A stretch of 64,000 bases of DNA from an archaeon (GTDB lineage: Archaea > SpSt-1190 > DYHY01), in contig JAZDJS010000049.1 in assembly GCA_043803745.1 (NCBI GenBank), forward strand, positions 13,920 through 77,919, in the 5' to 3' direction. This document shows positions 1-64,000 of this stretch, piece by piece. The position numbers and the translations under genes were made by a program. The notes beneath the pieces were generated by a model. It ran no database searches and was not told where the DNA came from. It saw nothing but the letters and a program-made list of their open reading frames with translations. Within the stretch, counting starts at the first letter, position 1, and each line of letters begins with the position of its first letter.

Positions 1-378
1 GCACCGATAAAACCGACAATTCCTTTCTCCGACCTTGAGAAAATAGATGTCAGGGTCGGGACAATAGAGGCAATCGAGGATGTCGAAAAATCCGACAAAC
101 TCGTCCGGATGATTGTCGATTTCGGCGATCACAAGCGGAAAATACTCGTCGGAATGAAGAAGGAGAGACCCAATGTTTCCCCCGAGGACCCGCCGCTCAG
201 GAGAATCCGGGACGAACTCCTTGGAAGGCAGGCGCTCTTCGTCGTCAACCTAGAACCGAGGAAAATAATGGGAGAGCTTTCCGAGGGGATGATTTTCGAT
301 ATCGGATATGCCGACGGGCTCCTGCCCGTTCTCGCAGTCCCAGAAAAGCCGGTGCCTGCGGGCACGCGGGTCGGGTAG
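1..378 (+). CDS. tRNA-binding OB-fold protein (CsaA/Trbp111-like), 5' partial
   Basis: Frame 1 is open from base 1: PIKPTIPFSDLEKIDVRVGTI...SDKL...VVNLEPRKIMGELSEGMIFDIG, typical of the family. Carries an apparent 12-aa insertion near 165-200. Confidence 0.85.
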   Translation, partial: APIKPTIPFSDLEKIDVRVGTIEAIEDVEKSDKLVRMIVDFGDHKRKILVGMKKERPNVSPEDPPLRRIRDELLGRQALFVVNLEPRKIMGELSEGMIFDIGYADGLLPVLAVPEKPVPAGTRVG

Positions 379-428
379 CGAAAATCAGTTAGATATTTAT
401 CCGAGAAGTTCCGGGGCGTTTTTCAGCC

Positions 429-1382
429 GTGGCCGAAACTCCGCATAAGAAGAAAAGGGCGTTCTCCCTCCCGAAGGAAAATTTAAGGCTTCTTCTTGCG
501 GCGATTAAGCCGATACCGTTCATTCCCTTCGAAGGAAGGTTCCAGGAATACAAGGGGAGGATCGCGCCCATGGAGAACCTGACAATGATCTCTCCTGTGA
601 AAAGCTTCCTTTTCCCCGACGGCGCTGAAAGCTTCCGCTTCAACCTGAAAGGCCAGGCTGTTGTGAAAAAGGGAAACGCGCAGAAGGAGAAGATAGTTTT
701 TGGAGTAAATCCCCTCGACATTCTCGCGCTCGAAACCCTTGAGAGCATCTTCAGAAAGAACCCTGCATATTCCGGGAGAAGGAAGGCAACCCTGATTATC
801 GGAATGGGCGACTATTCCCGGGCGGGAGCTGCCTTTGACGTTTTCTTCCATGACAACGGACTTGACTATCTTGCTGTTGCGGGAACTCCCCGGGGGGAAA
901 GGTTCCTTGCCAAATACAGGAAATTCTTCGGGGCAACCGATACGCAGGTCCCTGAAACTGGCAGGAGGGATTCTCTACTGATTGACCCCGAAAAGCTCCG
1001 AGAGGCGGTCAAGAACGCCCCGAAGGAAGTTTGGGAAGAGGTTGCAAGAACCTGCCTTGGCTGCGGGATATGCTCATATGTCTGCCCGCTCTGCTACTGC
1101 TTCGAGGTTGACGATTCGGTCCCGATTGGCGAGAAAACCGGCGCCCGCTGCACCCGCTGGGATTCCTGCATGCTTGAGAGCTTCTCGGCCGTTGCCGGGG
1201 GGCACGTTTTCCAAAAGGAGCTTTCCTCGCGGATAAAGAACTGGTATTATCACAAGTTCGCGCGGGCAACTGCTGAGCGGGGGACGCCGGACTGCGTTGG
1301 CTGCGACAGATGCTTCCATTTCTGCCCGGTTGCAATAAATTTCAGGGAGGTTTTGTCAAAATGCCAGTCGAAGAGCCGATAA
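429..1382 (+). CDS. hydB: Group 3b NiFe (sulf)hydrogenase beta subunit, 4Fe-4S dicluster
   Basis: CLGCGICSYVCPLCYCF, RWDSC and CVGCDRCFHFCP motifs; first gene of the hydBGDA order. Confidence 0.85.
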   Translation: MAETPHKKKRAFSLPKENLRLLLAAIKPIPFIPFEGRFQEYKGRIAPMENLTMISPVKSFLFPDGAESFRFNLKGQAVVKKGNAQKEKIVFGVNPLDILALETLESIFRKNPAYSGRRKATLIIGMGDYSRAGAAFDVFFHDNGLDYLAVAGTPRGERFLAKYRKFFGATDTQVPETGRRDSLLIDPEKLREAVKNAPKEVWEEVARTCLGCGICSYVCPLCYCFEVDDSVPIGEKTGARCTRWDSCMLESFSAVAGGHVFQKELSSRIKNWYYHKFARATAERGTPDCVGCDRCFHFCPVAINFREVLSKCQSKSR

Positions 1383-2167
1383 GGGCAAAGGTTGCCGAGG
1401 CGAAGCGGATTTCTTCAGATGTCATACATCTGACCCTGAGGCCTGAGAGACGGATGGAAAACTGGAAACCGGGGCAGTTCCTAATGCTTTCGGTTTTCGG
1501 GTTCGGCGAAATCCCGGTCGGGTTCGCGTCATATGGAAAGAATGAGTTCGATGTTGCCGTAAGGACGATAGGCTCGGTTTCCGGCAAGCTCTTTTCAGCT
1601 GAAAAGGGAGATTATGTTGGCGTGAGGGGCCCCTTCGGGAACGGATTCGATGTCAAGGCCCTGAAGGGACGGGATCTGATAATGGTTACCGGCGGCTGCG
1701 GAATCCCGCCGTTCCGCTCCCTGATACATTATGTCGAAAAGCACAGGAAGGATTTCGGGCAGGTCTGGCTTGTCTATGGGGCGCGGACGCCGCAGGACCT
1801 CCTCTTCTCCGAGGAATTCCCCAACTGGGAAAAGTTCATGGAAGTGCTGGCAACAATTGACAGGGCCGCTCCTGGATGGGCGGGCTGCGTTGGCTTTGCG
1901 AACCAAAGGCTCGCGGACATCAAGCTCGAGAAACCTGAGAATGCGACGGCAATACTCTGCGGTCCCCCGATGATGTATCGGCCGACCGTCGAATCCCTCA
2001 AGAAAATGGGGCTTGCCGACCAAGACATCCTTCTCTCCTTCGAGCGGAGAATGAAGTGCGGGGTTGGCGTCTGCCAGCATTGCGCAATAAACGAGAAATA
2101 CGTCTGCAAGGAAGGGCCGGTTTTCAGCTACAAGCAGGTAATGGAGGAAATGCCCGATGCGTTCTAG
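1361..2167 (+). CDS. hydG: Sulfhydrogenase gamma subunit (FAD/NAD-binding, 2Fe-2S)
   Basis: KPGQF, RGPFGNGF, GGCGIPP, CGPPMM and MKCGVGVCQHC...CKEGPVF motifs. Start moved to ATG 1361, which follows GGAGG at 1346-1350. Confidence 0.9.
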   Translation: MPVEEPIRAKVAEAKRISSDVIHLTLRPERRMENWKPGQFLMLSVFGFGEIPVGFASYGKNEFDVAVRTIGSVSGKLFSAEKGDYVGVRGPFGNGFDVKALKGRDLIMVTGGCGIPPFRSLIHYVEKHRKDFGQVWLVYGARTPQDLLFSEEFPNWEKFMEVLATIDRAAPGWAGCVGFANQRLADIKLEKPENATAILCGPPMMYRPTVESLKKMGLADQDILLSFERRMKCGVGVCQHCAINEKYVCKEGPVFSYKQVMEEMPDAF

Positions 2168-2969
2168 CAAAAAGGCGGGTGCGGACTTGCGTCCTACAGT
2201 CCTCCGCAGAGGACTTGCGGACTTGCGTCCTACAGTAGCAATCTACGACCTTACCGACTGCGAGGGCTGCGAGCTTGCGTTTGTTCCGATTGTCGAGAAG
2301 ATTTTGAAAAACGCGCGGATTGTGGAATGGCGGCTCGGACAGGAAAGGAAGATTCCCGTGGAAGGGAAAATCGACGTTTCCTTCGTTGAGGGCTCGCCAA
2401 TGACTCCTGAAGACAGGGAGCTCATGATTGAGCTGCGGGAGAGAAGCAAGACAATAGTCTCACTTGGAGCATGCGCGTGTGTCGGCGGGGTCCCGAGCCT
2501 TGCTGACAAGAGGGTCAGGGAGAAATTCATGTCCCTCATCTATTCCCCGGAATACAAGTCGAAAAGCAATGTCCCGGCGGAACCCCTTGACAGGACAATA
2601 AAGGTCGATTATTACCTCCACGGCTGCCCGGTTCTTCCGGAGACTGTCGGATGGTTCCTTGAGCGGATCCTCATAGGGAGGATTCCGGACAAGTTCGGGG
2701 GATATCCGGTCTGCCTTGCATGCAAGGCGCGCGAGAACAAGTGCCTCCTTCTGGAAGGCAAGCCCTGTCTTGGTCCGGTTTCGGCCGGGGAATGCGGGGC
2801 GCCCTGCCCAAGCTTCGGAAAGGTTTGCTATGGCTGCACAGGAAGGGTCCGGGGCGCGAACATTCCCCAGATGAAAGCTGAGCTTGTGAGAATCCTGGGA
2901 AGTGAGGCGCTTGCCGAAAGCCATCTGAGGATATTTCTGAAAGACTGGAAGGTGGAGGAGAGAGGCTGA
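2157..2969 (+). CDS. hydD: NiFe hydrogenase small (delta) subunit
   Basis: CEGC, VEGS, LGACA..GG and GCP motifs plus a C-terminal Cys cluster (VCLACK...CLGPV...CGAPCP...CYGC). Confidence 0.88.
   Translation: MRSSKKAGADLRPTVLRRGLADLRPTVAIYDLTDCEGCELAFVPIVEKILKNARIVEWRLGQERKIPVEGKIDVSFVEGSPMTPEDRELMIELRERSKTIVSLGACACVGGVPSLADKRVREKFMSLIYSPEYKSKSNVPAEPLDRTIKVDYYLHGCPVLPETVGWFLERILIGRIPDKFGGYPVCLACKARENKCLLLEGKPCLGPVSAGECGAPCPSFGKVCYGCTGRVRGANIPQMKAELVRILGSEALAESHLRIFLKDWKVEERG
2180..2236 (+). repeat. 36-nt in-frame insertion: 21-bp direct repeat around a hairpin
   Basis: TGCGGACTTGCGTCCTACAGT at 2180-2200 and 2216-2236; hairpin AGTCCTC-CGCA-GAGGACT spans the junction. Confidence 0.85.
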
Positions 2970-3023
2970 AGCGGATGCCGAAGTCTGAACCCAAACCAAA
3001 TCGGATGAAGTGAAGAAAAAATA

Positions 3024-4223
3024 ATGGCAACTGACTATATTTCAAAAATCGAGGGGCATGGGCGGATTGAGGTCGACTTTCTCAAGGGAAAAGCAGAACT
3101 GCACATAGAGGAAGGGGAGCGGCTTTTCGAGGGGATTGTCGTTGGCCGCAGGTATGAGGACGTCCATTTCATTACTCCGCGGATATGCGGGGTCTGCCCG
3201 ACAGCCCATAACCTGGCGACAATACGGGCTATTGAAGATGCGTTCAAAATCAGGGCAACTCCGACAGCGGTCGCGCTCAGGAAGGCGATGCTTTCCGCGC
3301 AGATTGTCCAGAGCCACACGCTGCACCTCTTTTTCCTTGCCCTGCCCGACTTCCTCGGGGTTGATTCCGGGGCGGACCTGATGAAGAAGAATCCGAAGCT
3401 GCTTAAGAAAATCCTCGCAGTCAAGAAAATGTGCGACGCGGTTCTTCGGGGAATCGGGGGGCGGGAGGTCCATCCGACCACGACCATTGTCGGCGGCTTC
3501 ACCCAGTTTCCGGAGTTCCACCGGGCTGAAGAGCTAATAGACCTTGCGCGGGAAACCATACCTATTGCTGAAGAGCTGATGGAGGTCGCCAAAAAGGCAA
3601 TCGGAGATTTCGCGCCGGTCCACAGGAAAACTACCTACCTCGCCCTTGAGGATTATTACGGCGATTCCTTCGTCGAGACGAGCGAGCGAGCCCGCTTCGA
3701 CCCGAAGAAATACCAAGAAAACATTTCCGAAACTGTCAAGCTTTACTCAAGCGCCAAGTTCGGAACCCATAAGGGGCGCGGTTTCCTCGTTGGCGCGCTT
3801 GCGAGGAGAATCCTCGCCGGGAAGATGCAGCCGACAACAAGCATTTTTGACAACAACATTGCCCAGGGAGAGGAGATTTTCGAGTTCACTGAAGAGATTG
3901 AAAAGCAGCTTGCCCTTGCAGTCTCGACAGGCCTCCGGAAGGATGACTGGTCCGTTCCTGTCGAGCCGAGGGAGAGCTTTGGGGTGGGGGCTGTCGAAGC
4001 GCCGAGGGGAACGCTCTATAACAAGCTCTGGTTTGATTCGGGCGGGATATGCACAAAGGCTGACATCGTCACCCCGACCGCGCAGAACCTGACAAACATC
4101 GAGGATGATGCAAACGCGCTCCTTGAGCAGAACCGGGGGAGGAAGACTGAAGCCGACTTAAAGAGGCTTTTGGAAATGCTTGTTAGGGCATATGACCCGT
4201 GCATCACCTGCTCGGTGCACTAG
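3024..4223 (+). CDS. hydA: NiFe hydrogenase large (alpha) subunit, group 3b
   Basis: KIEGHG, L1 motif RICGVCP, EAPRG, and L2 motif DPCITCSVH at the very C-terminus. Confidence 0.93.
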   Translation: MATDYISKIEGHGRIEVDFLKGKAELHIEEGERLFEGIVVGRRYEDVHFITPRICGVCPTAHNLATIRAIEDAFKIRATPTAVALRKAMLSAQIVQSHTLHLFFLALPDFLGVDSGADLMKKNPKLLKKILAVKKMCDAVLRGIGGREVHPTTTIVGGFTQFPEFHRAEELIDLARETIPIAEELMEVAKKAIGDFAPVHRKTTYLALEDYYGDSFVETSERARFDPKKYQENISETVKLYSSAKFGTHKGRGFLVGALARRILAGKMQPTTSIFDNNIAQGEEIFEFTEEIEKQLALAVSTGLRKDDWSVPVEPRESFGVGAVEAPRGTLYNKLWFDSGGICTKADIVTPTAQNLTNIEDDANALLEQNRGRKTEADLKRLLEMLVRAYDPCITCSVH

Positions 4224-4738
4224 CTCCGGGCAAGGATTTCATTCATCTTCTGAAAGAATGCTTCCTCGCCCTTCCGCCAGTACTCGACAATCGGGATTTC
4301 AAGCACGTTTTCCTTTAGAACGAGTTCGAGCTCTTGGAAAAATATGCCTTTGGCAGCCACCCTTTTTGGAGAGCCCGCCTCCATAATGTGCGTGAAGTTT
4401 ATCCCGCAAGACGGACTTCCTTTGATTCCAACGAACGCGAGAACGTTCTGGCCGTCGGAAAGATAGTTTTTAGCGATTGCAACTTGCTCTTCTGCAATTC
4501 TTCGGCAAAGCTGTCTGAACTCGGTAGTGAAAAGCTCCGGGAAAATTAGGCAGTCCCGATTCAACCCCTCAAAAACGTATTCCTGACAGGGCATCTGAAT
4601 TATTCCTATTTCTTTCGTCTGGAGCCAGTCGACAACGCTGTGGACGATTGAAGGATGAATCACCTCGCCGCCTTTGCATCTTGAGTTCGTGTTGAGGATG
4701 CAGTGGGAGACAAAAACCACTTTTCTGCTCTGCTCCAT
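4220..4738 (-). CDS. DUF523/TudS-related (thiouracil desulfidase-like) Fe-S protein
   Basis: SHCILNTNS, IIQMPC.E and GIKGSPSCG motifs; start taken at ATG 4738 (MEQSRKVVF). Confidence 0.75.
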   Translation of the reverse strand: MEQSRKVVFVSHCILNTNSRCKGGEVIHPSIVHSVVDWLQTKEIGIIQMPCQEYVFEGLNRDCLIFPELFTTEFRQLCRRIAEEQVAIAKNYLSDGQNVLAFVGIKGSPSCGINFTHIMEAGSPKRVAAKGIFFQELELVLKENVLEIPIVEYWRKGEEAFFQKMNEILARS

Positions 4739-4794
4739 ATTGATTGAATGGGAACTGAAAAGTTTAAAAGAATGCCTGCTCGTCGTCCCAGAAA

Positions 4795-5019
4795 ATGTGC
4801 CTAGCAATACCCGAAAAGATACTGAAAGTCGACAAGAAAGCGAAGAAGGCAACGGTTGCCGGGGGGAAGAAGATAGACATCACCCTTGTTCCGGACGTGA
4901 AGGCTGGCGAGTATTTGCTGGTACATGCTGGGCTTGCGGTCCAGTCAATGAAAGCCGAGGAAGCTGAAGAAACCCTCCGAGTAGCAGCAAGCTGCGAGCA
5001 TTCACATCCGGGAAAGTAA
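4795..5019 (+). CDS. hypC: Hydrogenase maturation chaperone HypC/HybG/HupF
   Basis: MCLAIP N-terminus and GEYLLVHAG motif. Confidence 0.95.
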   Translation: MCLAIPEKILKVDKKAKKATVAGGKKIDITLVPDVKAGEYLLVHAGLAVQSMKAEEAEETLRVAASCEHSHPGK

Positions 5020-5104
5020 TATAAAGCAAGTTCCGGAAAGAACAAAATGTCTGGCGTGAAGTTTCTGACATATCGGGCCTGGCTGTATTACCTTTCGACC
5101 AGTT

Positions 5105-5115
5105 CCCCCCCCCCC
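5105..5115 (+). repeat. Poly-C(11) tract at an apparent frameshift in the FkbM gene 5' region
   Basis: The ORF from ATG 5047 stops at 5127; removing one C joins it in frame to 5177..5854. Confidence 0.75.
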
Positions 5116-5176
5116 GTCGAAACTTAAACTGACTTTTTGGATCTTTTCCAGAAGCCTCCTCAGGCTTTTTCTGGGG

Positions 5177-5854
5177 ATGGAAAAAACCGACTCTCTTTTG
5201 AAACATTTGGCGGAATTTGAAATAGAAACCAGAATAGGCAAGGCAAAATTCGTGAACACTTGTTTCGGAACGTTGAACCTCTGGGAACTTTTTTCTGGGG
5301 AGTTTTGCAGGGATGTTTCTCTGAGGCGCAAGGACGCAATAGTGCTCGACGTCGGAGCTAACTGGGGACTTTATTCTATAAAGGTCGCGGTGGCGAACCC
5401 TCAAGCCGAAATATATGCGTTTGAACCGGTAGGTTTCCTTTATTCAAAACTGAAAAAAAACATTGAAATTTCTGGAGCCAAAAACATAAGACCTTTCGAA
5501 CTTGGTCTTGGAGACTTCAAAGGAAAAGCAAAGATACGTGACGACGGTTCTATTTTGAGCAAAGGTGCAGTCATAGAAACGGTGAAAATAGACTTGCTTG
5601 ACAATTTCGTCTTGAAGAATAGAATAAATCGTGTCGATTATGTGAAAGTTGATATTGAGGGCGCGGAATACAAGTTTCTTCTTGGGGCGAAAAGATCGCT
5701 CAAAAAGTGGAAACCCTCACTGTCTATAGAGCTACACCCTTGGAATTGCAAAAATGTCGATGTGAAAATTTCAAAACTGTTGAGAACGCTAGGATATGAA
5801 CACGTGTGGGTTCCGAAAGAAGACAAACGGCTCCTCAGAGCGGAGCCGAATTAG
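5177..5854 (+). CDS. FkbM-family SAM methyltransferase (true start probably 5047, across the poly-C tract)
   Basis: VLDVGANWG, YAFEP, VKVDIEGAE and IELHP motifs; visibly more AT-rich than its neighbours. Confidence 0.88.
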   Translation: MEKTDSLLKHLAEFEIETRIGKAKFVNTCFGTLNLWELFSGEFCRDVSLRRKDAIVLDVGANWGLYSIKVAVANPQAEIYAFEPVGFLYSKLKKNIEISGAKNIRPFELGLGDFKGKAKIRDDGSILSKGAVIETVKIDLLDNFVLKNRINRVDYVKVDIEGAEYKFLLGAKRSLKKWKPSLSIELHPWNCKNVDVKISKLLRTLGYEHVWVPKEDKRLLRAEPN

Positions 5855-5870
5855 CCGCGTTTTTCCTCAA

Positions 5871-5909
5871 GTTGCCGCAAGCTGCGAGCATAGCCACGGC
5901 AAGCACTAG
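5871..5909 (+). repeat. Displaced, recoded copy of the hypC 3' end
   Basis: GTT GCC GCA AGC TGC GAG CAT AGC CAC GGC AAG CAC TAG (VAASCEHSHGKH*) versus hypC 4981-5019 (VAASCEHSHPGK*); preceded by CCTCAA. Confidence 0.85.
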
Positions 5910-5922
5910 CTGAATCCCCAAG

Positions 5923-6624
5923 TCAACCTAGGACTGCATCCAGATTCCGCCTATTGATTTTCTCAAGCAGCTTCGCCTGGCGCTTTGTCAGGATTTCCGC
6001 CGCAAAATTCCAGTGCAAGGCGAGATAATCCCCTTTCTCCGGGGCGCGCCCCAGGAATTCGGCGTCAATCTTCACATTGGTTTTCCGAAGCTTGCCGAAC
6101 CTTCCGTTCTTCTCGACAAAGCGCCTTTCGGCAAATCCGTTCCCGAGATACCTTGCCGGGGAAATTATGCAGTTGTTCTCGGTTGCGCGGGTAGCCGGAA
6201 CTGAGCCGGTTATCGTGTGTATGAAAAAGACGTGGAATGAGTGATGCGGCACAGCCGAAGCGGGAACTTTCGAAGCAAGGCTTTCGGCAATTCTCCTAGG
6301 GAGCCCCCGCTTGGAAAAGGTTCCCCTGATTAGATTGGAAAGTTCCGCTTGCCAGCTGCCCTCAATCAGCTTTCCCCCGGTGAAATGGGCGCGGACGACC
6401 TTTTCGTCAAGCGGGTCCCTTATTCCGCGGGCCCTGGAAATCATCCGCAGGTATGGATAGAGGGCTTCGAACCTTTCAAGGGCTTTCCTTACCTGGGGGG
6501 CGCCTTTTCCCGTACAAACAAAATTATACAAGGAATCTCCAGTCCCCTTCGGCCCGCAATAGCCAAGGCTGTTCGTGACATAACCGTATCTTGCGGCAAG
6601 CAGGATTCCTTCCGAGTCTGACAT
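5923..6624 (-). CDS. DUF6390-like protein (hydrogenase/hypC-associated)
   Basis: ARY...N.LGYCGP, LYPYL, PHHSFHV and C-terminal HW motifs. Confidence 0.75.
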   Translation of the reverse strand: MSDSEGILLAARYGYVTNSLGYCGPKGTGDSLYNFVCTGKGAPQVRKALERFEALYPYLRMISRARGIRDPLDEKVVRAHFTGGKLIEGSWQAELSNLIRGTFSKRGLPRRIAESLASKVPASAVPHHSFHVFFIHTITGSVPATRATENNCIISPARYLGNGFAERRFVEKNGRFGKLRKTNVKIDAEFLGRAPEKGDYLALHWNFAAEILTKRQAKLLEKINRRNLDAVLG

Positions 6625-6630
6625 TTCGCC

Positions 6631-7512
6631 TCAAGCCGAAGAGGCGGGTTTTCCGGATTCGAAGGCGAAAAGCGCAAGGGCGCCTGCCAAGACAAGCCCC
6701 GCCCCGAGCCCTTGGGAAACTGTCGGAAATGAAATTCCGGAGGAGAGGGCGAATGTGACTAGGGGCGAAAGCGAGAGAACCGCCGTTGTGCTGAAAGCTC
6801 CGAAATGCTTTATTGCCGAGAAATACAGGAAGGAATACGCAAGCAAAACTCCTGCAAGGGCAAGCGTCCAGCCAAATGAATTGAATGCAATTGACCAGTC
6901 AGTAGTCCTCCTGAAAAGGAGGAATGCCCCTAGAACCGGGAGCCCTCCCGCGAACCTGAAAAATGAAATCGTTTTCGCCGGGATTCCCGAAAGGAACTTT
7001 TCGGCAAGAAGCGCCTCCCCCGCCCATAGGGCTGTTGCTCCAAGAATCATCAGGTCGCCGGAATTGAAAGAAAGATTCGCAACCCTCCAGAAAAGGAAAT
7101 TCCCGGCAAGAAGCGCTGCCGAGATAGCTGCCCTTGATGCGGAAAGCTTCCTTAGGGCAAATACGGAAGCAACGAGGACAAACACAAACATCGACTTGTG
7201 GAAGAAATTCGCCGAAACCGCCGAGGTTTCCTTCAGCCCGAGGAAGAAAAGGAGGAATGCGAGTCCTCCGGACAGGAAGGCGACATATGCAAGCGGGAGA
7301 GCAGTCTTCCCGGAAAATGCGGATTTCGCGCTTTTGATGTTTCTGACAAGAAAAAGCCCGAGGAAAACGGCAACAATCAGGTTTTTCAGGAATGAGAAGA
7401 GGACCGGGTCGGTCTGGCCAACCGCAAACCGGTTCAGGTAGATTGAAAACCCGCTTGTGGCTGCCGCGCCCAGCGCGAAAAGAAACCCCTTCCTGTTTTT
7501 TCCGACAAACAT
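6631..7512 (-). CDS. DMT/EamA-family transporter
   Basis: About 10 hydrophobic helices arranged in two repeats. Confidence 0.8.
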   Translation of the reverse strand: MFVGKNRKGFLFALGAAATSGFSIYLNRFAVGQTDPVLFSFLKNLIVAVFLGLFLVRNIKSAKSAFSGKTALPLAYVAFLSGGLAFLLFFLGLKETSAVSANFFHKSMFVFVLVASVFALRKLSASRAAISAALLAGNFLFWRVANLSFNSGDLMILGATALWAGEALLAEKFLSGIPAKTISFFRFAGGLPVLGAFLLFRRTTDWSIAFNSFGWTLALAGVLLAYSFLYFSAIKHFGAFSTTAVLSLSPLVTFALSSGISFPTVSQGLGAGLVLAGALALFAFESGKPASSA

Positions 7513-7556
7513 TCAAGCTATCTGGAACTGACAATTAAAAAACGTTTGGATTCCTT

Positions 7557-9185
7557 TTATTCCAGGGCAATCTCAAACCCGACCGAAGGCTGGTCAATCC
7601 CGTGGTTCTCAAGAACCTGCGGATGGAGTTCCCCAATGTGGCCCAGAACCGCCCCTTCGGAGGAAATCTCCGCCTGCCTCCCCGGAAGGAACGTCGCCTT
7701 CTCCGAGGGCGAGAAGGAAACCTGGGAAATTCCAAGCTGCTTCAGGAGGCGCTCAATTTGCCCCTTGACAGTCTCAAAAGTCCCGCCGGAAAAGATTGCT
7801 GCAAGCCGCCGCTCGGTCCGGCAATTGACGTCTATCTCAGAGTCAAGGACAACGACGTCGCCAGCTTCGAAAATCGCCTGGGGATATTGGTTGTGCTTGT
7901 TAAGCTCAAGTATTGCGACAAGCGAGGGCAGGAGCTCGTCTCTGAGAAGCGTGAATTCCTCGGTTTTCGGGTTCGAGACCTGCGCAACCGGGCGCTCCGG
8001 CTCGTTCATTTTCCCAAAAAGCTTCTGTGCGCTTGTCATTGCAAAGGTATAGACCTCCTGATAGCCTAGGCCAATCATTGCGTCCTTTGCCTTGTTGCTC
8101 CGCGCAATTACCGGATGCTCGCGCCCGATCGAGGGGAGGGCGGGGATTTCCGGATCGAAGCTCGGATAGCCCAAACCTATCGCAACATCCTCGACAAGGT
8201 CGAACTGATGGAGAATGTCCGTGCGATATGCGGGGACCGAGACTTCCAGCGTGTCCGAATCAATTTCCCCGACTCCGAACCTCATGCGCTCAAGAGCGCC
8301 GGCAATTTCGTCGGCGGGAAGCTCAGCTCCAAGAAGCTTCCTCGCATAGGAAAGGGAAAACTTCATTTTCTCGGGGGAAAGGAACGGCGTCACATCATCC
8401 CCAGAATGGACAAGCTCTATCTGCGCGCCGCGCTCGGCAAGCCCGGTTGCGATTATCGTGCAGGCTTTCTGGACCGCATCCTCGTCAGTTCCGGTAACGT
8501 CAATCAGGAGGTTCCTCGTTGCCGGAGTCACGCGCGTAGCCCTGCTGTTTATTATCGGGGGCATTGAAAGGACCTGCCCGGATGAGTCGACAATCAGGGG
8601 GTAGAGCTTCTTCCCCTCGAGGAGGTGCGCGTATTCCTGTCCCTTCGGATGCCTTTCGAGGATTTTCCGGCAGGTGAGGGAGAATTCCATCTCAAGGGGA
8701 ATGAAGGAAACGCTGTCAGGTTCGACCGCTGTGTAGGTTATCGGGAACTTGATTTTGTCGAAATCATGTATGCCGATCGCAACCTTCCGCCTTTTCCGCC
8801 CGTGCGTCTGGTGGAGCTTTTCCTGGATTTGCATTATCGAGGCAACGGTCTGGTCGTCCATCGCAACTCCGCGGACAATTGCAAAGGAAACGAAGGGCCT
8901 TACATCGCGCACGAGCGGGTCTATCTTCGCCGAATTTCCGGCGGGAATCGGGGAGTAGAGCCGCAGCCCCCGCTCAATTCCGAGGATTCCCTTGAGGGCG
9001 CGCGCAGCGCCTTCAATCATCAGTAGGTCAGGCCTGTTCGGGAAAACCTCTATTTTGAGCAAGTCCCCCTCCGGAGCTTCGGGCGGGCAGCCATACATTG
9101 CGAAAAAGTCCAGGAGCTCGCCCTTGGAAATCTCCGGGTTCCCCATGAGCCGCATGAGGTCGAAAAGGGAGAACTCAGTTATCAT
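7557..9185 (-). CDS. pheT: Phenylalanyl-tRNA synthetase beta subunit (archaeal type)
   Basis: PNRPDLL, QEKLHQTHGRKRRKVAIGIHD, PAYRTDILHQFDLVEDVAI and GELHP motifs. Confidence 0.96.
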   Translation of the reverse strand: MITEFSLFDLMRLMGNPEISKGELLDFFAMYGCPPEAPEGDLLKIEVFPNRPDLLMIEGAARALKGILGIERGLRLYSPIPAGNSAKIDPLVRDVRPFVSFAIVRGVAMDDQTVASIMQIQEKLHQTHGRKRRKVAIGIHDFDKIKFPITYTAVEPDSVSFIPLEMEFSLTCRKILERHPKGQEYAHLLEGKKLYPLIVDSSGQVLSMPPIINSRATRVTPATRNLLIDVTGTDEDAVQKACTIIATGLAERGAQIELVHSGDDVTPFLSPEKMKFSLSYARKLLGAELPADEIAGALERMRFGVGEIDSDTLEVSVPAYRTDILHQFDLVEDVAIGLGYPSFDPEIPALPSIGREHPVIARSNKAKDAMIGLGYQEVYTFAMTSAQKLFGKMNEPERPVAQVSNPKTEEFTLLRDELLPSLVAILELNKHNQYPQAIFEAGDVVVLDSEIDVNCRTERRLAAIFSGGTFETVKGQIERLLKQLGISQVSFSPSEKATFLPGRQAEISSEGAVLGHIGELHPQVLENHGIDQPSVGFEIALE

Positions 9186-10684
9186 GGGAGGACAACCTCC
9201 GAAAGCCAGGAAAGGTCGTTCTGATAGTTCATTCGTATGTCCGTTTGCGCGAGTTTCAGCATTGCAAGCCGGTCAAGCCCGAGGCCCCACGCAAGGACGG
9301 GATACTCAAGCCCCGTCAGCGGCTTGACAACCTCCGGCCTGAAAATCCCCGCCCCTCCAAGCTCCATCCATCCCTTGCCCTCGATATAAACTTCCGGCTC
9401 AACTGACATTTCAGTATATGGGAAATATGCCGGACGGAACCTCACCCGCTCGAAACCCATCTGCCCTACATAGAACTCGCGCAAATAGCCGAGGAGGTTC
9501 CTGAAGGTAACGTTCTCGTCAAAAACAATACCCTCGACCTGGTAGAGCTCGGCAAGGTGCTTGTAGTCGAGGGTTTCGTTCCGGTAGACTTTGTCAATTG
9601 TGAATATTTTCGCGGGGGGTTTGTATTTGACAAGGGAGCGGGCGGAAACTGCCGTAGTGTGCGTGCGGAGAACCAGCTGGCGGGTTATTTCCTCGGACCA
9701 GGTGCCCCCCCAGCCCCTTCTTGAGCCAGTTATTCCGTGCTCGTGTGCCGCCTTCACCTTCGGAACAAGAAGTTCCGGGACATTCGCCCTTGAAGGGGTT
9801 GAGAGATAGAAAGTGTCCGCAAGGTCGCGCGCGGGATGGTCCTGGGGCTGGAAAAGGGCGTCGAAACACCAAAAGGTCGATTCGACGAAGGGGCCCCGCT
9901 CCTCGGTGAATCCCATCTGGAGGAAAATCCTCCTTACCTGCTCGATTATCGAATGAAGGGGGTGGTGTTTCCCTGTCCTTGGAACGGGGGCTTGCGCATT
10001 CATATCGAACGCGCGGAATTCCAACTCCCGCCATTTCCCGGTTTCCAAAAGCTCCGGGGTAAGGCTCGTTTCCTTCGCCCTTATTCCCGAGGCAACCAGG
10101 TTGAGACCGGCTTCAGTTATCCTTGCCCTGTGTTCTTTCCGCTCGACCGGAACCGCCCATTTCCTGTGGACAAGGAGTTTTGCGACATCCTCCATAAGGG
10201 GCCCTGCACTTGACAGGATTTTCCCAAGCGCGTCCTCTTCGGGGGTTTTCAAGCTTAGGAAATCCGCGCCCCGGGGGGTTACCGAAACTATTGTTTCTCC
10301 GTCAATTTTGGTTATTTCCACAAGCCCGGCTTTCTTGAGATGGCCAATTGAGATTGAAACAAGCTGTTCGTCAAGCCCGACTTTTGCGGAAATCCTTGGA
10401 AGCGAGGTGTTCCCGGTTGAAAGAAGCGCTAAGATGATTTTCTTTTCCGGGAGGCCCTCCTTTGCAACCTGCGCGCCCTCCTGGGTTATCTTGAAAAGGA
10501 GGTCCGCCTTTTCCGCAAGCTCGGCGAATCCCTTCGTTGAGAGGAAATAGGCAGTCCTCGTCGCCGAGATTTTCTCGATTCCCGCAACCTTTGCAAGCTG
10601 CTCTGTTGAGATTTCCCCGCCGGAGGCTCCGGCAAGAGCCTTGAGAACCGCTATTTCAAGCGGGTGGAGGTCTGGTCCGATCAT
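9182..10684 (-). CDS. pheS: Phenylalanyl-tRNA synthetase alpha subunit (archaeal type)
   Basis: FDALFQPQDHPARD, LRTHTTAVS, YRNE, FPYTE and WGLGLDRL motifs; start taken at ATG 10684. Confidence 0.96.
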   Translation of the reverse strand: MIGPDLHPLEIAVLKALAGASGGEISTEQLAKVAGIEKISATRTAYFLSTKGFAELAEKADLLFKITQEGAQVAKEGLPEKKIILALLSTGNTSLPRISAKVGLDEQLVSISIGHLKKAGLVEITKIDGETIVSVTPRGADFLSLKTPEEDALGKILSSAGPLMEDVAKLLVHRKWAVPVERKEHRARITEAGLNLVASGIRAKETSLTPELLETGKWRELEFRAFDMNAQAPVPRTGKHHPLHSIIEQVRRIFLQMGFTEERGPFVESTFWCFDALFQPQDHPARDLADTFYLSTPSRANVPELLVPKVKAAHEHGITGSRRGWGGTWSEEITRQLVLRTHTTAVSARSLVKYKPPAKIFTIDKVYRNETLDYKHLAELYQVEGIVFDENVTFRNLLGYLREFYVGQMGFERVRFRPAYFPYTEMSVEPEVYIEGKGWMELGGAGIFRPEVVKPLTGLEYPVLAWGLGLDRLAMLKLAQTDIRMNYQNDLSWLSEVVLP

Positions 10685-10740
10685 TCTTCTAGGGAAAAAA
10701 CGGGGAAGAATAAAAGGGTTTTGCTGGGCTGAGCTTTGCA

Positions 10741-11529
10741 CTAAAAAGCTTCCCTTTCCCGTGCAGCCAACGCTTCATATGCGCCGGTTAGGAAACCCGT
10801 TTCGCTTGAAAGGACTGCGAAGTGCGTTGGCGGGCCGATTGCCCCGCACAATCCGCTTATTTCCTCGCAAACTGCGCCCAGATATGCAACGCAGCCGGAA
10901 AAGTCGCCAAGCGAAACGGCTCCTGCTGGCGGCGGCCAGGCGGTTTCCTTCAAATCTCCCTTGTGGCGAAGCGCATGCCCGCCAAGAGCGGATTTGTAGG
11001 GCAGTCCCGCAGAATCCAAGCAAGTGCTGACTGTTCTTTTTCCAATCTCCTCAAGAGCGGCCTTTTTTTCTCCGAGTTCATTCCAGAGTTCAATGTATTT
11101 GTCTATATCCGGGTCAACCGAGCTCAGGTAAATTGCAGTCCCGTCAAGGCCCGCCACAAGAATTCCGACGTTATACTGTAGGTCTGGCGCGGCATTTTTG
11201 AAAAAATCCGTTCCTTCGTAGCCGTTCGTCAATTCGTTGAAAATTTCTTGCCTTCTCCTTCTGAAGCCTTGGATGCTTTCGAAATATCTGCTGACAACAT
11301 CCTCAACGCAAGCATCCGAAGGGATTTTCTTTGCGAGCCTTCGGGATCGTATGGCATCTCCTGCAGTTCCGAGGAGAAGCTTTCCGCGTTTGAAGATTTT
11401 CCTGTTAACATAACCCGGAAGCGGGTTGGCTGTGCAGGCAGTCCCATCTGGGCCTAGTTCAGCAACTTCCTGCCCGTCGGAAACAATGAAAACTTTCCCT
11501 GGCGCGGCAATTGCTCCAAGATAGGTCAT
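10741..11529 (-). CDS. Hypothetical protein, proteasome-beta/Ntn-hydrolase-like
   Basis: Met-Thr start, Asp at mature position 17, then RKIF and GTAGDA. Confidence 0.5.
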   Translation of the reverse strand: MTYLGAIAAPGKVFIVSDGQEVAELGPDGTACTANPLPGYVNRKIFKRGKLLLGTAGDAIRSRRLAKKIPSDACVEDVVSRYFESIQGFRRRRQEIFNELTNGYEGTDFFKNAAPDLQYNVGILVAGLDGTAIYLSSVDPDIDKYIELWNELGEKKAALEEIGKRTVSTCLDSAGLPYKSALGGHALRHKGDLKETAWPPPAGAVSLGDFSGCVAYLGAVCEEISGLCGAIGPPTHFAVLSSETGFLTGAYEALAAREREAF

Positions 11530-11581
11530 TAAACCACTTGGAAATGGTAAGTTATTAAACTTTGCGGGTTTTACTGGTTTC

Positions 11582-11884
11582 CTAGGACATTACAAGCCCG
11601 AAACCGGCTTCGGCAGCCTTTTCCTGGTCCTTGACTGCGGTGATTATCTGCGCGCCTTCATCTCCCTCAACCTCCGGATATGGCTTGAGGTTTTCGGCGT
11701 TCTTGAGGAAGAATTCAATTGGCGCTGAAACTATCAGGAAATAATCCTCGCCCTTGAGGTTTAGCGCCTTCGCAGACTTGAGAAAATACCCTTGGGTCTT
11801 GAAATCATCCTTCTCGAGAAGCTCGGACTTCGCCTTGTCAAGTTCGGAGGGGGCAATCTTGAAAACCTTCTCGGCAAAGGACAT
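11582..11884 (-). CDS. Hypothetical protein, translationally coupled to sepF
   Basis: 100-aa ORF overlapping the sepF stop; C-terminal AEAGFG. Confidence 0.75.
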   Translation of the reverse strand: MSFAEKVFKIAPSELDKAKSELLEKDDFKTQGYFLKSAKALNLKGEDYFLIVSAPIEFFLKNAENLKPYPEVEGDEGAQIITAVKDQEKAAEAGFGLVMS

Positions 11885-12279
11885 CAGAACGCGCTCTCCT
11901 TCTCAACCCGTATCTTGTCGGAAACGACAAGGAGCCACTTTGTGTCAAGCCCCAGTATTTCCCCGCCGAGCCGAGCGCAGGCAACCTTGACCTTCGAAAT
12001 GCCCCGCTTGACTTCCTCAACATCGTTTATGTTCGCAATGTTAATAAGAATCAGCTCGTGGGATTGGAGAAGGGTCCGAACAAGATCCATTTCCTCCGCC
12101 CGGGTTGCCCTGATTATCTTAACCCGGTAGGGCTTCTTTCGTGCAGTCCCCGGCTCGTTCGGATTGTTCGCAAGCTCCTCAATGGATTCCTCGAACTCCA
12201 TGACATATTCGGTTGGAATTTCCTTTTTCTGGATGAATGGAAGCCGCCTCTTAATTGAACGGATAAGATTCTGTGCCAT
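11884..12279 (-). CDS. sepF: Cell division protein SepF
   Basis: LILINI...KVKVACARLGGEILGL...LLVV, the archaeal SepF pattern. Confidence 0.8.
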   Translation of the reverse strand: MAQNLIRSIKRRLPFIQKKEIPTEYVMEFEESIEELANNPNEPGTARKKPYRVKIIRATRAEEMDLVRTLLQSHELILINIANINDVEEVKRGISKVKVACARLGGEILGLDTKWLLVVSDKIRVEKESAF

Positions 12280-12306
12280 TCCGGGGTTCAGACGACAACG
12301 CCCGTT

Positions 12307-13275
12307 TTAATCCTTTTCTGTTTTGCCCATCCGATGCAGCAGTATCCCGTTGCGCTCGGAATAGTCGACCGCTGATTTCCGGAATTCCGTGGCGAAAAGG
12401 TGGAGGTGTGCCGGAACGCCGAGGAGGATTGACTTTTCCCTGAGAATGCGCACGGCCTGGACGGATGCATCCCTCGGGGAAATGTCGCAAAGGTGGAGGG
12501 AACCGTTCACCGGCTGGAAAACGACAAGGTCGAAGGAAAGCCGCCGCTCGACAATCCCCTCCTTCCTTTCGAAGGAGAATCGGGAGAACTTGAAATTCCT
12601 CGTGAATTTTCCGCCGGGAAACTCTTGCTCGGCAAGGGGAAGAAACCCACCTTTCCCGCCCGGGCGCTCGGCCGGTCCCTCCGGCAAAGCAAGTTCCCTG
12701 TCCGGAAGAAAAAGCACCTGTTTCCCGCCCGGCACCTGCTCTTCCCCGACAAGGGAAAATTCGAAAAGCGGCTTGAGGGAGTGCTCAGCCTGGCTCCTTG
12801 GGCAGGGAAGGCTTTCCACTGGAAGAAAATTCCTCCGTTCAAGAGCAAGGAGAACCTCCTTTCCAAGGGATTTCTGGCGGGCCGAAAGGTAGATTTTCCT
12901 CAGCTTCTCAGCCGCCTTCGCCCTGTCAGTGAAGAAAATGAGGCCGTGCTTCCCGCCTCGGCCAATCTGGATTTTGTTAATTGATTTCTTGAATTCGGGA
13001 GGCAGTTTCGAGAGGAGCGGGCCGAGAAGGTGTCTTACCGAGCGGTTCAACGCGGAAACCGCGCTTTTGTTGCTTAGTGCTCGGGAGAATTGGATTGAAT
13101 AAAGGCGTTTAAGCTCGGAAACGGTCTGCTTTCCTCCCGCCTCCGCAAGCGCAAGCTCGAAAAGCTCCTTTTCAGTCCTTGGCTCAGAAGAGATTTTTTC
13201 CGGGAGGGCGCTTGAAAGCCGTGCGGTAAGAGTTGCCTCCCATTTCTCCCCGAAATCTATCTTAGCCCTTGGCAC
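12307..13275 (-). CDS. Hypothetical protein with C-terminal PD-(D/E)xK restriction-endonuclease-like domain
   Basis: FDLVVF...CDIS followed by FATEFRKSAVDYSERNGILL, an Mrr-like tail. Confidence 0.5.
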   Translation of the reverse strand: MPRAKIDFGEKWEATLTARLSSALPEKISSEPRTEKELFELALAEAGGKQTVSELKRLYSIQFSRALSNKSAVSALNRSVRHLLGPLLSKLPPEFKKSINKIQIGRGGKHGLIFFTDRAKAAEKLRKIYLSARQKSLGKEVLLALERRNFLPVESLPCPRSQAEHSLKPLFEFSLVGEEQVPGGKQVLFLPDRELALPEGPAERPGGKGGFLPLAEQEFPGGKFTRNFKFSRFSFERKEGIVERRLSFDLVVFQPVNGSLHLCDISPRDASVQAVRILREKSILLGVPAHLHLFATEFRKSAVDYSERNGILLHRMGKTEKD

Positions 13276-13376
13276 GGCTTGAAAAGGCGCCGGGCAGTTA
13301 AATTAGTTTCTTTGGGGTTTAAGGGAGGGTCCCCTGGAGGTAAAACCTTATTTACCTCAAGCTCCGGCCTTTTGCC

Positions 13377-13586
13377 ATGGTAGAAACTGGGACGATTGCA
13401 GTACAAGTCAAGCTTGCGGACGGCAAATCCGCAACTGTCGTGGGAATCCTAAAGAACGACGGGGACGATGTTGTTCTGAGGACTGAAAAGCCGGGGGTTG
13501 AGCTGCATTTCAATTATGTCCCGCTCCTGGAATACCTTTTCTCGGTTGAGAAGGAAAGGAAGAAAATAAAGCTAAAGCGGATGTGA
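13377..13586 (+). CDS. Small hypothetical protein (SH3/Sm-like beta fold possible)
   Basis: 69-aa ORF about 25 nt after the TATA-like TTATTTA; co-oriented with the next gene. Confidence 0.6.
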   Translation: MVETGTIAVQVKLADGKSATVVGILKNDGDDVVLRTEKPGVELHFNYVPLLEYLFSVEKERKKIKLKRM

Positions 13587-13598
13587 GCTGGAAAGGGA

Positions 13599-14057
13599 AT
13601 GGTTTTCGAGGGAGAGCTCGTAATTGTCCTTAACGAGCCCGCTAGCGAGGAGGAGCTTGTTTTTTTCGCGCGGACCGTTTTCGAATTCCCCTCGCCAACG
13701 TTCGTAATCTGCAATTCCCCGCCTTCCGTGAAGAAGGGTGTTGCCGAGGTCAATAGGATTGCGGGCAATATGGGGAGGAGTGTCCTGATTGTCCCGGACT
13801 GGGGCGCGGCAATTGAGATGTTCAAGCCCGAACGGGTCTTCTATTTTGACCACAAGGTTACGAGGGGGCTTGATGTAAGGAAGATTGCCGAACCCCTCAA
13901 GGCGGACAAGACAGTTGTAATTGTTTTCGGCACCGCGCCCCTGAAGGGCATGGAACACCTAGGACTCGAGTCCGAGCTTCTCCTGCCAACCGCCGTCGGG
14001 ATTGCAATCTACCTTGTGCAGGAAGCCCTCAATCCGGCAACTCCGACGCTAGTTTGA
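13599..14057 (+). CDS. DUF2122-like archaeal protein (SPOUT-like fold)
   Basis: VIVLNEPAS...FFARTV...GVAEV...VLIVPD...AIEMFKPERV pattern. Confidence 0.65.
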   Translation: MVFEGELVIVLNEPASEEELVFFARTVFEFPSPTFVICNSPPSVKKGVAEVNRIAGNMGRSVLIVPDWGAAIEMFKPERVFYFDHKVTRGLDVRKIAEPLKADKTVVIVFGTAPLKGMEHLGLESELLLPTAVGIAIYLVQEALNPATPTLV

Positions 14058-14819
14058 GATCTCCCTCTCAATTACAGGGAGGGCTTCCCTTGCTATTTCA
14101 GAAACGTTGAGGAGTTTGAGGTCATGGGGTGCTTTGATTGAGTATTCCCTGCATCCCTTGTAAAGGACCCTTAGCTTTCCTTTGGAGGAAGGATCAATAA
14201 CCCTGTCGTTTTTTGAGTTTATTAAAACGACTGGCAGAGAAACTTCCTTTCCCGGCAAAGGGAGTTTGTAATTAACTATTGAAAGCCACTGCTCGTTTAT
14301 GCTCCTTAGGTCAACTGAATAAAGCCCTGAAAGCGCGGGGATTGTTGAAACGACAAGAAAGCGATAGATTTTCCGGAGGGTTTCGGAAAATCTGCAGGGA
14401 TAAAAGAAGAAATTTATGGCCGCCTTGCCCACTGGGCGGAAATATTCCCCGCCTAAGACTATGAACGCCTTTTCAAAATCGCACCGTTTCCCGCGGGCAA
14501 TTATCTCGTTAGCAACGGCTGCACCGAAGCTCACTCCTATCAGGACCGGCCTCTTTAGCTTGAGGGCCCTCTTCCAGGCAAGAATTCTTTCGGCAAGCGC
14601 GGGGATTGAATTGTCCTCTGTGCAGTCCGACTCCCCCCGCCCCGGGTAGTCCGGGGAAAGAATCCTGAACTTGAGATTTCTCTCCCTTAGGAAGTCTTCA
14701 ATGGAATTCCCAAGGAGGTCGCCTGGCTGGAGGAAGACAAGGGTCTTTTCCGGGTTCCTGCAGCAGTTGTCATAGTAAGATATTCGACTTCCTTTGACCT
14801 TGACTCTCTTCTTAGCCAT
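14049..14819 (-). CDS. Alpha/beta hydrolase
   Basis: PDYPGRGES, nucleophile elbow GVSFG, and D/H positions (NDRVI, APH). Confidence 0.85.
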   Translation of the reverse strand: MAKKRVKVKGSRISYYDNCCRNPEKTLVFLQPGDLLGNSIEDFLRERNLKFRILSPDYPGRGESDCTEDNSIPALAERILAWKRALKLKRPVLIGVSFGAAVANEIIARGKRCDFEKAFIVLGGEYFRPVGKAAINFFFYPCRFSETLRKIYRFLVVSTIPALSGLYSVDLRSINEQWLSIVNYKLPLPGKEVSLPVVLINSKNDRVIDPSSKGKLRVLYKGCREYSIKAPHDLKLLNVSEIAREALPVIEREISN

Positions 14820-14910
14820 CCCTTCAATTGGAATTGTCTTTAGAGGATATTATCCTTTTCTCTCGCCGGAAACAAATAAAAAGGACGTTTTCCACCAAAA
14901 CGAATCAACG

Positions 14911-15025
14911 CGGGTCCGTGGGCTAGTGGGCTAGTGGCCTGTGTCCTCCTCAGAGGACACTGATGCTCTGAGGAGCATTATGATATAAGGCACTAGACCG
15001 CGGGACCAGCTGAACAGAGACAAAC
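14911..15025 (-). repeat. Fold-back insertion at the 5' end of tRNA-Val(CAC)
   Basis: Displaced tRNA 5' copy at 14911-14929, antisense copy CACTAGACCGCGGGACC at 14991-15007, and two hairpins at 14941-14978. Confidence 0.8.
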
Positions 15026-15098
15026 GGGTCCGTGGTCTAGTGGTTATGACGGCGCTCTCACACAGCGCAGGCCGCCGGTTCAATTCCGGCCGGGCCCA
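15026..15098 (+). tRNA. tRNA-Val(CAC)
   Basis: GGGTCCG/CGGGCCC acceptor stem, anticodon arm GCGCT-CTCACAC-AGCGC, T-loop TTCAATT. Confidence 0.96.
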
Positions 15099-15186
15099 CT
15101 TGAACTCAACTTACCGCTTCGCGGATTTATCTTTGAGTTCAAGGACTTTCGCCTTCGCCCTTTTGGGGCTCGGCTCCAGCCACCAT
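15099..15186 (+). repeat. 88-nt hairpin element shared with tRNA-Val(TAC)
   Basis: Matches the reverse complement of 55196-55283 with 1 mismatch; stem CTTGAACTCAA/TTGAGTTCAAG, tail GACTTTCGC...GCTCGG. Confidence 0.92.
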
Positions 15187-15380
15187 GAATCCTACCGGTT
15201 CCCGAACATTAGTGAGGCCCGTGCATTTCAGCACGGGAATTCCGGCCGGGTCCCTCCGACTTCGGCTGGATTGTCTGCAGGCAACTCTGAGGAGGAACTA
15301 CGCACTGCGTGCCTATGCTCGGTCACCCCTCGCTTTCCGTCCGGTTCGTAAGCGCTAGCGAAATCCGTGCCTCAACCGGA
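15187..15380 (+). repeat. Further stacked hairpin units with a tRNA-Val 3'-end copy
   Basis: AATTCCGGCCGGGTCC (15238-15253) with antisense arm CGGCTGGATT; tails ...ATGCTCGG and ...CGAAATCCGTGCCTCAA, the latter also present at 55034-55072 on the minus strand. Confidence 0.7.
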
Positions 15381-15971
15381 CCTGACAATTTTCCCTTCGG
15401 GCTTATCCTCGGAAAAAATCTCGGACTGGAATTTCGAGAAGGTCAGGGAACTGAAATTGGTAACCCAGATGTCTGGGGGGAGTCCCGCTTTCTGGCAGGT
15501 TTGGGAAATGAACTCCGGGACATTCCAGCCAAGTTCAACGGGAACCTGGGGAAGGAGGAGTCCTGAGAAGGAACGGTACCTGACGATAAGCCCGTCCGTT
15601 CCGATTTCGACCGAGGAAATCAGCTTCTTCACGTCCTTGGCAAATATCCTTTTCGGCTTTGTAAGGACAGAAACCTCGAAAAGCGTTTTCGGAAGTTCCC
15701 CTTCCCCGAGCGGCGGGAACCGGGAATCCCGGAACGCTGCCGAGAAAGCGGCCTCGAGAAGAGCGTCCTTCAGGGGGAAAATCGGCTCGGTGAAACCAAC
15801 ACAGCCGCGCAGGGCTTTTCCGGGGTATGTTGAAAGGGTCACGAAACAGCCCAGTTTCTCCTCGCATGCTTTCGGCCAGTCAAACTCAATGCTGCTGCGG
15901 GGATTGGCGAACTTTGCCTTGAGATAGGTTCTCGCAGCCTTGACAAGGAATTTTCCGACAAGGAGGTTCAT
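15372..15971 (-). CDS. AMMECR1/TIGR00296 family protein
   Basis: GCFVTL, LRGCVG, AAFRDSRF, EVSVLT, GLLLPQVPVE and CQKAGL motifs. Confidence 0.93.
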   Translation of the reverse strand: MNLLVGKFLVKAARTYLKAKFANPRSSIEFDWPKACEEKLGCFVTLSTYPGKALRGCVGFTEPIFPLKDALLEAAFSAAFRDSRFPPLGEGELPKTLFEVSVLTKPKRIFAKDVKKLISSVEIGTDGLIVRYRSFSGLLLPQVPVELGWNVPEFISQTCQKAGLPPDIWVTNFSSLTFSKFQSEIFSEDKPEGKIVRSG

Positions 15972-16579
15972 TCGCGCCGTCGACCTCTTTTTTCAGTTGA
16001 ATAAATCAGCCCGCCAACAATTCCCAGAAGAAGGATTCCGCCGAAGCCAATTGACGGGGTGCTTACCGTGAAAACGCCCTTTTTGTTTGCCTCGACAAGG
16101 AAGCTGGTGCATGCCTTCGAATTCGGGTGTGTGTTGTTGACCTCTGCAAGCAGGGCATCCTCGGCGTTGATGCAGACGGAATATGCGCCAATGGCGCCCC
16201 CGAGGAAAACAATCGGGATTTTCCTCGTCTCATTCTGGGAGACTATCACTGAAATGCTCGGTGTCCCTCCGACAAATTTTGTGAAATAGCGTCCCTCACC
16301 GGAGAATGAAAGGCGGATTTCCCGGATTTCCGGAAGGGGCGAGGCAAGAAGGACCGAGAAGGTTTTCCGCTCCCCGAGGGGAACCCTCACGAGAGGCGGC
16401 TGGGTATATGCGAAATCGGAGAGGTAACACTGGTCGAAAGTCGGGCTGCAGCTTTCGCCGCCCGGGCAGTCCGAATCGCTTGTGCAGGCGGAAAAGGCCG
16501 GGGAACTTAGGAAAGCTAGGACAAGGAATGTAAGAAATGTCTTTGCTGCTGCAGCTGTTTTCCTTGCCTTTGGAACCAT
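15968..16579 (-). CDS. Secreted/membrane-anchored hypothetical protein
   Basis: Signal peptide, CTSDSDCPGGESC Cys motif, Ig-like middle region, C-terminal TM helix with basic tail. Confidence 0.7.
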   Translation of the reverse strand: MVPKARKTAAAAKTFLTFLVLAFLSSPAFSACTSDSDCPGGESCSPTFDQCYLSDFAYTQPPLVRVPLGERKTFSVLLASPLPEIREIRLSFSGEGRYFTKFVGGTPSISVIVSQNETRKIPIVFLGGAIGAYSVCINAEDALLAEVNNTHPNSKACTSFLVEANKKGVFTVSTPSIGFGGILLLGIVGGLIYSTEKRGRRRE

Positions 16580-16633
16580 CTGGGAGGAAGCTCCCGCTAG
16601 CCCTGAATAAATAGTTTCTTTTCCGGGAAAGCC

Positions 16634-17119
16634 CTAGCCCTTGATGTCTTCCTGGAGGTTCTCGAGATCCTCCTCGTGCTTGACCTCATCCTCGAGAATT
16701 TTCCTAATCATGTTGAAGGTGATATAGTCTTCCGAACCCTTGAGGGTCTTGAGAATCCTGATGTAAACCCCTATTACGCACCTTTCGCCCTTGATATTCT
16801 GGGCAAGGAGAGCTTTTGTAGACGGGTTGGTTGGAGCGGCATATCCGCAGTTCCCTTCCTTCAGAAGAGCTGAAAACTCGAGAATCGGCTTGCCGCCAAG
16901 CTCGATTATGCGGTTGGCAAGCATGTCTGCGTGGCCCTTCTCCTCGTTGGCATGCTCGGAAAGCTCCTTGGCAACGTCAGGCCTCATCGGTCCCGTTGCG
17001 ACAAGGGCGCCAGTCCAATACTGGTAATAGGCAAGCCATTCGTCAGCAAGAGCCTTGTTAAGGAGCCTGATTAGTTCGTCAACCTTTTCCCCTGCAATTT
17101 CCCTTCCTAGTTTTCCCAT
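16634..17119 (-). CDS. Ferritin-like DPS-like (DpsL) protein
   Basis: ALADEWLAYYQYW, EE..HA, GERC and EDEVKHEEDL di-iron motifs. Confidence 0.9.
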   Translation of the reverse strand: MGKLGREIAGEKVDELIRLLNKALADEWLAYYQYWTGALVATGPMRPDVAKELSEHANEEKGHADMLANRIIELGGKPILEFSALLKEGNCGYAAPTNPSTKALLAQNIKGERCVIGVYIRILKTLKGSEDYITFNMIRKILEDEVKHEEDLENLQEDIKG

Positions 17120-17235
17120 ACCGCCGATGACAAGGGTGCATTTAAGATTTCTTTTCCGCCCGGAACGGACTCGGGGGGTTGTTTTCCGGGCAAATTCCTG
17201 GCAAGCGTTTTAAATCGGGCAAGCGCCCTTTGGAA

Positions 17236-17814
17236 ATGCCGCAGGCAAATCCGCAAAAGGAACCGTGGGCAAGCGTTAGCGAGGATGGCGGAGTTCTCCG
17301 AGTAAGGCTTCCGGACGCCCTTGAACGGAAATATCTCTCATATGACGAGGGGGATTTCCAGGAGCAGGCTGAAGATGCATTAGCGCTCCTTTCCAAAGGG
17401 CAGGTTGGAAGAATAGTTTACCAGAACGAAGCTCCCGGCGGGGATGACTTGCTAAGGAAGGGCTTTGAAGCAAGCGTCATGGAAGCTGCCATCTACGAGG
17501 AGAAATACGGAAAATTGCTCTCAAGGCTAGGGGCCTATCTTAGACAGGCCGTTTCCCCGGCATTCTGGTCGCTAGTAACTATCGGGGCTGTGGATTTCGG
17601 ATATGACGTTATTCAATCTGACGCTCCAGTCCAGCTCAAGGTAATTGGCGGGGTAACCTCCCTTGTCTTTGGAGGGCTGGCTGCATTCGAGGGCTGGCGC
17701 GGTTTCCAAAGCCTGAAGGAAGCTTTTGAAGCTGACAAAACCGCTACGAGGAACGCCGAACTTGCCATAGAATACCTCGACCTTGCGCAGGATGCCGGTT
17801 CCTATGCGAACTAG
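17236..17814 (+). CDS. Hypothetical membrane protein
   Basis: Open ORF with two C-terminal hydrophobic segments; ATG 17236 follows TTTTAAA. Confidence 0.6.
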   Translation: MPQANPQKEPWASVSEDGGVLRVRLPDALERKYLSYDEGDFQEQAEDALALLSKGQVGRIVYQNEAPGGDDLLRKGFEASVMEAAIYEEKYGKLLSRLGAYLRQAVSPAFWSLVTIGAVDFGYDVIQSDAPVQLKVIGGVTSLVFGGLAAFEGWRGFQSLKEAFEADKTATRNAELAIEYLDLAQDAGSYAN

Positions 17815-17870
17815 CTTTTGGCAAGACAAGGAAACCGGGGAATGAAATCTTTTCATCCGGGGCCTCGGAT

Positions 17871-17884
17871 AACAATATAAACCG
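17871..17884 (+). promoter_or_regulatory. Putative BRE/TATA box of tRNA-iMet
   Basis: AACAATATAAA about 25-30 nt upstream of the tRNA. Confidence 0.55.
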
Positions 17885-17905
17885 CCAAAAGTCCTTTCTT
17901 GCAAC

Positions 17906-17983
17906 AGCGGGGTAGAGTAGCCTGGAGTGCTCGTCGGGCTCATAACCCGAAGATCGGACGTTCAAATCGTTCCCCCGCTACCA
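17906..17983 (+). tRNA. Initiator tRNA-Met(CAT), CCA encoded
   Basis: A1-U72 pair (AGCGGGG/CCCCGCT); three consecutive G-C pairs in the anticodon stem TCGGG-CTCATAA-CCCGA. Confidence 0.96.
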
Positions 17984-18201
17984 TCTTTTTTACCCGCGGG
18001 GGAACTAATTGGGTGGTTCTCCAGCCGCGGCTGGATCCAATCCGCGGATTGGAAAATCCACTCCCCGCTACCATTCTTTCCATTATGCGGGGGAACGAAT
18101 ATTGGTGGTTCTCCGGACTGCAACACGAGTCCGTGCATTGGCACGGAAAATCTCCGTGTGACTGCACACAGACCTCGCCAAGGCTCGGCACTCCCCGCTA
18201 C
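17984..18201 (+). repeat. Two stacked fold-back units at the tRNA-iMet 3' end
   Basis: Each unit has GCGGGGGAAC (antisense to the tRNA 3' end; 17996-18005, 18087-18098), GGTGGTTCTCC, hairpins, then CTCCCCGCTAC(CA) (18061-18073, 18191-18201). Confidence 0.88.
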
Positions 18202-18289
18202 TCTTTAATCTACGGTTATTTCAGAGGTTTCTTGCTTGATAACTAGTTCGCAAATTCAATTCCTGTAAGAGCATATACTTTTAGTTCTG

Positions 18290-19150
18290 TTATCTCTTGA
18301 GCAATCCAAAGGAACCCAATATTTCCCGTATGGCGTTAAGGGTTCTCCCATCATCTTTGGTCGGGTTGTATTCTGAAACACTGAATCCAATGAGTTCATA
18401 TCTTCTCAACAAGCCCGTTAGCAGTTTAGTTGACTCTTCAACACTCAAGCCCTCCGGAACGGGCATAGCCGCAGAAGGGCTTTCTTTCGGATCGAGTACG
18501 TCAACATCGAAATGGATGAACGCTTTTTTCACCTTGGAAATCTTTGGATCCTTACCAATCGTCTCGAAAAATCTATCCACCCCGCCGACAGAAATCTCAT
18601 CACTTGAGAACTTCAAGATTCCTTGCTTCCTTATGAAAAGCGTTTCAGGGGCGTCGAGGTCTCTTGTTCCGACCAGGACAAGTTTATCATTGGTTATTGA
18701 TTTTTTCTTCTTTGATACCGCCACCAGGCGTTTGTCGCCATATCCCAATGCAATTGCCAAAGGCATCCCGTGAACGGTTCCGCTTGGCGAACTCTTTGGA
18801 GTGTTTATGTCTCCGTGAGAATCGAACCAGAATGCCACAAAATCTTTGTGAACCTCGGCAAGCCCCGCAAGTATGCCGAAAGTGTAACTGTCGTCTCCAG
18901 TTATTACTGCAGGAACCTTGCCTGATTTAGCGGCCCTTTTTACAGATTCTTTAGTCTTCTTTGATACTTCCAGGCATTCCGACAAATATTTCACCTTGCC
19001 TCCGGCATTCGTTGGATTTCCCTGTGGAACGGCAATCCACTCTGCATCTGCCGAGAGGTTGAATGATTCCAAAATTTTCTTCGGTCCCGCTTCAACGCCA
19101 TCCTTGTGTGCTCCGCCAAACCACGCAGGAACCGCTATTATCTTGAACAT
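18290..19150 (-). CDS. Arginase/ureohydrolase family protein
   Basis: DSHGDINTP..SPSG.VHGMP, HFDVDVLDP and SEYNP motifs. The usual GGDHS reads TGDDS, so one Mn-ligand His is replaced. Confidence 0.88.
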   Translation of the reverse strand: MFKIIAVPAWFGGAHKDGVEAGPKKILESFNLSADAEWIAVPQGNPTNAGGKVKYLSECLEVSKKTKESVKRAAKSGKVPAVITGDDSYTFGILAGLAEVHKDFVAFWFDSHGDINTPKSSPSGTVHGMPLAIALGYGDKRLVAVSKKKKSITNDKLVLVGTRDLDAPETLFIRKQGILKFSSDEISVGGVDRFFETIGKDPKISKVKKAFIHFDVDVLDPKESPSAAMPVPEGLSVEESTKLLTGLLRRYELIGFSVSEYNPTKDDGRTLNAIREILGSFGLLKR

Positions 19151-19196
19151 CTACAAGAAAGGAACGGTTTGTAATAAATACATTTCTTCAAGCGAG

Positions 19197-19535
19197 TTAA
19201 TACTTGAACCTCTTCTCGTAATCCTTGTGGCAGAACCATTCGAGTATGACGCTCAGAATCATCACCGCGTTCTCTTTGATGGTGTAGATAAGACGCCAGC
19301 CGTTGGGAAGGTCGTATTTCCATAGGTTCGTCAGTGCGTATTGCTTGTACTCCTTCGGCCACAGCTTCTTGGGCATCTTTATTCCGCAGGAAGCGTCCTT
19401 CTTGAGGTCGGAGATCGCCCTGTTGATGAATCCGTAGAGGGCCTTGTCCTCGAACTTGCCGGCATTCAGCTCTTCAAAGTCGCTTTCTAGCTTTCTTGAA
19501 GCGAATGCTACGGCAAGTTGCTTGTCCGGACTCAT
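19197..19535 (-). CDS. RelE/ParE-like toxin
   Basis: NLWKYDLPNGWRLIYTI...HKDYEKRFKY; coupled to a small upstream gene. Confidence 0.7.
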   Translation of the reverse strand: MSPDKQLAVAFASRKLESDFEELNAGKFEDKALYGFINRAISDLKKDASCGIKMPKKLWPKEYKQYALTNLWKYDLPNGWRLIYTIKENAVMILSVILEWFCHKDYEKRFKY

Positions 19536-19819
19536 CTCAGCTTCACGCCTTGGGCGAGGATCTTCCGTATTCCTTCGGGGTCGTATGTCCAGATGACAGT
19601 TCCGTCCTTGTCTATCAGTATCTTACCAGAAGACTCCAGGTAATCTAGTATCACCTGAAAAACCTGATACATCATCTTCTTGGGAAGCCTCTTCCACAGC
19701 TGGTATTTGCCGTATTCCTGGCTATATTTCTGTATTGTTCTCTCCACCATTATCACAGATTCAAGGGTCGGATTGTAGGCAAGCTGGACTTGCATTTGCT
19801 TCGTTGTCGTCTTAATCAC
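19532..19819 (-). CDS. Putative antitoxin (winged-helix-like)
   Basis: PTLESVIMVE...LWKRLPKKMMYQ...ILDYLESSGKI; overlaps the toxin start by 4 nt. Confidence 0.6.
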   Translation of the reverse strand: MIKTTTKQMQVQLAYNPTLESVIMVERTIQKYSQEYGKYQLWKRLPKKMMYQVFQVILDYLESSGKILIDKDGTVIWTYDPEGIRKILAQGVKLR

Positions 19820-20058
19820 CTATATTGGTACATATAATATATTCATTTATATAGCTTTGGGCTGCGAACAAATATTGGCCGTTTAATAATACTTAAAGAT
19901 AAGTTAAAGATTCTTCAAAGCTCAGAGAAAAGGTCCTTTCTATGACCCTTCCGTCGGTGCCCACAATTTCAAACTAGCGCGTTTCTATCTTAGCTGTCTT
20001 TGTAGTGGGGAACCGACATGGAAAAACTTAAAAAGGCGGTAGGCACTACATAAGTAAC

Positions 20059-20982
20059 ATGGCGTTCATCAGAAGAAAAACAAAGGGTCTTGCGACATAT
20101 TACGAACTCGTGGAATCTACGCGAGTTGGCAAAACAGTCAAGCAAAAGGTCCTCAAGTATTTCAAAAACTGGGACGCAATGCTCAAATACGCAAAGGAAA
20201 CTGGGGTTTCCGTCCCAAAGGAAGGCGCAAGCGAACCGCTTGACAAGAGAACGGCTGAAGAACTCGAGCTGCTGCTGAAAAAACTGGAGAGCCTTCGCCC
20301 CCTGCCACTAAACACCGTCGAAAGCCTCAGAAAAAAGCTCGAAGTTGAGCTAACATACAACTCTAACGCAATAGAGGGCAATCGCTTGTCGTTGAAGGAG
20401 ACTTTTCTTGTCCTTGAACGCGGAATGACCATCGGCGGCCGCTCTGTGAGAGAACACCTCGAGGCGACGAATCACAGGGACGCTCTGGTATCCTTGGAAA
20501 CGCTTCTGAAGAAAAAACGGATAAGCGAAAAAGACATTCTCAGTCTTCACGCACTGATACTCGACAAGATCAGTCCGTTTGATGCTGAGCTTTACCGAAC
20601 GGAACGGGTATACATTACGGGTTCAGGGCACATTCCGCCCAGTTGGAAGGAAATACCTCAGCTCGTCGATGAACAGATCGTTTCCAAAATTAATTCCAAC
20701 AGAAGGGGGCATTTTGCGATTGAGATAGGCGCAAAGGTCCAGCATTCTTTAACCTGGATACATCCTTTTGCGGATGGGAACGGGCGGATTGCAAGACTCC
20801 TCACAAACTTGGTCCTTATGCGAGCGGGTTTTCCGCCGATAATTCTTGAGAAGCGAACAAGGAAAACCTATTATCGGTGCCTTGAACTAGCGGACAAAGG
20901 AAACCTGACGCCGTTTACTCGCCTAATAGCAAGGCAGGCGAAAAAATCGCTGAATCTGTGGATATCTGCCGCAGAAAAATAG
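20059..20982 (+). CDS. Fic family protein (AMPylase)
   Basis: Intact HPFADGNGRIAR motif and inhibitory-helix motif SNAIEGN. Confidence 0.93.
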   Translation: MAFIRRKTKGLATYYELVESTRVGKTVKQKVLKYFKNWDAMLKYAKETGVSVPKEGASEPLDKRTAEELELLLKKLESLRPLPLNTVESLRKKLEVELTYNSNAIEGNRLSLKETFLVLERGMTIGGRSVREHLEATNHRDALVSLETLLKKKRISEKDILSLHALILDKISPFDAELYRTERVYITGSGHIPPSWKEIPQLVDEQIVSKINSNRRGHFAIEIGAKVQHSLTWIHPFADGNGRIARLLTNLVLMRAGFPPIILEKRTRKTYYRCLELADKGNLTPFTRLIARQAKKSLNLWISAAEK

Positions 20983-21033
20983 AGTGGCCTGGCGTGCTCG
21001 TCGGGCTCGTGAGAACCCGACGATCGGCGGTTC
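20980..21033 (+). pseudogene. Degenerate internal fragment of tRNA-iMet
   Basis: TAGAGTGGCCTGGCGTGCTCGTCGGGCTCGTGAGAACCCGACGATCGGCGGTTC aligns to 17913-17963; anticodon loop altered, no acceptor stem. Confidence 0.85.
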
Positions 21034-21265
21034 TCCGTTCCACATGAAAGGTTTCCTCTGTAGGGACTCAACGCACATCACACGGAAATATCGCCAAATA
21101 TGCCGCAGGACGGATAGGAAGACCGAAAATTTGCGCGGGTCATTCTGCCTAAGTTTTTCGAGCGCGCTTGGGGTGAAGCAACCTCAGGCAACTGACCGTC
21201 GGCAAAATTCAGTACCTCTCAAAAGAGGTCATTTTATATAGCTAGATTTCATTCCGACACTTCGC

Positions 21266-22129
21266 ATGAAAGCCATACGCATCATCCGAGGAACCCACAG
21301 GAACGAGTTCTCTGCATTCGAACTTGCGAGTGAGGTGGCGTCGGAAGTGCTCTCTGGGGGCGTGCCTTGCGATCTCATAACGGTTCCTTACGAGAGGACC
21401 GTGCAATTTCTCTTCGATGGACTTGAAGCGGGCGGTTGGCCGGAGGTAAGTTCAAGGATAAAAAAGGCAATTGCCTTGGAGGAAGATGGCGCTGAACTGG
21501 CGCAACGGTGCTTTGCTTGGTATTCTTGGGCGGGCAGAAAACTCGGCTTTCCAAGCGCCAATAAATTAAGAAAACTCGATGAAAATCCGGCCTCCGGCCT
21601 CGCTTTGAGCAAAGCTGCCGCTATGATAGACGGCCTCGCCGAAGACGAATACTCAAGGCTCCCTGGCGAAGTCCTCTCCTGCTCTTTCCACAACTATTGC
21701 CTAGATATGGGAGGTTGTAACTCGCCACAAATACCCACCAGATTCTATCCATACTTCCCCGGAGATGAGCCTCCCGGGAGATTCGTCCATGTGGTCGGAG
21801 CGGAAGACCCGCTGCTTTCGGGAGAAATCGCCTTTTCCCGGAAAGGGAACGCCGAGAGATACCAGGAAGTGCACGTTCTGGAGATTCCTGCAGTCTACGA
21901 GACCGCGCCCTTCCTAAGGGTTCCCGAACTTAGAGGAGACCTGCACGAATTTTATCTATATCGCGTTGACATGGAAAAGACCGGGGAGGCGGGCCTCATT
22001 GGTCCGGGTTTCGTGAGGGCGATAGCGGAAGGACTCGTGCTGGCTGCTAGCGGGCGGGGTTCCCCGGAAAGCCGGCCCTCTCGGCCAGGCCCGTATCTGA
22101 AGTTCCGCCGGAATTTTGCTACGCCTTAG
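21266..22129 (+). CDS. Hypothetical protein (possible zinc carboxypeptidase-like remnant)
   Basis: 287-aa ORF after TTTTATAT; GTHRNE...SFHN...LEIP loosely recall M14-type ligands. Confidence 0.55.
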   Translation: MKAIRIIRGTHRNEFSAFELASEVASEVLSGGVPCDLITVPYERTVQFLFDGLEAGGWPEVSSRIKKAIALEEDGAELAQRCFAWYSWAGRKLGFPSANKLRKLDENPASGLALSKAAAMIDGLAEDEYSRLPGEVLSCSFHNYCLDMGGCNSPQIPTRFYPYFPGDEPPGRFVHVVGAEDPLLSGEIAFSRKGNAERYQEVHVLEIPAVYETAPFLRVPELRGDLHEFYLYRVDMEKTGEAGLIGPGFVRAIAEGLVLAASGRGSPESRPSRPGPYLKFRRNFATP

Positions 22130-22194
22130 AGAAATCGGGAAATCTCCGTGCGTGCACGGATGGTCTGCGGACCACACTCCCCGCTACCAATAAT

Positions 22195-22503
22195 TCATCC
22201 GTGATAGAGTTTAGCTTCGACGAACTCAATCCCTCTCTCACGGTAAACTCTGAGCCTCGTTACGCCGTCCCCGACAACGAAGAGTTCCGCATTAGGCTCA
22301 AGCGACAAGTCGATTGGGTAGGGTTTCTTTCCCGCGTCAAGGAGCTCCCGTATGCGCCGTTCCTTGGAAACCTGCCACACATCGTTGTCCGTGAATATGA
22401 CTTCTTTCTGCCGCTCCATTTTCAGGTGCTCGACAATATAAGAAACCGGAAAAGTGAACCTTGCTCCGTCCCTGAACTTGCGTTCGAGCCAAGGCTTGTC
22501 CAT
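22195..22503 (-). CDS. Small ParB/Srx-like hypothetical protein
   Basis: YPIDL...VVGDGVTRLRVY...GIEFV pattern. Confidence 0.55.
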   Translation of the reverse strand: MDKPWLERKFRDGARFTFPVSYIVEHLKMERQKEVIFTDNDVWQVSKERRIRELLDAGKKPYPIDLSLEPNAELFVVGDGVTRLRVYRERGIEFVEAKLYHG

Positions 22504-22621
22504 ATTGAACAGACGAAAAGCAAGCCTTTAACTTTTTCTGGTTCGGATAGCTGCTGAATGCGCAACGTTCTTTTGACTTTTTCGTGGGCGGTTGAGCCAC
22601 TAGGGGATGTTCAACGCAGAA

Positions 22622-23029
22622 CTATCTTTCAGAGAACGGCGTTTTTCCCGGACGGGAGTATGGCTCTTCCCTTCCCCGGTAGAAATTGTAGCCCACGCCG
22701 CTTTTCTTCTCGAACACTACCGCCCCATAGAATTTTTCGCCCTTGGCATAGAACGGGCTGCCGTTATAGATCTGGTTCGCGACAACCTTTCCCTCCTGGG
22801 CAGCGCCCCAATTGGTGAACTCGGGGGATTTTATTTCAAGGGCGGAATATTCGGCAAGGTTCTTGCTTCTTGCGAATTCGGCAAGTCCGGGATCGAAATC
22901 TGCCGCATTTTGCTTGAAATCAAAACTTACCTCTTTTGGAACGCCGAGGGCATCTTTTACCGAATCAAGATAGGAAAGGACCTGACCTTTGGGAGGCTGT
23001 TTCTCCAAAAGAAGATATGCTGTTCCCAT
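22622..23029 (-). CDS. Hypothetical protein
   Basis: 135-aa ORF with AAGAAAGG upstream of the ATG. Confidence 0.5.
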   Translation of the reverse strand: MGTAYLLLEKQPPKGQVLSYLDSVKDALGVPKEVSFDFKQNAADFDPGLAEFARSKNLAEYSALEIKSPEFTNWGAAQEGKVVANQIYNGSPFYAKGEKFYGAVVFEKKSGVGYNFYRGREEPYSRPGKTPFSER

Positions 23030-23359
23030 GCCTTTCTTCGCTCTCCATTATGTAAGCTATTGGCGCTCTTTGCGTATATAGTTGTCATTCAATGGTAACA
23101 ATTTGAGGCCATTTGCTTAAAGCTATCGCCGAGAAAAGGGCTAATTGAAAATGAGGTTTTCTCCGCTTTTCCAAGGAACTGATTTCACCTTGCCTGGGAA
23201 AAACCTCAGGTCTAAACGCAACTGTGCATTGCTTCTATTTCAAGAAGACCTGGACAGCAGGGGAGTTCGCACGGGGCCGGTCGAGGATAAGGGTCGGCCG
23301 AGTCCGAAAGGCGGGAAAAGCAAGCAAACTTAATTAGCAGAAGAATCGGAAAATCCAGG

Positions 23360-23995
23360 ATGTCTGGGAAAAAACTCCTGTCGCGGATTGCGCTCTTCCT
23401 CATCTTGGCAGCAGTCCTTGCAGCAATTGTCTGGCATAATATTTCGCCGGAAACCGGTCCCGAGCCCTTCGGGGAAATCCTGCCCTACAACGGGAAGGTT
23501 GTCAAACCGGTCGCGGGATATTCTGTCTGCTCAAACTACGGGCTGCGCCTCGACCCGTTCACCGGGAAGCTCGACTTCCACAACGCGATTGACCTTTGCG
23601 CTCCCGAGGGGCGACTTGTCAGGGCGGCAAAGGACGGGAACGTTGTTGCAATTGGGAACGATTTAGTCGCAGGGAATTTCGTCAGAATGCAACATCCCGA
23701 CGGGACATATACTTCTTATTTCCATCTTCTCTCCGTTTCCGACCGGGTTTCTGTCGGCTCGAACATCGGGGCTGGAACCGGAATAGGCCTTGTCGGGAGC
23801 ACGGGAAGGAGCACCGGGCCCCATCTTCACTTCTCCCTGCAGGATGGGAACGAAACATTCATTGACCCAAGCGGCTTGCTTGGTATCAGGAACGATGGGA
23901 ACGGGATTGGAGAGGACGGAACGGTTTCGCTCCTGACAAGAATCACCAGCTTTTTCACGCCATCGACCTGGGCGAATTGGCTCAACCCCAAATAA
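23360..23995 (+). CDS. M23 family metallopeptidase with N-terminal membrane anchor
   Basis: HNAID (HxxxD), YFHL and GSTGRSTGPHLHF (HxH) motifs. Confidence 0.92.
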   Translation: MSGKKLLSRIALFLILAAVLAAIVWHNISPETGPEPFGEILPYNGKVVKPVAGYSVCSNYGLRLDPFTGKLDFHNAIDLCAPEGRLVRAAKDGNVVAIGNDLVAGNFVRMQHPDGTYTSYFHLLSVSDRVSVGSNIGAGTGIGLVGSTGRSTGPHLHFSLQDGNETFIDPSGLLGIRNDGNGIGEDGTVSLLTRITSFFTPSTWANWLNPK

Positions 23996-24019
23996 AAACG
24001 GCAGAAATTTATAAGACGG

Positions 24020-24781
24020 TTGCCGGAAAGCCAACCCGTGCCAACAACAGACTGGTTCTCGATGAGGGTTTTCTACCCCCTCTTCGGAAAGCTCTTCAAC
24101 TTCGGGCACAAGGGGATTGAAGGCGCGCCTCCCGGGGAGAATTTCATTTTCGTAATGAACCATGCCGGGGCACTCGACGTCTTTTTCGCACCGGCCGCAA
24201 TAGTCCCATTCCGGAAAAGGCCCCTCCGAATCCTCCTTGATGTGAAAGTCTACCAAGTTCCCGTGCTAAACTGCCTTTTCAGGGGATGGAATCCGATTGT
24301 CTTCGATGTCGGGGATCCGGAGAGCCGAACGCGCTCAGTCCGGGAAGCTGTCGCGGCTCTTGGGGCGGGAGACGATGTCCTGATTTTTCCCGAGGGGAGC
24401 GTCAACGCAGACGGCAGGTGGAAGCTGAGGCTCCATACCGGAGCAGTGAAGATCGCCCTCCTTGCAAGGAAGCGGATCCTTCCGGCGAGAATCAAGGGAA
24501 GCTACGATGCATGGAAATTTGTCCTCTACAGGAGGCTCGAAATGTCCGACTTTCCGAGCAAGCGGAACAACGCCAAGTATGCCAGGGAATTTGCAAATGG
24601 AATGCACAACCCGTTTGCATTCAACTTCCGAACTCCCGTGCGGATTTCCTTCGGGAAGCCGGTTTCCCTTGAGAAGAATTACGGGAAATTCGACCTGCGG
24701 AAGAAATCCAGAAGGACGAAGGGCTTCCTTGTAGCGGAAATCAATGAGCTAATGAAGGGAATCGGACGCATTCGGCTCTGA
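24020..24781 (+). CDS. PlsC-like lysophospholipid acyltransferase
   Basis: NHAGALD (HxxxxD), IFPEG and RISFGKP motifs. Confidence 0.88.
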   Translation: MPESQPVPTTDWFSMRVFYPLFGKLFNFGHKGIEGAPPGENFIFVMNHAGALDVFFAPAAIVPFRKRPLRILLDVKVYQVPVLNCLFRGWNPIVFDVGDPESRTRSVREAVAALGAGDDVLIFPEGSVNADGRWKLRLHTGAVKIALLARKRILPARIKGSYDAWKFVLYRRLEMSDFPSKRNNAKYAREFANGMHNPFAFNFRTPVRISFGKPVSLEKNYGKFDLRKKSRRTKGFLVAEINELMKGIGRIRL

Positions 24782-24843
24782 TGAGCGCTTATAACCCTCC
24801 GGGGAACGCTTAATAGCGTGGCTTGCCCAGTTCCAAGGGCAGA

Positions 24844-25638
24844 ATGGTGATTCCGGAGACTCAGTTCGAGTCTTGGGCTTGCCAAGGCTCTATGATCCGC
24901 GCGAGGGAAACCTATGAATCAGTCCGTGCGGCGCTGAAACCCCTCCGCGCGCTTGGATCAACGGAAGTTTATCTCCAGGGTTCCTACGGAAACAACACGA
25001 ACATCCTTGCCGACGGAAACGTTGACATTGTCGCGCAGTTGAACGTCCCCTCTCCGGACCCGCTCCTTTTCAGCTCTTTCAGGAAGCGCGTGCTCTCCGC
25101 CCTGCAGGCATACTACAGCATTTCAACGGTTACCGAAGGGAATTTTTCCCTCAGAGTCAGGGATCCGAAGAACCGCCTTCCTGTCGACATCCTTGTCGGG
25201 CTCAAGTGCGTTGACGGACAGGGTTTCGAGGGGCTTTGGTTTTCATCTGCAAACGGGACCCAGATAACTGACTATCCGAAGCTCCACATCGAGAACGGGG
25301 AGAGAAAGGACCAGGAATCCGGCGGGAGATACAAGGAGACCGTCCGGGCTTTCAAGCGGGTCAGGGCGCACCTTTCCGAGAACGGCTTGATTGAAAAGGG
25401 CGGCGTCCCGTCTCCTTTCCTCGAAAGCCTCCTTTACAACGTCCCGACAGGGCTTTTCAGCAAAAGCCGCCAGGAAACTTTCTGCAATTCGGTCGGCTGG
25501 CTCCTTGGCGCGCCTTTTGAGGAATTCAAGTGCCAGAACGGAAGGCGGGAACTTTTCGGAAGTTCGCCCCGTCAGTGGTCCGTTGAGCCGGCGCGCAAGT
25601 TCCTTGCAGCTGTCGAAGACCTCTGGAACCGGTGGTGA
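24844..25638 (+). CDS. CD-NTase/SMODS nucleotidyltransferase (CdnE-like)
   Basis: YLQGSYGNNTN, DGNVDIV, YPKLHIENG..K, YKETVRAFK, PS.FLESLLYNVP and QNG...LFG....QW motifs. Confidence 0.82.
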   Translation: MVIPETQFESWACQGSMIRARETYESVRAALKPLRALGSTEVYLQGSYGNNTNILADGNVDIVAQLNVPSPDPLLFSSFRKRVLSALQAYYSISTVTEGNFSLRVRDPKNRLPVDILVGLKCVDGQGFEGLWFSSANGTQITDYPKLHIENGERKDQESGGRYKETVRAFKRVRAHLSENGLIEKGGVPSPFLESLLYNVPTGLFSKSRQETFCNSVGWLLGAPFEEFKCQNGRRELFGSSPRQWSVEPARKFLAAVEDLWNRW

Positions 25639-25687
25639 CCTGGTGGTGAACCGAAGGCAATATATTCTCCAGAGGCGTCCCGGGAAC

Positions 25688-26164
25688 ATGGAAAAAGGAG
25701 AGACTGGCTGCTGCCCACGATTCGCGCCAAAGGGCTGGGATGGGAAAATCCTCAAATGGAAGGGGAAAAAATTCGTGAAGGGAAGCGTTTTGACGCTCTT
25801 CTACATTCCGCTCAATTTCGGGCAGGTGATTTCCGGACTCATGAAAAAGATCTCGGCGGCAGGTGCGAAAAGCCCCGGCTGGATGGGACTCTCGGACCAC
25901 ACATCCCTGTTCAACATGGACATTTACGTTGCAGTCGACCGGAAGGTCCCGGCACTTAGGAACGTCGAGCTGAGCGGGAAATTCTTCAGCAAGGTCTATG
26001 AGGGAGATTTCAAGGAAACCGGGAAATGGTGCGGGGATTTTTCTGCCCTGGCAAAGAAGAAGGGCTTCAAGATAGGGAAACTCTACATGTGGTACACGAC
26101 CTGCCCCAAGTGCGCGAAGGCATATGGGAAGAACTATGTGGTTATCGTCGGGAAAATCGGCTGA
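25688..26164 (+). CDS. Conserved GyrI-like 'hydrolase' family protein
   Basis: ETGCCPRF...WD and WYTTCPKCAKAYGKNYVV motifs; start at ATG 25688. Confidence 0.78.
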   Translation: MEKGETGCCPRFAPKGWDGKILKWKGKKFVKGSVLTLFYIPLNFGQVISGLMKKISAAGAKSPGWMGLSDHTSLFNMDIYVAVDRKVPALRNVELSGKFFSKVYEGDFKETGKWCGDFSALAKKKGFKIGKLYMWYTTCPKCAKAYGKNYVVIVGKIG

Positions 26165-26194
26165 ACAATTGGAAACTATTTTTCTCAAAAAAAA

Positions 26195-26572
26195 ATGGAA
26201 AGAAGCCTCGAGGAACTGCTTGCCGGACTGAAGCTAGCCGCCCCCGCAAATTCCGAGGAAATCGGAAAGGTCGGAGCTGCGCTTCCTAGTGATTACTTGG
26301 AATTCCTGAGAATTTCCAACGGATGCAGCGGATTCTTTGGCAAGCGTTACCTGATTCTTTACTCCCTCGAACGGATTGCCGCAGTCAACAAGACTCTAAA
26401 TCCGAGAGGAAATATCGTTTTCTTCGGCTCGGACGGGGGCGAAACCGGCTATGCCTTCGGCTTCAAGGGAGATGTATTGGAAATCCCCTTCGACACGAAC
26501 CTTGAGAAAAGGAAAGTTGTCTCGGCGGGTTTCCTGGGATTCCTTGAGAATCTGAGAAAATCGCAGGAGTAG
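26195..26572 (+). CDS. SMI1/KNR4 (SUKH) family protein
   Basis: LPSDYLEFLRISNG and FFGSDGGETGYAF motifs. Confidence 0.85.
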   Translation: MERSLEELLAGLKLAAPANSEEIGKVGAALPSDYLEFLRISNGCSGFFGKRYLILYSLERIAAVNKTLNPRGNIVFFGSDGGETGYAFGFKGDVLEIPFDTNLEKRKVVSAGFLGFLENLRKSQE

Positions 26573-26583
26573 GAAATTCGCAG

Positions 26584-27255
26584 CTACCAGATTCCGGGAA
26601 CGAGCCGGTATTTCGTTTTCCTGCAGTATTGCCGGTAACCCGGAAGGGTTTTCAAAAGGAGCTTTTCCTCGTCAAGGAGCCGCAGGATTATCACGGGCGG
26701 TATTACAAGGAAGGGTATCAGCGCAAGGAAAGAGCCGAGCGCAAGCGGGGTCAGGAGAAACATCGCAATAACTCCCGAATACATCGGATGCCTGACGATA
26801 GAATAGGGTCCGGTTGCAACAACCTTCTGCCCCTTCTCGACCTCGACAACCCGGGAAAGGTTGCTGTTCTCCCTCATAACAAAAAAGACGAGAAGGTAGC
26901 CGAGGAAAACGCCGACGCTTGCTGCAATTGCAATTTCCGCCGGCACTGGCGACCATTTGTAGCGGTAGTCGAACCCCGGTATCGCAAAGCCGATGAGGGC
27001 CAGGATTGTCGAGAAAAATATGAACTTTCCCTGGCTGGCCCGCTTTTCCTTGAACCTCATCCTGCGCTCAAGGAGCTTCCGGTCGTTCTTCAGGAAATAC
27101 GCGATAACGAAAAGCGTGGGGAGGATGACTAGCCCTGTGTAAACCCAGGCGTTCCAGTAGGAAAGCGAACCTGCCGGGAGGAATAGGATTGCTAAAATTG
27201 AAACTATCGCGGCCAGGAACTTGGAAATTATACTCCACGCCGAGAATTTGCCCAT
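26584..27255 (-). CDS. Isoprenylcysteine carboxylmethyltransferase family protein
   Basis: TGPYSIVRHPMY, EEKLL and YRLVPGIW motifs; multiple TM helices. Confidence 0.9.
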   Translation of the reverse strand: MGKFSAWSIISKFLAAIVSILAILFLPAGSLSYWNAWVYTGLVILPTLFVIAYFLKNDRKLLERRMRFKEKRASQGKFIFFSTILALIGFAIPGFDYRYKWSPVPAEIAIAASVGVFLGYLLVFFVMRENSNLSRVVEVEKGQKVVATGPYSIVRHPMYSGVIAMFLLTPLALGSFLALIPFLVIPPVIILRLLDEEKLLLKTLPGYRQYCRKTKYRLVPGIW

Positions 27256-27288
27256 ATACTCAGAGTGCGAATTCAGGTATTTATCATC

Positions 27289-28215
27289 TTACCTGAGGAC
27301 CTCGTCATATCCTATGTGCCTGAAAAAGACCTCCAGGTCGCCCTCGTAGAGGCTGAACGGGTCTATGGAAAGCGCAGTTATTCCCTCGGTCTGCTGGAAC
27401 GGTGAACTTGGAAGATTCGGGCCCCTTATTGAGAATGTCGTGAGGGGATGGATGTGCCCTTTTTTGGAGGAATCCCTGTAAGGGGGCAAGTCAGTCCTCC
27501 AAAAGACCGCTCCACCGTCCTCCGCAATCTGGATTACGCCCAAGCGACTCCAGTTTCCCTTGACATCTAATTGGTAATCCCGCCCGTTATAGTTCCCGAA
27601 ATGGCTCCAGATTTCACCGGCGCCCGGGAGCCCTTCCCCGATAGGCTTTGGGAACAAATAAGGGTAGAAATCCAGGTGGAAGAATACGGGCCTATATGTC
27701 TTGAGTGGATTGTCGTTCCTTGAAAAGACAATTCCCGATTTTCCTGAGAAAGTTTCATCGGGAGGAATCGGGACGCCCGTGTTCGCGTATGCCGGAACCG
27801 AGAATCCTTCTATCGGGAACTTGAACGAAACCTTTTCGGCGCCACACTCAATTGAAGTGCCTGCTTTCTCAAGTGCGGTCTCTTCAATCTCCGGTCTTAG
27901 GCGGGCAAGCAGGGCTTGCGGAGTTTTGCTTTTTTTGAGCAGCCTTAGGAATCCCTTCGAAGCGTTCTCATCAACGCACCACCAGTTATCGGGATATTCA
28001 GAGTCTTTTTCGGCTGAGCGGGCAAGTCCGTTTTGAAAAGCATCCCCATAAACCGAAGCAAGCCAGGGAAGGGCAAACTCCTTCGCAGCCGAAAAGTCGT
28101 ATCTCTCGCCCCTCCACCAGTCGAAATAATCCTTCTGGGAATTGTGGGGCGGGCGGGTCCCTCCGGCTGCCTCGTAAAGGCCTTTCAGGAATTTCGAGAG
28201 TTCAAGAGGCGGCAT
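27289..28215 (-). CDS. Hypothetical protein
   Basis: Likely start MPPLELSK at 28215; the longer upstream frame is the antisense shadow of the NosD gene. Confidence 0.6.
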   Translation of the reverse strand: MPPLELSKFLKGLYEAAGGTRPPHNSQKDYFDWWRGERYDFSAAKEFALPWLASVYGDAFQNGLARSAEKDSEYPDNWWCVDENASKGFLRLLKKSKTPQALLARLRPEIEETALEKAGTSIECGAEKVSFKFPIEGFSVPAYANTGVPIPPDETFSGKSGIVFSRNDNPLKTYRPVFFHLDFYPYLFPKPIGEGLPGAGEIWSHFGNYNGRDYQLDVKGNWSRLGVIQIAEDGGAVFWRTDLPPYRDSSKKGHIHPLTTFSIRGPNLPSSPFQQTEGITALSIDPFSLYEGDLEVFFRHIGYDEVLR

Positions 28216-28306
28216 GGGAAGAATTTTCCGGGGGAGATTTATCAGCTTTTCCGTGGTCACTGGAAAAATCCCCAAGGCTTTTATTCGGACGGCTCTTTTC
28301 AGCCGG

Positions 28307-29653
28307 ATGGAAATGAAAAAACTGGTTTTTGCTTTCGCCCTTGCGCTTTCCGCGCTCTTGTTTGCACCGGCATATTCCGCCTGCGTGAACCCCCTCGACA
28401 ATTCGACTTTCGCGGGGAAGATTGAATCGCTCGGGACAACCAGCTTCTGGCTAACCTCGAACGTAACGCTCTGCACCGGAAGGTATGAGCTCGGGTCTAG
28501 GAGCTTCATCCTGAGCTCCGGCCACACCGGGATAACCCTTGACTGCAACGGCTCGACAATAGTCGGCCCCGGAAAGATCGGGGGCGCTAGCGGAGGGGTT
28601 CTCTTCGGATGTTTTTCAGGGAACACATATTTCACCTGCACGCTGAACTCGGCGGTCAGGAACTGCGTTTTCGAGGAGCAGAACACCGCAATAAGCGCGA
28701 CAAACGTAAACAGCATCACAATCGAGAACAACACAATCAGGAACGTCAACTACGGAATTTCCGTCAGCGGTTCAAAGAACCCGGTGATAAGAGACAATTC
28801 GATTTCCGGCGCGATTTTTGACGGGATAAGCATCAGGGAGGGAATCGGGAGCTGGAAGACAATAGGGGCTGACGTTTCAGGCAACCTTGTCTCCGGCTCG
28901 GGGCATTACGGGCTCAACATGCTTTTCGTTAATTCAAGCACATTTGCCGGAAACAGGATTACCGGGAACGGGTATGGCGGCATTTACGCGCTGTTCACCA
29001 ACGCAAACACCTTTTACAACAACCATTTCGAGAACTCAAAGAACGTCCGCCTCTCGAACTCGACCGATTTCTGGAACATCCAGAAGACTGCCGGGACAAA
29101 CATAATCGGAGGACCCTATCTTGGGGGGAACTACTGGTCGAACTATAACGGGACCGATTCCGACGGAGACGGGCTCGGGGATTCCTCGCACTCCGAGAAA
29201 CTCCTCGGCACGGACAAGGGACTGGAGCTTTCCGACAACCTCCCGCTAGCGCGCGTTCCGACCTGCTTTGCAAAGGAGGTTTCCTCGCAGTTCGGAGTCG
29301 GGACGGGATTCCAAATCCCTGCTGCGCTCCCCTACAAGAACGAGATTTTCAACGTGAAGCTCTGGGCGAACCAGACCCCTGCCGGGAGCTTTGTCGTTTC
29401 CGGGGGGGCGGTTTCCTCTATTTCCTGTTCCCAGGAACAAAAGCCTACATATACAGTCTATGTAACGAGGCCTGAAGCAGTCGGAGAGGTTGCGAACTCG
29501 GCTGACCCGCTGGCGGAATTGAACCAGAAAATCTCCTTGAAGGAAATCGACATTCGGGGGGAGACCCTGCCAAAGAAAATAGGCGCGTTCTTCACAAAGG
29601 TCGGGCTGAAGGTCGCGAATTTCGTCCGTTCCTTCGGCAAACGGAGAAAGTGA
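28307..29653 (+). CDS. Secreted NosD/CASH parallel beta-helix surface protein
   Basis: Signal peptide, repeated N.I..N..GI units, NIIGGPYLGGNYWSNY and DSDGDGLGD. Confidence 0.88.
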   Translation: MEMKKLVFAFALALSALLFAPAYSACVNPLDNSTFAGKIESLGTTSFWLTSNVTLCTGRYELGSRSFILSSGHTGITLDCNGSTIVGPGKIGGASGGVLFGCFSGNTYFTCTLNSAVRNCVFEEQNTAISATNVNSITIENNTIRNVNYGISVSGSKNPVIRDNSISGAIFDGISIREGIGSWKTIGADVSGNLVSGSGHYGLNMLFVNSSTFAGNRITGNGYGGIYALFTNANTFYNNHFENSKNVRLSNSTDFWNIQKTAGTNIIGGPYLGGNYWSNYNGTDSDGDGLGDSSHSEKLLGTDKGLELSDNLPLARVPTCFAKEVSSQFGVGTGFQIPAALPYKNEIFNVKLWANQTPAGSFVVSGGAVSSISCSQEQKPTYTVYVTRPEAVGEVANSADPLAELNQKISLKEIDIRGETLPKKIGAFFTKVGLKVANFVRSFGKRRK

Positions 29654-29698
29654 ATTTTCCGGCCGTCAGAATTATAAACCTGTAAAGCAGTCTCACCT

Positions 29699-30298
29699 AT
29701 GGCTGTTCCCTTCGGGAAAATCGCTTTTGAGGAAGGCGGCGACAGGACTTTTGACGAAACGAGGAAAATCTCGAAATATTACGTGTCCTGGGAGGAGTTC
29801 CTAGGGCTTGCCGAGTCAGTTGCCGAGAAACTAGACCCGCTGAAATATGACATCGTGCTCGGGGTTGCGAACGGCGGGCTTTCCTTCGCGCAGACGGTTT
29901 ACGAAAGGATACGGGACGGGAACCGGGAACTTTCCTGCGGAAGCGTCCAGCTTCGGAGATACCGCCAGGAGGGGGACGGGCGCGGAGTCGAGTTCTTTTA
30001 TTTCCCGGATGAGCTTCTGCGGGGAAAAAGGACTCTTGTGTGCGACGAGGTTGCCGATGACGGGATCACCTTGCAGGCGCTCAAGACAAGGCTTGAGGAA
30101 ATAGGATGCTCGACGGAATATGCAACTGTTTTCGTGAAGGAAGGCTCTGCTTTCAATCCAGACTATTACGGAAGGCGGATCCCAAAAACTGTCCGGCATA
30201 ACGGCGAAGCATATCTCAACTGGCTCGTCTTCCCCTGGGAGAAGGAATGGGCGGAGTTTTATCTCGGCAGGAGGGCTCCGGCAGCCAAGAGAACCTGA
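29699..30298 (+). CDS. Type I (purine) phosphoribosyltransferase
   Basis: GVANGG, PRPP loop LVCDEVADDGITL, PDYY and WLVFPWE. Confidence 0.85.
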   Translation: MAVPFGKIAFEEGGDRTFDETRKISKYYVSWEEFLGLAESVAEKLDPLKYDIVLGVANGGLSFAQTVYERIRDGNRELSCGSVQLRRYRQEGDGRGVEFFYFPDELLRGKRTLVCDEVADDGITLQALKTRLEEIGCSTEYATVFVKEGSAFNPDYYGRRIPKTVRHNGEAYLNWLVFPWEKEWAEFYLGRRAPAAKRT

Positions 30299-30831
30299 CG
30301 CGTCCGTTCGGGAACCGTTCCAGTTACCGTGATGTATGGGATTTCTTCCTCATCCAGGAGCCGCACAAGCTCCGAATCTATCGCAAGCCTCAGGTCCGGC
30401 CTGTCAGGCCTGACGCCGTCCCGCTCAAAGGGGATTTCGGGAGGGAGATAGACAACCAATTCATACCTCCTTTTCGCATGACCGATTCCCGCGGTCCGCA
30501 GGGGGAAGAGAAGCTCCCGAGGAACCCCGAATTCCTCTGTGAAAACGTACGCGGACGCTACTCCGTTAAGAGTCCCGCCCTCCGTGACGAAATGGGCTTC
30601 CCTGTTTTCGAATGTTGCCGTTTCCGCTAGGGCCGCAAGGGAAAGATATGCCGCCTCAATGGGCCTGTCAAGGACGCGCAGGTCGCCGGCGCCCCTCGCT
30701 TCCCGGAATTTTGCTTTCACGGAATCCGCCGAGACCGGAAGCGCAAGCTCGCGCGAAAGCTCGGCAACAAGAACCGATTTTCCCGAGGAATACGTGCCGA
30801 CAACCGCGATTCGCGTGTATTTCGAGGTCAC
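30259..30831 (-). CDS. NadR/Ttd14-like AAA (P-loop kinase) protein
   Basis: RIAVVGTYSSGKS, YLPPEIPFERDGVR and VTGTVPER motifs. Confidence 0.8.
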   Translation of the reverse strand: MTSKYTRIAVVGTYSSGKSVLVAELSRELALPVSADSVKAKFREARGAGDLRVLDRPIEAAYLSLAALAETATFENREAHFVTEGGTLNGVASAYVFTEEFGVPRELLFPLRTAGIGHAKRRYELVVYLPPEIPFERDGVRPDRPDLRLAIDSELVRLLDEEEIPYITVTGTVPERTRQVLLAAGALLPR

Positions 30832-30907
30832 TTCGGCTGGAATCGGGGCGGATTTTTAGCTTTTTGACTGACTTTTTATATCGGGAGTCGCTTGAAATGG
30901 ATTCAAA

Positions 30908-32377
30908 ATGAATGCAGTTTTCAAGAGGCACAAGTCGGCGCTGGTCCTCCTCGCAATACTCGCCTTCGCCCTTTCCCTCCGGCTCCAGTACTTTGTCGGA
31001 CCGGGACTCAACGATGACGTCGATTATTTCTACAGCGCAAGAGCGGTTTCCAGGGGGGATTTCGGCTCCCTTTACGGGGGAAGCATAAACGCGATAAGGT
31101 CCATGGTGACCGCCCCGATTGCGTTCTTCTTCCGGCTTTTCGGGAGGACTGACAAGTTTGTCGCTGAAATCTGGCCCCTCCTTTGCTCCCTAGGAACTGT
31201 TGTCCTTACCTATTTCCTTGGGAAAGGGCTTTTTTCGCAAAGGACGGGCCTGCTCGCGGCGTTCGTTCTTTCCTTCTTCCCTGTCGATGTTGCCTTCTCA
31301 ACCCAGATAGTTCCCACAACGCAGGTCGTCTTCTTCTTCACCCTGACGCTTTTCCTGCTTTTCCGCTCCCTGACCAAAAAACGGGCGCCGGGGAAATTCC
31401 TTTTCCTTGCCGGGATTTCCGGCGGGCTCGGATATCTTGCCAACATAATGATGGTTTTCGTCCTCTTCTTCTCGGTCGGGCTCTTCCTGTTGATGTACTG
31501 CCGCGGATTTAGGAGGCTTCTGCGCGCGGCAATCCCGATTATCGTCGGATTCCTCCTTGTCTTCCTTGTCGAGGCGTGCTTCATGTTCGCTTTCACCGGG
31601 AACCCCCTGCACCGGCTGCAGGTAATACACGAGACTGAGAAGATGATCGGGACGAACACTGCAATGGAATATTATCCGAAGGTGATGGGAACCATCACGA
31701 ACCCGGACTATTCGGCCCATCAGGGGAACCTGGGGCTGCATTTTTTCGCCTTCGTTGCGGGAGCTGCTTTCCTGACGGCTTTCCGGAGAAGGAAGGGAGC
31801 GATTTTCCTTGCGCTAACCTTTCTCCTGATAATGTCCTATTTCCAGTTCGGGATAATGACTTCGACGCTCAAGCCAATCGCGAAATGGGTCAGATACCTG
31901 ATAATATTCGGCCCGATTTTCTCCATCTCAATCGCGGAATTCTTCCGTTCGCTTCTTCCATGGGAAAAATTGACGGCGCCGCTCGCCGCCCTGGTTCTCC
32001 TCTTCGCAACGATCCCGTATCTTGAGGGAACAACAAGGGCATACAACGAGCAGCTGGAACCGTTCAGGGAAACCGCAGAATATCTGGACTCCCTGGAAAC
32101 GGATTCGCCCGTCTATGCGGACGGGACTGCCGCCGCCTTCTTCTCGATTGAGCTCGGGTTCGGAAGGATGATCCGTGTTTTTGACAAGAAGACCGAACCG
32201 GAAAATGTCGCCGGGAGTTATGTTGTACTGAACGGCTCTCGAGGCACCTCCGAAAACCAGGAAATGAGAGGCTATTTGCCGGAATTTGCAAGAAACCCGC
32301 CTGGGAACTTCCGCCTTGTCAGAAAGATAGAGGGCAAGTTCTTCTCGCCGGAAATCTACTATGCGGAGAAAACCTAG
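30908..32377 (+). CDS. GT-C (ArnT/PMT, GT39-like) membrane glycosyltransferase
   Basis: LRL...DDVDY in the first loop, many TM helices, RYL motif. Confidence 0.82.
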   Translation: MNAVFKRHKSALVLLAILAFALSLRLQYFVGPGLNDDVDYFYSARAVSRGDFGSLYGGSINAIRSMVTAPIAFFFRLFGRTDKFVAEIWPLLCSLGTVVLTYFLGKGLFSQRTGLLAAFVLSFFPVDVAFSTQIVPTTQVVFFFTLTLFLLFRSLTKKRAPGKFLFLAGISGGLGYLANIMMVFVLFFSVGLFLLMYCRGFRRLLRAAIPIIVGFLLVFLVEACFMFAFTGNPLHRLQVIHETEKMIGTNTAMEYYPKVMGTITNPDYSAHQGNLGLHFFAFVAGAAFLTAFRRRKGAIFLALTFLLIMSYFQFGIMTSTLKPIAKWVRYLIIFGPIFSISIAEFFRSLLPWEKLTAPLAALVLLFATIPYLEGTTRAYNEQLEPFRETAEYLDSLETDSPVYADGTAAAFFSIELGFGRMIRVFDKKTEPENVAGSYVVLNGSRGTSENQEMRGYLPEFARNPPGNFRLVRKIEGKFFSPEIYYAEKT

Positions 32378-32385
32378 GGAAACCC

Positions 32386-32781
32386 TTAGGGCGCGCCCAT
32401 CCGTCCGGAGAATTCCTGGCTTATTTCAAGCGACGAGCCCTTGACGGATACGAGGGTTCCGCAGCTTTCGGAAAGGCATCCGCCTATCTTCGCGGTTGAA
32501 CAATCGACCTTCCCGACACAGGAAATCGCAATCTGGCTTGAGAAGCTCGAGCCCTTCTGGATTCCGAGCTGGAAGGACTGGATGTTCCGCCGGAACGAGT
32601 AAGGGGCGGCGTATATCTCCGAAATCGTCCTGTTGAAATCCGAGACAATGGAAATTTCCTGGCTCGGCCTCTCCGCCCCGCCCCGGTACCCATTCCGAAC
32701 AATTGCGCCAATTGCAAGAAGGTTCAGGACTATTATCACCGCGGCAATCACGAAGAACTGGGCTCGGCGCCGTCCCCCCAT
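32386..32781 (-). CDS. Pilin-like protein with class III signal peptide
   Basis: MGGRRRA|QFFVIAAVIIV; TGATG overlap with the upstream gene. Confidence 0.75.
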   Translation of the reverse strand: MGGRRRAQFFVIAAVIIVLNLLAIGAIVRNGYRGGAERPSQEISIVSDFNRTISEIYAAPYSFRRNIQSFQLGIQKGSSFSSQIAISCVGKVDCSTAKIGGCLSESCGTLVSVKGSSLEISQEFSGRMGAP

Positions 32782-35153
32782 CAGGATTTCCTCCAAAGCA
32801 TTATCTTTATCGACCCGCCCCTTCCGGTTCCCGGATTGAACGCGAAAATCTGGGAAACCGTCGCGTCTGTCGCAGGCGAAACTTCCCGGTCGGAGTATCC
32901 GGGGTTGTCCGGCGGGGAAACCCAGTATGTGCTTCCGGAATGGCGCGATTCTCCGAAATCAACGTATGCCTCAGCAATCGTGTTGTTCCCCAGGGAAACG
33001 GGATAAAACGGGATGGCGCCCCCGTAGGGAATTCCCTCCGCAACCAGGCTGCTTGCCGGGAAAGGAACATCCTCTCTCGAGAAAATTATCTCCCGGATTC
33101 CGACGCGTCCTCCCGGAACAAACGCGCGGAAGGAAATAGTGTCGCCGGACGAAAAGTCCGCCCGCTCGATTGACGAGGTTTCCGGATTCAGGACGAAAAC
33201 CCGTCCGGGAACGTAGGGGATTCCCGCCTGCGAAAGGTTAAGGGAGACCTCGAAGGTCCGGTCGCCCAGACCCCAGTTCTCAATTGTTATCGGCGCCGAC
33301 TCGAAGCCCTCCTGCAGAGGAACGTCTATCTCCTCAAGGGCAATCGACTGGATTGTGGCGTTTGTCTGGTTGACTGCGCAAAGGAAACTGTTGGCTCCCT
33401 GCGAGAAGAACGCCGAGGGAAGAGAGAAAATCTTCTCAACGAACCTGTCCTCGGAGATCGAAGAAAACCCGGGGATTACTAGGCCGGAGAATACCAGGTT
33501 GCTCGAAAGGTTGCAGGAAAGCTCGACCGTTATGTTGAACCGCTTCCGTATCGTGAAGTTCGCGATTACGAGTCCCGGAGCATCCGGAAGGAACTCGTTG
33601 ATGAAGGGTATTTCGGTCTGCGTCGTGAGTATGCTTGCCGACGAGGAGTCTATTTCCTTCTTTTCGTTCCCGAAAAATCCGGCGGGCCTAAGATCCCTTG
33701 CGGTTGCTGATTCGCCGAATGTGAAAAGGGTCGCAGTCTCAATCGGAGTCTGCGCAGAGTAGGAGCCGACCGTTATCGGCTCGTCAGGATAGAGAAGGGT
33801 TCCGTTGAAGGAAAAGCTTTTCTGCCGCTCCGGGAAAACCCCGACCTTTGAAGACGCCCCGTCCGAGAAAAGGAGCCCCTTCTTCAGGGCCGTCCCGGCT
33901 GGGGAGGAAGGCCAGGAATCGACAAGGAGGAAATCTCTCGGGAATGTTATTGAATCAAGCCGGGGCGCATAGCTCCCCCCATCCGAAAGCCTCAGCCGCC
34001 TTTGCACCAGCAGCCTGCCGTCGTCGAAAAGGGTCGCGGAATATTCTATTTTCCCGTCGCTTCCCGAAATCTGCCAGTTGGCAGTCACCCTTCCGACCGC
34101 CCTCGTCGAATTCACAAGATGGGGTGCGGTCGAAACCGCAAGGGAACTTCCAGGAAGCTCCGGAATCCCCTCAAGAACGAGCCCCCCAGTTGCGTTCAGG
34201 ACCTTGTAAGTTCCGAAGGTTTTGTCGATCTGGACCGAATAGTTCTCGGATTGCAGCGTGAAAAGGAACGCGCTTTCTTGGAAGGAAAGGTTCGACTCGC
34301 GGGACCTCGGAGAAACCGGATAGCCTATCCTCGAGACAACGAAAACGGTTTTCCTCTCGGCTGGCGGAACGAAGGTGACTGTCGCGCGCGGAGCCTGCTC
34401 AATTGCCCGCGTGAGTATCCGCACGTCCTGACCTGAAACGTCGCGCTCGGTCCATACGGGCCTGACAATCCTCGGGTTCTGCTCCCCGGTGGAGAAGTAA
34501 ACATACCCGTGGATTGCCTCGCCAGCCCCGATTGTTGCGTTGAACAGCAGGGTCGGGACGAGAGTCCCGTTCGTTTCCTGGATGTTGTGGAGGATGAATG
34601 AGGTCCGCGCGCCCCGGGCAAAAAGATCGAGCGAGGAAACCGAAGGAACATCAACGGTCCCGTCGCCGTTTGAATCGAGCTTCGGAAGGGTCACGGTCAA
34701 ATACACCGGAGCGTCCATGATTTCGCCGCCGAGGTTCTGGACTGCGAAGGGCACCCGGTAAAAATTGAATGAAATTGACGAAGGGTATTCCGTCGAGGAA
34801 AGGTCGGTTACGAATATGTCCGTTGAGTTGATGATTGCGGGAAAATCGACGTAAACCGTCTGGGGATTCTCAAGCGGGTTCGCCGAAATTGGCGTGAAGA
34901 AATCCCCGAAAACCTTGTAGGAAAAGCTTGAGGGGACTGCATAGGAGATGAACTGGTCGAACGAGTAGAAATCGGAAAGGGCGAGGCTGTTCACCGATTC
35001 GGAATATGCCGAAAGAACGTCGTATCCGACCTGTTTTGCCACTGAGGTGCTCCTGTCCCCCGTATCCCAGTTTATGAACGCCTGGAAAGTCGCGATGACC
35101 ATCACTATTGCTATCAGGGACTCGACAGCCCGAAGGAAGGATTTCCTGCCCAT
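32781..35153 (-). CDS. Large minor-pilin/adhesin-like protein
   Basis: MGRKS|FLRAVESLIAIVMV N-terminus, beta-rich 790 aa, C-terminal IKIMLW. Confidence 0.72.
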   Translation of the reverse strand: MGRKSFLRAVESLIAIVMVIATFQAFINWDTGDRSTSVAKQVGYDVLSAYSESVNSLALSDFYSFDQFISYAVPSSFSYKVFGDFFTPISANPLENPQTVYVDFPAIINSTDIFVTDLSSTEYPSSISFNFYRVPFAVQNLGGEIMDAPVYLTVTLPKLDSNGDGTVDVPSVSSLDLFARGARTSFILHNIQETNGTLVPTLLFNATIGAGEAIHGYVYFSTGEQNPRIVRPVWTERDVSGQDVRILTRAIEQAPRATVTFVPPAERKTVFVVSRIGYPVSPRSRESNLSFQESAFLFTLQSENYSVQIDKTFGTYKVLNATGGLVLEGIPELPGSSLAVSTAPHLVNSTRAVGRVTANWQISGSDGKIEYSATLFDDGRLLVQRRLRLSDGGSYAPRLDSITFPRDFLLVDSWPSSPAGTALKKGLLFSDGASSKVGVFPERQKSFSFNGTLLYPDEPITVGSYSAQTPIETATLFTFGESATARDLRPAGFFGNEKKEIDSSSASILTTQTEIPFINEFLPDAPGLVIANFTIRKRFNITVELSCNLSSNLVFSGLVIPGFSSISEDRFVEKIFSLPSAFFSQGANSFLCAVNQTNATIQSIALEEIDVPLQEGFESAPITIENWGLGDRTFEVSLNLSQAGIPYVPGRVFVLNPETSSIERADFSSGDTISFRAFVPGGRVGIREIIFSREDVPFPASSLVAEGIPYGGAIPFYPVSLGNNTIAEAYVDFGESRHSGSTYWVSPPDNPGYSDREVSPATDATVSQIFAFNPGTGRGGSIKIMLWRKS

Positions 35154-35807
35154 CTAGCTAGAAACGACCCCCACGGATATTTCGCGCGTACCGTAAAGCC
35201 GCTCAACCTTGTCATATGAGAAAATGAACAGGGTGTAGACCCCCTCCCCGGCCGGGACAAGGGAAACCCGTCCGGAAGGGTCAGTCTCCCGGGAGTCGAT
35301 CAGACTGTCCGAGGAATTGACGAGAAGGGCATATGTCCTTCCCGACGGGATTCTCCCGTCGAACGCCCTCGGAATGATCGTTACGTTGATCGGAGTCGAG
35401 TTTGAGAACGTGTCGAAGGAGAACGCGGCTTCCCCGGGGGCCTTTGCAAGAGGGTTCTCGAAATATGTTCCGATTACAATCGAAGGAAGGAAAGAAATCC
35501 GGAAGTTGTAATCCTCCTTGATTCTCACCCGCTCGCGGAGGGCGGAATAATTCCCTTCCGGGATTTCCATCAGCTTCGTGTAGTTGAGACTTCCGTCGCC
35601 TTCGGCGAATCCGTTCGAGCTGCTCGCGGAAAGCTCGGTCACGACCTTCTGGGCCTTCGTTTCAAGGAGCGCGGTTTTCGCGGAATCGCTGACGCTGAGA
35701 TAGCCGCGGAAGACCGCGGAAACCACGAGCATCGTGGCGAACAGGAAAATCATCGCTGATGCGACGAACTCGATTGCAAGCTGAGCTGAGCGCGACCGCC
35801 TCACCAA
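35154..35807 (-). CDS. Pilin-like protein with class III signal peptide
   Basis: RRSRSA|QLAIEFVASAMIFL. Confidence 0.78.
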   Translation of the reverse strand: MVRRSRSAQLAIEFVASAMIFLFATMLVVSAVFRGYLSVSDSAKTALLETKAQKVVTELSASSSNGFAEGDGSLNYTKLMEIPEGNYSALRERVRIKEDYNFRISFLPSIVIGTYFENPLAKAPGEAAFSFDTFSNSTPINVTIIPRAFDGRIPSGRTYALLVNSSDSLIDSRETDPSGRVSLVPAGEGVYTLFIFSYDKVERLYGTREISVGVVSS

Positions 35808-36334
35808 ACCAGGACGGATACCTCCACGGGCAGCTTTCTTCCTGCAGAGGGAAGCTCGACGACCGTCTGCCTAATCGCCTTTGTTGCAACGACGGAGGGC
35901 GGCACATCCCTTCCGCGGAAATAGAATTCCCCGGGGACCGGAAAGAAGCGCACGGTCCGGTTTTCGATGCCGCCGATTTCAACCCAGATTGTGTGATTCT
36001 CAAAGGAAACGTCCTCCGGAATCCCCTCGGTTGAAAGGTAGAATGTCGCACGCTTGGTCAGCCCGACGAACCCGCCTCCGTTCCAGTTCCGGCTGTCGGA
36101 GTAGAGGGAAAAGAACGGCGCGAGGGCTTCGTTGGAAAAGTAAAGCCTTACGGGAACGTTCTCCCCTGCGAAGGAGGGGGTTACCTCGAACGCGGTCTGG
36201 GAAATGTCCCCGACCCTGCCGACAAGATATCCGGATGAACGGGTTTCGGCGCCTCTTGAAACGGCTGCCGAAAGGAAAATCGCGAGCAGAAAGACGATGA
36301 CGAAGAGGGCGGGCCTCCTCTCTCCGGCTGCCAA
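35801..36334 (-). CDS. Pilus-cluster membrane-anchored hypothetical protein
   Basis: N-terminal TM helix, C-terminal VSVLVW; lies within the operon. Confidence 0.65.
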   Translation of the reverse strand: MAAGERRPALFVIVFLLAIFLSAAVSRGAETRSSGYLVGRVGDISQTAFEVTPSFAGENVPVRLYFSNEALAPFFSLYSDSRNWNGGGFVGLTKRATFYLSTEGIPEDVSFENHTIWVEIGGIENRTVRFFPVPGEFYFRGRDVPPSVVATKAIRQTVVELPSAGRKLPVEVSVLVW

Positions 36335-36335
36335 C

Positions 36336-37538
36336 TCAACGGCTCACCAGCACGCTTATTGTTTTCGTAAGCGGTTTGTTCGAGCCTCCCGGCTCAAGGG
36401 TCACGTCAACCTTGTATTTTCCGGGCAGCGCGGGAACTTTGAGCTTGTACTCGATCTGGCCGCTCTGCTGGGTCGTTGTCTCATACCGTACCCCGTCTAT
36501 CACTATGATCACCCGGCCGCCCAAGACGGGGGTGCCGTCCGCGAAGAAGGCGGATCCCTGCAGCGTGTAGAACGCGGCAGGCCTCGTCTGGGTTTCGGAT
36601 TCGTTTATGTCGAGGAGGAGCGCCTGCGGCGGAAGAGCGACCATGAAAATCGCGACCCCGATAAGAAGCATTATCGCGGCGTGCTTTATTCCGGCGACGA
36701 CCCTTCCCTCGCCAAGCTGCCCGGCAAGAAGCCCGTTGAAAACGGCCTGGATTATCACCATTGAGAAGAACATCTTCCGGTAGTAGGACGGCCCGAACTG
36801 GGAGGACGTTCCCCCGCCGCTTCCGAAAAGCCCGCCTCCTCCTGCGGAAAGATTCATCGCGAAAAGGGGTCCCAAAATCTTCTGGAGGACTATGACCATC
36901 CCCAGGAAGATGAAGAAAATCACATACATCACGAGGACCTGCTGAGCCAGCTTGTTCTGCCTATCCGCCTCAAGATCCTTTACGAGCACGGCATTGCTTG
37001 CAACCGAGGACATTGCCTCCGCGATGTCTCCGCCGGATTCGAAGGCTTCCATCACGACGGTAACAGTGTGCTTGATGAAATCGGAGCGGCTCATCCGGTC
37101 CTCGAACATCCGGATTACCTTCGGGAACGGGACGCCCCAGGAAAGCTGGGCGGACATCTTCTGTATTTCCGGAGAGAGGGCGCCATAGTCGACGTCCCTT
37201 GCCTGGAGTATTGCATCGATAAGGGTTATCCCCGATTTCTGGGCTTCCGCAAGGGAACGGAGAAAGTCCGGGAACTTGTCCTCGATTGCCTTTGTCCGCT
37301 TGTAATCATAGTACTGGTAGAAAAGATGCGGCGCCGCGCCGATTCCGAACACGAACGGAAGGTACTGGACCGATGTCGGGACATCGAAGCCGTTGATGTA
37401 AAAGTCGATGAACAGCAGGGCGATTGCAAGGACCCCGGAGAAATACATCACCTTGTGCTTTGTATCGGTTACCCTGCCGAGGACTATTTGGAGGTCGCTT
37501 GGCTTCTTAATTCTCGCTTCGTCTTCGGTTTTTTCCAT
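36336..37538 (-). CDS. Type II/IV secretion F-family (TadC/ArlJ-like) membrane platform with C-terminal Ig-like domain
   Basis: FPDFLRSLAEAQKSG, DYGALSPEI..M...LSWG, ESGGDI and GLLAGQL..G...AGIKH motifs. Confidence 0.9.
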   Translation of the reverse strand: MEKTEDEARIKKPSDLQIVLGRVTDTKHKVMYFSGVLAIALLFIDFYINGFDVPTSVQYLPFVFGIGAAPHLFYQYYDYKRTKAIEDKFPDFLRSLAEAQKSGITLIDAILQARDVDYGALSPEIQKMSAQLSWGVPFPKVIRMFEDRMSRSDFIKHTVTVVMEAFESGGDIAEAMSSVASNAVLVKDLEADRQNKLAQQVLVMYVIFFIFLGMVIVLQKILGPLFAMNLSAGGGGLFGSGGGTSSQFGPSYYRKMFFSMVIIQAVFNGLLAGQLGEGRVVAGIKHAAIMLLIGVAIFMVALPPQALLLDINESETQTRPAAFYTLQGSAFFADGTPVLGGRVIIVIDGVRYETTTQQSGQIEYKLKVPALPGKYKVDVTLEPGGSNKPLTKTISVLVSR

Positions 37539-37562
37539 TTTGTTCCCTCCTCTTTTGCTGGT

Positions 37563-38441
37563 TCAGGTCGGCGAAATCATCGAAATCAGGAGCATGAAAC
37601 CGACCGAGATCATCGGCAGGACCGCGTAAATGACAATGTTCTGTATCATCACCATCGCTGTCCCGGTCGTCCCTATCATGTTCATTATGGTCGACATTAT
37701 TATGAAGAAGATGCTTCCGACAATAACCGCCGTTATGTAAAGCTCCGTGAAAAGCGAGAGCTCCTCGACGTAGTTGTCGATGTTCCGCCGGTAGTTCTGC
37801 ATGTAGCCCTTGCCCTTCTCAATCAGGAACGAACGCAAATCCCCCCCGGTCACCAGGGTCGACCTCATCCCCCAGAGGAGCCCCTTCAGCTCCTCGGACG
37901 GGGTCCGGTCGGCTGCCCGTGAAAGGGCTGTTGCGATGTCGGTGCCGAAAAGCTCGGTGTCGGCAATTATCCCCCGGGCCTCCCTCGAGATTTCCCCGTA
38001 TTCCGGGAAGTCGGCAAGTATCTTGAAGATCGCGTCCGTCGTCATCCCGGTTCCCGCGAGGGTCGAAAGGTAGATTGTCGCGAAGGGAAGGGCGTTCTCG
38101 ATCGATTTCTTCATCGATTCGGCCTTGATCGTCGGATAGAAGTACAGCAGGGAAAGGATCAGCGCGGCGGTCGTTACGCCGACCAGGAAGGTGACGCCGA
38201 CGGTCGTGGAAATCGGAAGCCCGAGCGCAATGCAGAGAACGAAGGCCATCGGGGCTGTCATGAGCGGGGTCAGCACCCCTGTTAGGAGGCCGGATGAAAC
38301 GAACTCGTCAACTGACATCCGTATCCCCGCCTTGCGCAAGTCCTCCTTGAGCGGCGCGAAAATTACCGAGTTTGAATCGACGAACCCGCCGAAAACGGCA
38401 AGGGACATCTTAGTGTATGGGTCTACGTCCGCTATTGCCAT
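37563..38441 (-). CDS. Type II/IV secretion F-family (TadB/C-like) protein
   Basis: LPFATIYLSTLAG.G, YGEISRE, RTPSEEL and TGGDL motifs. Confidence 0.9.
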   Translation of the reverse strand: MAIADVDPYTKMSLAVFGGFVDSNSVIFAPLKEDLRKAGIRMSVDEFVSSGLLTGVLTPLMTAPMAFVLCIALGLPISTTVGVTFLVGVTTAALILSLLYFYPTIKAESMKKSIENALPFATIYLSTLAGTGMTTDAIFKILADFPEYGEISREARGIIADTELFGTDIATALSRAADRTPSEELKGLLWGMRSTLVTGGDLRSFLIEKGKGYMQNYRRNIDNYVEELSLFTELYITAVIVGSIFFIIMSTIMNMIGTTGTAMVMIQNIVIYAVLPMISVGFMLLISMISPT

Positions 38442-38444
38442 GAA

Positions 38445-40343
38445 CTACTTCTTTTCCGCCCCCGGGACAATCTTTCCTGGCACCGGCTCATGGAGCTCCC
38501 TTGAAACCATCTGCATCATTTCAGCCGGATTCGTGTAATACTTTGCAACATAGCTTGCGAACAGGCGGTAATCCTTGACGTGCTTCAGTTTCAGCCATTC
38601 GAGAAGCTTTGCGCGCCGCGCGATTTCCGAAAGGATGCTTGCCTCGGTAATCCCCCTGAAATGGGCGAGCTTCTCAAGGATTATGCTCGGATCCTTCGGG
38701 ACGATCTTGTCCTCGATTGCGTTCCACTCGAAAACTGTGTTGCTTTTCAGGGTTCCGTCCTTCAGCATGACCTTCCTGATCTCGACAATCTGGCTCGCCC
38801 TGCGGACATACTGCCCCTTCAGTTTCGTCCGCACTATGAATATTATCGCATCGAGGTTCTCGAGCATTGCCGGTGAAAGCGAAATCGGCGGGGTTACGAG
38901 GCGGTCGACCACCTTCTGCACGTTGTCGGCGTGGAGCGTCCCGAGGGCGGGGTGCCCGGTTGCCATTCCCTGGAACATTACGTTGGCTTCCGCGCCCCTG
39001 ACTTCCCCGACGATTATGTAGTCCGGTCTCTGACGGAGCGACGCCTTCAGGAGGTCGAACATCTCAACGGAGCCATATCTTTTCTCGCTTGAGACTGCCC
39101 GGGCGACCTGGGGAATCCAGTTCGGGTGAGGCAACTGGAGTTCGGCAGTGTCCTCGATTGAAACTATCTTCTTCGTCGGCTGGATGAAAAGTGAAATCGC
39201 GTTGAGCGCGGTGGTCTTCCCCGTTGCGGTCGCCCCGGAAACCAGGATTGACTTGCCCTGTTCGATAAGGAACCAGATGTACGCAAGAGCGAGAGTCGAA
39301 AGGGTCCCCATTTCAATAAGGTCGACCGGCGTGAAGGGCCTCTCGGAGAATTTCCGTATCGTGAAATTGCTTCCCCTGCGCGCGATGTCCGAGCCAAGGG
39401 TTGCCTGGAGACGGCTTCCGTCGGGGAGGGTTGCGTCGAGAAGCGGGGTTGCGACCGAAATCGCCCTGCGGCACCTCTGCGCAAGCTTGACGGCGAACGA
39501 GTCGAGCTCGGCTTTCGTCTTGAACGTGATGTTTGTCCGCATTTCCCCGTATTCCGGGTTCCGGTGGACGATGTATGCGGGGATGCCCACCCCGTCACAG
39601 GAAATGTCCTCGATTTGCGGGTCGTGCATCAGCGGCTCTATCTCGTTGAGCCCGACGAAATCCCTGAATAGGTAATATTCGAACCGCGCCCTCTGCTCCT
39701 CGCTAAGCTTGATGTTGAAAAGCTCGACAATCCTGTAGAAATTCTCCTTGAGATATGCGAACTGGCTTGTCTGGGAGACTGCGGCGAAGTCGATGTCAAG
39801 CTTCTCCTCGAGTTTCTTCTCTATTTTCCTGAGGAGCTCATTCTCCTCGGGGCTTATCTGGGGCTCGATCACCTGATAGATGAGGCACTGCTCCTCGGGG
39901 CTCCAGAAAATCTGGACGTATGAGAAAACCTGACCTGTCTCGGATGCGATGAGCGGATAGGATTCCCTTATGTTCGCCTTGCTTTTCTCCTTCCATTCCG
40001 CGGAAACGGGGGCGCTTGTTTCCCCGGCAAGCCCCTCGTGAAGCAGGAATCCCTTGAATTTCGAATCCTCGTCTTCGTCCTCATCCTTCTTCTCCCGTTC
40101 GAATCCGTCAATGTGAAGCGTCTGGGAGAATGGATATGCCTGCTGCGGCGAGGTGACGTTCACGTTTATCCTCTGGCCGGAAGCGGCGCCGGCCGCAAGA
40201 AACCGCCTTGCAAGGACGCGGTTCCGCATTTTGGAAATCGCGCCTCTCACAATTGCCGAAGAGGTTATCGATCCGGGGCGGGCCGGCTGCCTGAGGAGGC
40301 GCTTTCTCATTAGTTTCTTTTTGTTTATTGGCATTGGGATCAT
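38445..40343 (-). CDS. Type II/IV secretion/pilus assembly ATPase (VirB11/ArlI/TadA family)
   Basis: IEDISCDG, Walker A GATATGKTT, SIEDTAEL, LRQRPDYIIVGEVRG and TGH...TLHA motifs. Confidence 0.95.
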   Translation of the reverse strand: MIPMPINKKKLMRKRLLRQPARPGSITSSAIVRGAISKMRNRVLARRFLAAGAASGQRINVNVTSPQQAYPFSQTLHIDGFEREKKDEDEDEDSKFKGFLLHEGLAGETSAPVSAEWKEKSKANIRESYPLIASETGQVFSYVQIFWSPEEQCLIYQVIEPQISPEENELLRKIEKKLEEKLDIDFAAVSQTSQFAYLKENFYRIVELFNIKLSEEQRARFEYYLFRDFVGLNEIEPLMHDPQIEDISCDGVGIPAYIVHRNPEYGEMRTNITFKTKAELDSFAVKLAQRCRRAISVATPLLDATLPDGSRLQATLGSDIARRGSNFTIRKFSERPFTPVDLIEMGTLSTLALAYIWFLIEQGKSILVSGATATGKTTALNAISLFIQPTKKIVSIEDTAELQLPHPNWIPQVARAVSSEKRYGSVEMFDLLKASLRQRPDYIIVGEVRGAEANVMFQGMATGHPALGTLHADNVQKVVDRLVTPPISLSPAMLENLDAIIFIVRTKLKGQYVRRASQIVEIRKVMLKDGTLKSNTVFEWNAIEDKIVPKDPSIILEKLAHFRGITEASILSEIARRAKLLEWLKLKHVKDYRLFASYVAKYYTNPAEMMQMVSRELHEPVPGKIVPGAEKK

Positions 40344-40352
40344 TCCTTGTTC

Positions 40353-41060
40353 TTATCCTACCGAGAGCGCAAGATTCATCCTGTCATTGCTATTATATGT
40401 TACTGCCGCAAGTTCCGCCGAGGAGCCGAATATTTCCCCTAGGACGCTGCGGGAAAGCTTCACCGGGTAATATGCAACCTTCCCGCCCGCGAAAGCCCTT
40501 ACGCAGGAAGGAGGGTCGTTCCCGATCCGGCAGGACGAGTCGTTGGCCTTTGAGAAGGAAATCTCATATGACGCTCCCGAAAGCTCCCTCGGGAAGCGCA
40601 GGAAAAGGGTGAAGTTGGATTCAGGATTCCGGTCTGCGAGGATGTCCGCCTGGGCAAGGGCAAACGCAAGGTCGCTTGCAGCGGCGGAAAGGCTGTTCTT
40701 TATTTCCGAATCCTTGATTCCCTCGGAGATTTTCCCGAACATCATTGCGACAAGCGTGAGAATCATGAAAGCCGAGAGGGAGAGGAGGGAGAATTCGATA
40801 ATTTCCTTTTGTGCGCGGCGAGCCTGCCGGCATATTTGCGCACAAAAGACTTCGCTCCGCTCAGCCTTCTGAGCCCGCCGATACCCGAATCCTATTGGGC
40901 TCAGAAACTTCCGCTTCGCTGCAGCTTTTTGGACTCTGCCCAAAAAACCTCGCTGATGCTCGGCCTTCTGGCGTTTCAGTCCAGGAAATTCCGCCAGATT
41001 TCTCCAGTGCTGAAGCACGGACCCTCTAAGGAGGGGCTGAAGCTCAACCTTCTTTCTCAT
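40353..41060 (-). CDS. Pilin-like protein whose leader is extended by four in-frame insertions
   Basis: RRA|QKEIIEFSLL plus a hydrophobic helix; upstream leader repeats RRAQK, RVQK and KRQK. Confidence 0.75.
   Translation of the reverse strand: MRKKVELQPLLRGSVLQHWRNLAEFPGLKRQKAEHQRGFLGRVQKAAAKRKFLSPIGFGYRRAQKAERSEVFCAQICRQARRAQKEIIEFSLLSLSAFMILTLVAMMFGKISEGIKDSEIKNSLSAAASDLAFALAQADILADRNPESNFTLFLRFPRELSGASYEISFSKANDSSCRIGNDPPSCVRAFAGGKVAYYPVKLSRSVLGEIFGSSAELAAVTYNSNDRMNLALSVG
40805..41047 (+). repeat. Four stacked fold-back insertion units (60, 60, 39 and 84 nt)
   Basis: Each starts C(C/T)TT(T/C)TG, folds onto its own antisense copy, and ends GCTCAG, GCTGCAG, GCTCGG or GCTCAA. Confidence 0.9.
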
Positions 41061-41181
41061 TCTGGCTGTGTAACGTAACTCAGTGAATATAAACCTTTTT
41101 GGGGCCCTTCGGAATTTAGATTGCTGTTGTTGTTGCGGATTGAATCCTCAGTCTTTCCGGGTGGGGGCGGGAAATTTGGGA

Positions 41182-41943
41182 TTAGTTTGTATCAACTGAG
41201 CCCCTGTCGGGGACGGCCTTAGCGGCAGCTGCTTTTTTGGACTCCGCTTCGGCGCGCGCCTCAGGGTCCCCGTATGCAGCGGCAAGGCGGCTGCTCAGTT
41301 CAGTCTTTTTCTCATATGTCATCCTGAAAACCTCATCCGCAAGCCCCAGGAGGCCGGCGTAGATTGTCACGCGGTCAGTCTCGGAAATTCCCGTGGGAAC
41401 ATCGGCGCGCACGCTAAGATTCCCGTTCAGAAGGCATACTGTATAGGGATTCAGGGAATTTTCGCCATATGCGAATTGGCCGACAACCAGAGACAGACTT
41501 GGAGCGGGTTTGTCATAATTAGACTCAGACCTAGTTATTGACCTAGTTATTGCAGTTATTAGTATTCCTGCCTTTACGTCTGCAAGAGCAAGTCCGCCTG
41601 AAACATATTCGCCGCCCTTGAAAAACGCTGAGGGAAGTCCTCCAAGAACTCTGTTTTTGGCAAGCTCTTCGAACGCTTCGTAAATCGCTTGATATTGCAG
41701 GGTTTCCCCAGACACGTCCGGGTAAAAAGGCGTTTCCATGCGGAATGGGTCAATATTGACCGTGATTTCGTGTTTCGTTACAGCAAGCTCAGAATCATCG
41801 TCATCATACCTGAACGTTACGGTATGCTGCGGCGAGCCCTTGCTTACGCCATCCATTATCCCTGGAAGTGCTGCAGCAGTGCTCCTTATGCCATATGCCG
41901 TTCTCTCGTCTTGGTCGATTGCAACGCTTGTCAGCTTTATCAT
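41182..41943 (-). CDS. Hypothetical protein (possible paralog family with 44200-46428)
   Basis: 253-aa ORF with an AT-rich promoter at about 41965-41978. Confidence 0.65.
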   Translation of the reverse strand: MIKLTSVAIDQDERTAYGIRSTAAALPGIMDGVSKGSPQHTVTFRYDDDDSELAVTKHEITVNIDPFRMETPFYPDVSGETLQYQAIYEAFEELAKNRVLGGLPSAFFKGGEYVSGGLALADVKAGILITAITRSITRSESNYDKPAPSLSLVVGQFAYGENSLNPYTVCLLNGNLSVRADVPTGISETDRVTIYAGLLGLADEVFRMTYEKKTELSSRLAAAYGDPEARAEAESKKAAAAKAVPDRGSVDTN

Positions 41944-42011
41944 GTCTCAGACCAGGGAGTTTGGCTTTATAATATTATCTACTGGGGAATGGTTTATTTC
42001 AGCTATCCGGC

Positions 42012-42932
42012 CTATTTCATCATAATCGAAATAGTTACTGTCCTTACCTTCCTTCCGGCAACAATCGAGAGCGTCGAACCCTCGTTCTTCAGTATTACCG
42101 AGAAGGTGCCCCTTGTTGTTACGCTCGTTCCCTCGGCGGGAACCGCCTTAATCACGAGCTGCTCGCTCCCGACCGGGTCGAAAATGTTCCTTGGCTTGAG
42201 CTTGAGGCGCGTCCTGAAAAGCTTGCCAATCGGTTCGGACTGGGCAAGGACTGCTCCGGGCTTGTCTTTTCCTAGGAGCCCCGTTCCGGTCTCGTATTTC
42301 TCGGAAACAACGCTTGCGTAATTGTTCGCATAGTCCGCGGCATCGAGGCGGAACTCGGTCCCCTCGACATTCGGGAAGAATGTCCCGACAATCGAATATG
42401 ACTGGCCAGTCCCAGGGAACTTTATTGAATTGTCCGGGCAGAGGCAGACTTCCTTCCCGTATATTTCGGGGGGCAGGTCAGTTGCGGAAGTGAAAGTCCC
42501 GTTCTTGCTGCAGGCAGTGTAGATTCCGCTTGCGCAGGTTCCGCTGGAAATCGGCTCGGCAAGGAGCCAGGCCTCCTTCTGGATGTACGGGGAAATCGAA
42601 TCGTCGATCGTCGTCTCCCTCGGGGCGAAGAAGCGCATTTCAGTCGAGAGCGTGTAAGTAAGGACGTAGTTGTCGGTCTGGTCGGGCTCTATCTTCATTT
42701 CGCCCTTGTCAACCTGGACCGTTGTCGCTGACTGACCGCCCTCCCGGGCAACCCGCGCGAAATCGTTCGAAATCCGCCCGAAGGTCTGCTTCACATATTC
42801 TATCCTGTTGGCATCCCCGCTCTTTGAAATGAGGGGCATTCCCCATGTATATGCGGCTGCTATCGAGCCGAGAACTATTGCAACGAGGACAACTGTCCCG
42901 ACGATTTCAGATTGGGAAGGTCTTTTAGCCAT
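42012..42932 (-). CDS. Pilin-like protein with class III signal peptide
   Basis: KRPS|QSEIVGTVVLVAIVLG..AAYTWGMPLI. Confidence 0.8.
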   Translation of the reverse strand: MAKRPSQSEIVGTVVLVAIVLGSIAAAYTWGMPLISKSGDANRIEYVKQTFGRISNDFARVAREGGQSATTVQVDKGEMKIEPDQTDNYVLTYTLSTEMRFFAPRETTIDDSISPYIQKEAWLLAEPISSGTCASGIYTACSKNGTFTSATDLPPEIYGKEVCLCPDNSIKFPGTGQSYSIVGTFFPNVEGTEFRLDAADYANNYASVVSEKYETGTGLLGKDKPGAVLAQSEPIGKLFRTRLKLKPRNIFDPVGSEQLVIKAVPAEGTSVTTRGTFSVILKNEGSTLSIVAGRKVRTVTISIMMK

Positions 42933-42970
42933 TCTGACAGTCCCTCGTCCCGCTCATTATTAATGTTTAC

Positions 42971-43057
42971 TGAATCGCGAACGCCTCGGCCTTTAGGCCG
43001 AGGTGAGATATCCCGCGATTCATGTCAAGCCCCGCCCTTCAGGGCGAGGTCTTTGAC
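42971..43057 (-). mobile_element. Non-autonomous IS200/IS605-type miniature element (PATE-like)
   Basis: Two related hairpins, CCTCGCCC-TGAA-GGGCGGGG (after GTCAA) and CCTCGGCC-TAAA-GGCCGAGG, resembling IS200/IS605 left and right ends; no ORF between them. Confidence 0.7.
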
Positions 43058-43151
43058 CCGAAATTCCCGATGATTAATCAGTTAATGCAAATCGGGGGGG
43101 CCTGCCGGGCAGCCGAGCGGCTAAGAAACCAACCGAACCCGCAATCCGCAA

Positions 43152-43676
43152 TCAGTTGGGGGAATACTGGTAGGTTGTCATGTCGAGGCTGCCATAGGGC
43201 GGCTGGACCTTCACTGAAAGGCGCGGATAGCTTCCCCCGACCGGCGAGCCGTACGTGCTGTTGCAGGTCAGCATCATCACAGTGTCAATGCCGAAGTTTC
43301 CGCCAAGCGCGTCAAGTTCGGAGCCGAGATATGTGCAATCGGCGGTGGCAAGCGTTGTCGGACCGACCGAAGACGGCTTGCTGTCGAAGTAAACGATTGT
43401 CTTGTCAAAGTCCGTTGCCGGAAGCTCGTAGGAGCCCGTGTTCCTGACAACGATGAAAATGTCGGAGGACTCGTTCCAGATTGAGTCGATTGTATATCGC
43501 GTGTTCTGCCTCTTCAGGTCGTCGGTGAGGCGGTTCGTCCCTTCGCTCCTGAGCATGTCGCCGAGCTTCACAATCCACAAATATGCCGCTCCCGCGGCTG
43601 CGATTGTCATTAGCAAAAGCAGGATTACCGCAACTACCGGCGTTATCCCTTTTCTTCCCTTTCTGTTGGTTCTCAT
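43152..43676 (-). CDS. Archaeal type IV pilin (archaellin/pilin N-terminal domain)
   Basis: RKG|ITPVVAVILLLLMTIAAAGAAYLW; start at ATG 43676. Confidence 0.9.
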   Translation of the reverse strand: MRTNRKGRKGITPVVAVILLLLMTIAAAGAAYLWIVKLGDMLRSEGTNRLTDDLKRQNTRYTIDSIWNESSDIFIVVRNTGSYELPATDFDKTIVYFDSKPSSVGPTTLATADCTYLGSELDALGGNFGIDTVMMLTCNSTYGSPVGGSYPRLSVKVQPPYGSLDMTTYQYSPN

Positions 43677-43677
43677 T

Positions 43678-44091
43678 TTACTTTTCCCCTCCGGAAACCC
43701 GCGACATTTCCTTTGCAATCACGCTGAGCGAGTTTATCAGCGAGTTGTTCTGGTCGATTATCTTCTCAAGCCGCTCGTCCGGCTGTCCGGCTGCCTGGAT
43801 TGCGTTGGCTTCCTCCTCCGCTCCGGAGACGAGTTCCTCAACAAGGCGGTTTATCGATTCCGCGAGCTTGTCAAGCTTCGAGTTGGTTTCGCTTATCTTG
43901 TTTATCAGCTCACCCTGTTTCGTTGAAAGCTGGTCGACAATTGCCTGGTTCATCCTGAGAATCTCGACAATCTGGTTAACGAGGACCGACTGGTCCGGGG
44001 AGGCTTTCATCTGGTTTCTAAGGGACTGGATCTCCCGCTCAATCTTCCTAACCGGTGTTATCGGAACTAGTTCAAAGTCGTCTTCTGACAT
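43678..44091 (-). CDS. Coiled-coil hypothetical protein
   Basis: DFELVPITPVRKIEREI followed by heptad repeats; directly upstream of the pilin. Confidence 0.7.
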   Translation of the reverse strand: MSEDDFELVPITPVRKIEREIQSLRNQMKASPDQSVLVNQIVEILRMNQAIVDQLSTKQGELINKISETNSKLDKLAESINRLVEELVSGAEEEANAIQAAGQPDERLEKIIDQNNSLINSLSVIAKEMSRVSGGEK

Positions 44092-44199
44092 TGCAATCAG
44101 TTACAAACTGCTCGCCGGATATAAAAGCATTTTGGCCTTTTTTCAGTAATTCCGGAAAAGGGCGTTTCCAGTCCGATTTAGCGGCGTTGAGGGGTTATC

Positions 44200-45273
44200 T
44201 CAGGCAGGTGAATATTCCGAATCAACATATTGAAGAGCTTTGCAGAAAAGGTTGACAACGTGCCTTGAGGGCGCTGTTGCGGATGCGGTTACTGTAATGT
44301 CCCGACCTTTTCTCCGGATTTCCGCGACGTTGCCGAACGCTATTTCCGTCCAGCCATGGCGAACGACTTCCTCACCAAGAACGGTTTCCGGAAGAGCTTC
44401 CCACAAATCTTCCATCAAGCCGGGAGAGTTCCCCCAGAATGAAGTATAGAGTCTCGGAAGCCCGGTTTCATCCTTGACGGCGCCATAGCCGGCGGGCTTT
44501 GATGTTGCAAATATTATCGGTGAGTTTGGTACAAGGCCGTTGCCACAGGAAACGTATCTGTCGCAAGCGTGCCCGGAAATTCTCAAATGCGCGCCTGGAT
44601 TCGCCCTTGCCGCATCAAGCCCATTCGCAAGAGCTTTTCTTCCCGGATACGCCGAAAGCTCCGCCGCCCCCTGTTTCAGATCACTTATGACCATTTGGAA
44701 ACCGTCCTGATTCTGGTATGCTTCCTCAAGCTCAGCCAAGGTCTTCAAGAAAAGCCACGCAACCTCGCCTGAAGGCGCGTTCTGTTGTGCGGTAACTGAA
44801 AGGTTCCAGCCTCTGCTTCTTGCGGTGACAATTTTGCCAACCGTCAGGGTTCTTCCGGAATAATAGGTTGTCTCGCCACCCACTTCATCCGGAAATGCCT
44901 CGAAACAATCTTCTGGAAGAAATCCCGCATCCTCAAACGCGACATGCATCCGCGGCGTTTTTCCCGTTTTTCCAGCCCCAAACCCTCCGGTTTCAGAAGT
45001 TATCGTTATTTTCGGCTCGCGCGGGAGAAGGAAGGTTTCACCAAGACCGGCGTAAAATCCTGAAATTGGCTTGCCATCGATAACAACCCTTGAGCCAGGG
45101 TCTATTGCAACCGAATCCAATGACTTTTCTAATAGGCAAATTCCTTTTTCTGAAGGGGTTTTCCAATCTGTCCGCCTGCGGGCTCCGGGAGCGCTGCTTG
45201 GAGGTGGGCAGTTATGCCAGTAAACAGGGCGGTTTCTTTCATCTCCCCAATATATTGGCGCGCCAAGAGGCAT
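44200..45273 (-). CDS. Hypothetical protein, apparently two internal repeats
   Basis: Halves end LSVTAQQNAPS..VAWLF..L....Y and ITVTASATAPS..VVNLF..L....Y. Confidence 0.65.
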   Translation of the reverse strand: MPLGAPIYWGDERNRPVYWHNCPPPSSAPGARRRTDWKTPSEKGICLLEKSLDSVAIDPGSRVVIDGKPISGFYAGLGETFLLPREPKITITSETGGFGAGKTGKTPRMHVAFEDAGFLPEDCFEAFPDEVGGETTYYSGRTLTVGKIVTARSRGWNLSVTAQQNAPSGEVAWLFLKTLAELEEAYQNQDGFQMVISDLKQGAAELSAYPGRKALANGLDAARANPGAHLRISGHACDRYVSCGNGLVPNSPIIFATSKPAGYGAVKDETGLPRLYTSFWGNSPGLMEDLWEALPETVLGEEVVRHGWTEIAFGNVAEIRRKGRDITVTASATAPSRHVVNLFCKALQYVDSEYSPA

Positions 45274-45294
45274 TTCGTTTTTCTTTCCTCCTTT

Positions 45295-45861
45295 TTAAGA
45301 CGGTGCTAACTCCTTGTAAGATTCGGAAAGGGCATGGAGCCCCCTGCAAAGGTCCCGAAGGATTATCTTGTCAGCATAGCCGGGCTGGCAGAACGACTTG
45401 GTTGTCACGACCCCTTTTTCGAAAAGGATGTCAACGCTCGGTTTCCCGTTAAACTCAACCGAAAAATGTTTTTTCCCCCCATTTTTGGCAACAACCGAAT
45501 ATCCGCGCGCTTTGCAGAATTCCTGGCATAGCCCGTTTTCAAGCTCATCTGGCAGAGCAGTTCCGCCCAGTTCAATTGCAACTGAAAGGCCGGTCCAGCT
45601 GTATTTCGGGTCATCAAGGCTATCTGCCGGAATCCCTTCCGCTGAGACGAGAGCGGGGTTTTCATAGGTTCCCTTCTTCGCATAAGTTATTTCGAATTCC
45701 GTGGGGATTGCGCCTTCAAGGGACAAATCGGCCGCTTCGACGCGGCTCGGTTCCAGAGCCTGCATTCCCGGGGCTTTCAGCTTGGCAAGTTTCCCCATCA
45801 CCTTCGAAACAGTTGGGTTTTCCTCAAGGCCTGCGTATCTCCGGTATCCTTCGCTAGGCAT
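45295..45861 (-). CDS. Hypothetical protein
   Basis: 188-aa ORF in tandem with its neighbours. Confidence 0.65.
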   Translation of the reverse strand: MPSEGYRRYAGLEENPTVSKVMGKLAKLKAPGMQALEPSRVEAADLSLEGAIPTEFEITYAKKGTYENPALVSAEGIPADSLDDPKYSWTGLSVAIELGGTALPDELENGLCQEFCKARGYSVVAKNGGKKHFSVEFNGKPSVDILFEKGVVTTKSFCQPGYADKIILRDLCRGLHALSESYKELAPS

Positions 45862-45864
45862 TCC

Positions 45865-46428
45865 CTAGGGCCCTCCTCTTGCTTCGGCCGCAACTGGAGT
45901 GTACGCAGCCCTCACCGCCCCGAGCGCAGCGCAGAAATTTCCATACAGCTGCCTGTCGGTCATTCCGAGAGAATAGCATGCGCTTACTGAAACGAGTCCA
46001 TTTTGAATCCCTTCTTCATCGAACCTTATCAGCACTAACTGTTCCGCATCAGCTGAGCTTGTCGTAACGTTTTGATATGTCATGCGGGATTTGGGCGACA
46101 CATCAATCTGCCTAGAATCGCAAAGGACAATTCCCTTTTCGTCTCTACTCGCTTCCAGGGCAGTTTTAGTCCGGTTTACAAGGGCGGAATAATCAGAAGC
46201 CTTAGGAACGCCCATGAACAATTCTGTCCCGATTATAACGGCGGCTCCGTCTTTTTTGATGAATAGCTTTATTTCTGTCGGAAGAGCTCCTCCGTCGGAG
46301 CCAAGAAGCAATTTGGTGGAATAAACGTCCGAATCGACAGTTCCACCTCGCCTGGCTCTGGCAATCCTGCTGATTATTTCGTCGTCAAATGTAATGATGC
46401 TGGCTGGCATTTTCCAGCTCGGAGACAT
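45865..46428 (-). CDS. Hypothetical protein
   Basis: 187-aa ORF, first of three co-oriented ORFans. Confidence 0.65.
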   Translation of the reverse strand: MSPSWKMPASIITFDDEIISRIARARRGGTVDSDVYSTKLLLGSDGGALPTEIKLFIKKDGAAVIIGTELFMGVPKASDYSALVNRTKTALEASRDEKGIVLCDSRQIDVSPKSRMTYQNVTTSSADAEQLVLIRFDEEGIQNGLVSVSACYSLGMTDRQLYGNFCAALGAVRAAYTPVAAEARGGP

Positions 46429-46535
46429 CTGGAGCTTTTAAATCCTTCCTTTTTTAACCATTTCAAAGTAGTCTATTCTGGCAAGATACACGTTAGCGGC
46501 AAAAAGCAAATAAACCGGGAACCGGCCCCTCCGGG

Positions 46536-47528
46536 ATGCCAGTTGAAAATTCTCCGCAAACTAAGACCGCAATCTTCTTCCATTCGGACCCGGACGGGAT
46601 TGTCTCGGCAGTGAACGTTCTCCTCTCATTTTCCCCCGCCGGAAGGAAGGCAACTAAACTCTTCCCAATGAGGCAGCAGGAGCTCCTTCCGGGAAAGCTT
46701 CGGAAAGCCAAGGGTAAGTTCGACCAGGTTTTCATCCTGGACCTGCCCCCCAGCGAGAAGGAGGTCCGGGGGCTTTCTCCGAGGACTGTGATAATAGACC
46801 ACCACCAGGGCAAGCCGATAACGGGAAAGGGAACCGTTCACCTCAACCCGAGGTTCTCCGGCAAGCCGTCCTATCCCGTCTGCTACCAGACATATGTCCT
46901 GATGGGCGGCAGGGATTGGCAGGCTTTCGTCGGCGTTGTCGATGACTGGGGCGTCGGGCTTTTGCCAAGCTTCGCTGCGAGGATGTGGAAGCCTTACGGA
47001 TGGATTGGAAGCCAGGAGAACCTCTATCTTTATTCGGATGCCGGAAGAATCGCCTTTGCAATAGAATCCGCAGTCAAGTTTTACGGGGAGGAAAAGGGCG
47101 CGCTCCTTGCTGTCAAGTCCCTCCTTGCCTGCAAAACCCCGCAGGAATTCCTTTCCGGGAAAGGCGGCGCGAGAAAGCTGCTGAAAGCTGCTGAAAAAAT
47201 CTCAAGGGAGGTTTCGGAAGCGCTCGGGAAAGGCGTTGTCTATGTTGGCAAGCGCCTCGAGATATACGAGCTCAATTCGAAATACAACATCAAGCGCGAG
47301 GTAATCCAGAGGCTGAAGATAGAGAGACCGGGAAAATACGTCCTTGTCTACATCAGGCAAGGGAGCCAATACAATTTCTCCCTTCGGGGGCCGGGAAAGA
47401 TCCCGGAACTCATTTCCCCGTACGGAGGCGGACATCCGGAAGCCGGCGGGGGACGAGTTCCGGCGAAGGAACTCTGGAAATTCCTGGGCAGCCTCAAGAG
47501 GCAGATTGAGAAATCCGGGAAGAAATGA
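46536..47528 (+). CDS. DHH/DHHA1 phosphoesterase (RecJ/NrnA-like)
   Basis: HSDPDG, ILDL, IIDHH, FSLR and GGGHPEAGG motifs. Confidence 0.9.
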   Translation: MPVENSPQTKTAIFFHSDPDGIVSAVNVLLSFSPAGRKATKLFPMRQQELLPGKLRKAKGKFDQVFILDLPPSEKEVRGLSPRTVIIDHHQGKPITGKGTVHLNPRFSGKPSYPVCYQTYVLMGGRDWQAFVGVVDDWGVGLLPSFAARMWKPYGWIGSQENLYLYSDAGRIAFAIESAVKFYGEEKGALLAVKSLLACKTPQEFLSGKGGARKLLKAAEKISREVSEALGKGVVYVGKRLEIYELNSKYNIKREVIQRLKIERPGKYVLVYIRQGSQYNFSLRGPGKIPELISPYGGGHPEAGGGRVPAKELWKFLGSLKRQIEKSGKK

Positions 47529-48250
47529 CTTCTCTTTCTCGCCTGAAAAGGGAAATCCATTCATCCCTTGAAAAACGCTCCTGCAAAAAGCATGCCGAAG
47601 GGATGAGGCGCTATTTCAAGGAGGATATCCGACCCCTCGGGGTAAGGACGCCTATTGTCCGGAAGCTTGCAGCGGATTTTTCCGATGCGCGCAAACTTCC
47701 GAAGGAGGAAAGTTTCTCCCTTGCGGAACTGCTTCTTGAAAAATCCTTCGAAGAGGGGATTTTCGGACTTTATCTCCTCTCCCGGACGAAACGGCAGTGG
47801 GATTGCTCGGATTTCCCTTCCCTGAAAAGGATTGCGGGAAAACTCTCGAACTGGGCGCATTGCGACGAGTTCTCCTGCCATACAATCAATCCCTTCGTTG
47901 AGCGTTTTCCGGATTCCGGAAAGGGACTTGTGGGCTGGGCTGGCTCGGAAAACAGATGGCTCAGGCGGGCTTCGGCGGTTTCCCTCGTTCCCTCCGTCCG
48001 GAAGGGGAAGTTGACCTCCCTCGCTTTCCTAGTTTCGGGGAAGCTTCTTCCTGACGGGGAGGAGATTGTCCAAAAGGGCGTTGGCTGGCTCCTGAAGGAA
48101 CTGGCGAAAGCGAAGAAAGGAGAGGTGGTCGGATTTCTCAAGAAACGTAGCGCTTCCCGGATGATCTACCGTATTGCCTTCGAGAATTTCCCGGAGGGGG
48201 AGCGGCGCGCGCTGCTCAACGGGATTTTCCCGAAGGGTTGCCGCCCGTGA
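47525..48250 (+). CDS. DNA alkylation repair protein (AlkD-like)
   Basis: LGVRTP, NWAHCD, W..SENRWLRRAS and VQKGVGWLLKE motifs. Confidence 0.9.
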   Translation: MTSLSRLKREIHSSLEKRSCKKHAEGMRRYFKEDIRPLGVRTPIVRKLAADFSDARKLPKEESFSLAELLLEKSFEEGIFGLYLLSRTKRQWDCSDFPSLKRIAGKLSNWAHCDEFSCHTINPFVERFPDSGKGLVGWAGSENRWLRRASAVSLVPSVRKGKLTSLAFLVSGKLLPDGEEIVQKGVGWLLKELAKAKKGEVVGFLKKRSASRMIYRIAFENFPEGERRALLNGIFPKGCRP

Positions 48251-49514
48251 AATTCTGATGAAGGTGGCTGTCATCGTTGAAGCGGATGATCCTCGGCATT
48301 TTCCCGAGGGAAACCGAAAGCTCGGAAATCCTGCAGTTCCCCGGGAAGAAGGGCCTTGCGTCGAGGGGGCTTATCCCGAGAATGACCGCAAGCAGGATTT
48401 TCAAAAAGTTCCCGTGCGAAACAATTGCAACCGTCTTTCCCCTGAAGCTGGAAAGCCGCCTCTCAAGGAATTTCTTCGCGCGAAGCTCGACTTCCTTCTG
48501 GCTTTCCCCGCCATGGCTTTTGTCAGTGTAATCCGAACGCCCGGACGTTTCCCTCCAGGAAATCCAGTCCGCAAGGGGCCGACCCTCAAACCTTCCGAAA
48601 TCCCGCTCAGCCAAAAGGGGCTCGATCGAAACGCGGGCGCCCTTCAACTGCGCGATTGCCTCCGAGGTCTCCCTCGCACGGGAGAGCGGGCTTGAGAAGA
48701 TGAAATCGAGTTTCTCCCCGTAAAGGACCCGGGCGGTCGCCCTCGCCTGATTCTTCCCCTCCGCTGAAAGGGGAATTTCGGTTTTCCCGCGCATTATCCT
48801 TGAGCTGTTTGAAAGGGTTTCCCCGTGCCTGACAAGTATCAGCCGGGTTTCGTCATACCTCCTTTTTTTGCGCGCGGCAAGACCGCCAAGATGCTTCGTG
48901 ATGTTGAGCTTCTCAACGTAAACCCTCCCGAGCTTCCTGTCGAGGATTATCTCGGTTATCGAGCAGTTGTCGAACTTGAGTGTCTTGACGTGGCTCAGGG
49001 GGATTCCAGTCAGTTCAGAAAAGAGGACTGAGAGGGTGCCCCCGTGCGAAACCACTGCGACCGTGCCGCGCGCTCCGAGGAGCAGCCTGCCGAAATCTCC
49101 TATCCTCGCGCGCATCTCCGAGAGGCTCTCCCTCCCGGCAACCTTCTCGTTGATGTCAGCCGGATGCTTCCGAAGGCGCTCCCAAAGCTCGCCCGGCAGC
49201 TGGGAATGCTTCTTCCCCTGGAAGCTCCCGTGATACTGCTCCCTCAGGGATTTCACAACCTCGACTTTCGTGAATCCGCGCTTCTCCTGGGCGCGGGCAA
49301 CCTCGTCGGCGGTTTCCTTCGCGCGCCGGAGCGGACTTGAGTAAATTTTGTCAAACCGCTCCCTCGAAAGGAACGCTCCGAGGGCCTTGGCCTGCTTCTT
49401 TCCAAGCCCGGTCAGGGGGGAATTTATTGTCCCGCCGAAAACCCGCTCCCTATTGGTTGTCGTTTCCGCGTGCCTGATAAGGATTATCCGCGCCTGATTG
49501 TTCTTTTCAGCCAT
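48216..49514 (-). CDS. Histidine phosphatase family protein with two tandem domains
   Basis: RHAE...SSPLRRA...GRES...SHGG followed by RHGE...SSPLSRA...GGES...SHG. Confidence 0.9.
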   Translation of the reverse strand: MAEKNNQARIILIRHAETTTNRERVFGGTINSPLTGLGKKQAKALGAFLSRERFDKIYSSPLRRAKETADEVARAQEKRGFTKVEVVKSLREQYHGSFQGKKHSQLPGELWERLRKHPADINEKVAGRESLSEMRARIGDFGRLLLGARGTVAVVSHGGTLSVLFSELTGIPLSHVKTLKFDNCSITEIILDRKLGRVYVEKLNITKHLGGLAARKKRRYDETRLILVRHGETLSNSSRIMRGKTEIPLSAEGKNQARATARVLYGEKLDFIFSSPLSRARETSEAIAQLKGARVSIEPLLAERDFGRFEGRPLADWISWRETSGRSDYTDKSHGGESQKEVELRAKKFLERRLSSFRGKTVAIVSHGNFLKILLAVILGISPLDARPFFPGNCRISELSVSLGKMPRIIRFNDDSHLHQNFTGGNPSGKSR

Positions 49515-50150
49515 TCAGACTTTCCCCGCCAGGTGGCTGGTGTCATTTGCAAGGTTCAGCTGGGGCTGACCATGGTGCCTATGGGCAGTTATTTCGGAGA
49601 CTGAAGCGTTCGAAAGCCAGAATATCCTGCAGTTCTCAATCGGGAGGTTGAGCGCCTTTGCTAGAAGGACCTTGCCGAAAGCCCCGTGGGTAACGAGGAC
49701 CACGGCCTCTTCTGAGCCGGCGCCTTTTGCCTTTGAATGAACCTTCCAGAGAAGCTTTCCCGCCCGTTTCTCGGCAGCCCTGTACGTCTCGCCTCCGTGG
49801 GCGGAATATTCCGGGTCGACGGGATGCATGTAAAGCTTTTTTACGTGCTTCTTGAGAAGACTTGAAAACGCCAGCCCCTCGAAATCCCCGAAATCTATTT
49901 CCGCAAGGAGCGGCTCTTGGGCAATCTTTTTCCCCGGGTGGAACCTGGCGATTTCCCGCGCAGTCTCAAGAGCCCTTCTTATCGGCGAGGAATATATCGC
50001 AACGACTCGCTCCCTTGAAAGCCGCTTCCCGAGCGCGCGGGCCTGGGTGCGCCCCGTCCCTGAAAGCGGATAGTCCGCGCCCGATTTCCCGATCATGAGG
50101 TCCTTGGAATTGAACGCGGAGTGGCCGTGCCGTGCAATAATCAGTTTCAT
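49515..50150 (-). CDS. Histidine phosphatase family protein
   Basis: ARHG, SSPIRRA, GGET and VTHG motifs. Confidence 0.9.
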   Translation of the reverse strand: MKLIIARHGHSAFNSKDLMIGKSGADYPLSGTGRTQARALGKRLSRERVVAIYSSPIRRALETAREIARFHPGKKIAQEPLLAEIDFGDFEGLAFSSLLKKHVKKLYMHPVDPEYSAHGGETYRAAEKRAGKLLWKVHSKAKGAGSEEAVVLVTHGAFGKVLLAKALNLPIENCRIFWLSNASVSEITAHRHHGQPQLNLANDTSHLAGKV

Positions 50151-50875
50151 TTGGAAACGAACCCGCAGTAGAAGGCGATGTGGTCCCTCTCGAACGGCTC
50201 AAGCCGCCTTTCCTGGAGGATTTTCATCCCCCCCGCTTCGAGCTTTTTCTTCACTTCGGAGAAAACGTGGGCGGGAACCTTCCTGACATCGATTGAACGC
50301 GCCTTCACCATGAGAAGCCCGCGCCCGTTCTTTTTCAGGAATGCCTTGCAGTTCTTGAGGAAAATTTCCGCCTGCGCCCTCTGGGCAACGTCCTGGTAGA
50401 CGAAATCGACCTTCGGGACAATTGAGGAGTATTTCTCCGGGAATTCCGCGCCGCCGAAAATCGGGGCGAGGTTCGCCCGCTTCTTGGAAAGCATGTAAAA
50501 GTCCCGCATTACGCGCTGGGCGGGGTCGATCCCGAAAATCATCCCCGTCCTGCAGATGTCCGAAACGTGGGACGCCGTCGTCCCTGAAGAAACTCCCAGA
50601 TAGAGGGTCAAAAAATCCTCGGAAATGTGGATGTCCATCCCCTTCAGAATTGCGGCGCAGAGCTTGCTTTTCTTTGGATTCCACTTGCGGTATTCCAGGC
50701 CGTCCCTTTTCACGAGGTCCTCGTCGTAGACCGTCTGGCCGGGCACGAGGTTCTCCGTTGCAATATCCCTTCCGACAAGAATTGTGCGGGGCGGAAGCTT
50801 CCCTGGCGGACCGGACCGCTCCCCATCAAAGTGCCGTCTCCCCGCTATCGGTTTCCCTTTTTGGAAGTTTCCCAT
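50147..50875 (-). CDS. flpA: Fibrillarin-like rRNA/tRNA 2'-O-methyltransferase
   Basis: WNPKKSKL, LYLG.SSGTTASHVSD, YQDVAQ, KARSID and LEPFERDH motifs. Confidence 0.95.
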   Translation of the reverse strand: MGNFQKGKPIAGRRHFDGERSGPPGKLPPRTILVGRDIATENLVPGQTVYDEDLVKRDGLEYRKWNPKKSKLCAAILKGMDIHISEDFLTLYLGVSSGTTASHVSDICRTGMIFGIDPAQRVMRDFYMLSKKRANLAPIFGGAEFPEKYSSIVPKVDFVYQDVAQRAQAEIFLKNCKAFLKKNGRGLLMVKARSIDVRKVPAHVFSEVKKKLEAGGMKILQERRLEPFERDHIAFYCGFVSK

Positions 50876-50915
50876 TTTTCCTCAGTTGCCTGTAGCCTGG
50901 TGGAGCGGAAAAATC

Positions 50916-51173
50916 CTACTTTGCCTCGAGCCTGTCCGAAATCTTCCAGACGAATATCGTGTTAACTAGTATTGCCTGGAGTATGAGGGCAAGCAGGACC
51001 CCGTTGAAGAACTCGGCCGCAATCGTTTCCTTCATGTAAAGGGATTTGGCAATTGTGCCTATGAATCCGAGGTTGACGAAGCCGACGATTCCGACAGCCA
51101 AAAGGAAAACCTTCTCGAGAAGATCCATTTCCTTGACCGACTTTGCATATTTGTCTTTTTGAGATTTTGCCAT
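50916..51173 (-). CDS. Small two-TM membrane protein
   Basis: Starts MAKSQKD at 51173; two hydrophobic helices. Confidence 0.65.
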   Translation of the reverse strand: MAKSQKDKYAKSVKEMDLLEKVFLLAVGIVGFVNLGFIGTIAKSLYMKETIAAEFFNGVLLALILQAILVNTIFVWKISDRLEAK

Positions 51174-51198
51174 TCTTTTTTTGTTACAACCCCTTCTT

Positions 51199-52080
51199 TT
51201 ATTTGTTTTGATTTCCCGGACCCGAAAAGTGGTCAATGCGGGCTGCGATTGCGAGCTTTCCGGCAAGGTGCCTTGCGATCTTCCCGCGCTTCTCCTTGGG
51301 CGCGCTCTGGATTTCCGGATACTGGAAAATCAGCCCGTGCTTGGGACAGGGAACCCCGCGGGTTAGGTGCTTGAAAAGCGCCTTTTCCGCCCCGAGGACC
51401 TGGACCGTGCTCGAAGGCATGTACGCGAGCCTTTCGAGGCTTCCCGCCTTTGCGATAAGGCGCGCGCAAAGTATTCCGCCGCAAGCCCCCGCAAGCCTCG
51501 GCGCGATTTTCGCCGCAAGCCCCTCGATGTTCTTCTCTATTTCCTTGCGCTCCTGATAGAGGGCGAGGATTGCGCGGGCGAATGAGGAGATTTTCCCGAG
51601 CTCCTCCGCGGGTATTTCCGCCCCGATGCTTTCCAAGGGCCTCTCTATCCCCTCGGAAACCTTCCTAGCGAAAACCTCGTTGTCCGGGGAATCGAGCTCC
51701 GGATAGTAAAGGCCCCAGAGTTCCCGGAGCCGGGTTGAAAGGGCGTTAAGGACGACGTTGAGCTCGTCAAGGGTGTTTATCTCGTTTATCAGAAGATAAT
51801 CAAGCCCGACTCTCTTCCTCATCCGGGCGCCCGTGATTTCGATTGCGACGTTCCTCAGCGCGGCAAGGGCCGCTTCCCTAGAAACGCCGTTTTTCTCGGC
51901 AGCGGCGAGGATGTCAAAGCCGGACTCGGCAACCTGGACGTTGAAGAACGCGCCCTTGTCGGAATCGGACATTTCAAGGATTTCTATTTCCCGCCCCTTT
52001 TGCAGCGGGCTGATTAGGGACAGATCATCTGCCGAAAAGACCCCGAGGGCAGTGACTGCGGCGACTTTCTTTCCACCCAT
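51199..52080 (-). CDS. nop5: Nop5/Nop56/58 C/D-box sRNP protein
   Basis: RLRELWGLYYPEL, PSSTVQVLGAEKALFKHL, PKHGLIFQ and GKIAR.LA.K.AIAARID motifs. Confidence 0.95.
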   Translation of the reverse strand: MGGKKVAAVTALGVFSADDLSLISPLQKGREIEILEMSDSDKGAFFNVQVAESGFDILAAAEKNGVSREAALAALRNVAIEITGARMRKRVGLDYLLINEINTLDELNVVLNALSTRLRELWGLYYPELDSPDNEVFARKVSEGIERPLESIGAEIPAEELGKISSFARAILALYQERKEIEKNIEGLAAKIAPRLAGACGGILCARLIAKAGSLERLAYMPSSTVQVLGAEKALFKHLTRGVPCPKHGLIFQYPEIQSAPKEKRGKIARHLAGKLAIAARIDHFSGPGNQNK

Positions 52081-52197
52081 GATGCTCTAAAGCGCGTTCC
52101 CGCCTTTATAAAACCTGGAGAGGAACTTGGGGAAGTTGTCGGGGCCTGTCTGAAACAACCATTATATACTGAAACGGGAGGAATATCCGCACCCAAT

Positions 52198-52524
52198 ATG
52201 GTTGCCCTTGACGCAATATTCGACATAATAATCGCGTGCGAGTTCGTTTTCCTTGCAATATATTCCGGGAAGCTTTCAAACAAAGTGGGGGTTTTCCGGA
52301 TTGCGAACGCATGGATAATGTTCTCGGTCTCGGCCCTGATAATGGCTTTCCACCACCTTATCGACCTCATAAGGATTTTCGGCCCGATACAGGATATTCT
52401 CTTCGTGCAGGGAAGCCCGCTCTGGACCCTTTCGAACACAATCTATCTTGTCTCGGCGGGAACCTTCCTGATGGCAACCAAATTCCTGCTCGACTCTTTC
52501 CTCAAGCCTCTGGAGGGGCGCTGA
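52198..52524 (+). CDS. Three-TM membrane protein
   Basis: Hydrophobic ORF, first of a three-gene unit. Confidence 0.65.
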   Translation: MVALDAIFDIIIACEFVFLAIYSGKLSNKVGVFRIANAWIMFSVSALIMAFHHLIDLIRIFGPIQDILFVQGSPLWTLSNTIYLVSAGTFLMATKFLLDSFLKPLEGR

Positions 52525-52530
52525 TAGGAA

Positions 52531-52818
52531 ATGGCAGACACCCTCTCGGTAATGATTTCCGCGCTGGTTTTCTCGTCGTTCCTGCTTGCAACTATTTTCT
52601 CGTTCAACGTCAAGAAGCTTGCAAAGGGGTCGAGGAAGCTCATGTGGATAATGCTCCCGGTTGCGGGAATCCTTTTTACGCTCTCGTCCCTCATAGGCGC
52701 GTTCGCCGCAACGGGCTACCTGAACGTCTTCATCTATGAGGCGACGAAGAAGCTCTCGATAATAATCGCCGGGATTTTCCTCTTCTTTTTCTTCAAGGAA
52801 ACCTCGGAGGTGTTCTAG
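52531..52818 (+). CDS. Three-TM membrane protein
   Basis: Similar topology to the previous ORF (KL..G between TM1 and TM2). Confidence 0.65.
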   Translation: MADTLSVMISALVFSSFLLATIFSFNVKKLAKGSRKLMWIMLPVAGILFTLSSLIGAFAATGYLNVFIYEATKKLSIIIAGIFLFFFFKETSEVF

Positions 52819-52822
52819 AGGG

Positions 52823-53170
52823 ATGGATTCCGTCGAGAAGATTTACAGCACGCTCATGAAGGACACCCTTGAGATGGTCTGCCGGATGGCCGGACCCTCC
52901 CTCGCATTCCACGCCGTTGCGTCAGCCCAGGAAAAGTTCTCGGAAAAGCTGAAGGGACTCGTTTACACGCGCTATGACATGTCGATTGAGCTCAAGGATT
53001 CGGGCAAGAACGAAAAAGCCCAGCTCCTTTCCCAGATTTTCCAGGAGATAATAAACTATGCGCGCGAGGTAATAGGGGACAACATTTACATTTACGCCGA
53101 GAAGGGGATTGACGGCGTGAGGGGCGATGCTGAGAAGGAAAAGGTTGCCCTGCCCAAAATAGCGTCATAG
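52823..53170 (+). CDS. Small soluble helical protein (output-domain-like)
   Basis: Two related helix-G-helix motifs (CRMAGPSLA, REVIGDNIY); resembles the C-terminus of 56731..57813. Confidence 0.6.
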   Translation: MDSVEKIYSTLMKDTLEMVCRMAGPSLAFHAVASAQEKFSEKLKGLVYTRYDMSIELKDSGKNEKAQLLSQIFQEIINYAREVIGDNIYIYAEKGIDGVRGDAEKEKVALPKIAS

Positions 53171-53351
53171 ATTTTTCTGCTATTTTGGACTTTGCTACAC
53201 TCAGCCGAAGATTGCCTCCTAAGCGAACTTTCTGCACTCTTCGACTTTGCTCCGCTCAGCCCAAAATAGCGTCTTAGAAGTTTTAGGCTATTTTGGACTT
53301 TTGCCCATGCTCGGCCGAAGATTGCGTCTTGAACGTAATTTGCAATCTTCG
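53153..53351 (+). repeat. Four stacked fold-back units, each starting with a recoded PKIAS* gene end
   Basis: Units start at 53153, 53205, 53260 and 53315; tails ACTTTGCTACACTCAG, ACTTTGCTCCGCTCAG and ACTTTTGCCCATGCTCGG. Confidence 0.92.
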
Positions 53352-53471
53352 ATGCTGTTCCAACCCGACCTGAAATGGCCTTCCGAGCGCCTTTCTTTTG
53401 GAAAATTTTCCCTGTCCGAATAGGGGAAACCCAGTAAAAAAGTTTATTAGTGTGTTACGCTGTATTACTCT

Positions 53472-53695
53472 CGGCCACTGACACACACCAGCAAACCGAA
53501 AAGGAACCCGAAAGGGAAGCTGGAAAAAAGCCCTACGAAACGAGGGCGACAAGAACTTCAGTATGGCTTTCGCTCCCCGCCACAGAACCTCCGGTTCACA
53601 CGTGGCTAAAGGGAGTCCAAAAGCAAACAGTTGGGGAGGTGGCCGGGCGTCCCGGAACGGGCGAATTAACTACCCGGAGGGACGCCTCCCAGATT
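53472..53695 (+). ncRNA. Candidate structured non-coding RNA of unknown family
   Basis: AAAAAGTTTATTA promoter at about 53437-53449; CCAGC..CCC-GAAA-GGG..GCTGG junction; GGCGTCCC/GGGACGCC stem; no convincing ORF. Confidence 0.4.
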
Positions 53696-53702
53696 TCTAC
53701 CT

Positions 53703-54893
53703 TCACTCGGAAGGCTCGAAATAGGGAACTGGAAGTCTTGAGGCATCTTCTCTCGCGTCACTCTTGCTCGTAACTGGAAGGAAGGCCTGCGCAAGGGAGT
53801 TTCTCGAAATCCTTGCGGTCAGATTTCCCGGAGTTGAGAGGTATGCGTCCTTGGTGGTCTGCTCGAAAGCTTCGTAAACGTGCGTCCGCATAAGGGAAAC
53901 CAAATTCCCTGTCCGGAGAAAGTCAAAGTAAATTTCTAGATTCGCCTCAGCGTCTGCGAGCGCCTCGCTGCCGTCAGCGCCCCATCTTGAAAGTAAGTCT
54001 GTTGTCTCTGAAATTGCTCTAACTTCGTCAAGAAAGAGCGTACGGAAATCGAATGGAAAGTGTCTCCAGTAATCAAGATGGTCGCCTTCATGCAAAAGGG
54101 TCTCTGCAATTCGGGGGCTCGTTCTTCCTTTGCGGTCGCAGCCGAAAAGAATTGCGTTCGGGGAAGGATAGTCCCTGTGATAAGGAGCTGAGCAATTCAC
54201 GCCCTTTGAAAGGAAAATATAAGAAATTCCGTGAAGCTTTGTACGCTGGCGCTCGGACAGGAACGGGTAAGCTTCTTCAAAGGCGATAGCAATCTCACTC
54301 GTTCCTCTTTCAGCAAGCCACTCACTTAGCTCATCGGAAACCGGAACGTATTTCCAGGGGACCCGTTTGTCCGAGACTGTTGCAAAAGTTTCCTTGGGTC
54401 CCGTCTTTTTGGACAGCATTAAATCAGCATAATCTTTCGGAAGGCGCAAGATTTCAGTCATTCCGTCGCCAACAAGACTCAACTCGACTGGCGGAGCAGA
54501 TTCAGTTAGCCCAAGGTTTCCTGAAAGATCATCTAAAAGCGCCGCCTCAAAGACGGGACGTATAAGGAGCCTATCTGCAAGCTCCGTCTTCATTACGATT
54601 TGAGGTAACTCGTTTTCCGAAAATCCGTATTTCGGGCCCCAGATTGAAAGTCCGTCTCGAACCTGTTCAATCAAACTTTCAGCTGAACCGGTTGCCGAAC
54701 CCCAGAGGCGGACGTCTTCGAGCTTTTTCGTCAAATAACTAGAAGGTCCCGAAACTTCCCTTGAAATTTCCGTCAAAAGCGCTCGTTCGGCAAGGGTGTA
54801 TTCCACCAATCTGTCAACTAGGGGGGGTCTTGGAGGACACTTCAAAGTTGCTTCCGGAACGTTTACTGTTGCTCCTGAAGTTGTTCCAAGCAT
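53703..54893 (-). CDS. Hypothetical protein with HExxH zincin motif
   Basis: ETLLHEGDH followed by a downstream E (DEVRA); GGAGG upstream of the start. Confidence 0.6.
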   Translation of the reverse strand: MLGTTSGATVNVPEATLKCPPRPPLVDRLVEYTLAERALLTEISREVSGPSSYLTKKLEDVRLWGSATGSAESLIEQVRDGLSIWGPKYGFSENELPQIVMKTELADRLLIRPVFEAALLDDLSGNLGLTESAPPVELSLVGDGMTEILRLPKDYADLMLSKKTGPKETFATVSDKRVPWKYVPVSDELSEWLAERGTSEIAIAFEEAYPFLSERQRTKLHGISYIFLSKGVNCSAPYHRDYPSPNAILFGCDRKGRTSPRIAETLLHEGDHLDYWRHFPFDFRTLFLDEVRAISETTDLLSRWGADGSEALADAEANLEIYFDFLRTGNLVSLMRTHVYEAFEQTTKDAYLSTPGNLTARISRNSLAQAFLPVTSKSDAREDASRLPVPYFEPSE

Positions 54894-55025
54894 TTCAAAT
54901 CCTCCTGAAGCCCGACATCACCACTCAAAAGAGGTCAATATTTAAAAGACTTGACAAAACTGGGCGCTTTTAGGACCTTTTTCAGCCAGGAACTAGAAAC
55001 GGGCGGGCTGTATTAAGGTAGCTAA

Positions 55026-55283
55026 GCGAGGCCGTCCGGCTGAGGCACGGATTTCGTTAATGCTCAAGAACCTGCTTGAAGACTACGCGCGTTCTTTACG
55101 CCCGTCAACGGATTTTTCTTTCAAGAAAACTGGGTTGTAGTGGGCCCGGCCGGCTGAGGCGTAGCAACCGAAGTCGGAGGGAACAGGCCGGAATGATGGT
55201 GGCTGGAGCCGAGCCCCAAAAGGGCGAAGGCGAAAGTCCTTGAACTCAAAGACAAATCCGCGAAGCGGTAAGTTGAGTTCAAG
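55026..55283 (-). repeat. Stacked units downstream of tRNA-Val(TAC), including the shared 88-nt element
   Basis: 88-nt element at 55196-55283; GCCTCAG|CCGGCCGGGCCCACT (tRNA 3' copy at 55139-55153); GCCTCAG|CCGGACGG at about 55032-55046. Confidence 0.85.
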
Positions 55284-55356
55284 TGGGCCCGGCCGGAATT
55301 GAACCGGCGGCCTGCGCAGTGTAAGTGCGCCGTCATAACCACTAGACCACGGACCC
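55284..55356 (-). tRNA. tRNA-Val(TAC)
   Basis: Same body as tRNA-Val(CAC); anticodon arm GCGCA-CTTACAC-TGCGC. Confidence 0.96.
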
Positions 55357-55473
55357 ACTACTACTCTCTGTCCTATTGGGCTCATGTGTCTAAATATCTT
55401 TCAGGGGTTTTTGCGAAACCCCTTTTTTGGTGAAACTTTCGTAAAGTTTCCCATCTAGACCACGGACCCACTA
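55357..55473 (+). repeat. Fold-back insertion at the 5' end of tRNA-Val(TAC)
   Basis: CTAGACCACGGACCCACTA at 55342-55360 and 55455-55473; degenerate antisense arm at 55377-55392; two hairpins in between. Confidence 0.82.
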
Positions 55474-55599
55474 TCTGCAAAAGACCGTTTTCTTCTTTAA
55501 AAAACCTTCAATTGCGGGGGATTCTTCGATTTGCGCTAGAGTAGTTTCTCTCTGCTCAAAGTCAATTATATAATCCGAAAAGAACCTTCCAAACAAGAA

Positions 55600-56178
55600 A
55601 TGCGGGAAAATTCGCTCTACGAGAAAACCCTTGAGTTCGTAGAAAAATCATTTGGGAAACGGAGGACGCAGGGGCGCCCCCTTCACTTGGAAAGAACCGC
55701 CTACTGGGTGAAAATCCTGAACCCAACTGCTAGCGAAGCTCTTCTGATTGCGGCAGTCTCCCATGACATTGAACGAGCGTTCATGAACGCAGAGCACGCG
55801 CAAAAACATATACTTGAAGGCGCGGGGTTCATGGACGAGAGCCATTTGTCAATTCATCAAGAAGAAGGCGCAAGAATAATCAAGAAATTTCTGGATGAGA
55901 ACGGCGCGGAGACCGATCTCTCAAACGAGGTTGCAAGGCTTGTGTCAAAGCACGAGTCCGGGGGCGATGAGGATCAAAACCTACTCAAGGATGCTGACAG
56001 CATAAGCTTTTTCGAAAACAATGTCAAGTCTTTTCTGACCAAGCAAACCGGGCGCTTCGGCAAGAAAAAGGTGAGGGAAAAATTCGGCTGGATGTTTGAC
56101 AGGATTTCAAGCGAAAAGGCGAAAGAAATCTGCAAGGATTGGCATAAAAAGGCGATTGAGGAGATAGACAAGAAATGA
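55600..56178 (+). CDS. HD-domain protein (DUF4202-like)
   Basis: HLERT, SHDIERAF, HQEEGA, KHE and DADSISFF motifs. Confidence 0.8.
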   Translation: MRENSLYEKTLEFVEKSFGKRRTQGRPLHLERTAYWVKILNPTASEALLIAAVSHDIERAFMNAEHAQKHILEGAGFMDESHLSIHQEEGARIIKKFLDENGAETDLSNEVARLVSKHESGGDEDQNLLKDADSISFFENNVKSFLTKQTGRFGKKKVREKFGWMFDRISSEKAKEICKDWHKKAIEEIDKK

Positions 56179-56759
56179 TACCGGACCAGCTGATTGACAA
56201 GGCAAAGGGCATTGCTAGGGGAGAAAGCGAGGGCACCGGGCTCCCGGTCTGGGAGGTCGTCGGCCTTTCGAACGAGAAGGGGCAGGCTTTAGCTGAAGCC
56301 CTTGGCGCTGACAAGAGAATAGTCCTTCTTGGAACGATTCTAATGGATGCGTGGCTGGGAAAGGCAGTTGCCGAGGGAAAGCAGCCGGAGCATGCCGAGT
56401 TCTGCGCAAGGAAAGCCGGGAAGCTTTTGGAGAGCTTTCCTGAAGTCACGAAGGAGGAGCGGGAGAACATTCTTTCATGCATACGGGAGCATCACGGCGG
56501 GGTCAAGTTCAGCTCGAAAGAGTCGGAAATCTGCTGCAACGCGGACTGCTACCGCTTCGCTTCCGCAAGGGGGATGTTTGCGACAATTGCGGGGATAAGG
56601 CCGATGCCCCTTAGCCTGCTTCAGAAGCTCTGCCTTGCCAAGCTTGAGGAAAAGTGGAAGGCGATTTCCCTGCCGCAAGTGAGAACGGAATTGGAACCGG
56701 AATACCTGGCAATCAGGGAATTCCTCTCCGCTATTGATTTTTCCCGGGACTCTTGCTAG
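56175..56759 (+). CDS. HD-like phosphohydrolase-fold protein (degenerate HD motif)
   Basis: LMD in place of LHD, EH, EHHG, EICCNADCYRF. Confidence 0.65.
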   Translation: MIPDQLIDKAKGIARGESEGTGLPVWEVVGLSNEKGQALAEALGADKRIVLLGTILMDAWLGKAVAEGKQPEHAEFCARKAGKLLESFPEVTKEERENILSCIREHHGGVKFSSKESEICCNADCYRFASARGMFATIAGIRPMPLSLLQKLCLAKLEEKWKAISLPQVRTELEPEYLAIREFLSAIDFSRDSC

Positions 56760-57813
56760 ACTGCTCGACAATCACCTCGGAAAGGGCTGCCCTGACTGCC
56801 GAGGAAATCTCCTTCTCGTCGGAAAGCAACCGGTCGTCGGAAAGCAGGTCTTCTGCTATTTTCTTCGCAAGCTGGCCTGTTATCTTCCAGTAGCTTGAGA
56901 ATATCTCTTTTAGGAGGCGCTGGGAGCTCTCCCTGGAAAGCGGCCTGCCCTTTTCAACAACAAAGTCCGGATTCCCCGAGGTCTCCCTGAACGCCGCAAC
57001 CCCCCGCTCGCAAAGGGAATAGCTGACGGCCCCTATCACCCGCCCGTATCTTTCAGCGTATTTGTGGATGAAGGAATATAGCGGCGTTCTCGTCCTTTCC
57101 GAAACTCGTTCGGGGAGCGTGAGCAGGTCCTTGAGAAGGAAGGCCCCAGGCGCCGCCGCGAAAATCCCTCCGGCCAGGAGGAAAATATAGGACAGAAAAC
57201 GCAGTTCGAAAAAGATTGTCCCGCCGCCTGACGTGGCAAGCAGGAAAATCACTATGTTTGCGGATGCGGAAACCGCCCCAATATATCCAAGATATGCATA
57301 TTTCGTGCCGAACTTCCGGTAGAGGTTCGTCAGAAGGACATAGCTTGCCGAAAGGGAAACCCATGAGGAAACGTAAAGCCCCTTGAGAATGGCGGAGAAA
57401 ACGCCGCCTGAACTTGCGGATTCCACTATTACAAGGAGCCCGGTTGTTGCTGAGAAAAGCCCGGCAATGAACCTATATCCCGAAACATCTTCGGAAAAGA
57501 GCTGAGAATTGAGCCTGGATATTCCGAAATGGAGAAAAGAAACTCCTGCAACGAGAAGAATTGCCGAGATTAGCAAAATCGGTGAGATTTCCGCCGAAAG
57601 TTCTCCAGGGAGGCTCCTGAAGAACAGCACATATTCCCAGATGAAATAGTGCGCCGCTGCGAGGAGAAAGTATGCGGCGATGAACTTGAACGACTTTTTC
57701 AGGCCCCCGCCTGCCCGGTCGTATTTTGATGCAAGTAGCGCAAGGGGCACGAAAGAAACGCCAAGAAAGAGGAGGCGTAGCACTGAGCCCGCTACAACAG
57801 TAAAATCCACCAC
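56731..57813 (-). CDS. Multi-TM membrane protein with a C-terminal soluble domain
   Basis: About 7 TM helices, then YGRVIGAVSY...YWKITGQLAK. Confidence 0.7.
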   Translation of the reverse strand: MVDFTVVAGSVLRLLFLGVSFVPLALLASKYDRAGGGLKKSFKFIAAYFLLAAAHYFIWEYVLFFRSLPGELSAEISPILLISAILLVAGVSFLHFGISRLNSQLFSEDVSGYRFIAGLFSATTGLLVIVESASSGGVFSAILKGLYVSSWVSLSASYVLLTNLYRKFGTKYAYLGYIGAVSASANIVIFLLATSGGGTIFFELRFLSYIFLLAGGIFAAAPGAFLLKDLLTLPERVSERTRTPLYSFIHKYAERYGRVIGAVSYSLCERGVAAFRETSGNPDFVVEKGRPLSRESSQRLLKEIFSSYWKITGQLAKKIAEDLLSDDRLLSDEKEISSAVRAALSEVIVEQSSKSPGKNQ

Positions 57814-57868
57814 TGCCTGGAACCCGGGCGCAGAGAGTTAAATAGATTCACGCCCTCTTTTTTCCGGA

Positions 57869-58324
57869 ATGGATTATCTATCCAAAATAAGGGCGGAAAC
57901 CTCCGGCGGGACCCTTCGAGCCGAGCTTGTCGAGCATCCGGAAATTGACGGGACGAAATCCGAGGCTGCCGCAAAAGCGCTAGGGATTCCGCTAGGGGAA
58001 ATACTGAAATGCCTGCTCCTTGTTCCGGAACGGGGCGGGGTTCCGATAGTTGCAATCCTTCTTGGGCCCGACAGGCTCGACCTGAAAAAGAAGTTCCCGA
58101 ACCACCGGCTTGCAAGGCTAGAAGAACTAAAAGGGGTTTTGGGGGTTGGTCCGGGGGAGGTTCCCCCAGTCTTCCTCCCAGTTCCGGTCGTAATTGACGG
58201 GAAGGTCCTCAAAAAGGAACTTGTCGCAGGTTCGGCGGGGACGAAATTCGCGGGGATTAAGCTGAAGCCGGAAGAAATCCTAAAGGGGAACAAGATTGCA
58301 AAGGTTGCCGAAATCTCCGTCTAG
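57869..58324 (+). CDS. YbaK/EbsC aminoacyl-tRNA editing domain protein
   Basis: AAAKALG...ILKCLL, G..PGEVPP, VVID and GSAG motifs. Confidence 0.88.
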   Translation: MDYLSKIRAETSGGTLRAELVEHPEIDGTKSEAAAKALGIPLGEILKCLLLVPERGGVPIVAILLGPDRLDLKKKFPNHRLARLEELKGVLGVGPGEVPPVFLPVPVVIDGKVLKKELVAGSAGTKFAGIKLKPEEILKGNKIAKVAEISV

Positions 58325-58887
58325 GCGCGCTTGCAGACGAGGAGGTTGCCGCTGCCCTTTCCGGAACGGATAACGCTTTCCAGGAAAGTTTTCGTTGGGA
58401 TTCTTTTCTTCCGGCCGACTGCCTTGTGGGGATCGCTTATCAAGACGGATTCGTTTGAAGCAGACAGGACAATTACGAAATGGTTGGAATGCGTTCGGTC
58501 TTCCCACTCCGTTTTTCTGGAAAGCAGGGGCGTTTTCCGGTCATATGCAAGCCGGTTAAGGAGGACTATTGCCAGCTCGCCCGTTCTGACTGAAGTTTCC
58601 AGAGCCCGAATAAAATTCTTTTCTGAGCGCTGGAAAACCTTCGCAGAAACCTTGCGCCCAGAAAGCCGGGAAATTGCTTTTGCAAGTCCGGCAAGCTCAG
58701 TTCCCGCGCGGAGGGTGGTCCCGGCAACGGTCGCAATGCGTTTCTCCGAAGGGGCTTTATTTTTCCCGAAAAACGCCATCACCGACCTTGCGCATGCGGG
58801 CCCGCAGGTGTAAAGGGTCTTTTGCGAGAAATAAGGAACTTTCTTCAGAGCGCGCGACTTCTTTGGCAGCTGCCTCAAGCTACGCAT
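58321..58887 (-). CDS. Peptidase C39-like protein
   Basis: VPYFSQ....TCGPAC, HFVIV and ISDP catalytic triad. Confidence 0.82.
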   Translation of the reverse strand: MRSLRQLPKKSRALKKVPYFSQKTLYTCGPACARSVMAFFGKNKAPSEKRIATVAGTTLRAGTELAGLAKAISRLSGRKVSAKVFQRSEKNFIRALETSVRTGELAIVLLNRLAYDRKTPLLSRKTEWEDRTHSNHFVIVLSASNESVLISDPHKAVGRKKRIPTKTFLESVIRSGKGSGNLLVCKRA

Positions 58888-58893
58888 TTCTGA

Positions 58894-59073
58894 CTATGCT
58901 TTTGCTTTCACGGCTTTCTTCTTCGCACGGAGGCCCTTGTACCCGCATTTTCTGCAGCTTACAAGTCCGCGCTTGACCCTGATTGGGTCTGAACGGGTCT
59001 TGCAGTTGCACCTCATGCAGATGAAGACGCCCCTGAAAAGACGGGATTGCGTGATTGGATTAGGTACTGCCAT
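58894..59073 (-). CDS. rpl40e: 50S ribosomal protein L40e (not in the supplied ORF track)
   Basis: Manual translation: MAVPNPITQSRLFRGVFICMRCNCKTRSDPIRVKRGLVSCRKCGYKGLRAKKKAVKAKA*. Confidence 0.92.
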   Translation of the reverse strand: MAVPNPITQSRLFRGVFICMRCNCKTRSDPIRVKRGLVSCRKCGYKGLRAKKKAVKAKA

Positions 59074-59590
59074 TTTTTCTCTTTGAAAGGACGCTTTCTT
59101 GAGTTTTTAATACTTGGCTTCGCGTCCTGCAGGAGGCGTAAAGGTCGAGAAGTTCGCCGTTGAGAGCTGCGAATGTTTTGCCCCACTTTGGCTGGGCCAA
59201 GAGAAGTTCGGCCTGCTCCTTCCGCCCAAGAATCCAGAGTGCGCCTGCAAAAGCCTCGAGCGTCGAGAGTTTCGTTGGCTTGCCGAAATTCACGGGGTTT
59301 GCGGGGACAAGATACGGGAGGGCGCGGGAGGTCATCGCGGAAATGAACGAGTTCCTTTTCACAAGCTCGTTCCAGGAGCAGTCGAAAACGGTAATCCCTT
59401 CCGCGCTTGCGAGCTCAGAGTCCTCCGGAGAGAGCGCTTCCGGGGAAAGCGGGTTGAGGAGAACTCCCCGCGGCGCCTTGATTTCGGAGGCAAGCCCTAT
59501 TTTCAGGAGGATTTCGCCCGTGCATCTCTTAGGGTCGCATTCGTGGGAATGGACCAAGTGCAGGAGAATCGGCGTTACGGTCGGGACCAT
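59060..59590 (-). CDS. tsr3: 16S rRNA aminocarboxypropyltransferase (DUF367)
   Basis: ECDPKRCTG, DCSW and RALPYLVPANPVNFGKPTKLSTLEA motifs. Confidence 0.93.
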   Translation of the reverse strand: MVPTVTPILLHLVHSHECDPKRCTGEILLKIGLASEIKAPRGVLLNPLSPEALSPEDSELASAEGITVFDCSWNELVKRNSFISAMTSRALPYLVPANPVNFGKPTKLSTLEAFAGALWILGRKEQAELLLAQPKWGKTFAALNGELLDLYASCRTRSQVLKTQESVLSKRKNGST

Positions 59591-59670
59591 TAGATTCTTT
59601 CCTTTTACTCGGTTTAAATAAACCCTTTTTCCCGGAAACGGTTAATAACGCGTTTCAGATAGATTCGGGC

Positions 59671-60291
59671 ATGAAAAAGGGATTCCTAAAGTTCTTCCAC
59701 GCATGCGAGAAATTGAAGGACGAGCTGCGCCGCTCGCACACTACCAAAGGCCGGCGGGAAAGCGTTGCAGACCATTCCTGGCGGGTTGCGCTCCTTGCGC
59801 TTGTTCTTGCGCCCAAGAAGGTTGACCGGGAGCGCGCAATAAAATTAGCGCTTGTCCACGACCTTTGCGAGGTTTTCGCAGGAGATACGTATGTTTTCGG
59901 AGGGAACAGGAAGGCTGGACGAGCTGCGAGAGAGAGAAAATCAATGAGCCGGCTTGCTGAGCTTCTCCCGGACGAGAAGGTCCGAAAGGAAATCCTTTCG
60001 CTCTGGACCGAAGTTGAAGAGCGGAAAACTCTTGAAGGAAAATTTGTGAAAGAGCTTGACAAACTTGAAGTTCTTATCCAGTACAATGAGGCGCCCCTCA
60101 GGACATGGGGTGTTGCCGAAAAGAGAATGCATTGGGGGCTTGCGGGAAGACATGCTAAAACCCTCGGGTTCCTAAAGGAATTTGCGGAGGAAATAGATGC
60201 GGAAACGAAGGTCAAGCTTGGAAGGAAAGCGCGAAAGCTTACTGAATCCGATTATGAAACCTATTTCGCTTCGCTTGCCGGAAAATCGTGA
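59671..60291 (+). CDS. HD-domain 5'-deoxynucleotidase (YfbR/HDDC2-like)
   Basis: LKDELR, ESVADHSWR, LVHDLCE..AGD and DKLE motifs. Confidence 0.88.
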   Translation: MKKGFLKFFHACEKLKDELRRSHTTKGRRESVADHSWRVALLALVLAPKKVDRERAIKLALVHDLCEVFAGDTYVFGGNRKAGRAARERKSMSRLAELLPDEKVRKEILSLWTEVEERKTLEGKFVKELDKLEVLIQYNEAPLRTWGVAEKRMHWGLAGRHAKTLGFLKEFAEEIDAETKVKLGRKARKLTESDYETYFASLAGKS

Positions 60292-60522
60292 GTTGCATCG
60301 GCAAAACGGCTTTTCCAAACAGTTATAAACCGTCCGCGGGAACTTCACTTGTTCTTAAAAAAGCGAGTTGCGGATTTTCTTTTGAAGAAAAAACGAGTAA
60401 CAACCGAACGGTTTTAAGATAGCGAGAGGGAGTCCGCGGCGTATGCCGAGGTCCGAACTTGAGCGAAGCGAAATCCAGCGCAGCTGGACAAAAAAGAAAC
60501 AAGAGAAAGTGAATTAGGAAAT

Positions 60523-61851
60523 ATGTCAGTTGAGATTACCGCTATTGGCGGATATGACGAAATTGGAAAGAATATGACCGTCGTTTCATTCGGCGGGGAG
60601 GCGATTGTGCTTGACATGGGAATACATGTCGAACGCCTCATGGGCGAGGATTACAACATTGCCCGGATGAGCCGGGAAGAACTCCTCGGGATAGGCGCGA
60701 TTCCGGACTACCGGCGCATCAGGGAAATCAGGGAGAAGGTTGTCGGGGTTTTCATCGGTCACGCGCACCTTGACCACGTTGGAGCCGCAGGGAAACTTGC
60801 CGGGCTTTTCAAGGGGGTGCCGTTCTACATGACCCCGTTCACGGCAGGGGTTTTCAAGAGCCAGATTGACGATGAGGAAAAGTACAGGGGCCAGAAGCCT
60901 GACGTCAGGATAGTGACTGCTGGCGCAAAGATCGCAGCCGGGCAGAATTTCGTGGTTGAGTTCATCGCGGCGGCGCACTCGATTCCGGATGCAACGATAC
61001 TTGCGGTGCACACCCCGAAGGGGATTTTCCTCTATGCGCTCGACTGGAAGTTCGACGAACATCCCGGAATCGGGAACCGGACGAACATCGCGCGGCTCGC
61101 GCAGCTCGGGGAGAAGGGACGGGTCCTTGCGGTCGCCTTCGACACAACGAGGATTGAGCGGAGCGACCCCACGAAGGGGGAAGCCTGGGCGAAGGAGCAG
61201 ATTGTGAACAAAATCGGCGAGCTTGACGGGGAGGGGATAATAGCGACAACCTTCGCATCCCACATTTCCCGGCTCCAGACCCTGATAGATGCTGGACGCG
61301 ACCAGAAGCGGAAGGTCCTCCTTCTCGGGCGGAGCATGGAGAAATACACCAATGTTGCAAAAGAGCTGCGGCTGATTTCCCTCGGACGGGCGGATGTCTG
61401 GGGGAGGCCGAAATCTATTCAGGCAACCCTTTCGAAGATAAAGAACGACAAGGAGAAATACCTGCTCATCGTGACCGGGAACCAGGGGGAGCCGGGTTCG
61501 GTGCTCGACCGGATGGTCCAGGGGGTCCTGCCCTACAAGTTCGACAATCTTGACAACGTCCTGTTCTGCTCCGAGGCAATCCCGACCCCGATGAACCTTG
61601 CCTGCAGGAAGGATATAGAAAGGCGGCTCAGGTCAATGGGCGCGCACGTTCACCTCGGCTTGCATGTCTCAGGGCACGCATCCGCAGCGGACATTGAAAG
61701 GTTCGTAAAGCTCGTGAAACCGGAGGAAATAATCCCGACGCACGGGGGTATTGACAAACTGCTCCGGGCAAGGAAGCTCATGGAAAGCATCGGCTATCCG
61801 GCTGACAAGGTTCATCTACTGCACGACGGAGAGTCAGTTAGGCTGAATTAG
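60523..61851 (+). CDS. rnj: Ribonuclease J (archaeal beta-CASP)
   Basis: GGYDEIGKNM, HAHLDHVGA, HSIPD, DWKFD, TTFASHISR, HVSGHA and PTHG motifs. Confidence 0.92.
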   Translation: MSVEITAIGGYDEIGKNMTVVSFGGEAIVLDMGIHVERLMGEDYNIARMSREELLGIGAIPDYRRIREIREKVVGVFIGHAHLDHVGAAGKLAGLFKGVPFYMTPFTAGVFKSQIDDEEKYRGQKPDVRIVTAGAKIAAGQNFVVEFIAAAHSIPDATILAVHTPKGIFLYALDWKFDEHPGIGNRTNIARLAQLGEKGRVLAVAFDTTRIERSDPTKGEAWAKEQIVNKIGELDGEGIIATTFASHISRLQTLIDAGRDQKRKVLLLGRSMEKYTNVAKELRLISLGRADVWGRPKSIQATLSKIKNDKEKYLLIVTGNQGEPGSVLDRMVQGVLPYKFDNLDNVLFCSEAIPTPMNLACRKDIERRLRSMGAHVHLGLHVSGHASAADIERFVKLVKPEEIIPTHGGIDKLLRARKLMESIGYPADKVHLLHDGESVRLN

Positions 61852-61969
61852 GTAGCAACTGACTCGAACGTCCTCGGCAGGGGACGGAGAAAGCGTGAAG
61901 TTGAGTTAGTCTCGCTTTCGACATCCGGGCAACGGGAGCCTGGGCGGAGAGTCAGTTAAGCTGAACTAG
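61825..61969 (+). repeat. Three copies of the rnj 3' end with fold-back arms
   Basis: DGESVRLN* (61825-61851), DGESVKLS* (61883-61909), GGESVKLN* (61943-61969); antisense arms at 61857-61865 and 61910-61919. Confidence 0.88.
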
Positions 61970-63372
61970 AGTTCCCCGGTTGCTTGCCTTTGCCTGAGCG
62001 TTTCCATCAGCCCTTCCGGGTCGGTTCCGAGCCTTCTGGCAAGGGCCATTCCGTAGCCGCCCTGGGAAATCCCCTCAAGTATCCTGTATTTGTTGGAGGG
62101 GTCGTCGTAATCGGCAACCCTCCTGAACGCAACACAGGGCGTTCCTTGGAATTCTCTCACAAGGCCGACATCGTGGGTGACAACAAATGAATTGAAACCG
62201 GCCGCCTGTGCAAATTTTATCAAACCTTCGGAGAGTGCTCGTTCAACCTCGGGCTCCGTCCCGCTTGACGGCTCGTCAATAAGAAGGAGGTCGTAGAGGT
62301 TTGCGTCCCTGTTCATCCTGGCAACATATGCCTGACCAGTCTCAAGATGTCCCTTTCCAGCAGAATCCCCGAAATCGAAGCAGGGCCACAGCCGTCTTAC
62401 CGGGGAAAACTCGATTTCGTCGGCAAGTGCATAGAAGCCATTCATCGGCAGGAGGATGTTGATCCCTATTGTTCGCAGATAGACGCTTTTCCCCATTGAA
62501 TTGGAGCCGGTAATCATTGTCGTCCTTTTTTCAGGTCCCCATCCGGCATCGTTCGGGACCGGTCTTATTCTGGCGGTCCTGCTCCTGCTGTAATCGCATT
62601 TTTCATATGCCCGGTGCACTGCGTTCCCGATTCGTCCCCTCCGCTCCTCCGGGTCGAGGAATTTCGGCCTGGCGCCGTCTTCGCAAATGTATGCAAGGGC
62701 GAGGTAACCGGCGAGCTGCTCTTTCAGGACCCGACCGTATTCCGCGAACTCCGGGAAATGTTCGAGGAGGCTTGCTGCAGCTGCGAGGTTTTCCTCGTCA
62801 ATCTCAAATAGCCTTCTCGGGCGCCCAGTGTCCCGCGCCCTCAGTTCAACAACCCCCCTCGGAGGATATTCTTCCCTGACCTTCCTGGTCGCCTCCAAAA
62901 AATCCGGCGACTGGAAAAGCACTTGCCTGGCGTATTTTTTCAGGTCGTGCGCAACCGAGGAACGGGAATCCAGATTCTCGATTTCAGCCAAGACGAGGGG
63001 AAAATTGGCAAGCCGTTCAGCGGCAAGGGCGCGGGCCTTTTCAACCTCGCCGTTTTCGCGCCAGCGAGAAGAGTAGATTTTGGAATCGGGAATTGCTCTG
63101 GCGAGCCCCTGCACCTTCCTCAGGAAATCCGGCGCGTCCATCAGCTCTGAAAAGAACTGCAGCCGATAGTCCCGGGTAGCCTCGTCTATCGGGGTTTCAA
63201 GAATCCTTCTGACCCTGCCGAAAGTGGCGCTTCCGCCGAACCCGGGCGTGTTCGCAACAATAAAATCCAGGTTGGTTACTTTCAGGGCTTCGAGCTCCTG
63301 CTCAGAATAAGTTAGAGGTGTTCTTCCGGGAATCTTCAAGATGTCGAGTTTTTCCGGAGGACGCGGTTTCAT
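61966..63372 (-). CDS. MutS-related ATPase (domain V, lacking mismatch-binding domains)
   Basis: VPND, ITGSNSMGKSVYLRTI, LLIDEPSSGT, VVTHD and GYG.ALA..LG motifs. Confidence 0.8.
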   Translation of the reverse strand: MKPRPPEKLDILKIPGRTPLTYSEQELEALKVTNLDFIVANTPGFGGSATFGRVRRILETPIDEATRDYRLQFFSELMDAPDFLRKVQGLARAIPDSKIYSSRWRENGEVEKARALAAERLANFPLVLAEIENLDSRSSVAHDLKKYARQVLFQSPDFLEATRKVREEYPPRGVVELRARDTGRPRRLFEIDEENLAAAASLLEHFPEFAEYGRVLKEQLAGYLALAYICEDGARPKFLDPEERRGRIGNAVHRAYEKCDYSRSRTARIRPVPNDAGWGPEKRTTMITGSNSMGKSVYLRTIGINILLPMNGFYALADEIEFSPVRRLWPCFDFGDSAGKGHLETGQAYVARMNRDANLYDLLLIDEPSSGTEPEVERALSEGLIKFAQAAGFNSFVVTHDVGLVREFQGTPCVAFRRVADYDDPSNKYRILEGISQGGYGMALARRLGTDPEGLMETLRQRQATGEL

Positions 63373-63412
63373 CCGAGGAATAAACAGTTACCATTTTTTA
63401 AAGGTATTTGGT

Positions 63413-64000
63413 TTAAATAAGGGAAACCGCGACAAGTCCGAGGACAGCAAGCCCGATCCCGACCATCTGCTTGGCGGAAATCCTCTCCTTCAGGAAAAGG
63501 AACGAAAGGGCTGCAACGACTGCCGGGGAAAGCGCCGAAACCAGGGCGGGAAGGGAGGACCCCGTCTTCTCAACCGCAAGATTGTAGAGGATGAAGCTTG
63601 CCGAATTGAAAGCGCCGATGAGGAACATCCGGCCGAACGGGAGCGAGACTTTCTTCTCCTTTTCCGGAAACATCCTTGAATAGGGGAAGAATATTGCGAA
63701 GAAAACTATCCTCGTTATTATCACCGGATAGAAGGCGCCCCCCTCGGAGACAATCGGCTTGGTCAGGAACATTGCGAACCCCCAGAAAGCCATTGCGAAA
63801 AGACCCCATTTGGCATCGGGACCGAGGCTGCCCCTTCCCGGAAATGCAATAAGGAAAATCGAGGCTGCCGCAAGAGCTGCGCCAACCAGAAATCCAATTC
63901 CGACAATTTCCCCGAGGAACGGAACTGAGAGGGCAATTGTGACAAAGGGCCATAGGTATGTTATCGGCTGGGCAATCGAGAGCTTCCCGCCCTCAAGAGC
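63413..64000 (-). CDS. DMT/EamA-family transporter, 5' partial
   Basis: Frame is open from the window end; LSVPFLGE and LSFLFLKERIS repeats. Confidence 0.85.
   Translation of the reverse strand, partial: ALEGGKLSIAQPITYLWPFVTIALSVPFLGEIVGIGFLVGAALAAASIFLIAFPGRGSLGPDAKWGLFAMAFWGFAMFLTKPIVSEGGAFYPVIITRIVFFAIFFPYSRMFPEKEKKVSLPFGRMFLIGAFNSASFILYNLAVEKTGSSLPALVSALSPAVVAALSFLFLKERISAKQMVGIGLAVLGLVAVSLI

What the first reader, a model, noticed from the sequence alone, without database searches (positions are those of the whole stretch)
165..61969. Candidate new system: target-restoring fold-back insertions that stack at gene and tRNA ends
Seen in sequence: at about ten loci, short units follow the plan [T = copy of the 10-40 nt just past the insertion point] - loop - [T' = antisense of T] - tail - [previous T]. 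The clearest cases are the pilin leader (40805), the 52823 gene end, the rnj end, the iMet 3' end and both ends of both tRNA-Val genes. hypC, hydD, the tRNA-binding gene and the rnj leader show only part of the plan. One tail class is shared between unrelated loci: ACTTCGCTCCGCTCAG (40849-40864), ACTTTGCTCCGCTCAG (53244-53259), ACTTTGCTACACTCAG (53189-53204), ATTTCGCTTCGCTCAA (60459-60474, minus strand), and ...ATGCTCGG (40956-40963, 53307-53314, 15315-15322). Units stack at the same junction, leave the host gene intact, and keep frame inside ORFs. T copies differ mainly at synonymous positions and T' follows each variant. Established analogies: CTX phage and integron attC sites integrate as folded ssDNA that rebuilds a recombination site; IS608 (IS200/IS605) ends in TCAA and chooses targets by DNA base-pairing; REP/RAYT systems spread hairpins. 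Inference: a trans-mobilised, base-pairing-guided element with many different specificities that rebuilds its target and sometimes carries cargo. I do not recognise this combination from a described element, and the enzyme is not in this window.
Basis: partly seen in the sequence, partly recalled or inferred. Interest (0 to 1): 0.93.

Follow-up and report, generated by a model that had tools for sequence, protein, structure and literature searches.

The report
Hairpin inserts that duplicate gene ends
An uncultured archaeon and its relatives carry many tiny hairpin-forming DNA units wedged against the ends of tRNA and protein genes, each next to a spare copy of that gene end; they look like an undescribed kind of miniature mobile element, but the enzyme that moves them was not found.

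Summary
In this 1.23 Mb archaeal MAG, 19 of 40 tRNAs have a copy of their own 3' end within 350 nt downstream and 7 of 40 a copy of their 5' end upstream. None of 40 has either on the wrong side. Relatives G001, G003 and G004 show the same; G006 and G019 do not.

YY/RR and the inner stem covary. Feet that can pair are followed by a duplicated target in 30 of 100 cases, against 2 of 113 for feet that cannot.

One tRNA-Val paralog shows a clean 53-nt insertion plus a 14-nt target duplication. Copies of protein-gene ends differ mostly at third codon positions.

Best reading (about 0.5): small non-autonomous hairpin elements that insert at gene termini and rebuild them. This is inference: no Cas1, tyrosine recombinase, Y1 transposase, TnpB or reverse transcriptase gene was found in the MAG. 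No same-species genomes or reads were available.

Rivals:
- structured repeats that duplicate in place;
- scars of ordinary integrative elements.

The parts
40806..40848 (+). Hairpin 1 at the 5' coding end of the pilin-like gene (gene on the minus strand). The arm at 40806-40816 is gene sequence (T0); the antisense arm is at 40838-40848.
40849..40864 (+). Linker 1: the 16-nt tail, a foot hairpin with a 2-bp inner stem and a 3-nt loop.
40865..40906 (+). Hairpin 2: T1 at 40865-40880 and its antisense at 40897-40906.
40907..40924 (+). Linker 2, a degenerate foot.
40925..40946 (+). Hairpin 3 (T2 and its antisense).
40947..40963 (+). Linker 3, the CC/GG foot variant.
40964..40998 (+). Hairpin 4: T3 at 40964-40979 and its antisense at 40992-40998.
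40998..41047 (+). Long linker with two inner hairpins. A related module occurs in contig C36 and after tRNA-Phe.
41048..41060 (+). Most distal T copy. On the minus strand it holds the ATG of the 235-codon ORF, next to the native promoter.
53153..53188 (+). True end of the 115-aa gene (T0 53153-53170, stop at 53168-53170) and its antisense arm (53179-53188).
53189..53204 (+). Linker 1 of the 3'-end array.
53205..53243 (+). Unit 2: T1 at 53205-53222 (same peptide and a stop, different codons) and its own antisense at 53234-53243.
53244..53259 (+). Linker 2.
53260..53296 (+). Unit 3: T2 at 53260-53277 and its antisense at 53287-53296.
53297..53314 (+).
53315..53351 (+). Unit 4: T3 at 53315-53332 and its antisense at 53342-53351.
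61828..61969 (+). RNase J gene end: T0 at 61828-61851, antisense at 61856-61865, tail, and T1 at 61946-61969.
17973..18201 (+). Initiator tRNA-Met 3' array. Copies of the 3' end lie at 17973-17984, 18063-18074 and 18189-18201; antisense arms at 17996-18005 and 18087-18096; a foot linker at 18172-18188.
14912..15025 (+). Upstream of tRNA-Val(CAC): a copy of the tRNA 5' end at 14912-14937 and an antisense arm at 14991-15007, with a TATA-like stretch between them.
15100..15322 (+). Downstream of tRNA-Val(CAC): a hairpin at 15100-15143, a foot-like linker at 15144-15174, a copy of the tRNA 3' end at 15238-15254, and a long linker ending at 15322.
55139..55282 (-). Downstream of tRNA-Val(UAC): a hairpin at 55240-55282, a foot linker at 55154-55174, and a copy of the tRNA 3' end at 55139-55153.
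55455..55473 (-). Copy of the tRNA-Val(UAC) 5' end, 113 nt upstream of the gene.
60459..60487 (-). Foot linker (60459-60474) and the adjoining small hairpin in the RNase J 5' leader. A near-copy lies in contig C12.
2966..2984 (-). Foot linker between a hydrogenase subunit gene and the NiFe hydrogenase large-subunit gene. Related units lie in C51 and C12.
2180..2236 (+). In-frame 36-nt duplication near a gene start: 21-nt copies at 2180-2200 and 2216-2236 flank a 16-nt hairpin at 2199-2214 of the TCCTC...GAGGA type.

Best explanation
These are small (about 15-130 nt), non-coding, hairpin-structured insertion units that land at the extreme 5' or 3' ends of tRNA and protein genes.

**Anatomy.** Each insertion leaves two direct copies of the terminal 12-27 nt (T), which usually begins with CC. 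One copy stays joined to the gene, so the gene remains whole. The other lies beyond the unit. The unit's constant part is a hairpin foot, GA-YY-TC-[inner stem-loop of 5-35 nt]-TC-RR-CC, that abuts the outer T copy. Many units also carry an arm antisense to T.

**Shown.**
- The anatomy itself.
- Its excess over chance.
- Covariation in the foot.
- The link between the foot and target copies.
- One clean filled-versus-empty comparison.
- Recent tandem amplification.
- Differences between species.

**Inferred.**
- The unit enters by recombination at the CC boundary of T, possibly as a folded single strand whose T:T' stem mimics the target. Its own T then becomes the expressed gene end.
- That would explain why T always runs exactly to the stop codon or the tRNA end, and why spare copies keep the encoded peptide while differing at synonymous sites. 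The e14 prophage does the same to the 3' end of E. coli icd.
- Arrays then grow by repeated insertion and by slippage between T copies.
- The enzyme acts in trans and is unknown.
For: **1. Gene-end copies are directional.** A 14-nt copy with up to 2 mismatches within 350 nt was sought on each side of each tRNA.
- G000: 19 of 40 have a 3'-end copy downstream, 7 of 40 a 5'-end copy upstream, and 0 of 40 either on the wrong side.
- G001: 13 of 30. G003: 12 of 31. G004: 3 of 11.
- G006: 0 of 12. G019: 0 of 13.

**2. The foot covaries.** 27 linkers were anchored only on the T boundary.
- Y1:R1 pairs in 27 of 27, against a permutation mean of 15.8 (0 of 2000 permutations reach it).
- Y2:R2 pairs in 25 of 27, against 13.6 (0 of 2000).
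- The inner stem pairs hold in 23 and 24 of 27.
- A genome-wide table shows the same diagonal excess.

**3. Foot and target copy go together.**
- Matched feet: 30 of 100 have an upstream copy of the next 12 nt, and 40 of 100 are intergenic.
- Mismatched feet: 2 of 113 have such a copy, and 9 of 113 are intergenic.
- The genome is 9.8% intergenic by my crude ORF calls.

**4. Filled versus empty site.** tRNA-Val(GAC) has 53 nt plus a second 14-nt T, between flanks shared with the other two Val genes.

**5. The native trailer follows the last T copy.** In the class-1 units read, the T-rich trailer that directly follows unit-free tRNAs comes after the last T copy.

**6. Codon pattern.**
- At 11 protein-gene ends, differences fall 6, 10 and 28 at codon positions 1, 2 and 3. 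Changed codons are synonymous in 28 cases and non-synonymous in 12.
- The four PKIAS-stop copies differ only at third positions or within the stop codon.
- There is no paralog in the genome that could be their source.

**7. Species differences.**
- The 115-aa gene has no array in G001, G003 or a metagenome contig.
- Which tRNAs carry units differs between species.
- Leader length of the pilin-like protein differs among 4 orthologs.

**8. Recent activity.** Identical tandem units occur at G000 Glu-CUC (x2) and Arg-UCG (x2) and at G003 Arg-UCG (x3).
Against: **No enzyme.**
- G000 (90% complete) has no hit to Cas1, Phage_integrase, Y1_Tnp, the TnpB zinc-ribbon domain or RVT_1.
- Y1_Tnp is absent from 5 of 5 relatives searched.
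- A tyrosine recombinase is present in only 1 of 5 relatives searched. In that genome, G001, it sits beside tRNA-Cys in an ordinary island without such units.

**No free or autonomous form.**
- No distant copy of a tRNA end was found in G000.
- A scan of viral contigs gave 32 stretches, of which only 3 extended the stem by 4 or more pairs. By my own rough estimate 32 is about what chance would give.

**No population data.** No same-species genome or read set could be examined.

**The architecture is a mosaic.**
- Some linkers are reversed, and some T copies are long and carry an insert in the T-loop.
- The antisense arm is weak at tRNA units.

**Alternative readings of two key results.**
- Isoacceptor tRNAs that share flanks also have near-identical bodies (71 of 75 and 71 of 74), so gene conversion could explain the shared flanks.
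- Covariation of the foot across species fits a selected structure as well as it fits a transposition signal.
Confidence: 0.5

Rival explanations
1. The hairpins are functional host elements: RNA-processing, stability or termination signals, or DNA structural sites in the manner of REP/BIME. They are kept by selection and multiply in place by tandem duplication and slippage. On this view the gene-end copies are by-products of local duplications that happen to span a gene boundary.
For: - The foot structure is conserved with compensatory changes across three species at the same tRNAs, where neutral flanks no longer align.
- Arrays lie between tRNAs and their T-rich trailers, so they are probably transcribed.
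- Identical tandem units are what slippage produces.
- No transposase or recombinase gene was found.
- Any tandem duplication that crosses a gene end leaves one intact gene copy. This is reasoning, not a test.
Against: - The same foot occurs in either orientation relative to transcription, downstream of genes and upstream of them. One RNA-binding function does not explain that easily.
- The junction with the T copy falls at the same foot position at unrelated loci.
- Local duplication followed by drift does not predict third-position differences between spare copies. Between spare copies only, I counted by hand: 22 differences at position 3, 1 at position 1 and 3 at position 2, and all three position-2 changes convert one stop codon into another.
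- In class-1 units the trailer is not duplicated with the unit.
- No Rfam family matches, even at E up to 5.
Confidence: 0.25
2. The arrays are stacked scars of conventional integrative elements (viruses or plasmids with tyrosine integrases) that target gene and tRNA ends and carry a replacement end. Almost all of each element has since been deleted.
For: - Duplicated gene ends that differ mostly at synonymous sites are the known signature of e14 in E. coli icd (PMC13626634, passages read).
- Partial tRNA copies are classical attachment-site remnants (PMC9897764, passages read).
- G001 has an integrase island beside tRNA-Cys, with a copy of the tRNA 5' end 126 nt upstream.
Against: - Units are uniformly tiny (about 15-130 nt). 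There are no intermediate-sized remnants and no distant copy of a tRNA end in G000.
- No tyrosine recombinase was found in G000, G002, G003, G004 or G009.
- About 40% of tRNAs are affected in each of three species.
- The conserved, covarying foot at the junction is not expected of unrelated decayed elements.
- The G001 island shows no foot at its tRNA-proximal end.
Confidence: 0.12
3. The arrays are assembly artefacts, produced by collapse or chimeric joining of strain variants in a metagenome assembly.
For: - The genome is a MAG of 51 contigs, and many contig ends overlap by 141 nt.
- Spare copies look like allelic variants of the gene end.
Against: - The arrays lie inside a 78-kb contig.
- Loops, linkers and arms are unique sequence, and each antisense arm matches its own copy.
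- The same architecture appears in three other, separately assembled genomes.
- Units are shorter than the 141-nt overlap and their copies have diverged, so there is nothing to collapse.
Confidence: 0.02

Closest known systems
REP/BIME elements with RAYT transposases (bacteria)
   Same: Short palindromic units at gene ends. They form arrays with short linkers between hairpins, and sometimes overlap stop codons or sit in-frame inside ORFs (PMC3733652, passages read).
   Different: - REP stems are the conserved part. Here the arms are locus-specific copies of the neighbouring gene end, and only the foot is conserved.
- No GTAG or CGTC tag is seen.
- No Y1 transposase was found in 6 of 6 genomes searched.
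- The word 'duplication' does not occur in that paper's main text, so it describes no target duplication.
Prophage e14 (and phage 21) in the 3' end of E. coli icd
   Same: The inserted element supplies a replacement gene end and the displaced end survives as a pseudo-copy. The two differ mostly by synonymous changes (PMC13626634, passages read).
   Different: e14 is 15 kb and encodes its own integrase. Here the units are tens of nucleotides, stacked, hairpin-shaped and without a recombinase gene.
CTX-type single-stranded integration at dif, and integron attC sites
   Same: By recall, not from any call: a folded single strand presents a duplex-like recombination site. The structure is conserved while the sequence varies, the target is regenerated, and elements stack. 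The foot here (outer pairs, 2x2 internal loop, inner stem, variable tip) resembles attC in layout.
   Different: Those systems use Xer or IntI tyrosine recombinases and one fixed target or core sequence. No tyrosine recombinase was found in G000, there are many different targets, and there are no cassette genes.
IS200/IS605 elements and their miniature derivatives
   Same: By recall: subterminal hairpins, cleavage sites read by base-pairing with a short guide at the hairpin foot, insertion just 3' of a target, and no inverted terminal repeats. Here the YY/RR pairing brackets a hairpin right at the junction.
   Different: Those guides are 4-5 nt and there is no target duplication. TnpA was not found, nor TnpB.
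Casposons
   Same: They target tRNA 3' ends, produce target site duplications and can lie in tandem (search listing and abstract openings only). By recall, not from any call: the duplications are about 14-15 bp and some casposons target a protein-gene 3' end.
   Different: Casposons are large elements with Cas1 and terminal inverted repeats. No Cas1 was found, and the copy length here ranges from 12 to 27 nt.
Rickettsia palindromic elements
   Same: Palindromic units inserted in-frame in coding genes (mentioned in PMC3733652). Here this holds for the pilin-like leader and the gene at 2157.
   Different: Those are conserved units. By recall they are about 100-150 bp and leave no copy of the target.

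Membership tests
REP/RAYT | The palindrome sequence itself is conserved between copies. | tested here: not met
   Arms differ by locus and match the adjacent gene end. Only the foot is shared.
REP/RAYT | A RAYT (Y1 HUH transposase) gene is present in the genome. | tested here: not met
   PF01797: no hit in G000 or in G001, G002, G003, G004, G009. These are MAGs of 84-94% completeness.
IS200/IS605-derived miniature elements | A TnpA gene is present; TnpB is optional. | tested here: not met
IS200/IS605-derived miniature elements | Insertion occurs without target duplication. | tested here: not met
   A second copy of 12-27 nt of the target flanks the units.
Integron attC array | An integron integrase (tyrosine recombinase) is present. 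| tested here: not met
   PF00589: no hit in G000; a hit in 1 of 5 relatives.
Integron attC array | Conserved R'/R'' core sites and gene cassettes lie between the sites. | not tested
   I did not scan for the core motif. The spacing between feet is 40-130 nt, too short for cassette genes.
Xer-exploiting integrative elements (CTX type) | Xer recombinases and a dif target are used. | tested here: not met
   No tyrosine recombinase in G000. Targets are many different gene ends.
Xer-exploiting integrative elements (CTX type) | A single-stranded folded form is the substrate. | not testable with these tools
   The T:T' hairpins fold well, but no reads or circles could be examined.
Casposon | A Cas1 casposase and terminal inverted repeats are present. 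| tested here: not met
   PF01867: no hit. Unit ends are not inverted repeats (by eye).
Integrase-borne integrative element scar | An element body with an integrase lies between the repeated gene ends. | tested here: not met
   All spacings are under 350 nt, and there is no distant copy of a tRNA end.
Integrase-borne integrative element scar | A replacement gene end that differs synonymously from the displaced one. | tested here: met
DDE-type MITE | Terminal inverted repeats and a target duplication of fixed length. | tested here: not met
   Copy length varies from 12 to 27 nt, and no inverted termini were seen.
Known RNA family (Rfam 15) | A match to a curated covariance model. | tested here: not met
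   The only true matches in the window are the tRNAs; the two other sub-threshold hits overlie the tRNA-Val genes, even at E up to 5.

The most novel reading that the evidence does not exclude
A new class of miniature mobile element. A unit of roughly 50-130 nt moves as a folded single strand, a dumbbell in which the T:T' stem imitates the duplex target and the conserved foot hairpin recruits a still unknown, sequence-independent recombinase or nuclease. It integrates at the CC boundary of any gene end that matches its stem and takes over as the expressed end. Specificity would then be set by the stem, and many specificities would coexist in one genome. The spare copies would be a record of successive invasions from diverged relatives.
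Probability: 0.2. Interest if true: 0.9.

Novelty: new variant of a known kind. Interest (0 to 1): 0.7.

Why it matters
If the units are mobile, this is a way of inserting DNA that never breaks the target gene. Its target choice would be written in a short stem rather than in a protein. That is of interest for how small genomes tolerate selfish DNA, and as a possible programmable integration principle.

Even on the conservative reading there are practical consequences:
- About 40% of tRNA genes in this archaeal family carry structured add-ons and pseudo-ends.
- These will confuse tRNA and gene annotation and attachment-site calling.
- One secreted protein has acquired an 81-codon translated leader made of such units.

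The synonymous-only differences between spare copies also point to gene-end sequences being exchanged between related lineages.

Tried and rejected
**Searches that gave nothing**
- Literal tail search: no excess at 2 mismatches. I replaced it with a structural definition.
- Exact 8-mer T/T'/T triads: 27 strand-wise clusters against 6-11 in 3 shuffles. This was too strict, because copies differ at synonymous sites.
- Crude scan of 1218 ORF ends at up to 3 mismatches in 15 nt: 22 hits against 7-16 in four controls. About 11 were convincing by eye and went into. The scan missed the two most diverged PKIAS copies.
- Rfam at gathering threshold and at E up to 5: only the tRNAs, plus two sub-threshold hits that overlie the tRNA-Val genes.
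- Viral contigs: 32 stretches hold the strict linker. Only 3 extend the stem by 4 or more pairs, and 5 are one phage coding region. By my own rough estimate the count is near chance.
- Paralogs as the source of the variant copies: none found.
- Distant copies of tRNA ends marking large elements: none carrying a linker.
- The G001 integrase island: its far attachment site was not found in about 43 kb fetched.
- Sequencing runs: none was listed.
- Genome and metagenome collections each gave only one relative of the 115-aa gene. The protein database gave 3 orthologs of the pilin-like protein at 62% identity or less. So there were no same-species comparisons.

**Ideas considered and set aside**
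- Bulge-helix-bulge introns, K-turns, C/D box RNAs, diversity-generating retroelements, tRNA-primed retroelements and CRISPR-like arrays were set aside by eye. The motifs do not fit, and no reverse transcriptase or Cas1 gene was found.

**Literature**
- Four full-text searches turned up no description of such units. This is a limited search, not proof of absence.
- Supplementary files were not consulted.
- Statements about CTX, attC, IS608, casposon details beyond the abstracts, and Rickettsia element sizes are recalled, not taken from calls.

Full report
**What the window is.** The window is part of contig C49 of a 1.23 Mb archaeal MAG (51 contigs, 54% G+C, 90% complete). Its phylum holds only 17 species genomes in the collection searched. 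The window carries hydrogenase genes, RNase J, a MutS-like gene, a tRNA-binding-domain gene and three tRNAs.

**Checking the observation.** The sequences are as described.
- Downstream of the 115-aa gene there are four hairpins. Each begins with an 18-nt copy of the gene's last five codons and stop (53153, 53205, 53260, 53315) and closes with an arm antisense to that particular copy. They are separated by 16-18-nt linkers.
- All four copies read PKIAS-stop. They differ at seven positions, every one a third codon position or inside the stop codon.
- The pilin-like gene (minus strand) has four such hairpins inside its 5' coding region, plus a fifth copy that holds the ATG (40806-41060).
- That frame is open for 81 codons ahead of the mature N-terminus. 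The copy-to-copy distances are 60, 60, 39 and 84 nt (my count).
- Both arrays fold far better than shuffles: z = -3.8 and -4.7, with 0 of 200 shuffles as good.
- The rnj end, the initiator tRNA and both tRNA-Val genes show the stated copies.

**Is it more than chance?**
- The literal 16-mer is a weak statistic. In the window it gives 5 matches against 1.65 expected. In the genome it gives 4 exact matches against 0 in each of 10 shuffles, but no excess at two mismatches.
- The tRNA test is decisive. In G000, 19 of 40 tRNAs have a copy of their last 14 nt within 350 nt downstream and 7 of 40 a copy of their first 14 nt upstream. None of 40 has either on the wrong side.
- The same test gives 13 of 30 in G001 (same genus) and 12 of 31 in G003 (same family). 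It gives 3 of 11 in G004 (same order), 0 of 12 in G006 (same class) and 0 of 13 in G019 (another phylum).
- So this is a property of a lineage, not of a window.

**What the tail is.** Reading the units after tRNAs shows that the tail is a hairpin with a conserved foot. Its layout is G-A-Y-Y-T-C, an inner stem-loop of 5-35 nt, T-C-R-R-C-C. The outer T copy starts at the CC.
- I took 27 linkers anchored only on the T boundary and a left-foot pattern that says nothing about pairing. The two Y:R pairs are Watson-Crick in 27 of 27 and 25 of 27, against permutation means of 15.8 and 13.6 (0 of 2000 permutations reach either).
- The first two inner pairs hold in 23 and 24 of 27. Some of these linkers are related, so the permutation figures overstate independence.
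- A genome-wide count of all foot combinations shows the same diagonal. CT/AG gives 29 (14.3 expected), TT/AA 47 (31.2) and CC/GG 24 (11.1).
- A structural scan finds 147 hits against 56-70 in shuffles.
- On the opposite strand the TC/TC internal loop becomes tandem G-A, and several inner hairpins are GNA triloops. I could not tell which strand matters.
- No Rfam family matches.

**Are the foot and the target copy linked?** Yes.
- Of 100 feet whose ends can pair, 40 are intergenic and 30 are preceded within 170 nt by a copy of the 12 nt that follow them.
- Of 113 feet whose ends cannot pair, 9 are intergenic and 2 have such a copy.

**Evidence for insertion.**
- The three tRNA-Val genes share the 14-nt 3' end and about 46 nt of flank. 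Val(GAC) has an extra 53-nt unit plus a second copy of the 14 nt between them.
- tRNAs without units are followed directly by a conserved T-rich trailer. In the class-1 units read, that trailer follows the last T copy.
- Identical tandem units (two, two and three copies) show recent amplification.
- Which tRNAs carry units differs between species. For example, Phe and both Glu in G000 only, and Ile in G001 only.
- The 115-aa gene has no array in G001, G003 or a metagenome contig.
- The pilin-like orthologs all have extended leaders of different length and unit content.

**The codon pattern.**
- At 11 protein-gene ends, differences between the true end and its copies fall 6, 10 and 28 at codon positions 1, 2 and 3. 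Changed codons are synonymous in 28 cases and non-synonymous in 12.
- Between spare copies only, I counted by hand: 22 differences at position 3, 1 at position 1 and 3 at position 2. All three position-2 changes convert one stop codon into another.
- Drift of dead copies does not predict this. It suggests each copy has served as a working gene end.
- There is no paralog to supply them.
- The known parallel is e14 in icd, where the prophage supplies a synonymous replacement end (PMC13626634, passages read).

**Mechanism.**
- The simplest scheme that gives T-loop-T'-linker-T is recombination at the CC boundary between the chromosomal T and a unit-length circle or folded strand carrying T-loop-T'-linker.
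- The incoming T becomes the gene end. That explains why T always runs to the stop codon or the tRNA end, why insertions inside ORFs are in frame, and why copies stay coding-compatible.
- This scheme is inference.

**Evidence against that scheme.**
- No Cas1, tyrosine recombinase, Y1 transposase, TnpB or reverse transcriptase gene is detectable in G000.
- Y1 transposases are absent from five relatives. The one integrase found, in G001, belongs to an ordinary island.
- T' is barely above chance at tRNA units.
- The architecture is a mosaic, with reversed linkers and long T copies.
- Shared flanks between isoacceptors could reflect gene conversion.

**Rivals.**
- A selected structural element that duplicates in place explains the covariation and the lack of enzymes. 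It does not explain the fixed junction, the use of both orientations, or the codon pattern.
- Decayed conventional elements explain the codon pattern. They do not explain the uniform tiny size, the conserved foot, or the absence of integrases.
- An assembly artefact is excluded in practice by the unique loops, the matched arms, and recurrence in separately assembled genomes.

**Comparison with known systems.** The units share single features with REP/BIME, integron attC, CTX-type integration, IS200/IS605, casposons, e14-type integration and Rickettsia palindromic elements. They fail a defining feature of each one tested (see the membership table). Four literature searches found no description.

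**Verdict.** The mechanism remains open. This is worth follow-up with population and read-level data.

Noticed in passing
window 53465-53790: Just downstream of the array and a TATA-like box lies a stretch that is well conserved with G001 and a metagenome contig. It includes a long GC-rich hairpin with a GGAA loop. It may be an SRP-like or other structured RNA, yet Rfam gave no match even at E up to 5.
   Followed up: partly
L162 4666-8591 (G001 contig C12): tRNA-Cys is followed by a 426-aa tyrosine integrase, an unknown gene and a C5 DNA methylase. A 20-nt copy of the tRNA 5' end lies 126 nt upstream, joined directly to the usual tRNA trailer. The far end of the island was not found.
   Followed up: partly
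G000, G002, G003, G004, G009 (whole genomes): No Phage_integrase-family gene was detected, so no XerA-like recombinase. That is unusual for archaea, though these are MAGs of 84-92% completeness.
   Followed up: no
G000, after many tRNAs (for example C19 3500-3620, C21 19900-20085): A conserved trailer follows tRNA 3' ends: a T-rich hairpin followed by a short GC-rich motif. It is probably the native terminator, and it recurs in G001 and G003.
   Followed up: partly
L010 (G037), L009 and L028 (G017), L021-L023 (G014, G011, G009): Hairpins with a similar loop and 8-bp variable stems occur near tRNAs in other archaeal lineages. One lies inside what looks like a long tRNA intron. Two of the small-genome relatives also have duplicated tRNA 5' ends.
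   Followed up: partly
G000 contig ends: Many contigs overlap their neighbours by exactly 141 nt, presumably the assembler's largest k-mer. Several tRNA arrays run into contig ends (His, Lys).
   Followed up: no
G000 C36 30288-32680: Two tandem paralogous genes of about 160 aa each end in the same five residues. Each is followed by a long array with several recoded copies of that end.
   Followed up: partly

Follow-up and report, generated by a model that had tools for sequence, protein, structure and literature searches.

In the Micrarchaeota-like lineage considered here, tRNA genes are wrapped in arrays composed of fragments of their own ends and of small hairpin modules, a finding wider than that of the preliminary description, which dealt with a single array at the 3' side of an initiator tRNA-Met gene. 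This array is not peculiar to tRNA-iMet, being one case among more than 20 in the genome. In the best reading, these cases represent a lineage-wide class of loci in which a working tRNA gene carries copies of its own 3' tail downstream, copies of its own 5' head upstream, and hairpin modules on the gene-facing side. The preferred explanation of the units, with about an even chance of being the correct one, is that tRNA-derived fragments, together with small hairpin modules, accumulate at the DNA level into an accretion array, which would grow at its tRNA-proximal end and would presumably be devoid of function. The window, i.e., the whole analysed stretch of 64,000 nucleotides, is part of contig C49 of a Micrarchaeota-like genome (G000; 1.23 Mb, 51 contigs, 90% complete).

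The initiator tRNA-Met locus

The tRNA-Met gene of the window (Table 1) has the ends AGCGGGG (5') and CCCCGCU-ACCA (3'), which we take to be the archaeal initiator form. It is 100% identical over 78 nt to its counterpart in the same-genus genome G001, and an identical gene is present in the metagenome contig L270. The TATA-like box in front of it presumably represents an archaeal promoter element, judging by general knowledge of such elements. Archaeal transcription stops at T runs, and the one in the trailer of the gene is terminator-like.

The four genes located between the array and a distant fragment of an initiator tRNA gene are typical of islands, and the segment 18290-20982 may belong to one. 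The fragment itself lacks the first 7 bases, carries 3 extra bases in the anticodon loop and ends abruptly in the T loop. On its 3' side, positions 21075-21135 resemble, as homologs, a unit of the relative G003 and the 3' part of the distal unit of L270.

Table 1. Features of the initiator tRNA-Met locus and its surroundings, in window positions
Feature	Positions	Strand	Basis or remark
TATA-like box, ~25 nt 5' of the tRNA-Met start	17874-17881	+	read from sequence
Initiator tRNA-Met (CAT) gene, encoded CCA, T stem GGACG/CGTTC	17906-17983	+	ARAGORN; Rfam tRNA, 56.6 bits
Unit 1 (whole)	17984-18073		3' of tRNA-Met
tRNA-Met trailer, six-T run, terminator-like	17984-17995	+	read from sequence, directly 3' of the encoded CCA
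Unit 1 arm, 11/12 complementary to tRNA tail 17967-17978	17996-18007	+	inverted-pair search
Unit 1 copy of T-stem 5' strand + TTC, of the GGTGG type seen in initiator tRNAs of relatives	18012-18019	+	direct repeat, comparison with relatives
Unit 1, two perfect hairpins (18020-18035, 18036-18053) within the T loop of the copy	18020-18053	+	inverted pairs, folding
Tail copy 1: T-loop end, T-stem 3' strand CCACT, acceptor 3' strand, ACCA	18054-18073	+	26 nt, 77% to the tRNA tail
Unit 2 (whole)	18074-18204		3' of tRNA-Met
Unit 2 trailer, homologous to the trailer right behind the tRNA in L270	18074-18086	+	alignment with L270
Unit 2 arm GCGGGGGAACGA, 12/12 complement of tRNA tail 17967-17978	18087-18098	+	inverted pair; identical in L270
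Unit 2 T-stem 5' strand + TTC, two hairpins, then GGAAAATC (18145-18152)	18104-18152	+	direct repeat, folding, alignment
36-nt nested insertion at the boundary of T-loop end and T-stem 3' strand of unit 2	18153-18188	+	alignment gap
Tail copy 2: CACT + acceptor 3' strand + AC	18189-18201	+	13/13 identical to 18059-18071
Arginase-family gene	18290-19150	-	between array and tRNA fragment
YoeB-like ORF	19197-19535	-	22.8 bits, under the Pfam cut-off of 27
95-aa upstream partner of the YoeB-like ORF, without family	19532-19819	-	between array and tRNA fragment
Fic-domain gene	20059-20982	+	between array and tRNA fragment
Initiator tRNA gene fragment, positions 8-58, 83% identity	20980-21033	+	directly behind the Fic gene stop

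Anatomy of the two units

Both units display the same order of parts, namely trailer, arm, short linker, GGTGG + TTC, two hairpins, AAAAT + CCACT, the acceptor 3' strand and a terminal ACCA or ACTC. All the strings named in the preliminary description were found where it had placed them, including the ACCA closing unit 1 (18070-18073); the closing bases of unit 2 are ACTC. Complementarity of the unit 1 arm extends further, over 17996-18011, at 88% across 16 nt. The 36-nt insertion nested in unit 2 holds RGAYYTC and, abutting the tail, YTCRR, i.e., the marker pair of the commonest unit type of the genome (see below).

Three strings are common to the two units: GGTGGTTCTCC (18012-18022 and 18104-18114), GGAAAATC (18046-18053 in unit 1, with its unit 2 position in Table 1) and CACTCCCCGCTAC (18059-18071 and 18189-18201). 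The two shared motifs of the preliminary description are not new signals; they turned out to be T-arm parts of the initiator tRNA of relatives. One of them, GGTGGTTC, corresponds to the T-stem 5' strand with TTC, and the other, AAAATCCACT, to what is left of the T loop with the 3' strand of the T stem, as it occurs in the real initiator tRNA of the relatives G002 and G003. The two motifs are, as read from their bases, the halves of one T arm separated by the inserted hairpins. The resident tRNA has the T stem GGACG/CGTTC, whereas the units have GGTGG/CCACT, the stem of the real initiator tRNAs of G002 and G003. Since the T-arm motifs of the units match these tRNAs, the units are tRNA-derived fragments, not independent mimics.

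The suggestion that the units fold as multi-arm tRNA mimics is not supported by the tRNA models either, none of which accepted them. In this stretch, ARAGORN calls only 17906-17983, and a search of Rfam with E up to 10 over 17700-18400 returned only the tRNA and one chance match, so canonical tRNA gene status of the units is rejected. The interrupted copies in the units lack the D and anticodon arms. For this reason, and since the bulge-helix-bulge motif was not seen (in an inspection by eye only), they were not accepted as archaeal bulge-helix-bulge tRNA introns, T-loop introns included. The sole ORFs covering the units also overlap the tRNA, and the units are too short to code. Each unit is best read as a probable truncated, non-coding "top half" copy of the initiator tRNA gene, with the arm likely corresponding to the acceptor 5' strand continuing as a complement of the T-stem 3' strand.

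A functional RNA reading seems quite improbable. According to it, transcripts of the unit would adopt an acceptor-plus-T-arm minihelix, with GCGGGG/CCCCGC as its closing stem, which acts as a processing signal or decoy for RNase P, tRNase Z or the CCA-adding enzyme, or else its arm pairs with the tRNA tail. Indeed, both units close with an acceptor-like stem of 6-7 bp, unit 1 has the ACCA end, and + strand folding beats that of shuffled sequences (z -3.0 for unit 1 and -4.25 for unit 2, 0/200 shuffles each). Two stem positions hold G-U pairs, which speaks for the + strand, and L270 has retained the arm. The pairing of the second hairpin is kept via changes on both sides at 3/7 pairs in 3 sequences; such pairing retained through double changes in the iMet-type hairpin could also reflect selection on structure, which counts against accretion. 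At the same time, unit 1 folds equally well on the - strand and, among the 44 units of G000 and G001, the - strand gives the better fold in 33 and the + strand in 10, i.e., there is no plus-strand bias. Moreover, a T run separates the tRNA from unit 1, no promoter-like box was seen 5' of the units, Rfam revealed no RNA family besides those mentioned, and unit 2 does not end in ACCA. Furthermore, G001 is without units, and two contigs from other runs with the identical tRNA diverge right after it.

The arm and its match to the tRNA tail

The claim that the arm of unit 2 is a perfect 12-nt complement of 17967-17978 was confirmed (12/12). The preliminary description had also expected this antisense arm to be conserved, and it is kept 12/12 in the independent metagenome contig L270. 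Allowing for up to one mismatch, the arm 12-mer occurs 4 times in the window versus 0.71 expected, a number reached by 1/100 shuffles; the fourth match, at 36806, is inside a coding sequence and looks like chance. An exact inverted tail match of at least 10 nt downstream is present at 1/38 tRNA genes of G000, namely at the tRNA-Met of the window. A chance origin of the arm match is excluded.

In units 1 and 2 of the window and in unit 1 of L270, the arm matches the preceding tail, not the tail of its own unit. The arm of the second, distal unit of L270 is the complement of the CCACT-type tail before it, and the rule "arm equals complement of the preceding tail" fits this unit as well. Across lineages, the arm varies with the T-stem sequence, e.g., at the initiator tRNA of G009, at Thr-GGU in G000 and at Thr-UGU in G001. 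A universal anti-tail arm was rejected, the stringent arm being present in only ~10/85 such units. Two other candidates failed as well. A reverse-transcription stop at the T loop as the end of the arm was dropped, since other arms extend across this loop; a - strand guide RNA of the box C/D type was dropped too, for want of a C box and because the iMet units show only a degenerate candidate for the D box.

The arm might be viewed as a guide, which would pair with the tRNA tail and direct the next unit to the site beside the tRNA via an RNA- or DNA-guided recombinase, as in bridge-RNA, CRISPR or integron systems. Its correspondence with the preceding tail and its variation with the T stem are in line with this idea, as is the plausible proximal position of the newest unit. 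Still, we regard the guide as very improbable. The stringent arm is confined to the small share of units given above, and the commonest unit type has only the generic T-loop complement. The match could also result incidentally from correction inside an inverted repeat, and no gene of the IS110, Cas1, tyrosine recombinase, Y1 or reverse-transcriptase kind was found in G000 (see below).

Repeated tRNA ends across the genome

The genome-wide survey took the last 20 nt of each tRNA gene (CCA removed) and searched the 300 nt on either side for exact repeats with a minimum length of 10 nt. In G000, a tail repeat was found downstream of 22/38 tRNA genes and, as a control, upstream of 0/38. The 5' head is repeated upstream of 11 of the 38 genes and downstream of none (control, 0/38), and the middle thirds of the genes recur in either flank in 0-1/38 cases. 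The head copies are situated 90-210 nt upstream, where each has its own TATA-like box, followed by hairpin modules, a second promoter-like box and the full gene. The same tail repeats accompany intron-bearing tRNA genes. Many loci harbor two or three successive units, some of them identical (e.g., at Arg-TCG and Glu-CTC), and the tandem copies are clearly added by host recombination.

A total of 44 units (40 distinct) were collected from G000 and G001. In the commonest type, YTCR(R) abuts a 12-13-nt tail that begins within the T-stem 3' strand (23/40 distinct units vs 1.1 in shuffles). RGAYYTC, the complement of the generic T loop, occurs in 22/40 distinct units vs 1.3 in shuffles. The second type, including the iMet units, comprises the tRNA from around position 46 to its end, with hairpins inserted after TTC. 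The iMet-type unit is found at two sites only in the G000 genome and in three instances altogether, the wider units being too dissimilar among themselves for a covariance model. Unit families are common to different tRNAs, each unit bearing the tail of its own tRNA. The duplicated stretch ranges from ~12 to >50 nt and the units from 40 to 150 nt. Inspected by eye, the interior of the first type looks like a subtype of the second type read in reverse complement.

An array of this kind is also found at both tRNA-Val genes of the window. It occupies ~330 nt downstream of the gene at 15026-15099 (+), with a ~100-nt trailer and then a tail copy at ~15238-15250, and ~300 nt toward lower coordinates from the gene at 55283-55356 (-), with a tail copy at ~55140-55153. 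The ~100-nt trailers of the two genes are nearly identical, and a 5' head copy lies ~113 nt upstream of each gene. According to the ARAGORN calls, CCA is encoded in about one-third of the tRNA genes of G000, the rest being without it, and the tail copies in this genome carry CCA only where the gene encodes it. Several tRNA genes of G000 and G001 touch contig ends.

G000 possesses several small families of palindromic modules. One hairpin motif, with the core CTCTG-MR-GAG, is present in 58 copies; of these, 13 share the strand of a tRNA gene and lie in the 2% of the sequence immediately behind such genes, and 43 lie elsewhere. A strict pattern of one hairpin module gave 28 copies vs 2 in the reversed sequence; as 23 of the 28 are away from tRNA genes, the modules also occur outside tRNA flanks.

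Alternatively, both the units and the tRNA fragment (20980-21033) may be leftovers of older initiator tRNA copies with T-loop insertions (introns or modules), displaced by the continuous gene, with no dedicated mechanism operating today. We consider this reading unlikely. It would account for the self-consistent T arm of the units (GGTGG/CCACT), equal to that of the real initiator tRNA of G002 and G003, and for the fragment, which spans positions 8-58 and is cut short in the T loop. Disrupted tRNA genes with T-loop introns have been reported in Micrarchaeota (PMC3239211), and tRNA fragments scattered by a mobile element in Caldiarchaeum (PMC3293823). However, in the long tRNA genes inspected in G000, G001, G003 and G036, the insertions fall within or close to the anticodon or D region rather than in the T loop, and no bulge-helix-bulge was seen (by eye only) at the hairpin borders. 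The same layout at >20 tRNAs, the identical tandem units and the arms matching the resident tail rather than their own would all stay unexplained.

Relatives and the order of events

The survey samples comprised 4 to 38 tRNA genes per genome, i.e., incomplete sets. Tail repeats of at least 10 nt were found downstream of 13/29 tRNA genes in G001, 11/30 in G003, 10/31 in G004 and 6/11 in G009; the shares were smaller in G005 (4/26), G036 (4/23) and G010 (0/9). The tail-upstream control gave 0 in each relative except G004 (1/31). In the pooled outgroups (G037, G006, G022, G019 and G028), tail repeats were seen at 0/25 tRNA genes. In G039, G018 and G029, the few downstream matches were equalled by upstream matches, as expected for tRNA clusters. 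Head repeats occurred upstream of 4/29 genes in G001, 0/29 in G003 and 1/31 in G004.

The arrays turn over quickly between relatives. The same tRNA often has different unit types or numbers in G000 and G001, and in the latter the identical initiator tRNA is not followed by a unit. The initiator tRNA of G002, G004, G009 and G036 is accompanied by one unrelated insert of 60-180 nt each, ending in the respective tRNA's own tail. In G003, the initiator tRNA is located at the end of one contig (L012 1-72) and a unit-like tail starts another (L023 1-60), which points to the arrays as a likely cause of assembly breaks at tRNA genes; the counts are, hence, lower bounds. In G002, the initiator tRNA (L011 ~222-299) carries A at the position of the acceptor 3' strand expected to pair with C3, and a tail copy 170 nt downstream has the pairing G. 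The gene may be a working copy with a mismatch, or the distal tail may be an older intact version.

Contig L270 bears on the order of the units. The unit directly beside the identical tRNA in this contig shares with unit 2 of the window the trailer start, the 12-nt arm and the tail ending in ..GCTACTC, unlike unit 1 of the window, which ends in ..GCTACCA. The junction of the unit 1 tail and the unit 2 trailer in the window is the same as the junction of the tRNA and the first unit in L270. Since the counterpart of unit 2 adjoins the tRNA in L270, unit 1 of the window is an extra proximal unit. The comparison fits an insertion or exchange within the shared CCCCGCTACCA block; the alternative is that unit 1 was lost in L270. 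The earlier proposal that unit 2 first stood beside the tRNA and was then pushed out by unit 1 is, thus, plausible, and the comparison supports this order of events. The proposed direction of growth has this one relative contig as its basis.

Among the contigs of four DNA runs, one was L270-like, two contigs from two other runs carried the identical tRNA and diverged right after it, and no joints were seen. A degenerate tail pattern retrieved 9 loci from the genome collection, 2 archaeal (one being the G003 contig, the other probably from G002) and 7 bacterial. The 20-mer of the unit tail had 0 matches in viral contigs; a looser arm-to-T-stem pattern gave 89 stretches there, most of them with the spacing of an ordinary T arm.

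Recombinases and known classes of elements

Searches of G000 (90% complete) returned 0 matches for Cas1 (PF01867) and 0 for tyrosine recombinases (PF00589), so that not even an Xer-type enzyme was found there. Likewise, there were 0 matches in G000 for the Y1 transposase (PF01797), the IS110 DEDD transposase (PF01548) and reverse transcriptase. Assemblies of this kind often leave out plasmids and viruses. Of the five genomes of the order searched, only G001 has a tyrosine integrase gene, which encodes 426 aa and starts 70 nt after a tRNA-Cys (contig C12, L311 876-2301). No second piece of tRNA-Cys (any 14-mer, up to one mismatch) was found behind this gene in the 18.6 kb to the contig end.

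As in att duplication, a direct repeat of the tRNA 3' part bounds the insert (26 nt, 77%; 13 nt, 100%). The integrase that such a duplication calls for was not found, with 0 matches to PF00589 in G000 and units too short to code. Membership in CRISPR or integron arrays, with which the preliminary description compared the growth of the array, does not hold, G000 lacking matches to both Cas1 and tyrosine recombinases; the analogy is valid only for the direction of growth. In addition, the exact repeats measure 11-13 nt vs the 23-50 nt needed for a CRISPR array and the interiors share motifs, and, as to integron cassettes, the only ORFs over the units run into the tRNA. The absence of PF01548 and PF01797 matches from G000 likewise led to the rejection of an IS110-type bridge-RNA element and an IS200/IS605-derived hairpin element, respectively. 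A casposon-like fixed target duplication was discarded in view of the lack of Cas1 matches and the varying duplicated length. When compared with MITEs, the iMet-type unit occurs only twice in G000, the module motifs are present in 22-23/40 units, and the duplicated length is variable.

Accretion as the proposed explanation

Accretion would proceed by repeated recombination or insertion inside the conserved T-loop and tail region (and the D-loop region) of the tRNA gene, where the survivors would be only the events leaving one intact gene. If this is the case, each new event would take place in the working copy, and older fragments would be displaced outward. In the window, unit 2 would be the older and unit 1 the newer, the latter having entered by exchange within the CCCCGCTACCA block; template switching in the tail-loop-arm inverted repeat could maintain the match between the arm and the resident tail. 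The restriction of heads to the upstream side and of tails to the downstream side, the position of the modules on the inner side and the fast turnover are as expected if the events strike the working gene near the D or T loop. Classical integration is hard to square with >20 different tRNAs because it needs one matching element per tRNA.

Certain observations go against accretion, among them the absence of any match to the enzymes searched for in G000 and the poor fit of classical integration. Units of 40-150 nt, with hairpins placed precisely within the T loop, are not accounted for by simple deletion of kb-size elements. Had the copies come from simple tandem duplication, their flanks should be homologous, as was seen at the Pro-CGG and Gln-UUG loci but not at the Ala-GGC head.

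A bolder view, which we hold to be distinctly unlikely, is that of a gene-less insertion homing to tRNA genes in the DPANN of this lineage. The hairpin modules would enter the D- and T-loop boxes, only events re-creating the gene end would survive, nested layers of heads and tails would build up, and the arm would guide the next event; the arrays would then offer a live view of the process behind intron-rich and split tRNA genes.

Relation to known systems and implications

Like the arrays described here, CRISPR and integron arrays have boundary sequences that repeat, interiors that vary and, possibly, one growing end. The present arrays differ in that there is no Cas1 and no integron-type integrase, the identical repeat bases number only 11-13, and the interiors represent shared module families, not captured foreign DNA.

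Partial tRNA copies arise from integration in Archaea, with repeats of ~44 bp flanking 9-23 kb (PMC9897764). Similarly to those copies, the tRNA 3' part is directly repeated downstream of an intact gene; the repeats of the present arrays, however, are 11-26 nt long, flank tens of bases and form arrays. Tandem accretion at tRNA genes follows the same logic in genomic islands and in the tycheposons of Prochlorococcus, where newly arriving elements displace older ones away from the tRNA (bioRxiv 10.1101/2020.12.28.424599). Those elements are kb-sized, come with an integrase and cargo, and are limited to a few tRNAs, in contrast to the gene-less units of 40-150 nt at more than half of the tRNA genes, with 5' heads upstream too and no integrase found in G000.

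In Micrarchaeota, 56% of tRNA genes are reported as disrupted, T-loop introns were placed at 53/54 and 59/60, and a splicing endonuclease of broad specificity was described (PMC3239211). The organism of that report, Ca. Micrarchaeum acidiphilum ARMAN-2, belongs to the same phylum-level lineage and shares T-loop insertions with the genome studied here. In ARMAN-2, working genes carry the insertions as introns bordered by bulge-helix-bulge motifs, whereas here they reside in truncated copies beside an uninterrupted gene. In Caldiarchaeum subterraneum, the scattering of tRNA fragments by a mobile element concerned one locus with a 1.8-kb recombinase-bearing insert (PMC3293823). The location of a 5' tRNA fragment kilobases from the full gene is alike in both (cf. 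20980-21033), but the one-locus case differs from the genome-wide pattern of miniature units. Full-text searches of a literature library, at the level of listings and abstracts, gave no description of short tail-repeat arrays behind most Micrarchaeota or DPANN tRNA genes.

In practical terms, the arrays can pass for tRNA-like genes or att sites. The broader question to which they pertain is the origin of interrupted, split and permuted tRNA genes in Archaea and the role of mobile DNA in it, which is still open. With their breakpoints at the two most conserved boxes of the tRNA and their fast turnover, the arrays render this question testable by the comparison of strains and the mapping of RNA ends, and they may show how tRNA genes get disrupted.

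Follow-up and report, generated by a model that had tools for sequence, protein, structure and literature searches.

A type IV pilin-like gene at 40353..41060 on the (-) strand of the window (the whole stretch of 64,000 nucleotides that was analysed) contains four consecutive in-frame fold-back units in the region encoding its leader, and units of the same hairpin-and-tail build are found in non-coding DNA of the same genome (G000). The best reading, which is assigned a probability of about 0.58, is that the units accumulated at the codons of an A/G-Q-K cleavage motif, are translated and are then removed by prepilin peptidase.

The pilin-like gene and its genomic context

The product of 235 residues consists of an 85-residue leader, a hydrophobic helix and a β-rich domain. 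Within the ORF the units are followed by R-R-A-Q-K-E-I-I-E-F and the helix. The R-R-A-Q-K codons (40806..40820, (-)), which hold a putative prepilin-peptidase site between A and Q, lie directly before the segment encoding the mature protein's N-terminal hydrophobic helix (EIIEFSLLSLSAFMILTLVAMMFG; 40734..40805, (-)), which is helical in an AF2 model. A basic leader (22 Lys and Arg versus five Asp and Glu), a [KR]-[GA] pair followed by Gln or a small residue, and a hydrophobic helix of ∼20 residues, the features by which such pilins are recognized, are all present (RRA-QKEIIEFSLLSLSAFMILTLVAMMFG). The RRAQ sequence aligns with RGQ in the homologue from genome G002, which starts MRGQAIILEH. The R-R-A-Q site and this MRGQ start fit the EppA-type R-G-Q site, given as RGQI with Gln at position +1 in the available part of a published account (PMC4187195). 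As judged from the site and its neighbourhood, prepilin peptidase probably removes the 85-residue leader between A and Q. Such a leader exceeds the short leader, often of 6–12 residues, by which archaeal type IV pilins are recognized; 6–12 residues is also the usual archaeal length in the same part of that account (PMC4187195).

The genomic context is that of a pilus system, with an ATPase and FlaJ-type membrane proteins nearby and a prepilin peptidase in the genome. A T2SSE ATPase (38445..40343; E = 7.9e-37) and FlaJ/UpsF-like membrane proteins (37563..38441 and 36336..37538) belong to a pilus-like operon, a pilin with a TIGR02537 N-terminal domain and the short leader MAKRPSQ-SEIVG is encoded at 42012..42932, and a Peptidase_A24 gene (PF01478, 38.4 bits) is located on contig C31. 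In G000 the two pilin-like genes are separated by an ORF of 253 residues without a family match (41182..41943, (-)), which contains a 12-nt tandem repeat at 41528-41552; the same two genes are adjacent, 4–60 nt apart, in genomes G001, G003 and G002 and at the metagenome locus L020.

The protein matches DUF7266 weakly, with 13.9–14.9 bits against a cut-off of 27.6, and five of six homologues match this family at E ≤ 0.1 (best E = 9e-06); no NCBIfam match was found for the ORF. In the AF2 model, which is based on seven sequences and has a mean pLDDT of 64.8, residues 1–66 have pLDDT values below 50 and are followed by a helix at 67–144 and seven strands. A Foldseek search of the PDB with this model gave no matches at E ≤ 0.001, the best being weak Ig-like ones.

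The four fold-back units

The initial annotation described the stretch at 40805-41047 as a series of frame-preserving fold-backs, and this observation is confirmed. Stems of 11, 10, 7 and 7 bp, each 100% complementary, lie at the positions that it gave; the unit lengths of 60, 60, 39 and 84 nt add up to 243 nt, or 81 codons, and leave the pilin frame without a stop; and both the unit ends (GCTCAG, GCTGCAG, GCTCGG and GCTCAA) and the encoded peptide repeats (RRAQK, RRAQK, RVQK and KRQK) read as it had stated.

A related tail follows each of the four fold-backs on the (+) strand. Unit 1 (40805..40864, (+)) consists of an 11-bp hairpin (40806-16/40838-48) with a 21-nt loop and the consensus 16-nt tail, and encodes AERSEVFCAQICRQARRAQK; its outer arm corresponds to the codons of R-A-Q-K. 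Unit 2 (40865..40924, (+)), encoding AAAKRKFLSPIGFGYRRAQK, has a 10-bp hairpin (40867-76/40897-906), a 20-nt loop and an 18-nt tail, with a fold energy of −20.2 kcal/mol (RNAfold). A 7-bp hairpin (40926-32/40940-46) is combined with a 17-nt TGATG-type tail in unit 3 (40925..40963, (+)), which encodes AEHQRGFLGRVQK, and another (40967-73/40992-98) with a long tail containing two small internal hairpins in unit 4 (40964..41047, (+)), the other strand of which encodes VELQ...KRQK.

In 2000 dinucleotide shuffles of 40805-41047, perfect hairpins (stem of at least 7, loop of 4–25) numbered 0.41 on average; at least four were reached in 0.1% of the shuffles, and a summed stem length of at least 35 bp, which is the observed value, in none. 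Within the opening 300 nt of the pilin coding sequence there are five occurrences of the junction motif [AC]A[GA]AA[GA]G, all in codon phase 0 and spaced 84, 39, 60 and 60 nt apart.

The repeat family outside the pilin gene

The proposal that the units are an interspersed DNA element and not a protein domain is borne out by the presence of the same hairpin-and-tail units in non-coding DNA. Units built as CC, stem, loop, stem and tail also occur on contigs C38, C47, C15, C1, C50 and C36; their stems vary between loci and the tail is common to all. Tails in G000 lie behind a protein gene, behind tRNA genes and near promoters. The further suggestion that the element also works antisense to a gene holds as well, the tail strand being antisense to the pilin mRNA and sense after tRNAs and another gene. 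A loose regular expression for the tail gave 75 matches in G000 versus 11 in the shuffled genome. The TGATG-type tail occurs eight times in G000, twice in G001 and in none of 39 other genomes, with no matches for reversed-pattern controls, and the tail repeat is limited to this genus among the 41 genomes searched. A search of G001–G004 for the 16-nt tail with up to two mismatches returned mostly chance matches in coding DNA, at counts close to those of the reversed-pattern control.

A second array, of four units in the order A-B-A-B (52, 55, 55 and 55 nt), is located at 53153..53369 (+), where it begins inside the last codons of the ORF at 52823..53170; it is non-coding, with stops, and is absent from the orthologous site in G001 and G003. 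Its first arm consists of the native codons P-K-I-A, which are kept in the G001 and G003 orthologues, and at every locus with a neighbourhood that allows a judgement the first arm likewise consists of local sequence. The order within a unit is local sequence X, loop, inverted copy X', tail and a renewed copy of X. Direct repeats of at least 8 nt follow 21 of the 75 tail matches; the direct repeats behind tail matches and tRNA genes, which are candidate target-site duplications, vary in length (9–21 nt and more).

A covariance model, R1, was built from seven units that all lie outside the pilin gene, where unit boundaries were the analyst's choice. Its best non-seed match in the window is unit 1, with exactly the boundaries of the initial annotation (40805-40864; 21.5 bits, E = 3.4e-4), which is also its best non-seed match in the genome (E = 0.0064). 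R1 recovers one of the four pilin units, units 2–4 being missed in both the window and the genome searches. Unit 3 has a run of 19 identical tail bases in common with C36:14495-14514; over its last ∼36 nt the unit 4 tail differs at three positions from a long-tail unit on C36 that sits behind a pilin-like gene; and the unit 1 tail differs by one base from the tail at 53244-53259. Because the four pilin tails are of different subtypes, each with a relative elsewhere, their similarities speak for more than one arrival rather than for one unit copied four times.

The tail copy at C36:14495-14514 lies antisense and in frame within the K/R-rich C-terminal region of an ORF, and is a second case of the tail repeat within coding DNA. 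Two paralogous pilin-like genes are present at C36:30700-32800 (about 1–300 and 1129–1930 of the locus), one of which starts MAKSKGQQSRGQ-SSTEYLV ahead of a hydrophobic helix; each gene has an array of units with the tail behind it, and one of these arrays has the long tail of pilin unit 4. The same hairpin arms (CCGATATTCGC-like) are shared by loci on C38 (∼19650-19830), C47 (∼9000-9120), C15 (∼63040-63130) and C1 (∼4170-4270), three of which also share an upstream flank of ∼20 nt after a TATA-like box. These common arms and flanks indicate that whole hairpin-and-tail units have also been copied between promoter-proximal sites.

A structured-RNA reading of the tail was rejected, as it shows no structure above shuffles and belongs to no Rfam family. 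A bulge-helix-bulge intron was rejected as well, its motif being absent from the folds of tail-containing stretches (z = −0.3, −1.3 and +0.7); that the frame is kept through the units also argues against splicing. At the gathering score Rfam matched tRNAs only. The region 40700-41200 gave two chance-level Rfam matches (18 and 14 bits against cut-offs of ∼40) and 53100-53800 gave none at E ≤ 1. The non-coding stretch at ∼53430-53700 (+), which has its own promoter-like box (TTTATTAG) and blocks kept at the same place in G001 and G003, may be an undescribed or divergent RNA gene.

Repeats at tRNA genes

The tRNA genes of the window are located at 15026..15098 (+), 17906..17980 (+) and 55284..55356 (-). 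An 11-bp hairpin with a tail (15099..15179, (+)) lies directly behind the first of these, a tRNA-Val gene, and the same hairpin and tail (55207..55283, (-)) lie directly behind the third, also for tRNA-Val. The first arm behind tRNA-Val resembles the trailer of the G001 orthologue.

In 27 of the 40 tRNA genes of G000 an exact copy of at least 9 nt of the gene's own 3' end is present no more than 220 nt downstream. The controls gave 0/40 for the upstream flank, 0/40 for the 5' end against the downstream flank and 1/40 for the shuffled flank. In G001 such a copy was found for 17 of the 30 distinct tRNAs examined (30 loci out of 44 tRNA matches). The copy usually runs from the 3' strand of the T-stem to the discriminator, with the tail placed just before it. 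The copies are often in tandem, up to three, and the DNA between them comprises only ∼30–200 nt and includes the tail motif. In a second form the tail is reverse-complemented within a pseudo T-loop. The tail is far more frequent at tRNA flanks than in the pilin gene.

A second repeat family is also present behind tRNA genes, at about 55080-55140 (-) in the window and at many tRNA flanks on C19, C21, C30 and C42. It comprises a T-rich hairpin of 9–11 bp, a conserved CCGTTGACGGGCG-like box and a pseudo T-arm that is split after TTC by the reverse complement of the tail.

Leaders of related pilins

Homologues of the pilin were found in four of 41 related genomes, G000 included, in four protein clusters of a large protein collection, self included, and at one metagenome locus (L020); all of the genomes compared are drafts. 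With leader length counted up to E-I-[IV]-E-F, the leader has 85 residues and four units in G000, 74 residues and five units in L020, and 57 residues and four units in G001. It has 31–53 residues in G003, where the start is uncertain, 32 in P0003 and 21 in P0002. Leaders of about five residues, as predicted for the orthologues by the initial annotation, are not what the close orthologues have, their leaders being of 21–74 residues; only the distant homologue in G002, the most distant of all, starts MRGQ, with a leader of 3–4 residues and no units. Since the close orthologues already have long leaders, the extension is by sequence comparison old and dynamic, and not a recent event in G000.

The comparison of unit numbers that had been proposed shows that the unit sets differ among relatives, always in frame. 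Between G001 and L020 the leader contains gaps of 3 and 48 nt, the latter being one whole unit that adjoins the mature part and resembles unit 1 of G000. These two sequences are 83% identical in the leader and 92% in the mature part, where 22 synonymous versus 11 non-synonymous codon changes are found among 151 codons. Between genera the leaders can barely be aligned. The long leader is therefore not a conserved domain, the possibility that would have told against the units as DNA insertions, and is common to the relatives as a feature only.

Probable translation of the leader

The ATG at 41058..41060 (-) is the first start past a promoter-like site, a BRE/TATA-like motif (AAAAAGG TTTATATT; 41086..41100, (-)) located 25 nt before it. 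In G001 and L020 this motif is found 23 nt ahead of the ATG. We take this site to be a promoter from its likeness to the archaeal BRE/TATA consensus, and at what we presume to be the typical spacing its position is compatible with an mRNA that is leaderless or almost so. In each of the four leaders examined the pilin frame lacks stops, and stops interrupt the remaining two sense frames in most of them. Because an open pilin frame has a chance probability of about 0.08 per shuffle for the G000 leader, and of 0.08–0.25 across the leaders, it is only moderately unlikely by chance and is by itself weak evidence for translation.

It is quite improbable that the units form an untranslated 5' region and that the protein starts near the hydrophobic helix. 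A class III leader of 85 residues would indeed lie far outside the usual range of 6–12 residues given in the available part of PMC4187195, and the chance probabilities of an open frame leave room for such a region. However, no in-frame ATG, GTG or TTG is present between the units and the helix in G000, and none there is common to the relatives; in addition, the leader indels measure 3 and 48 nt, and in three genomes it is the far ATG that the promoter-like site immediately precedes. More improbable still is that the units reflect an assembly artefact or chance: although G000 is a draft of 51 contigs, its units have diverged from each other rather than being identical, analogous arrays are present in the independent assemblies of G001 and L020, and the shuffle statistics speak against a chance pattern.

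Origin and maintenance of the units

According to the preferred reading, copies of a short interspersed repeat that is specific to the genus would have extended a class III leader to its 85 residues. Each of them would comprise a local stretch, an inverted copy of it 7–21 nt further on that closes the hairpin, and a conserved tail of 16–18 nt (longer in unit 4), with a renewed copy of the local sequence after every tail. In the pilin gene the local sequence would be the A/G-Q-K cleavage-motif codons, so that every unit would regenerate '...QK' before the next unit or the mature protein. We infer that insertion and/or local duplication would add units, that recombination between the repeated junctions would remove them, and that the survivors in the pilin gene would be only the in-frame, stop-free versions. 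An mRNA starting at or just before the ATG at 41060 would lead to translation of the whole array into a basic, disordered pre-sequence in the cytoplasm, and a cut by the peptidase between A and Q would leave the mature pilin unchanged. Because everything before Gln would be removed, selection would need only an open frame.

The hairpins might instead be kept for a function of their own, structures in the DNA, or within the initial 250 nt of a leaderless pilin mRNA, tuning the expression or timing of pilin synthesis, with unit number as an evolvable dial and the A/G-Q-K repeats as possible decoys for the peptidase. Folding of the leader RNA beyond that of shuffled sequences is found in three of four species (z = −3.3 in G000, −2.2 in L020, −2.4 in G003 and −0.7 in G001), equal lengths of the mature part giving z of about 0. 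In all four leaders one hairpin ends at the cleavage-motif codons, and long leaders are present in every relative of the family except G002. Between G000 and L020, 20 of 22 cells of unit 1 are paired, and two pairs, which lie opposite the third positions of the Ala and Lys codons, have changed on both sides. Such paired changes in the arms could leave room for a function, which the idea in the initial annotation of the leader as a safe site ignores. However, the count of double changes falls short of significance (with two sequences compared, 117 of 500 shuffles give as many), and covariation is equally expected if each insertion copies local sequence. The hairpins are also degraded in G001 and L020 (−6 to −14 kcal/mol versus −20 to −23 in G000), close relatives have different unit sets, and the same units occur where the DNA is plainly non-coding and on either strand with respect to genes, all of which makes maintenance for function unlikely. 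Less likely again is an origin in which the gene's own signal-peptide segment was solely duplicated in tandem and then diverged, with the likeness elsewhere due to copying out of the pilin gene. Units 1 and 2 can be aligned across their full length, the array at 53153-53369 is itself an A-B-A-B duplication and one motif is common to all of the junctions, but the four tails are of different subtypes with closer relatives elsewhere in the genome, and tRNA flanks carry the tail far more often than the pilin gene does.

Profiles for a transposase, an integrase and Cas1 (PF01797, PF00589 and PF01867) had no matches in G000, a draft of 51 contigs that is 90% complete. Origins from IS200/IS605 or RAYT elements, a tyrosine recombinase or a casposon were rejected, as searches of the 90%-complete genome gave no member of these three enzyme families, and mobility is consequently deduced from the distribution of the units alone. 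To our knowledge, no transposition chemistry accounts for an inverted copy of local sequence. It is a tentative proposal, and a doubtful one, that the units are undescribed mobile or self-propagating DNA in which a hairpin is made from an inverted copy of a target of ∼10 nt beside the conserved tail and the target is duplicated. Such DNA would prefer the tRNA stretch from T-stem to discriminator and the ends of pilin genes, and would spread without a known transposase, integrase or Cas1, the pilin leader being one intragenic site.

Comparison with known systems

Should translation and removal of the leader be borne out, no class III signal peptide described so far would come close to it in length. 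A cleaved pilin pre-sequence would then be a tolerated intragenic landing place for repeats, as well as a natural test of how much extra leader length prepilin peptidases accept. Of greater interest may be the repeat family itself, in which a conserved tail, a locally made hairpin and a duplicated target are combined. Two thirds of the tRNA genes are marked by it in a small archaeal genome in which the usual mobilizing enzymes were not found, and the way in which the repeat spreads could reveal a new insertion mechanism. No described element that fits the hairpin-and-tail repeat was found in a literature search, although one may still be in print.

The nearest known behaviour is that of the Rickettsia palindromic elements (RPE) and other intragenic MITE-like repeats, which in the available part of a published account are in-frame palindromes in protein genes whose added peptide is tolerated (PMC10969869). 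The likeness to RPE, to the extent that this part describes them, lies in short palindromic repeats placed in frame inside coding genes, and the pilin units are likewise in-frame, stop-free copies inside an ORF. RPE form families of ∼150 bp with a conserved sequence and peptide, whereas only a tail of 16–20 nt is conserved in the pilin-leader repeat; its arms are locus-specific copies of neighbouring sequence, and its units, of 39–84 nt, are stacked four in a row in an archaeal signal peptide.

REP and REPIN sequences, which are mobilized by RAYT, and MITEs resemble the present repeat in being small, multi-copy and mostly extragenic hairpin repeats that are often in tandem. The arms of REP and MITE elements are the same in all copies, whereas here they vary by locus, and no match to a Y1 transposase was obtained. 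The terminal inverted repeats with one common sequence that are expected of a MITE are not present, the arms at 40806-16, at 53154-63, on C38, on C50 and behind tRNA-Val differing from each other, and a cognate transposase, expected of MITE and REP elements alike, is not seen among matches to PF01797, PF00589 and PF01867, of which there are none in the 90%-complete genome.

Integrative elements leave attL/attR duplications in archaeal tRNA genes, and these share with the present repeats a direct copy of the 3' part of the tRNA downstream of an intact tRNA gene. Here, in contrast, only ∼30–200 nt lie between the copies, a tail motif is present, 27 of 40 tRNAs are affected and no tyrosine recombinase was found.

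Leaders of bacterial type IVb pilins reach about 15–30 residues. With the class III signal peptides of archaeal pilins the present leader has in common its basic character, a small residue at −1, Gln at +1 and the hydrophobic helix, but it differs in having 85 residues instead of 6–12 and in carrying a cleavage-like motif that is repeated five times.
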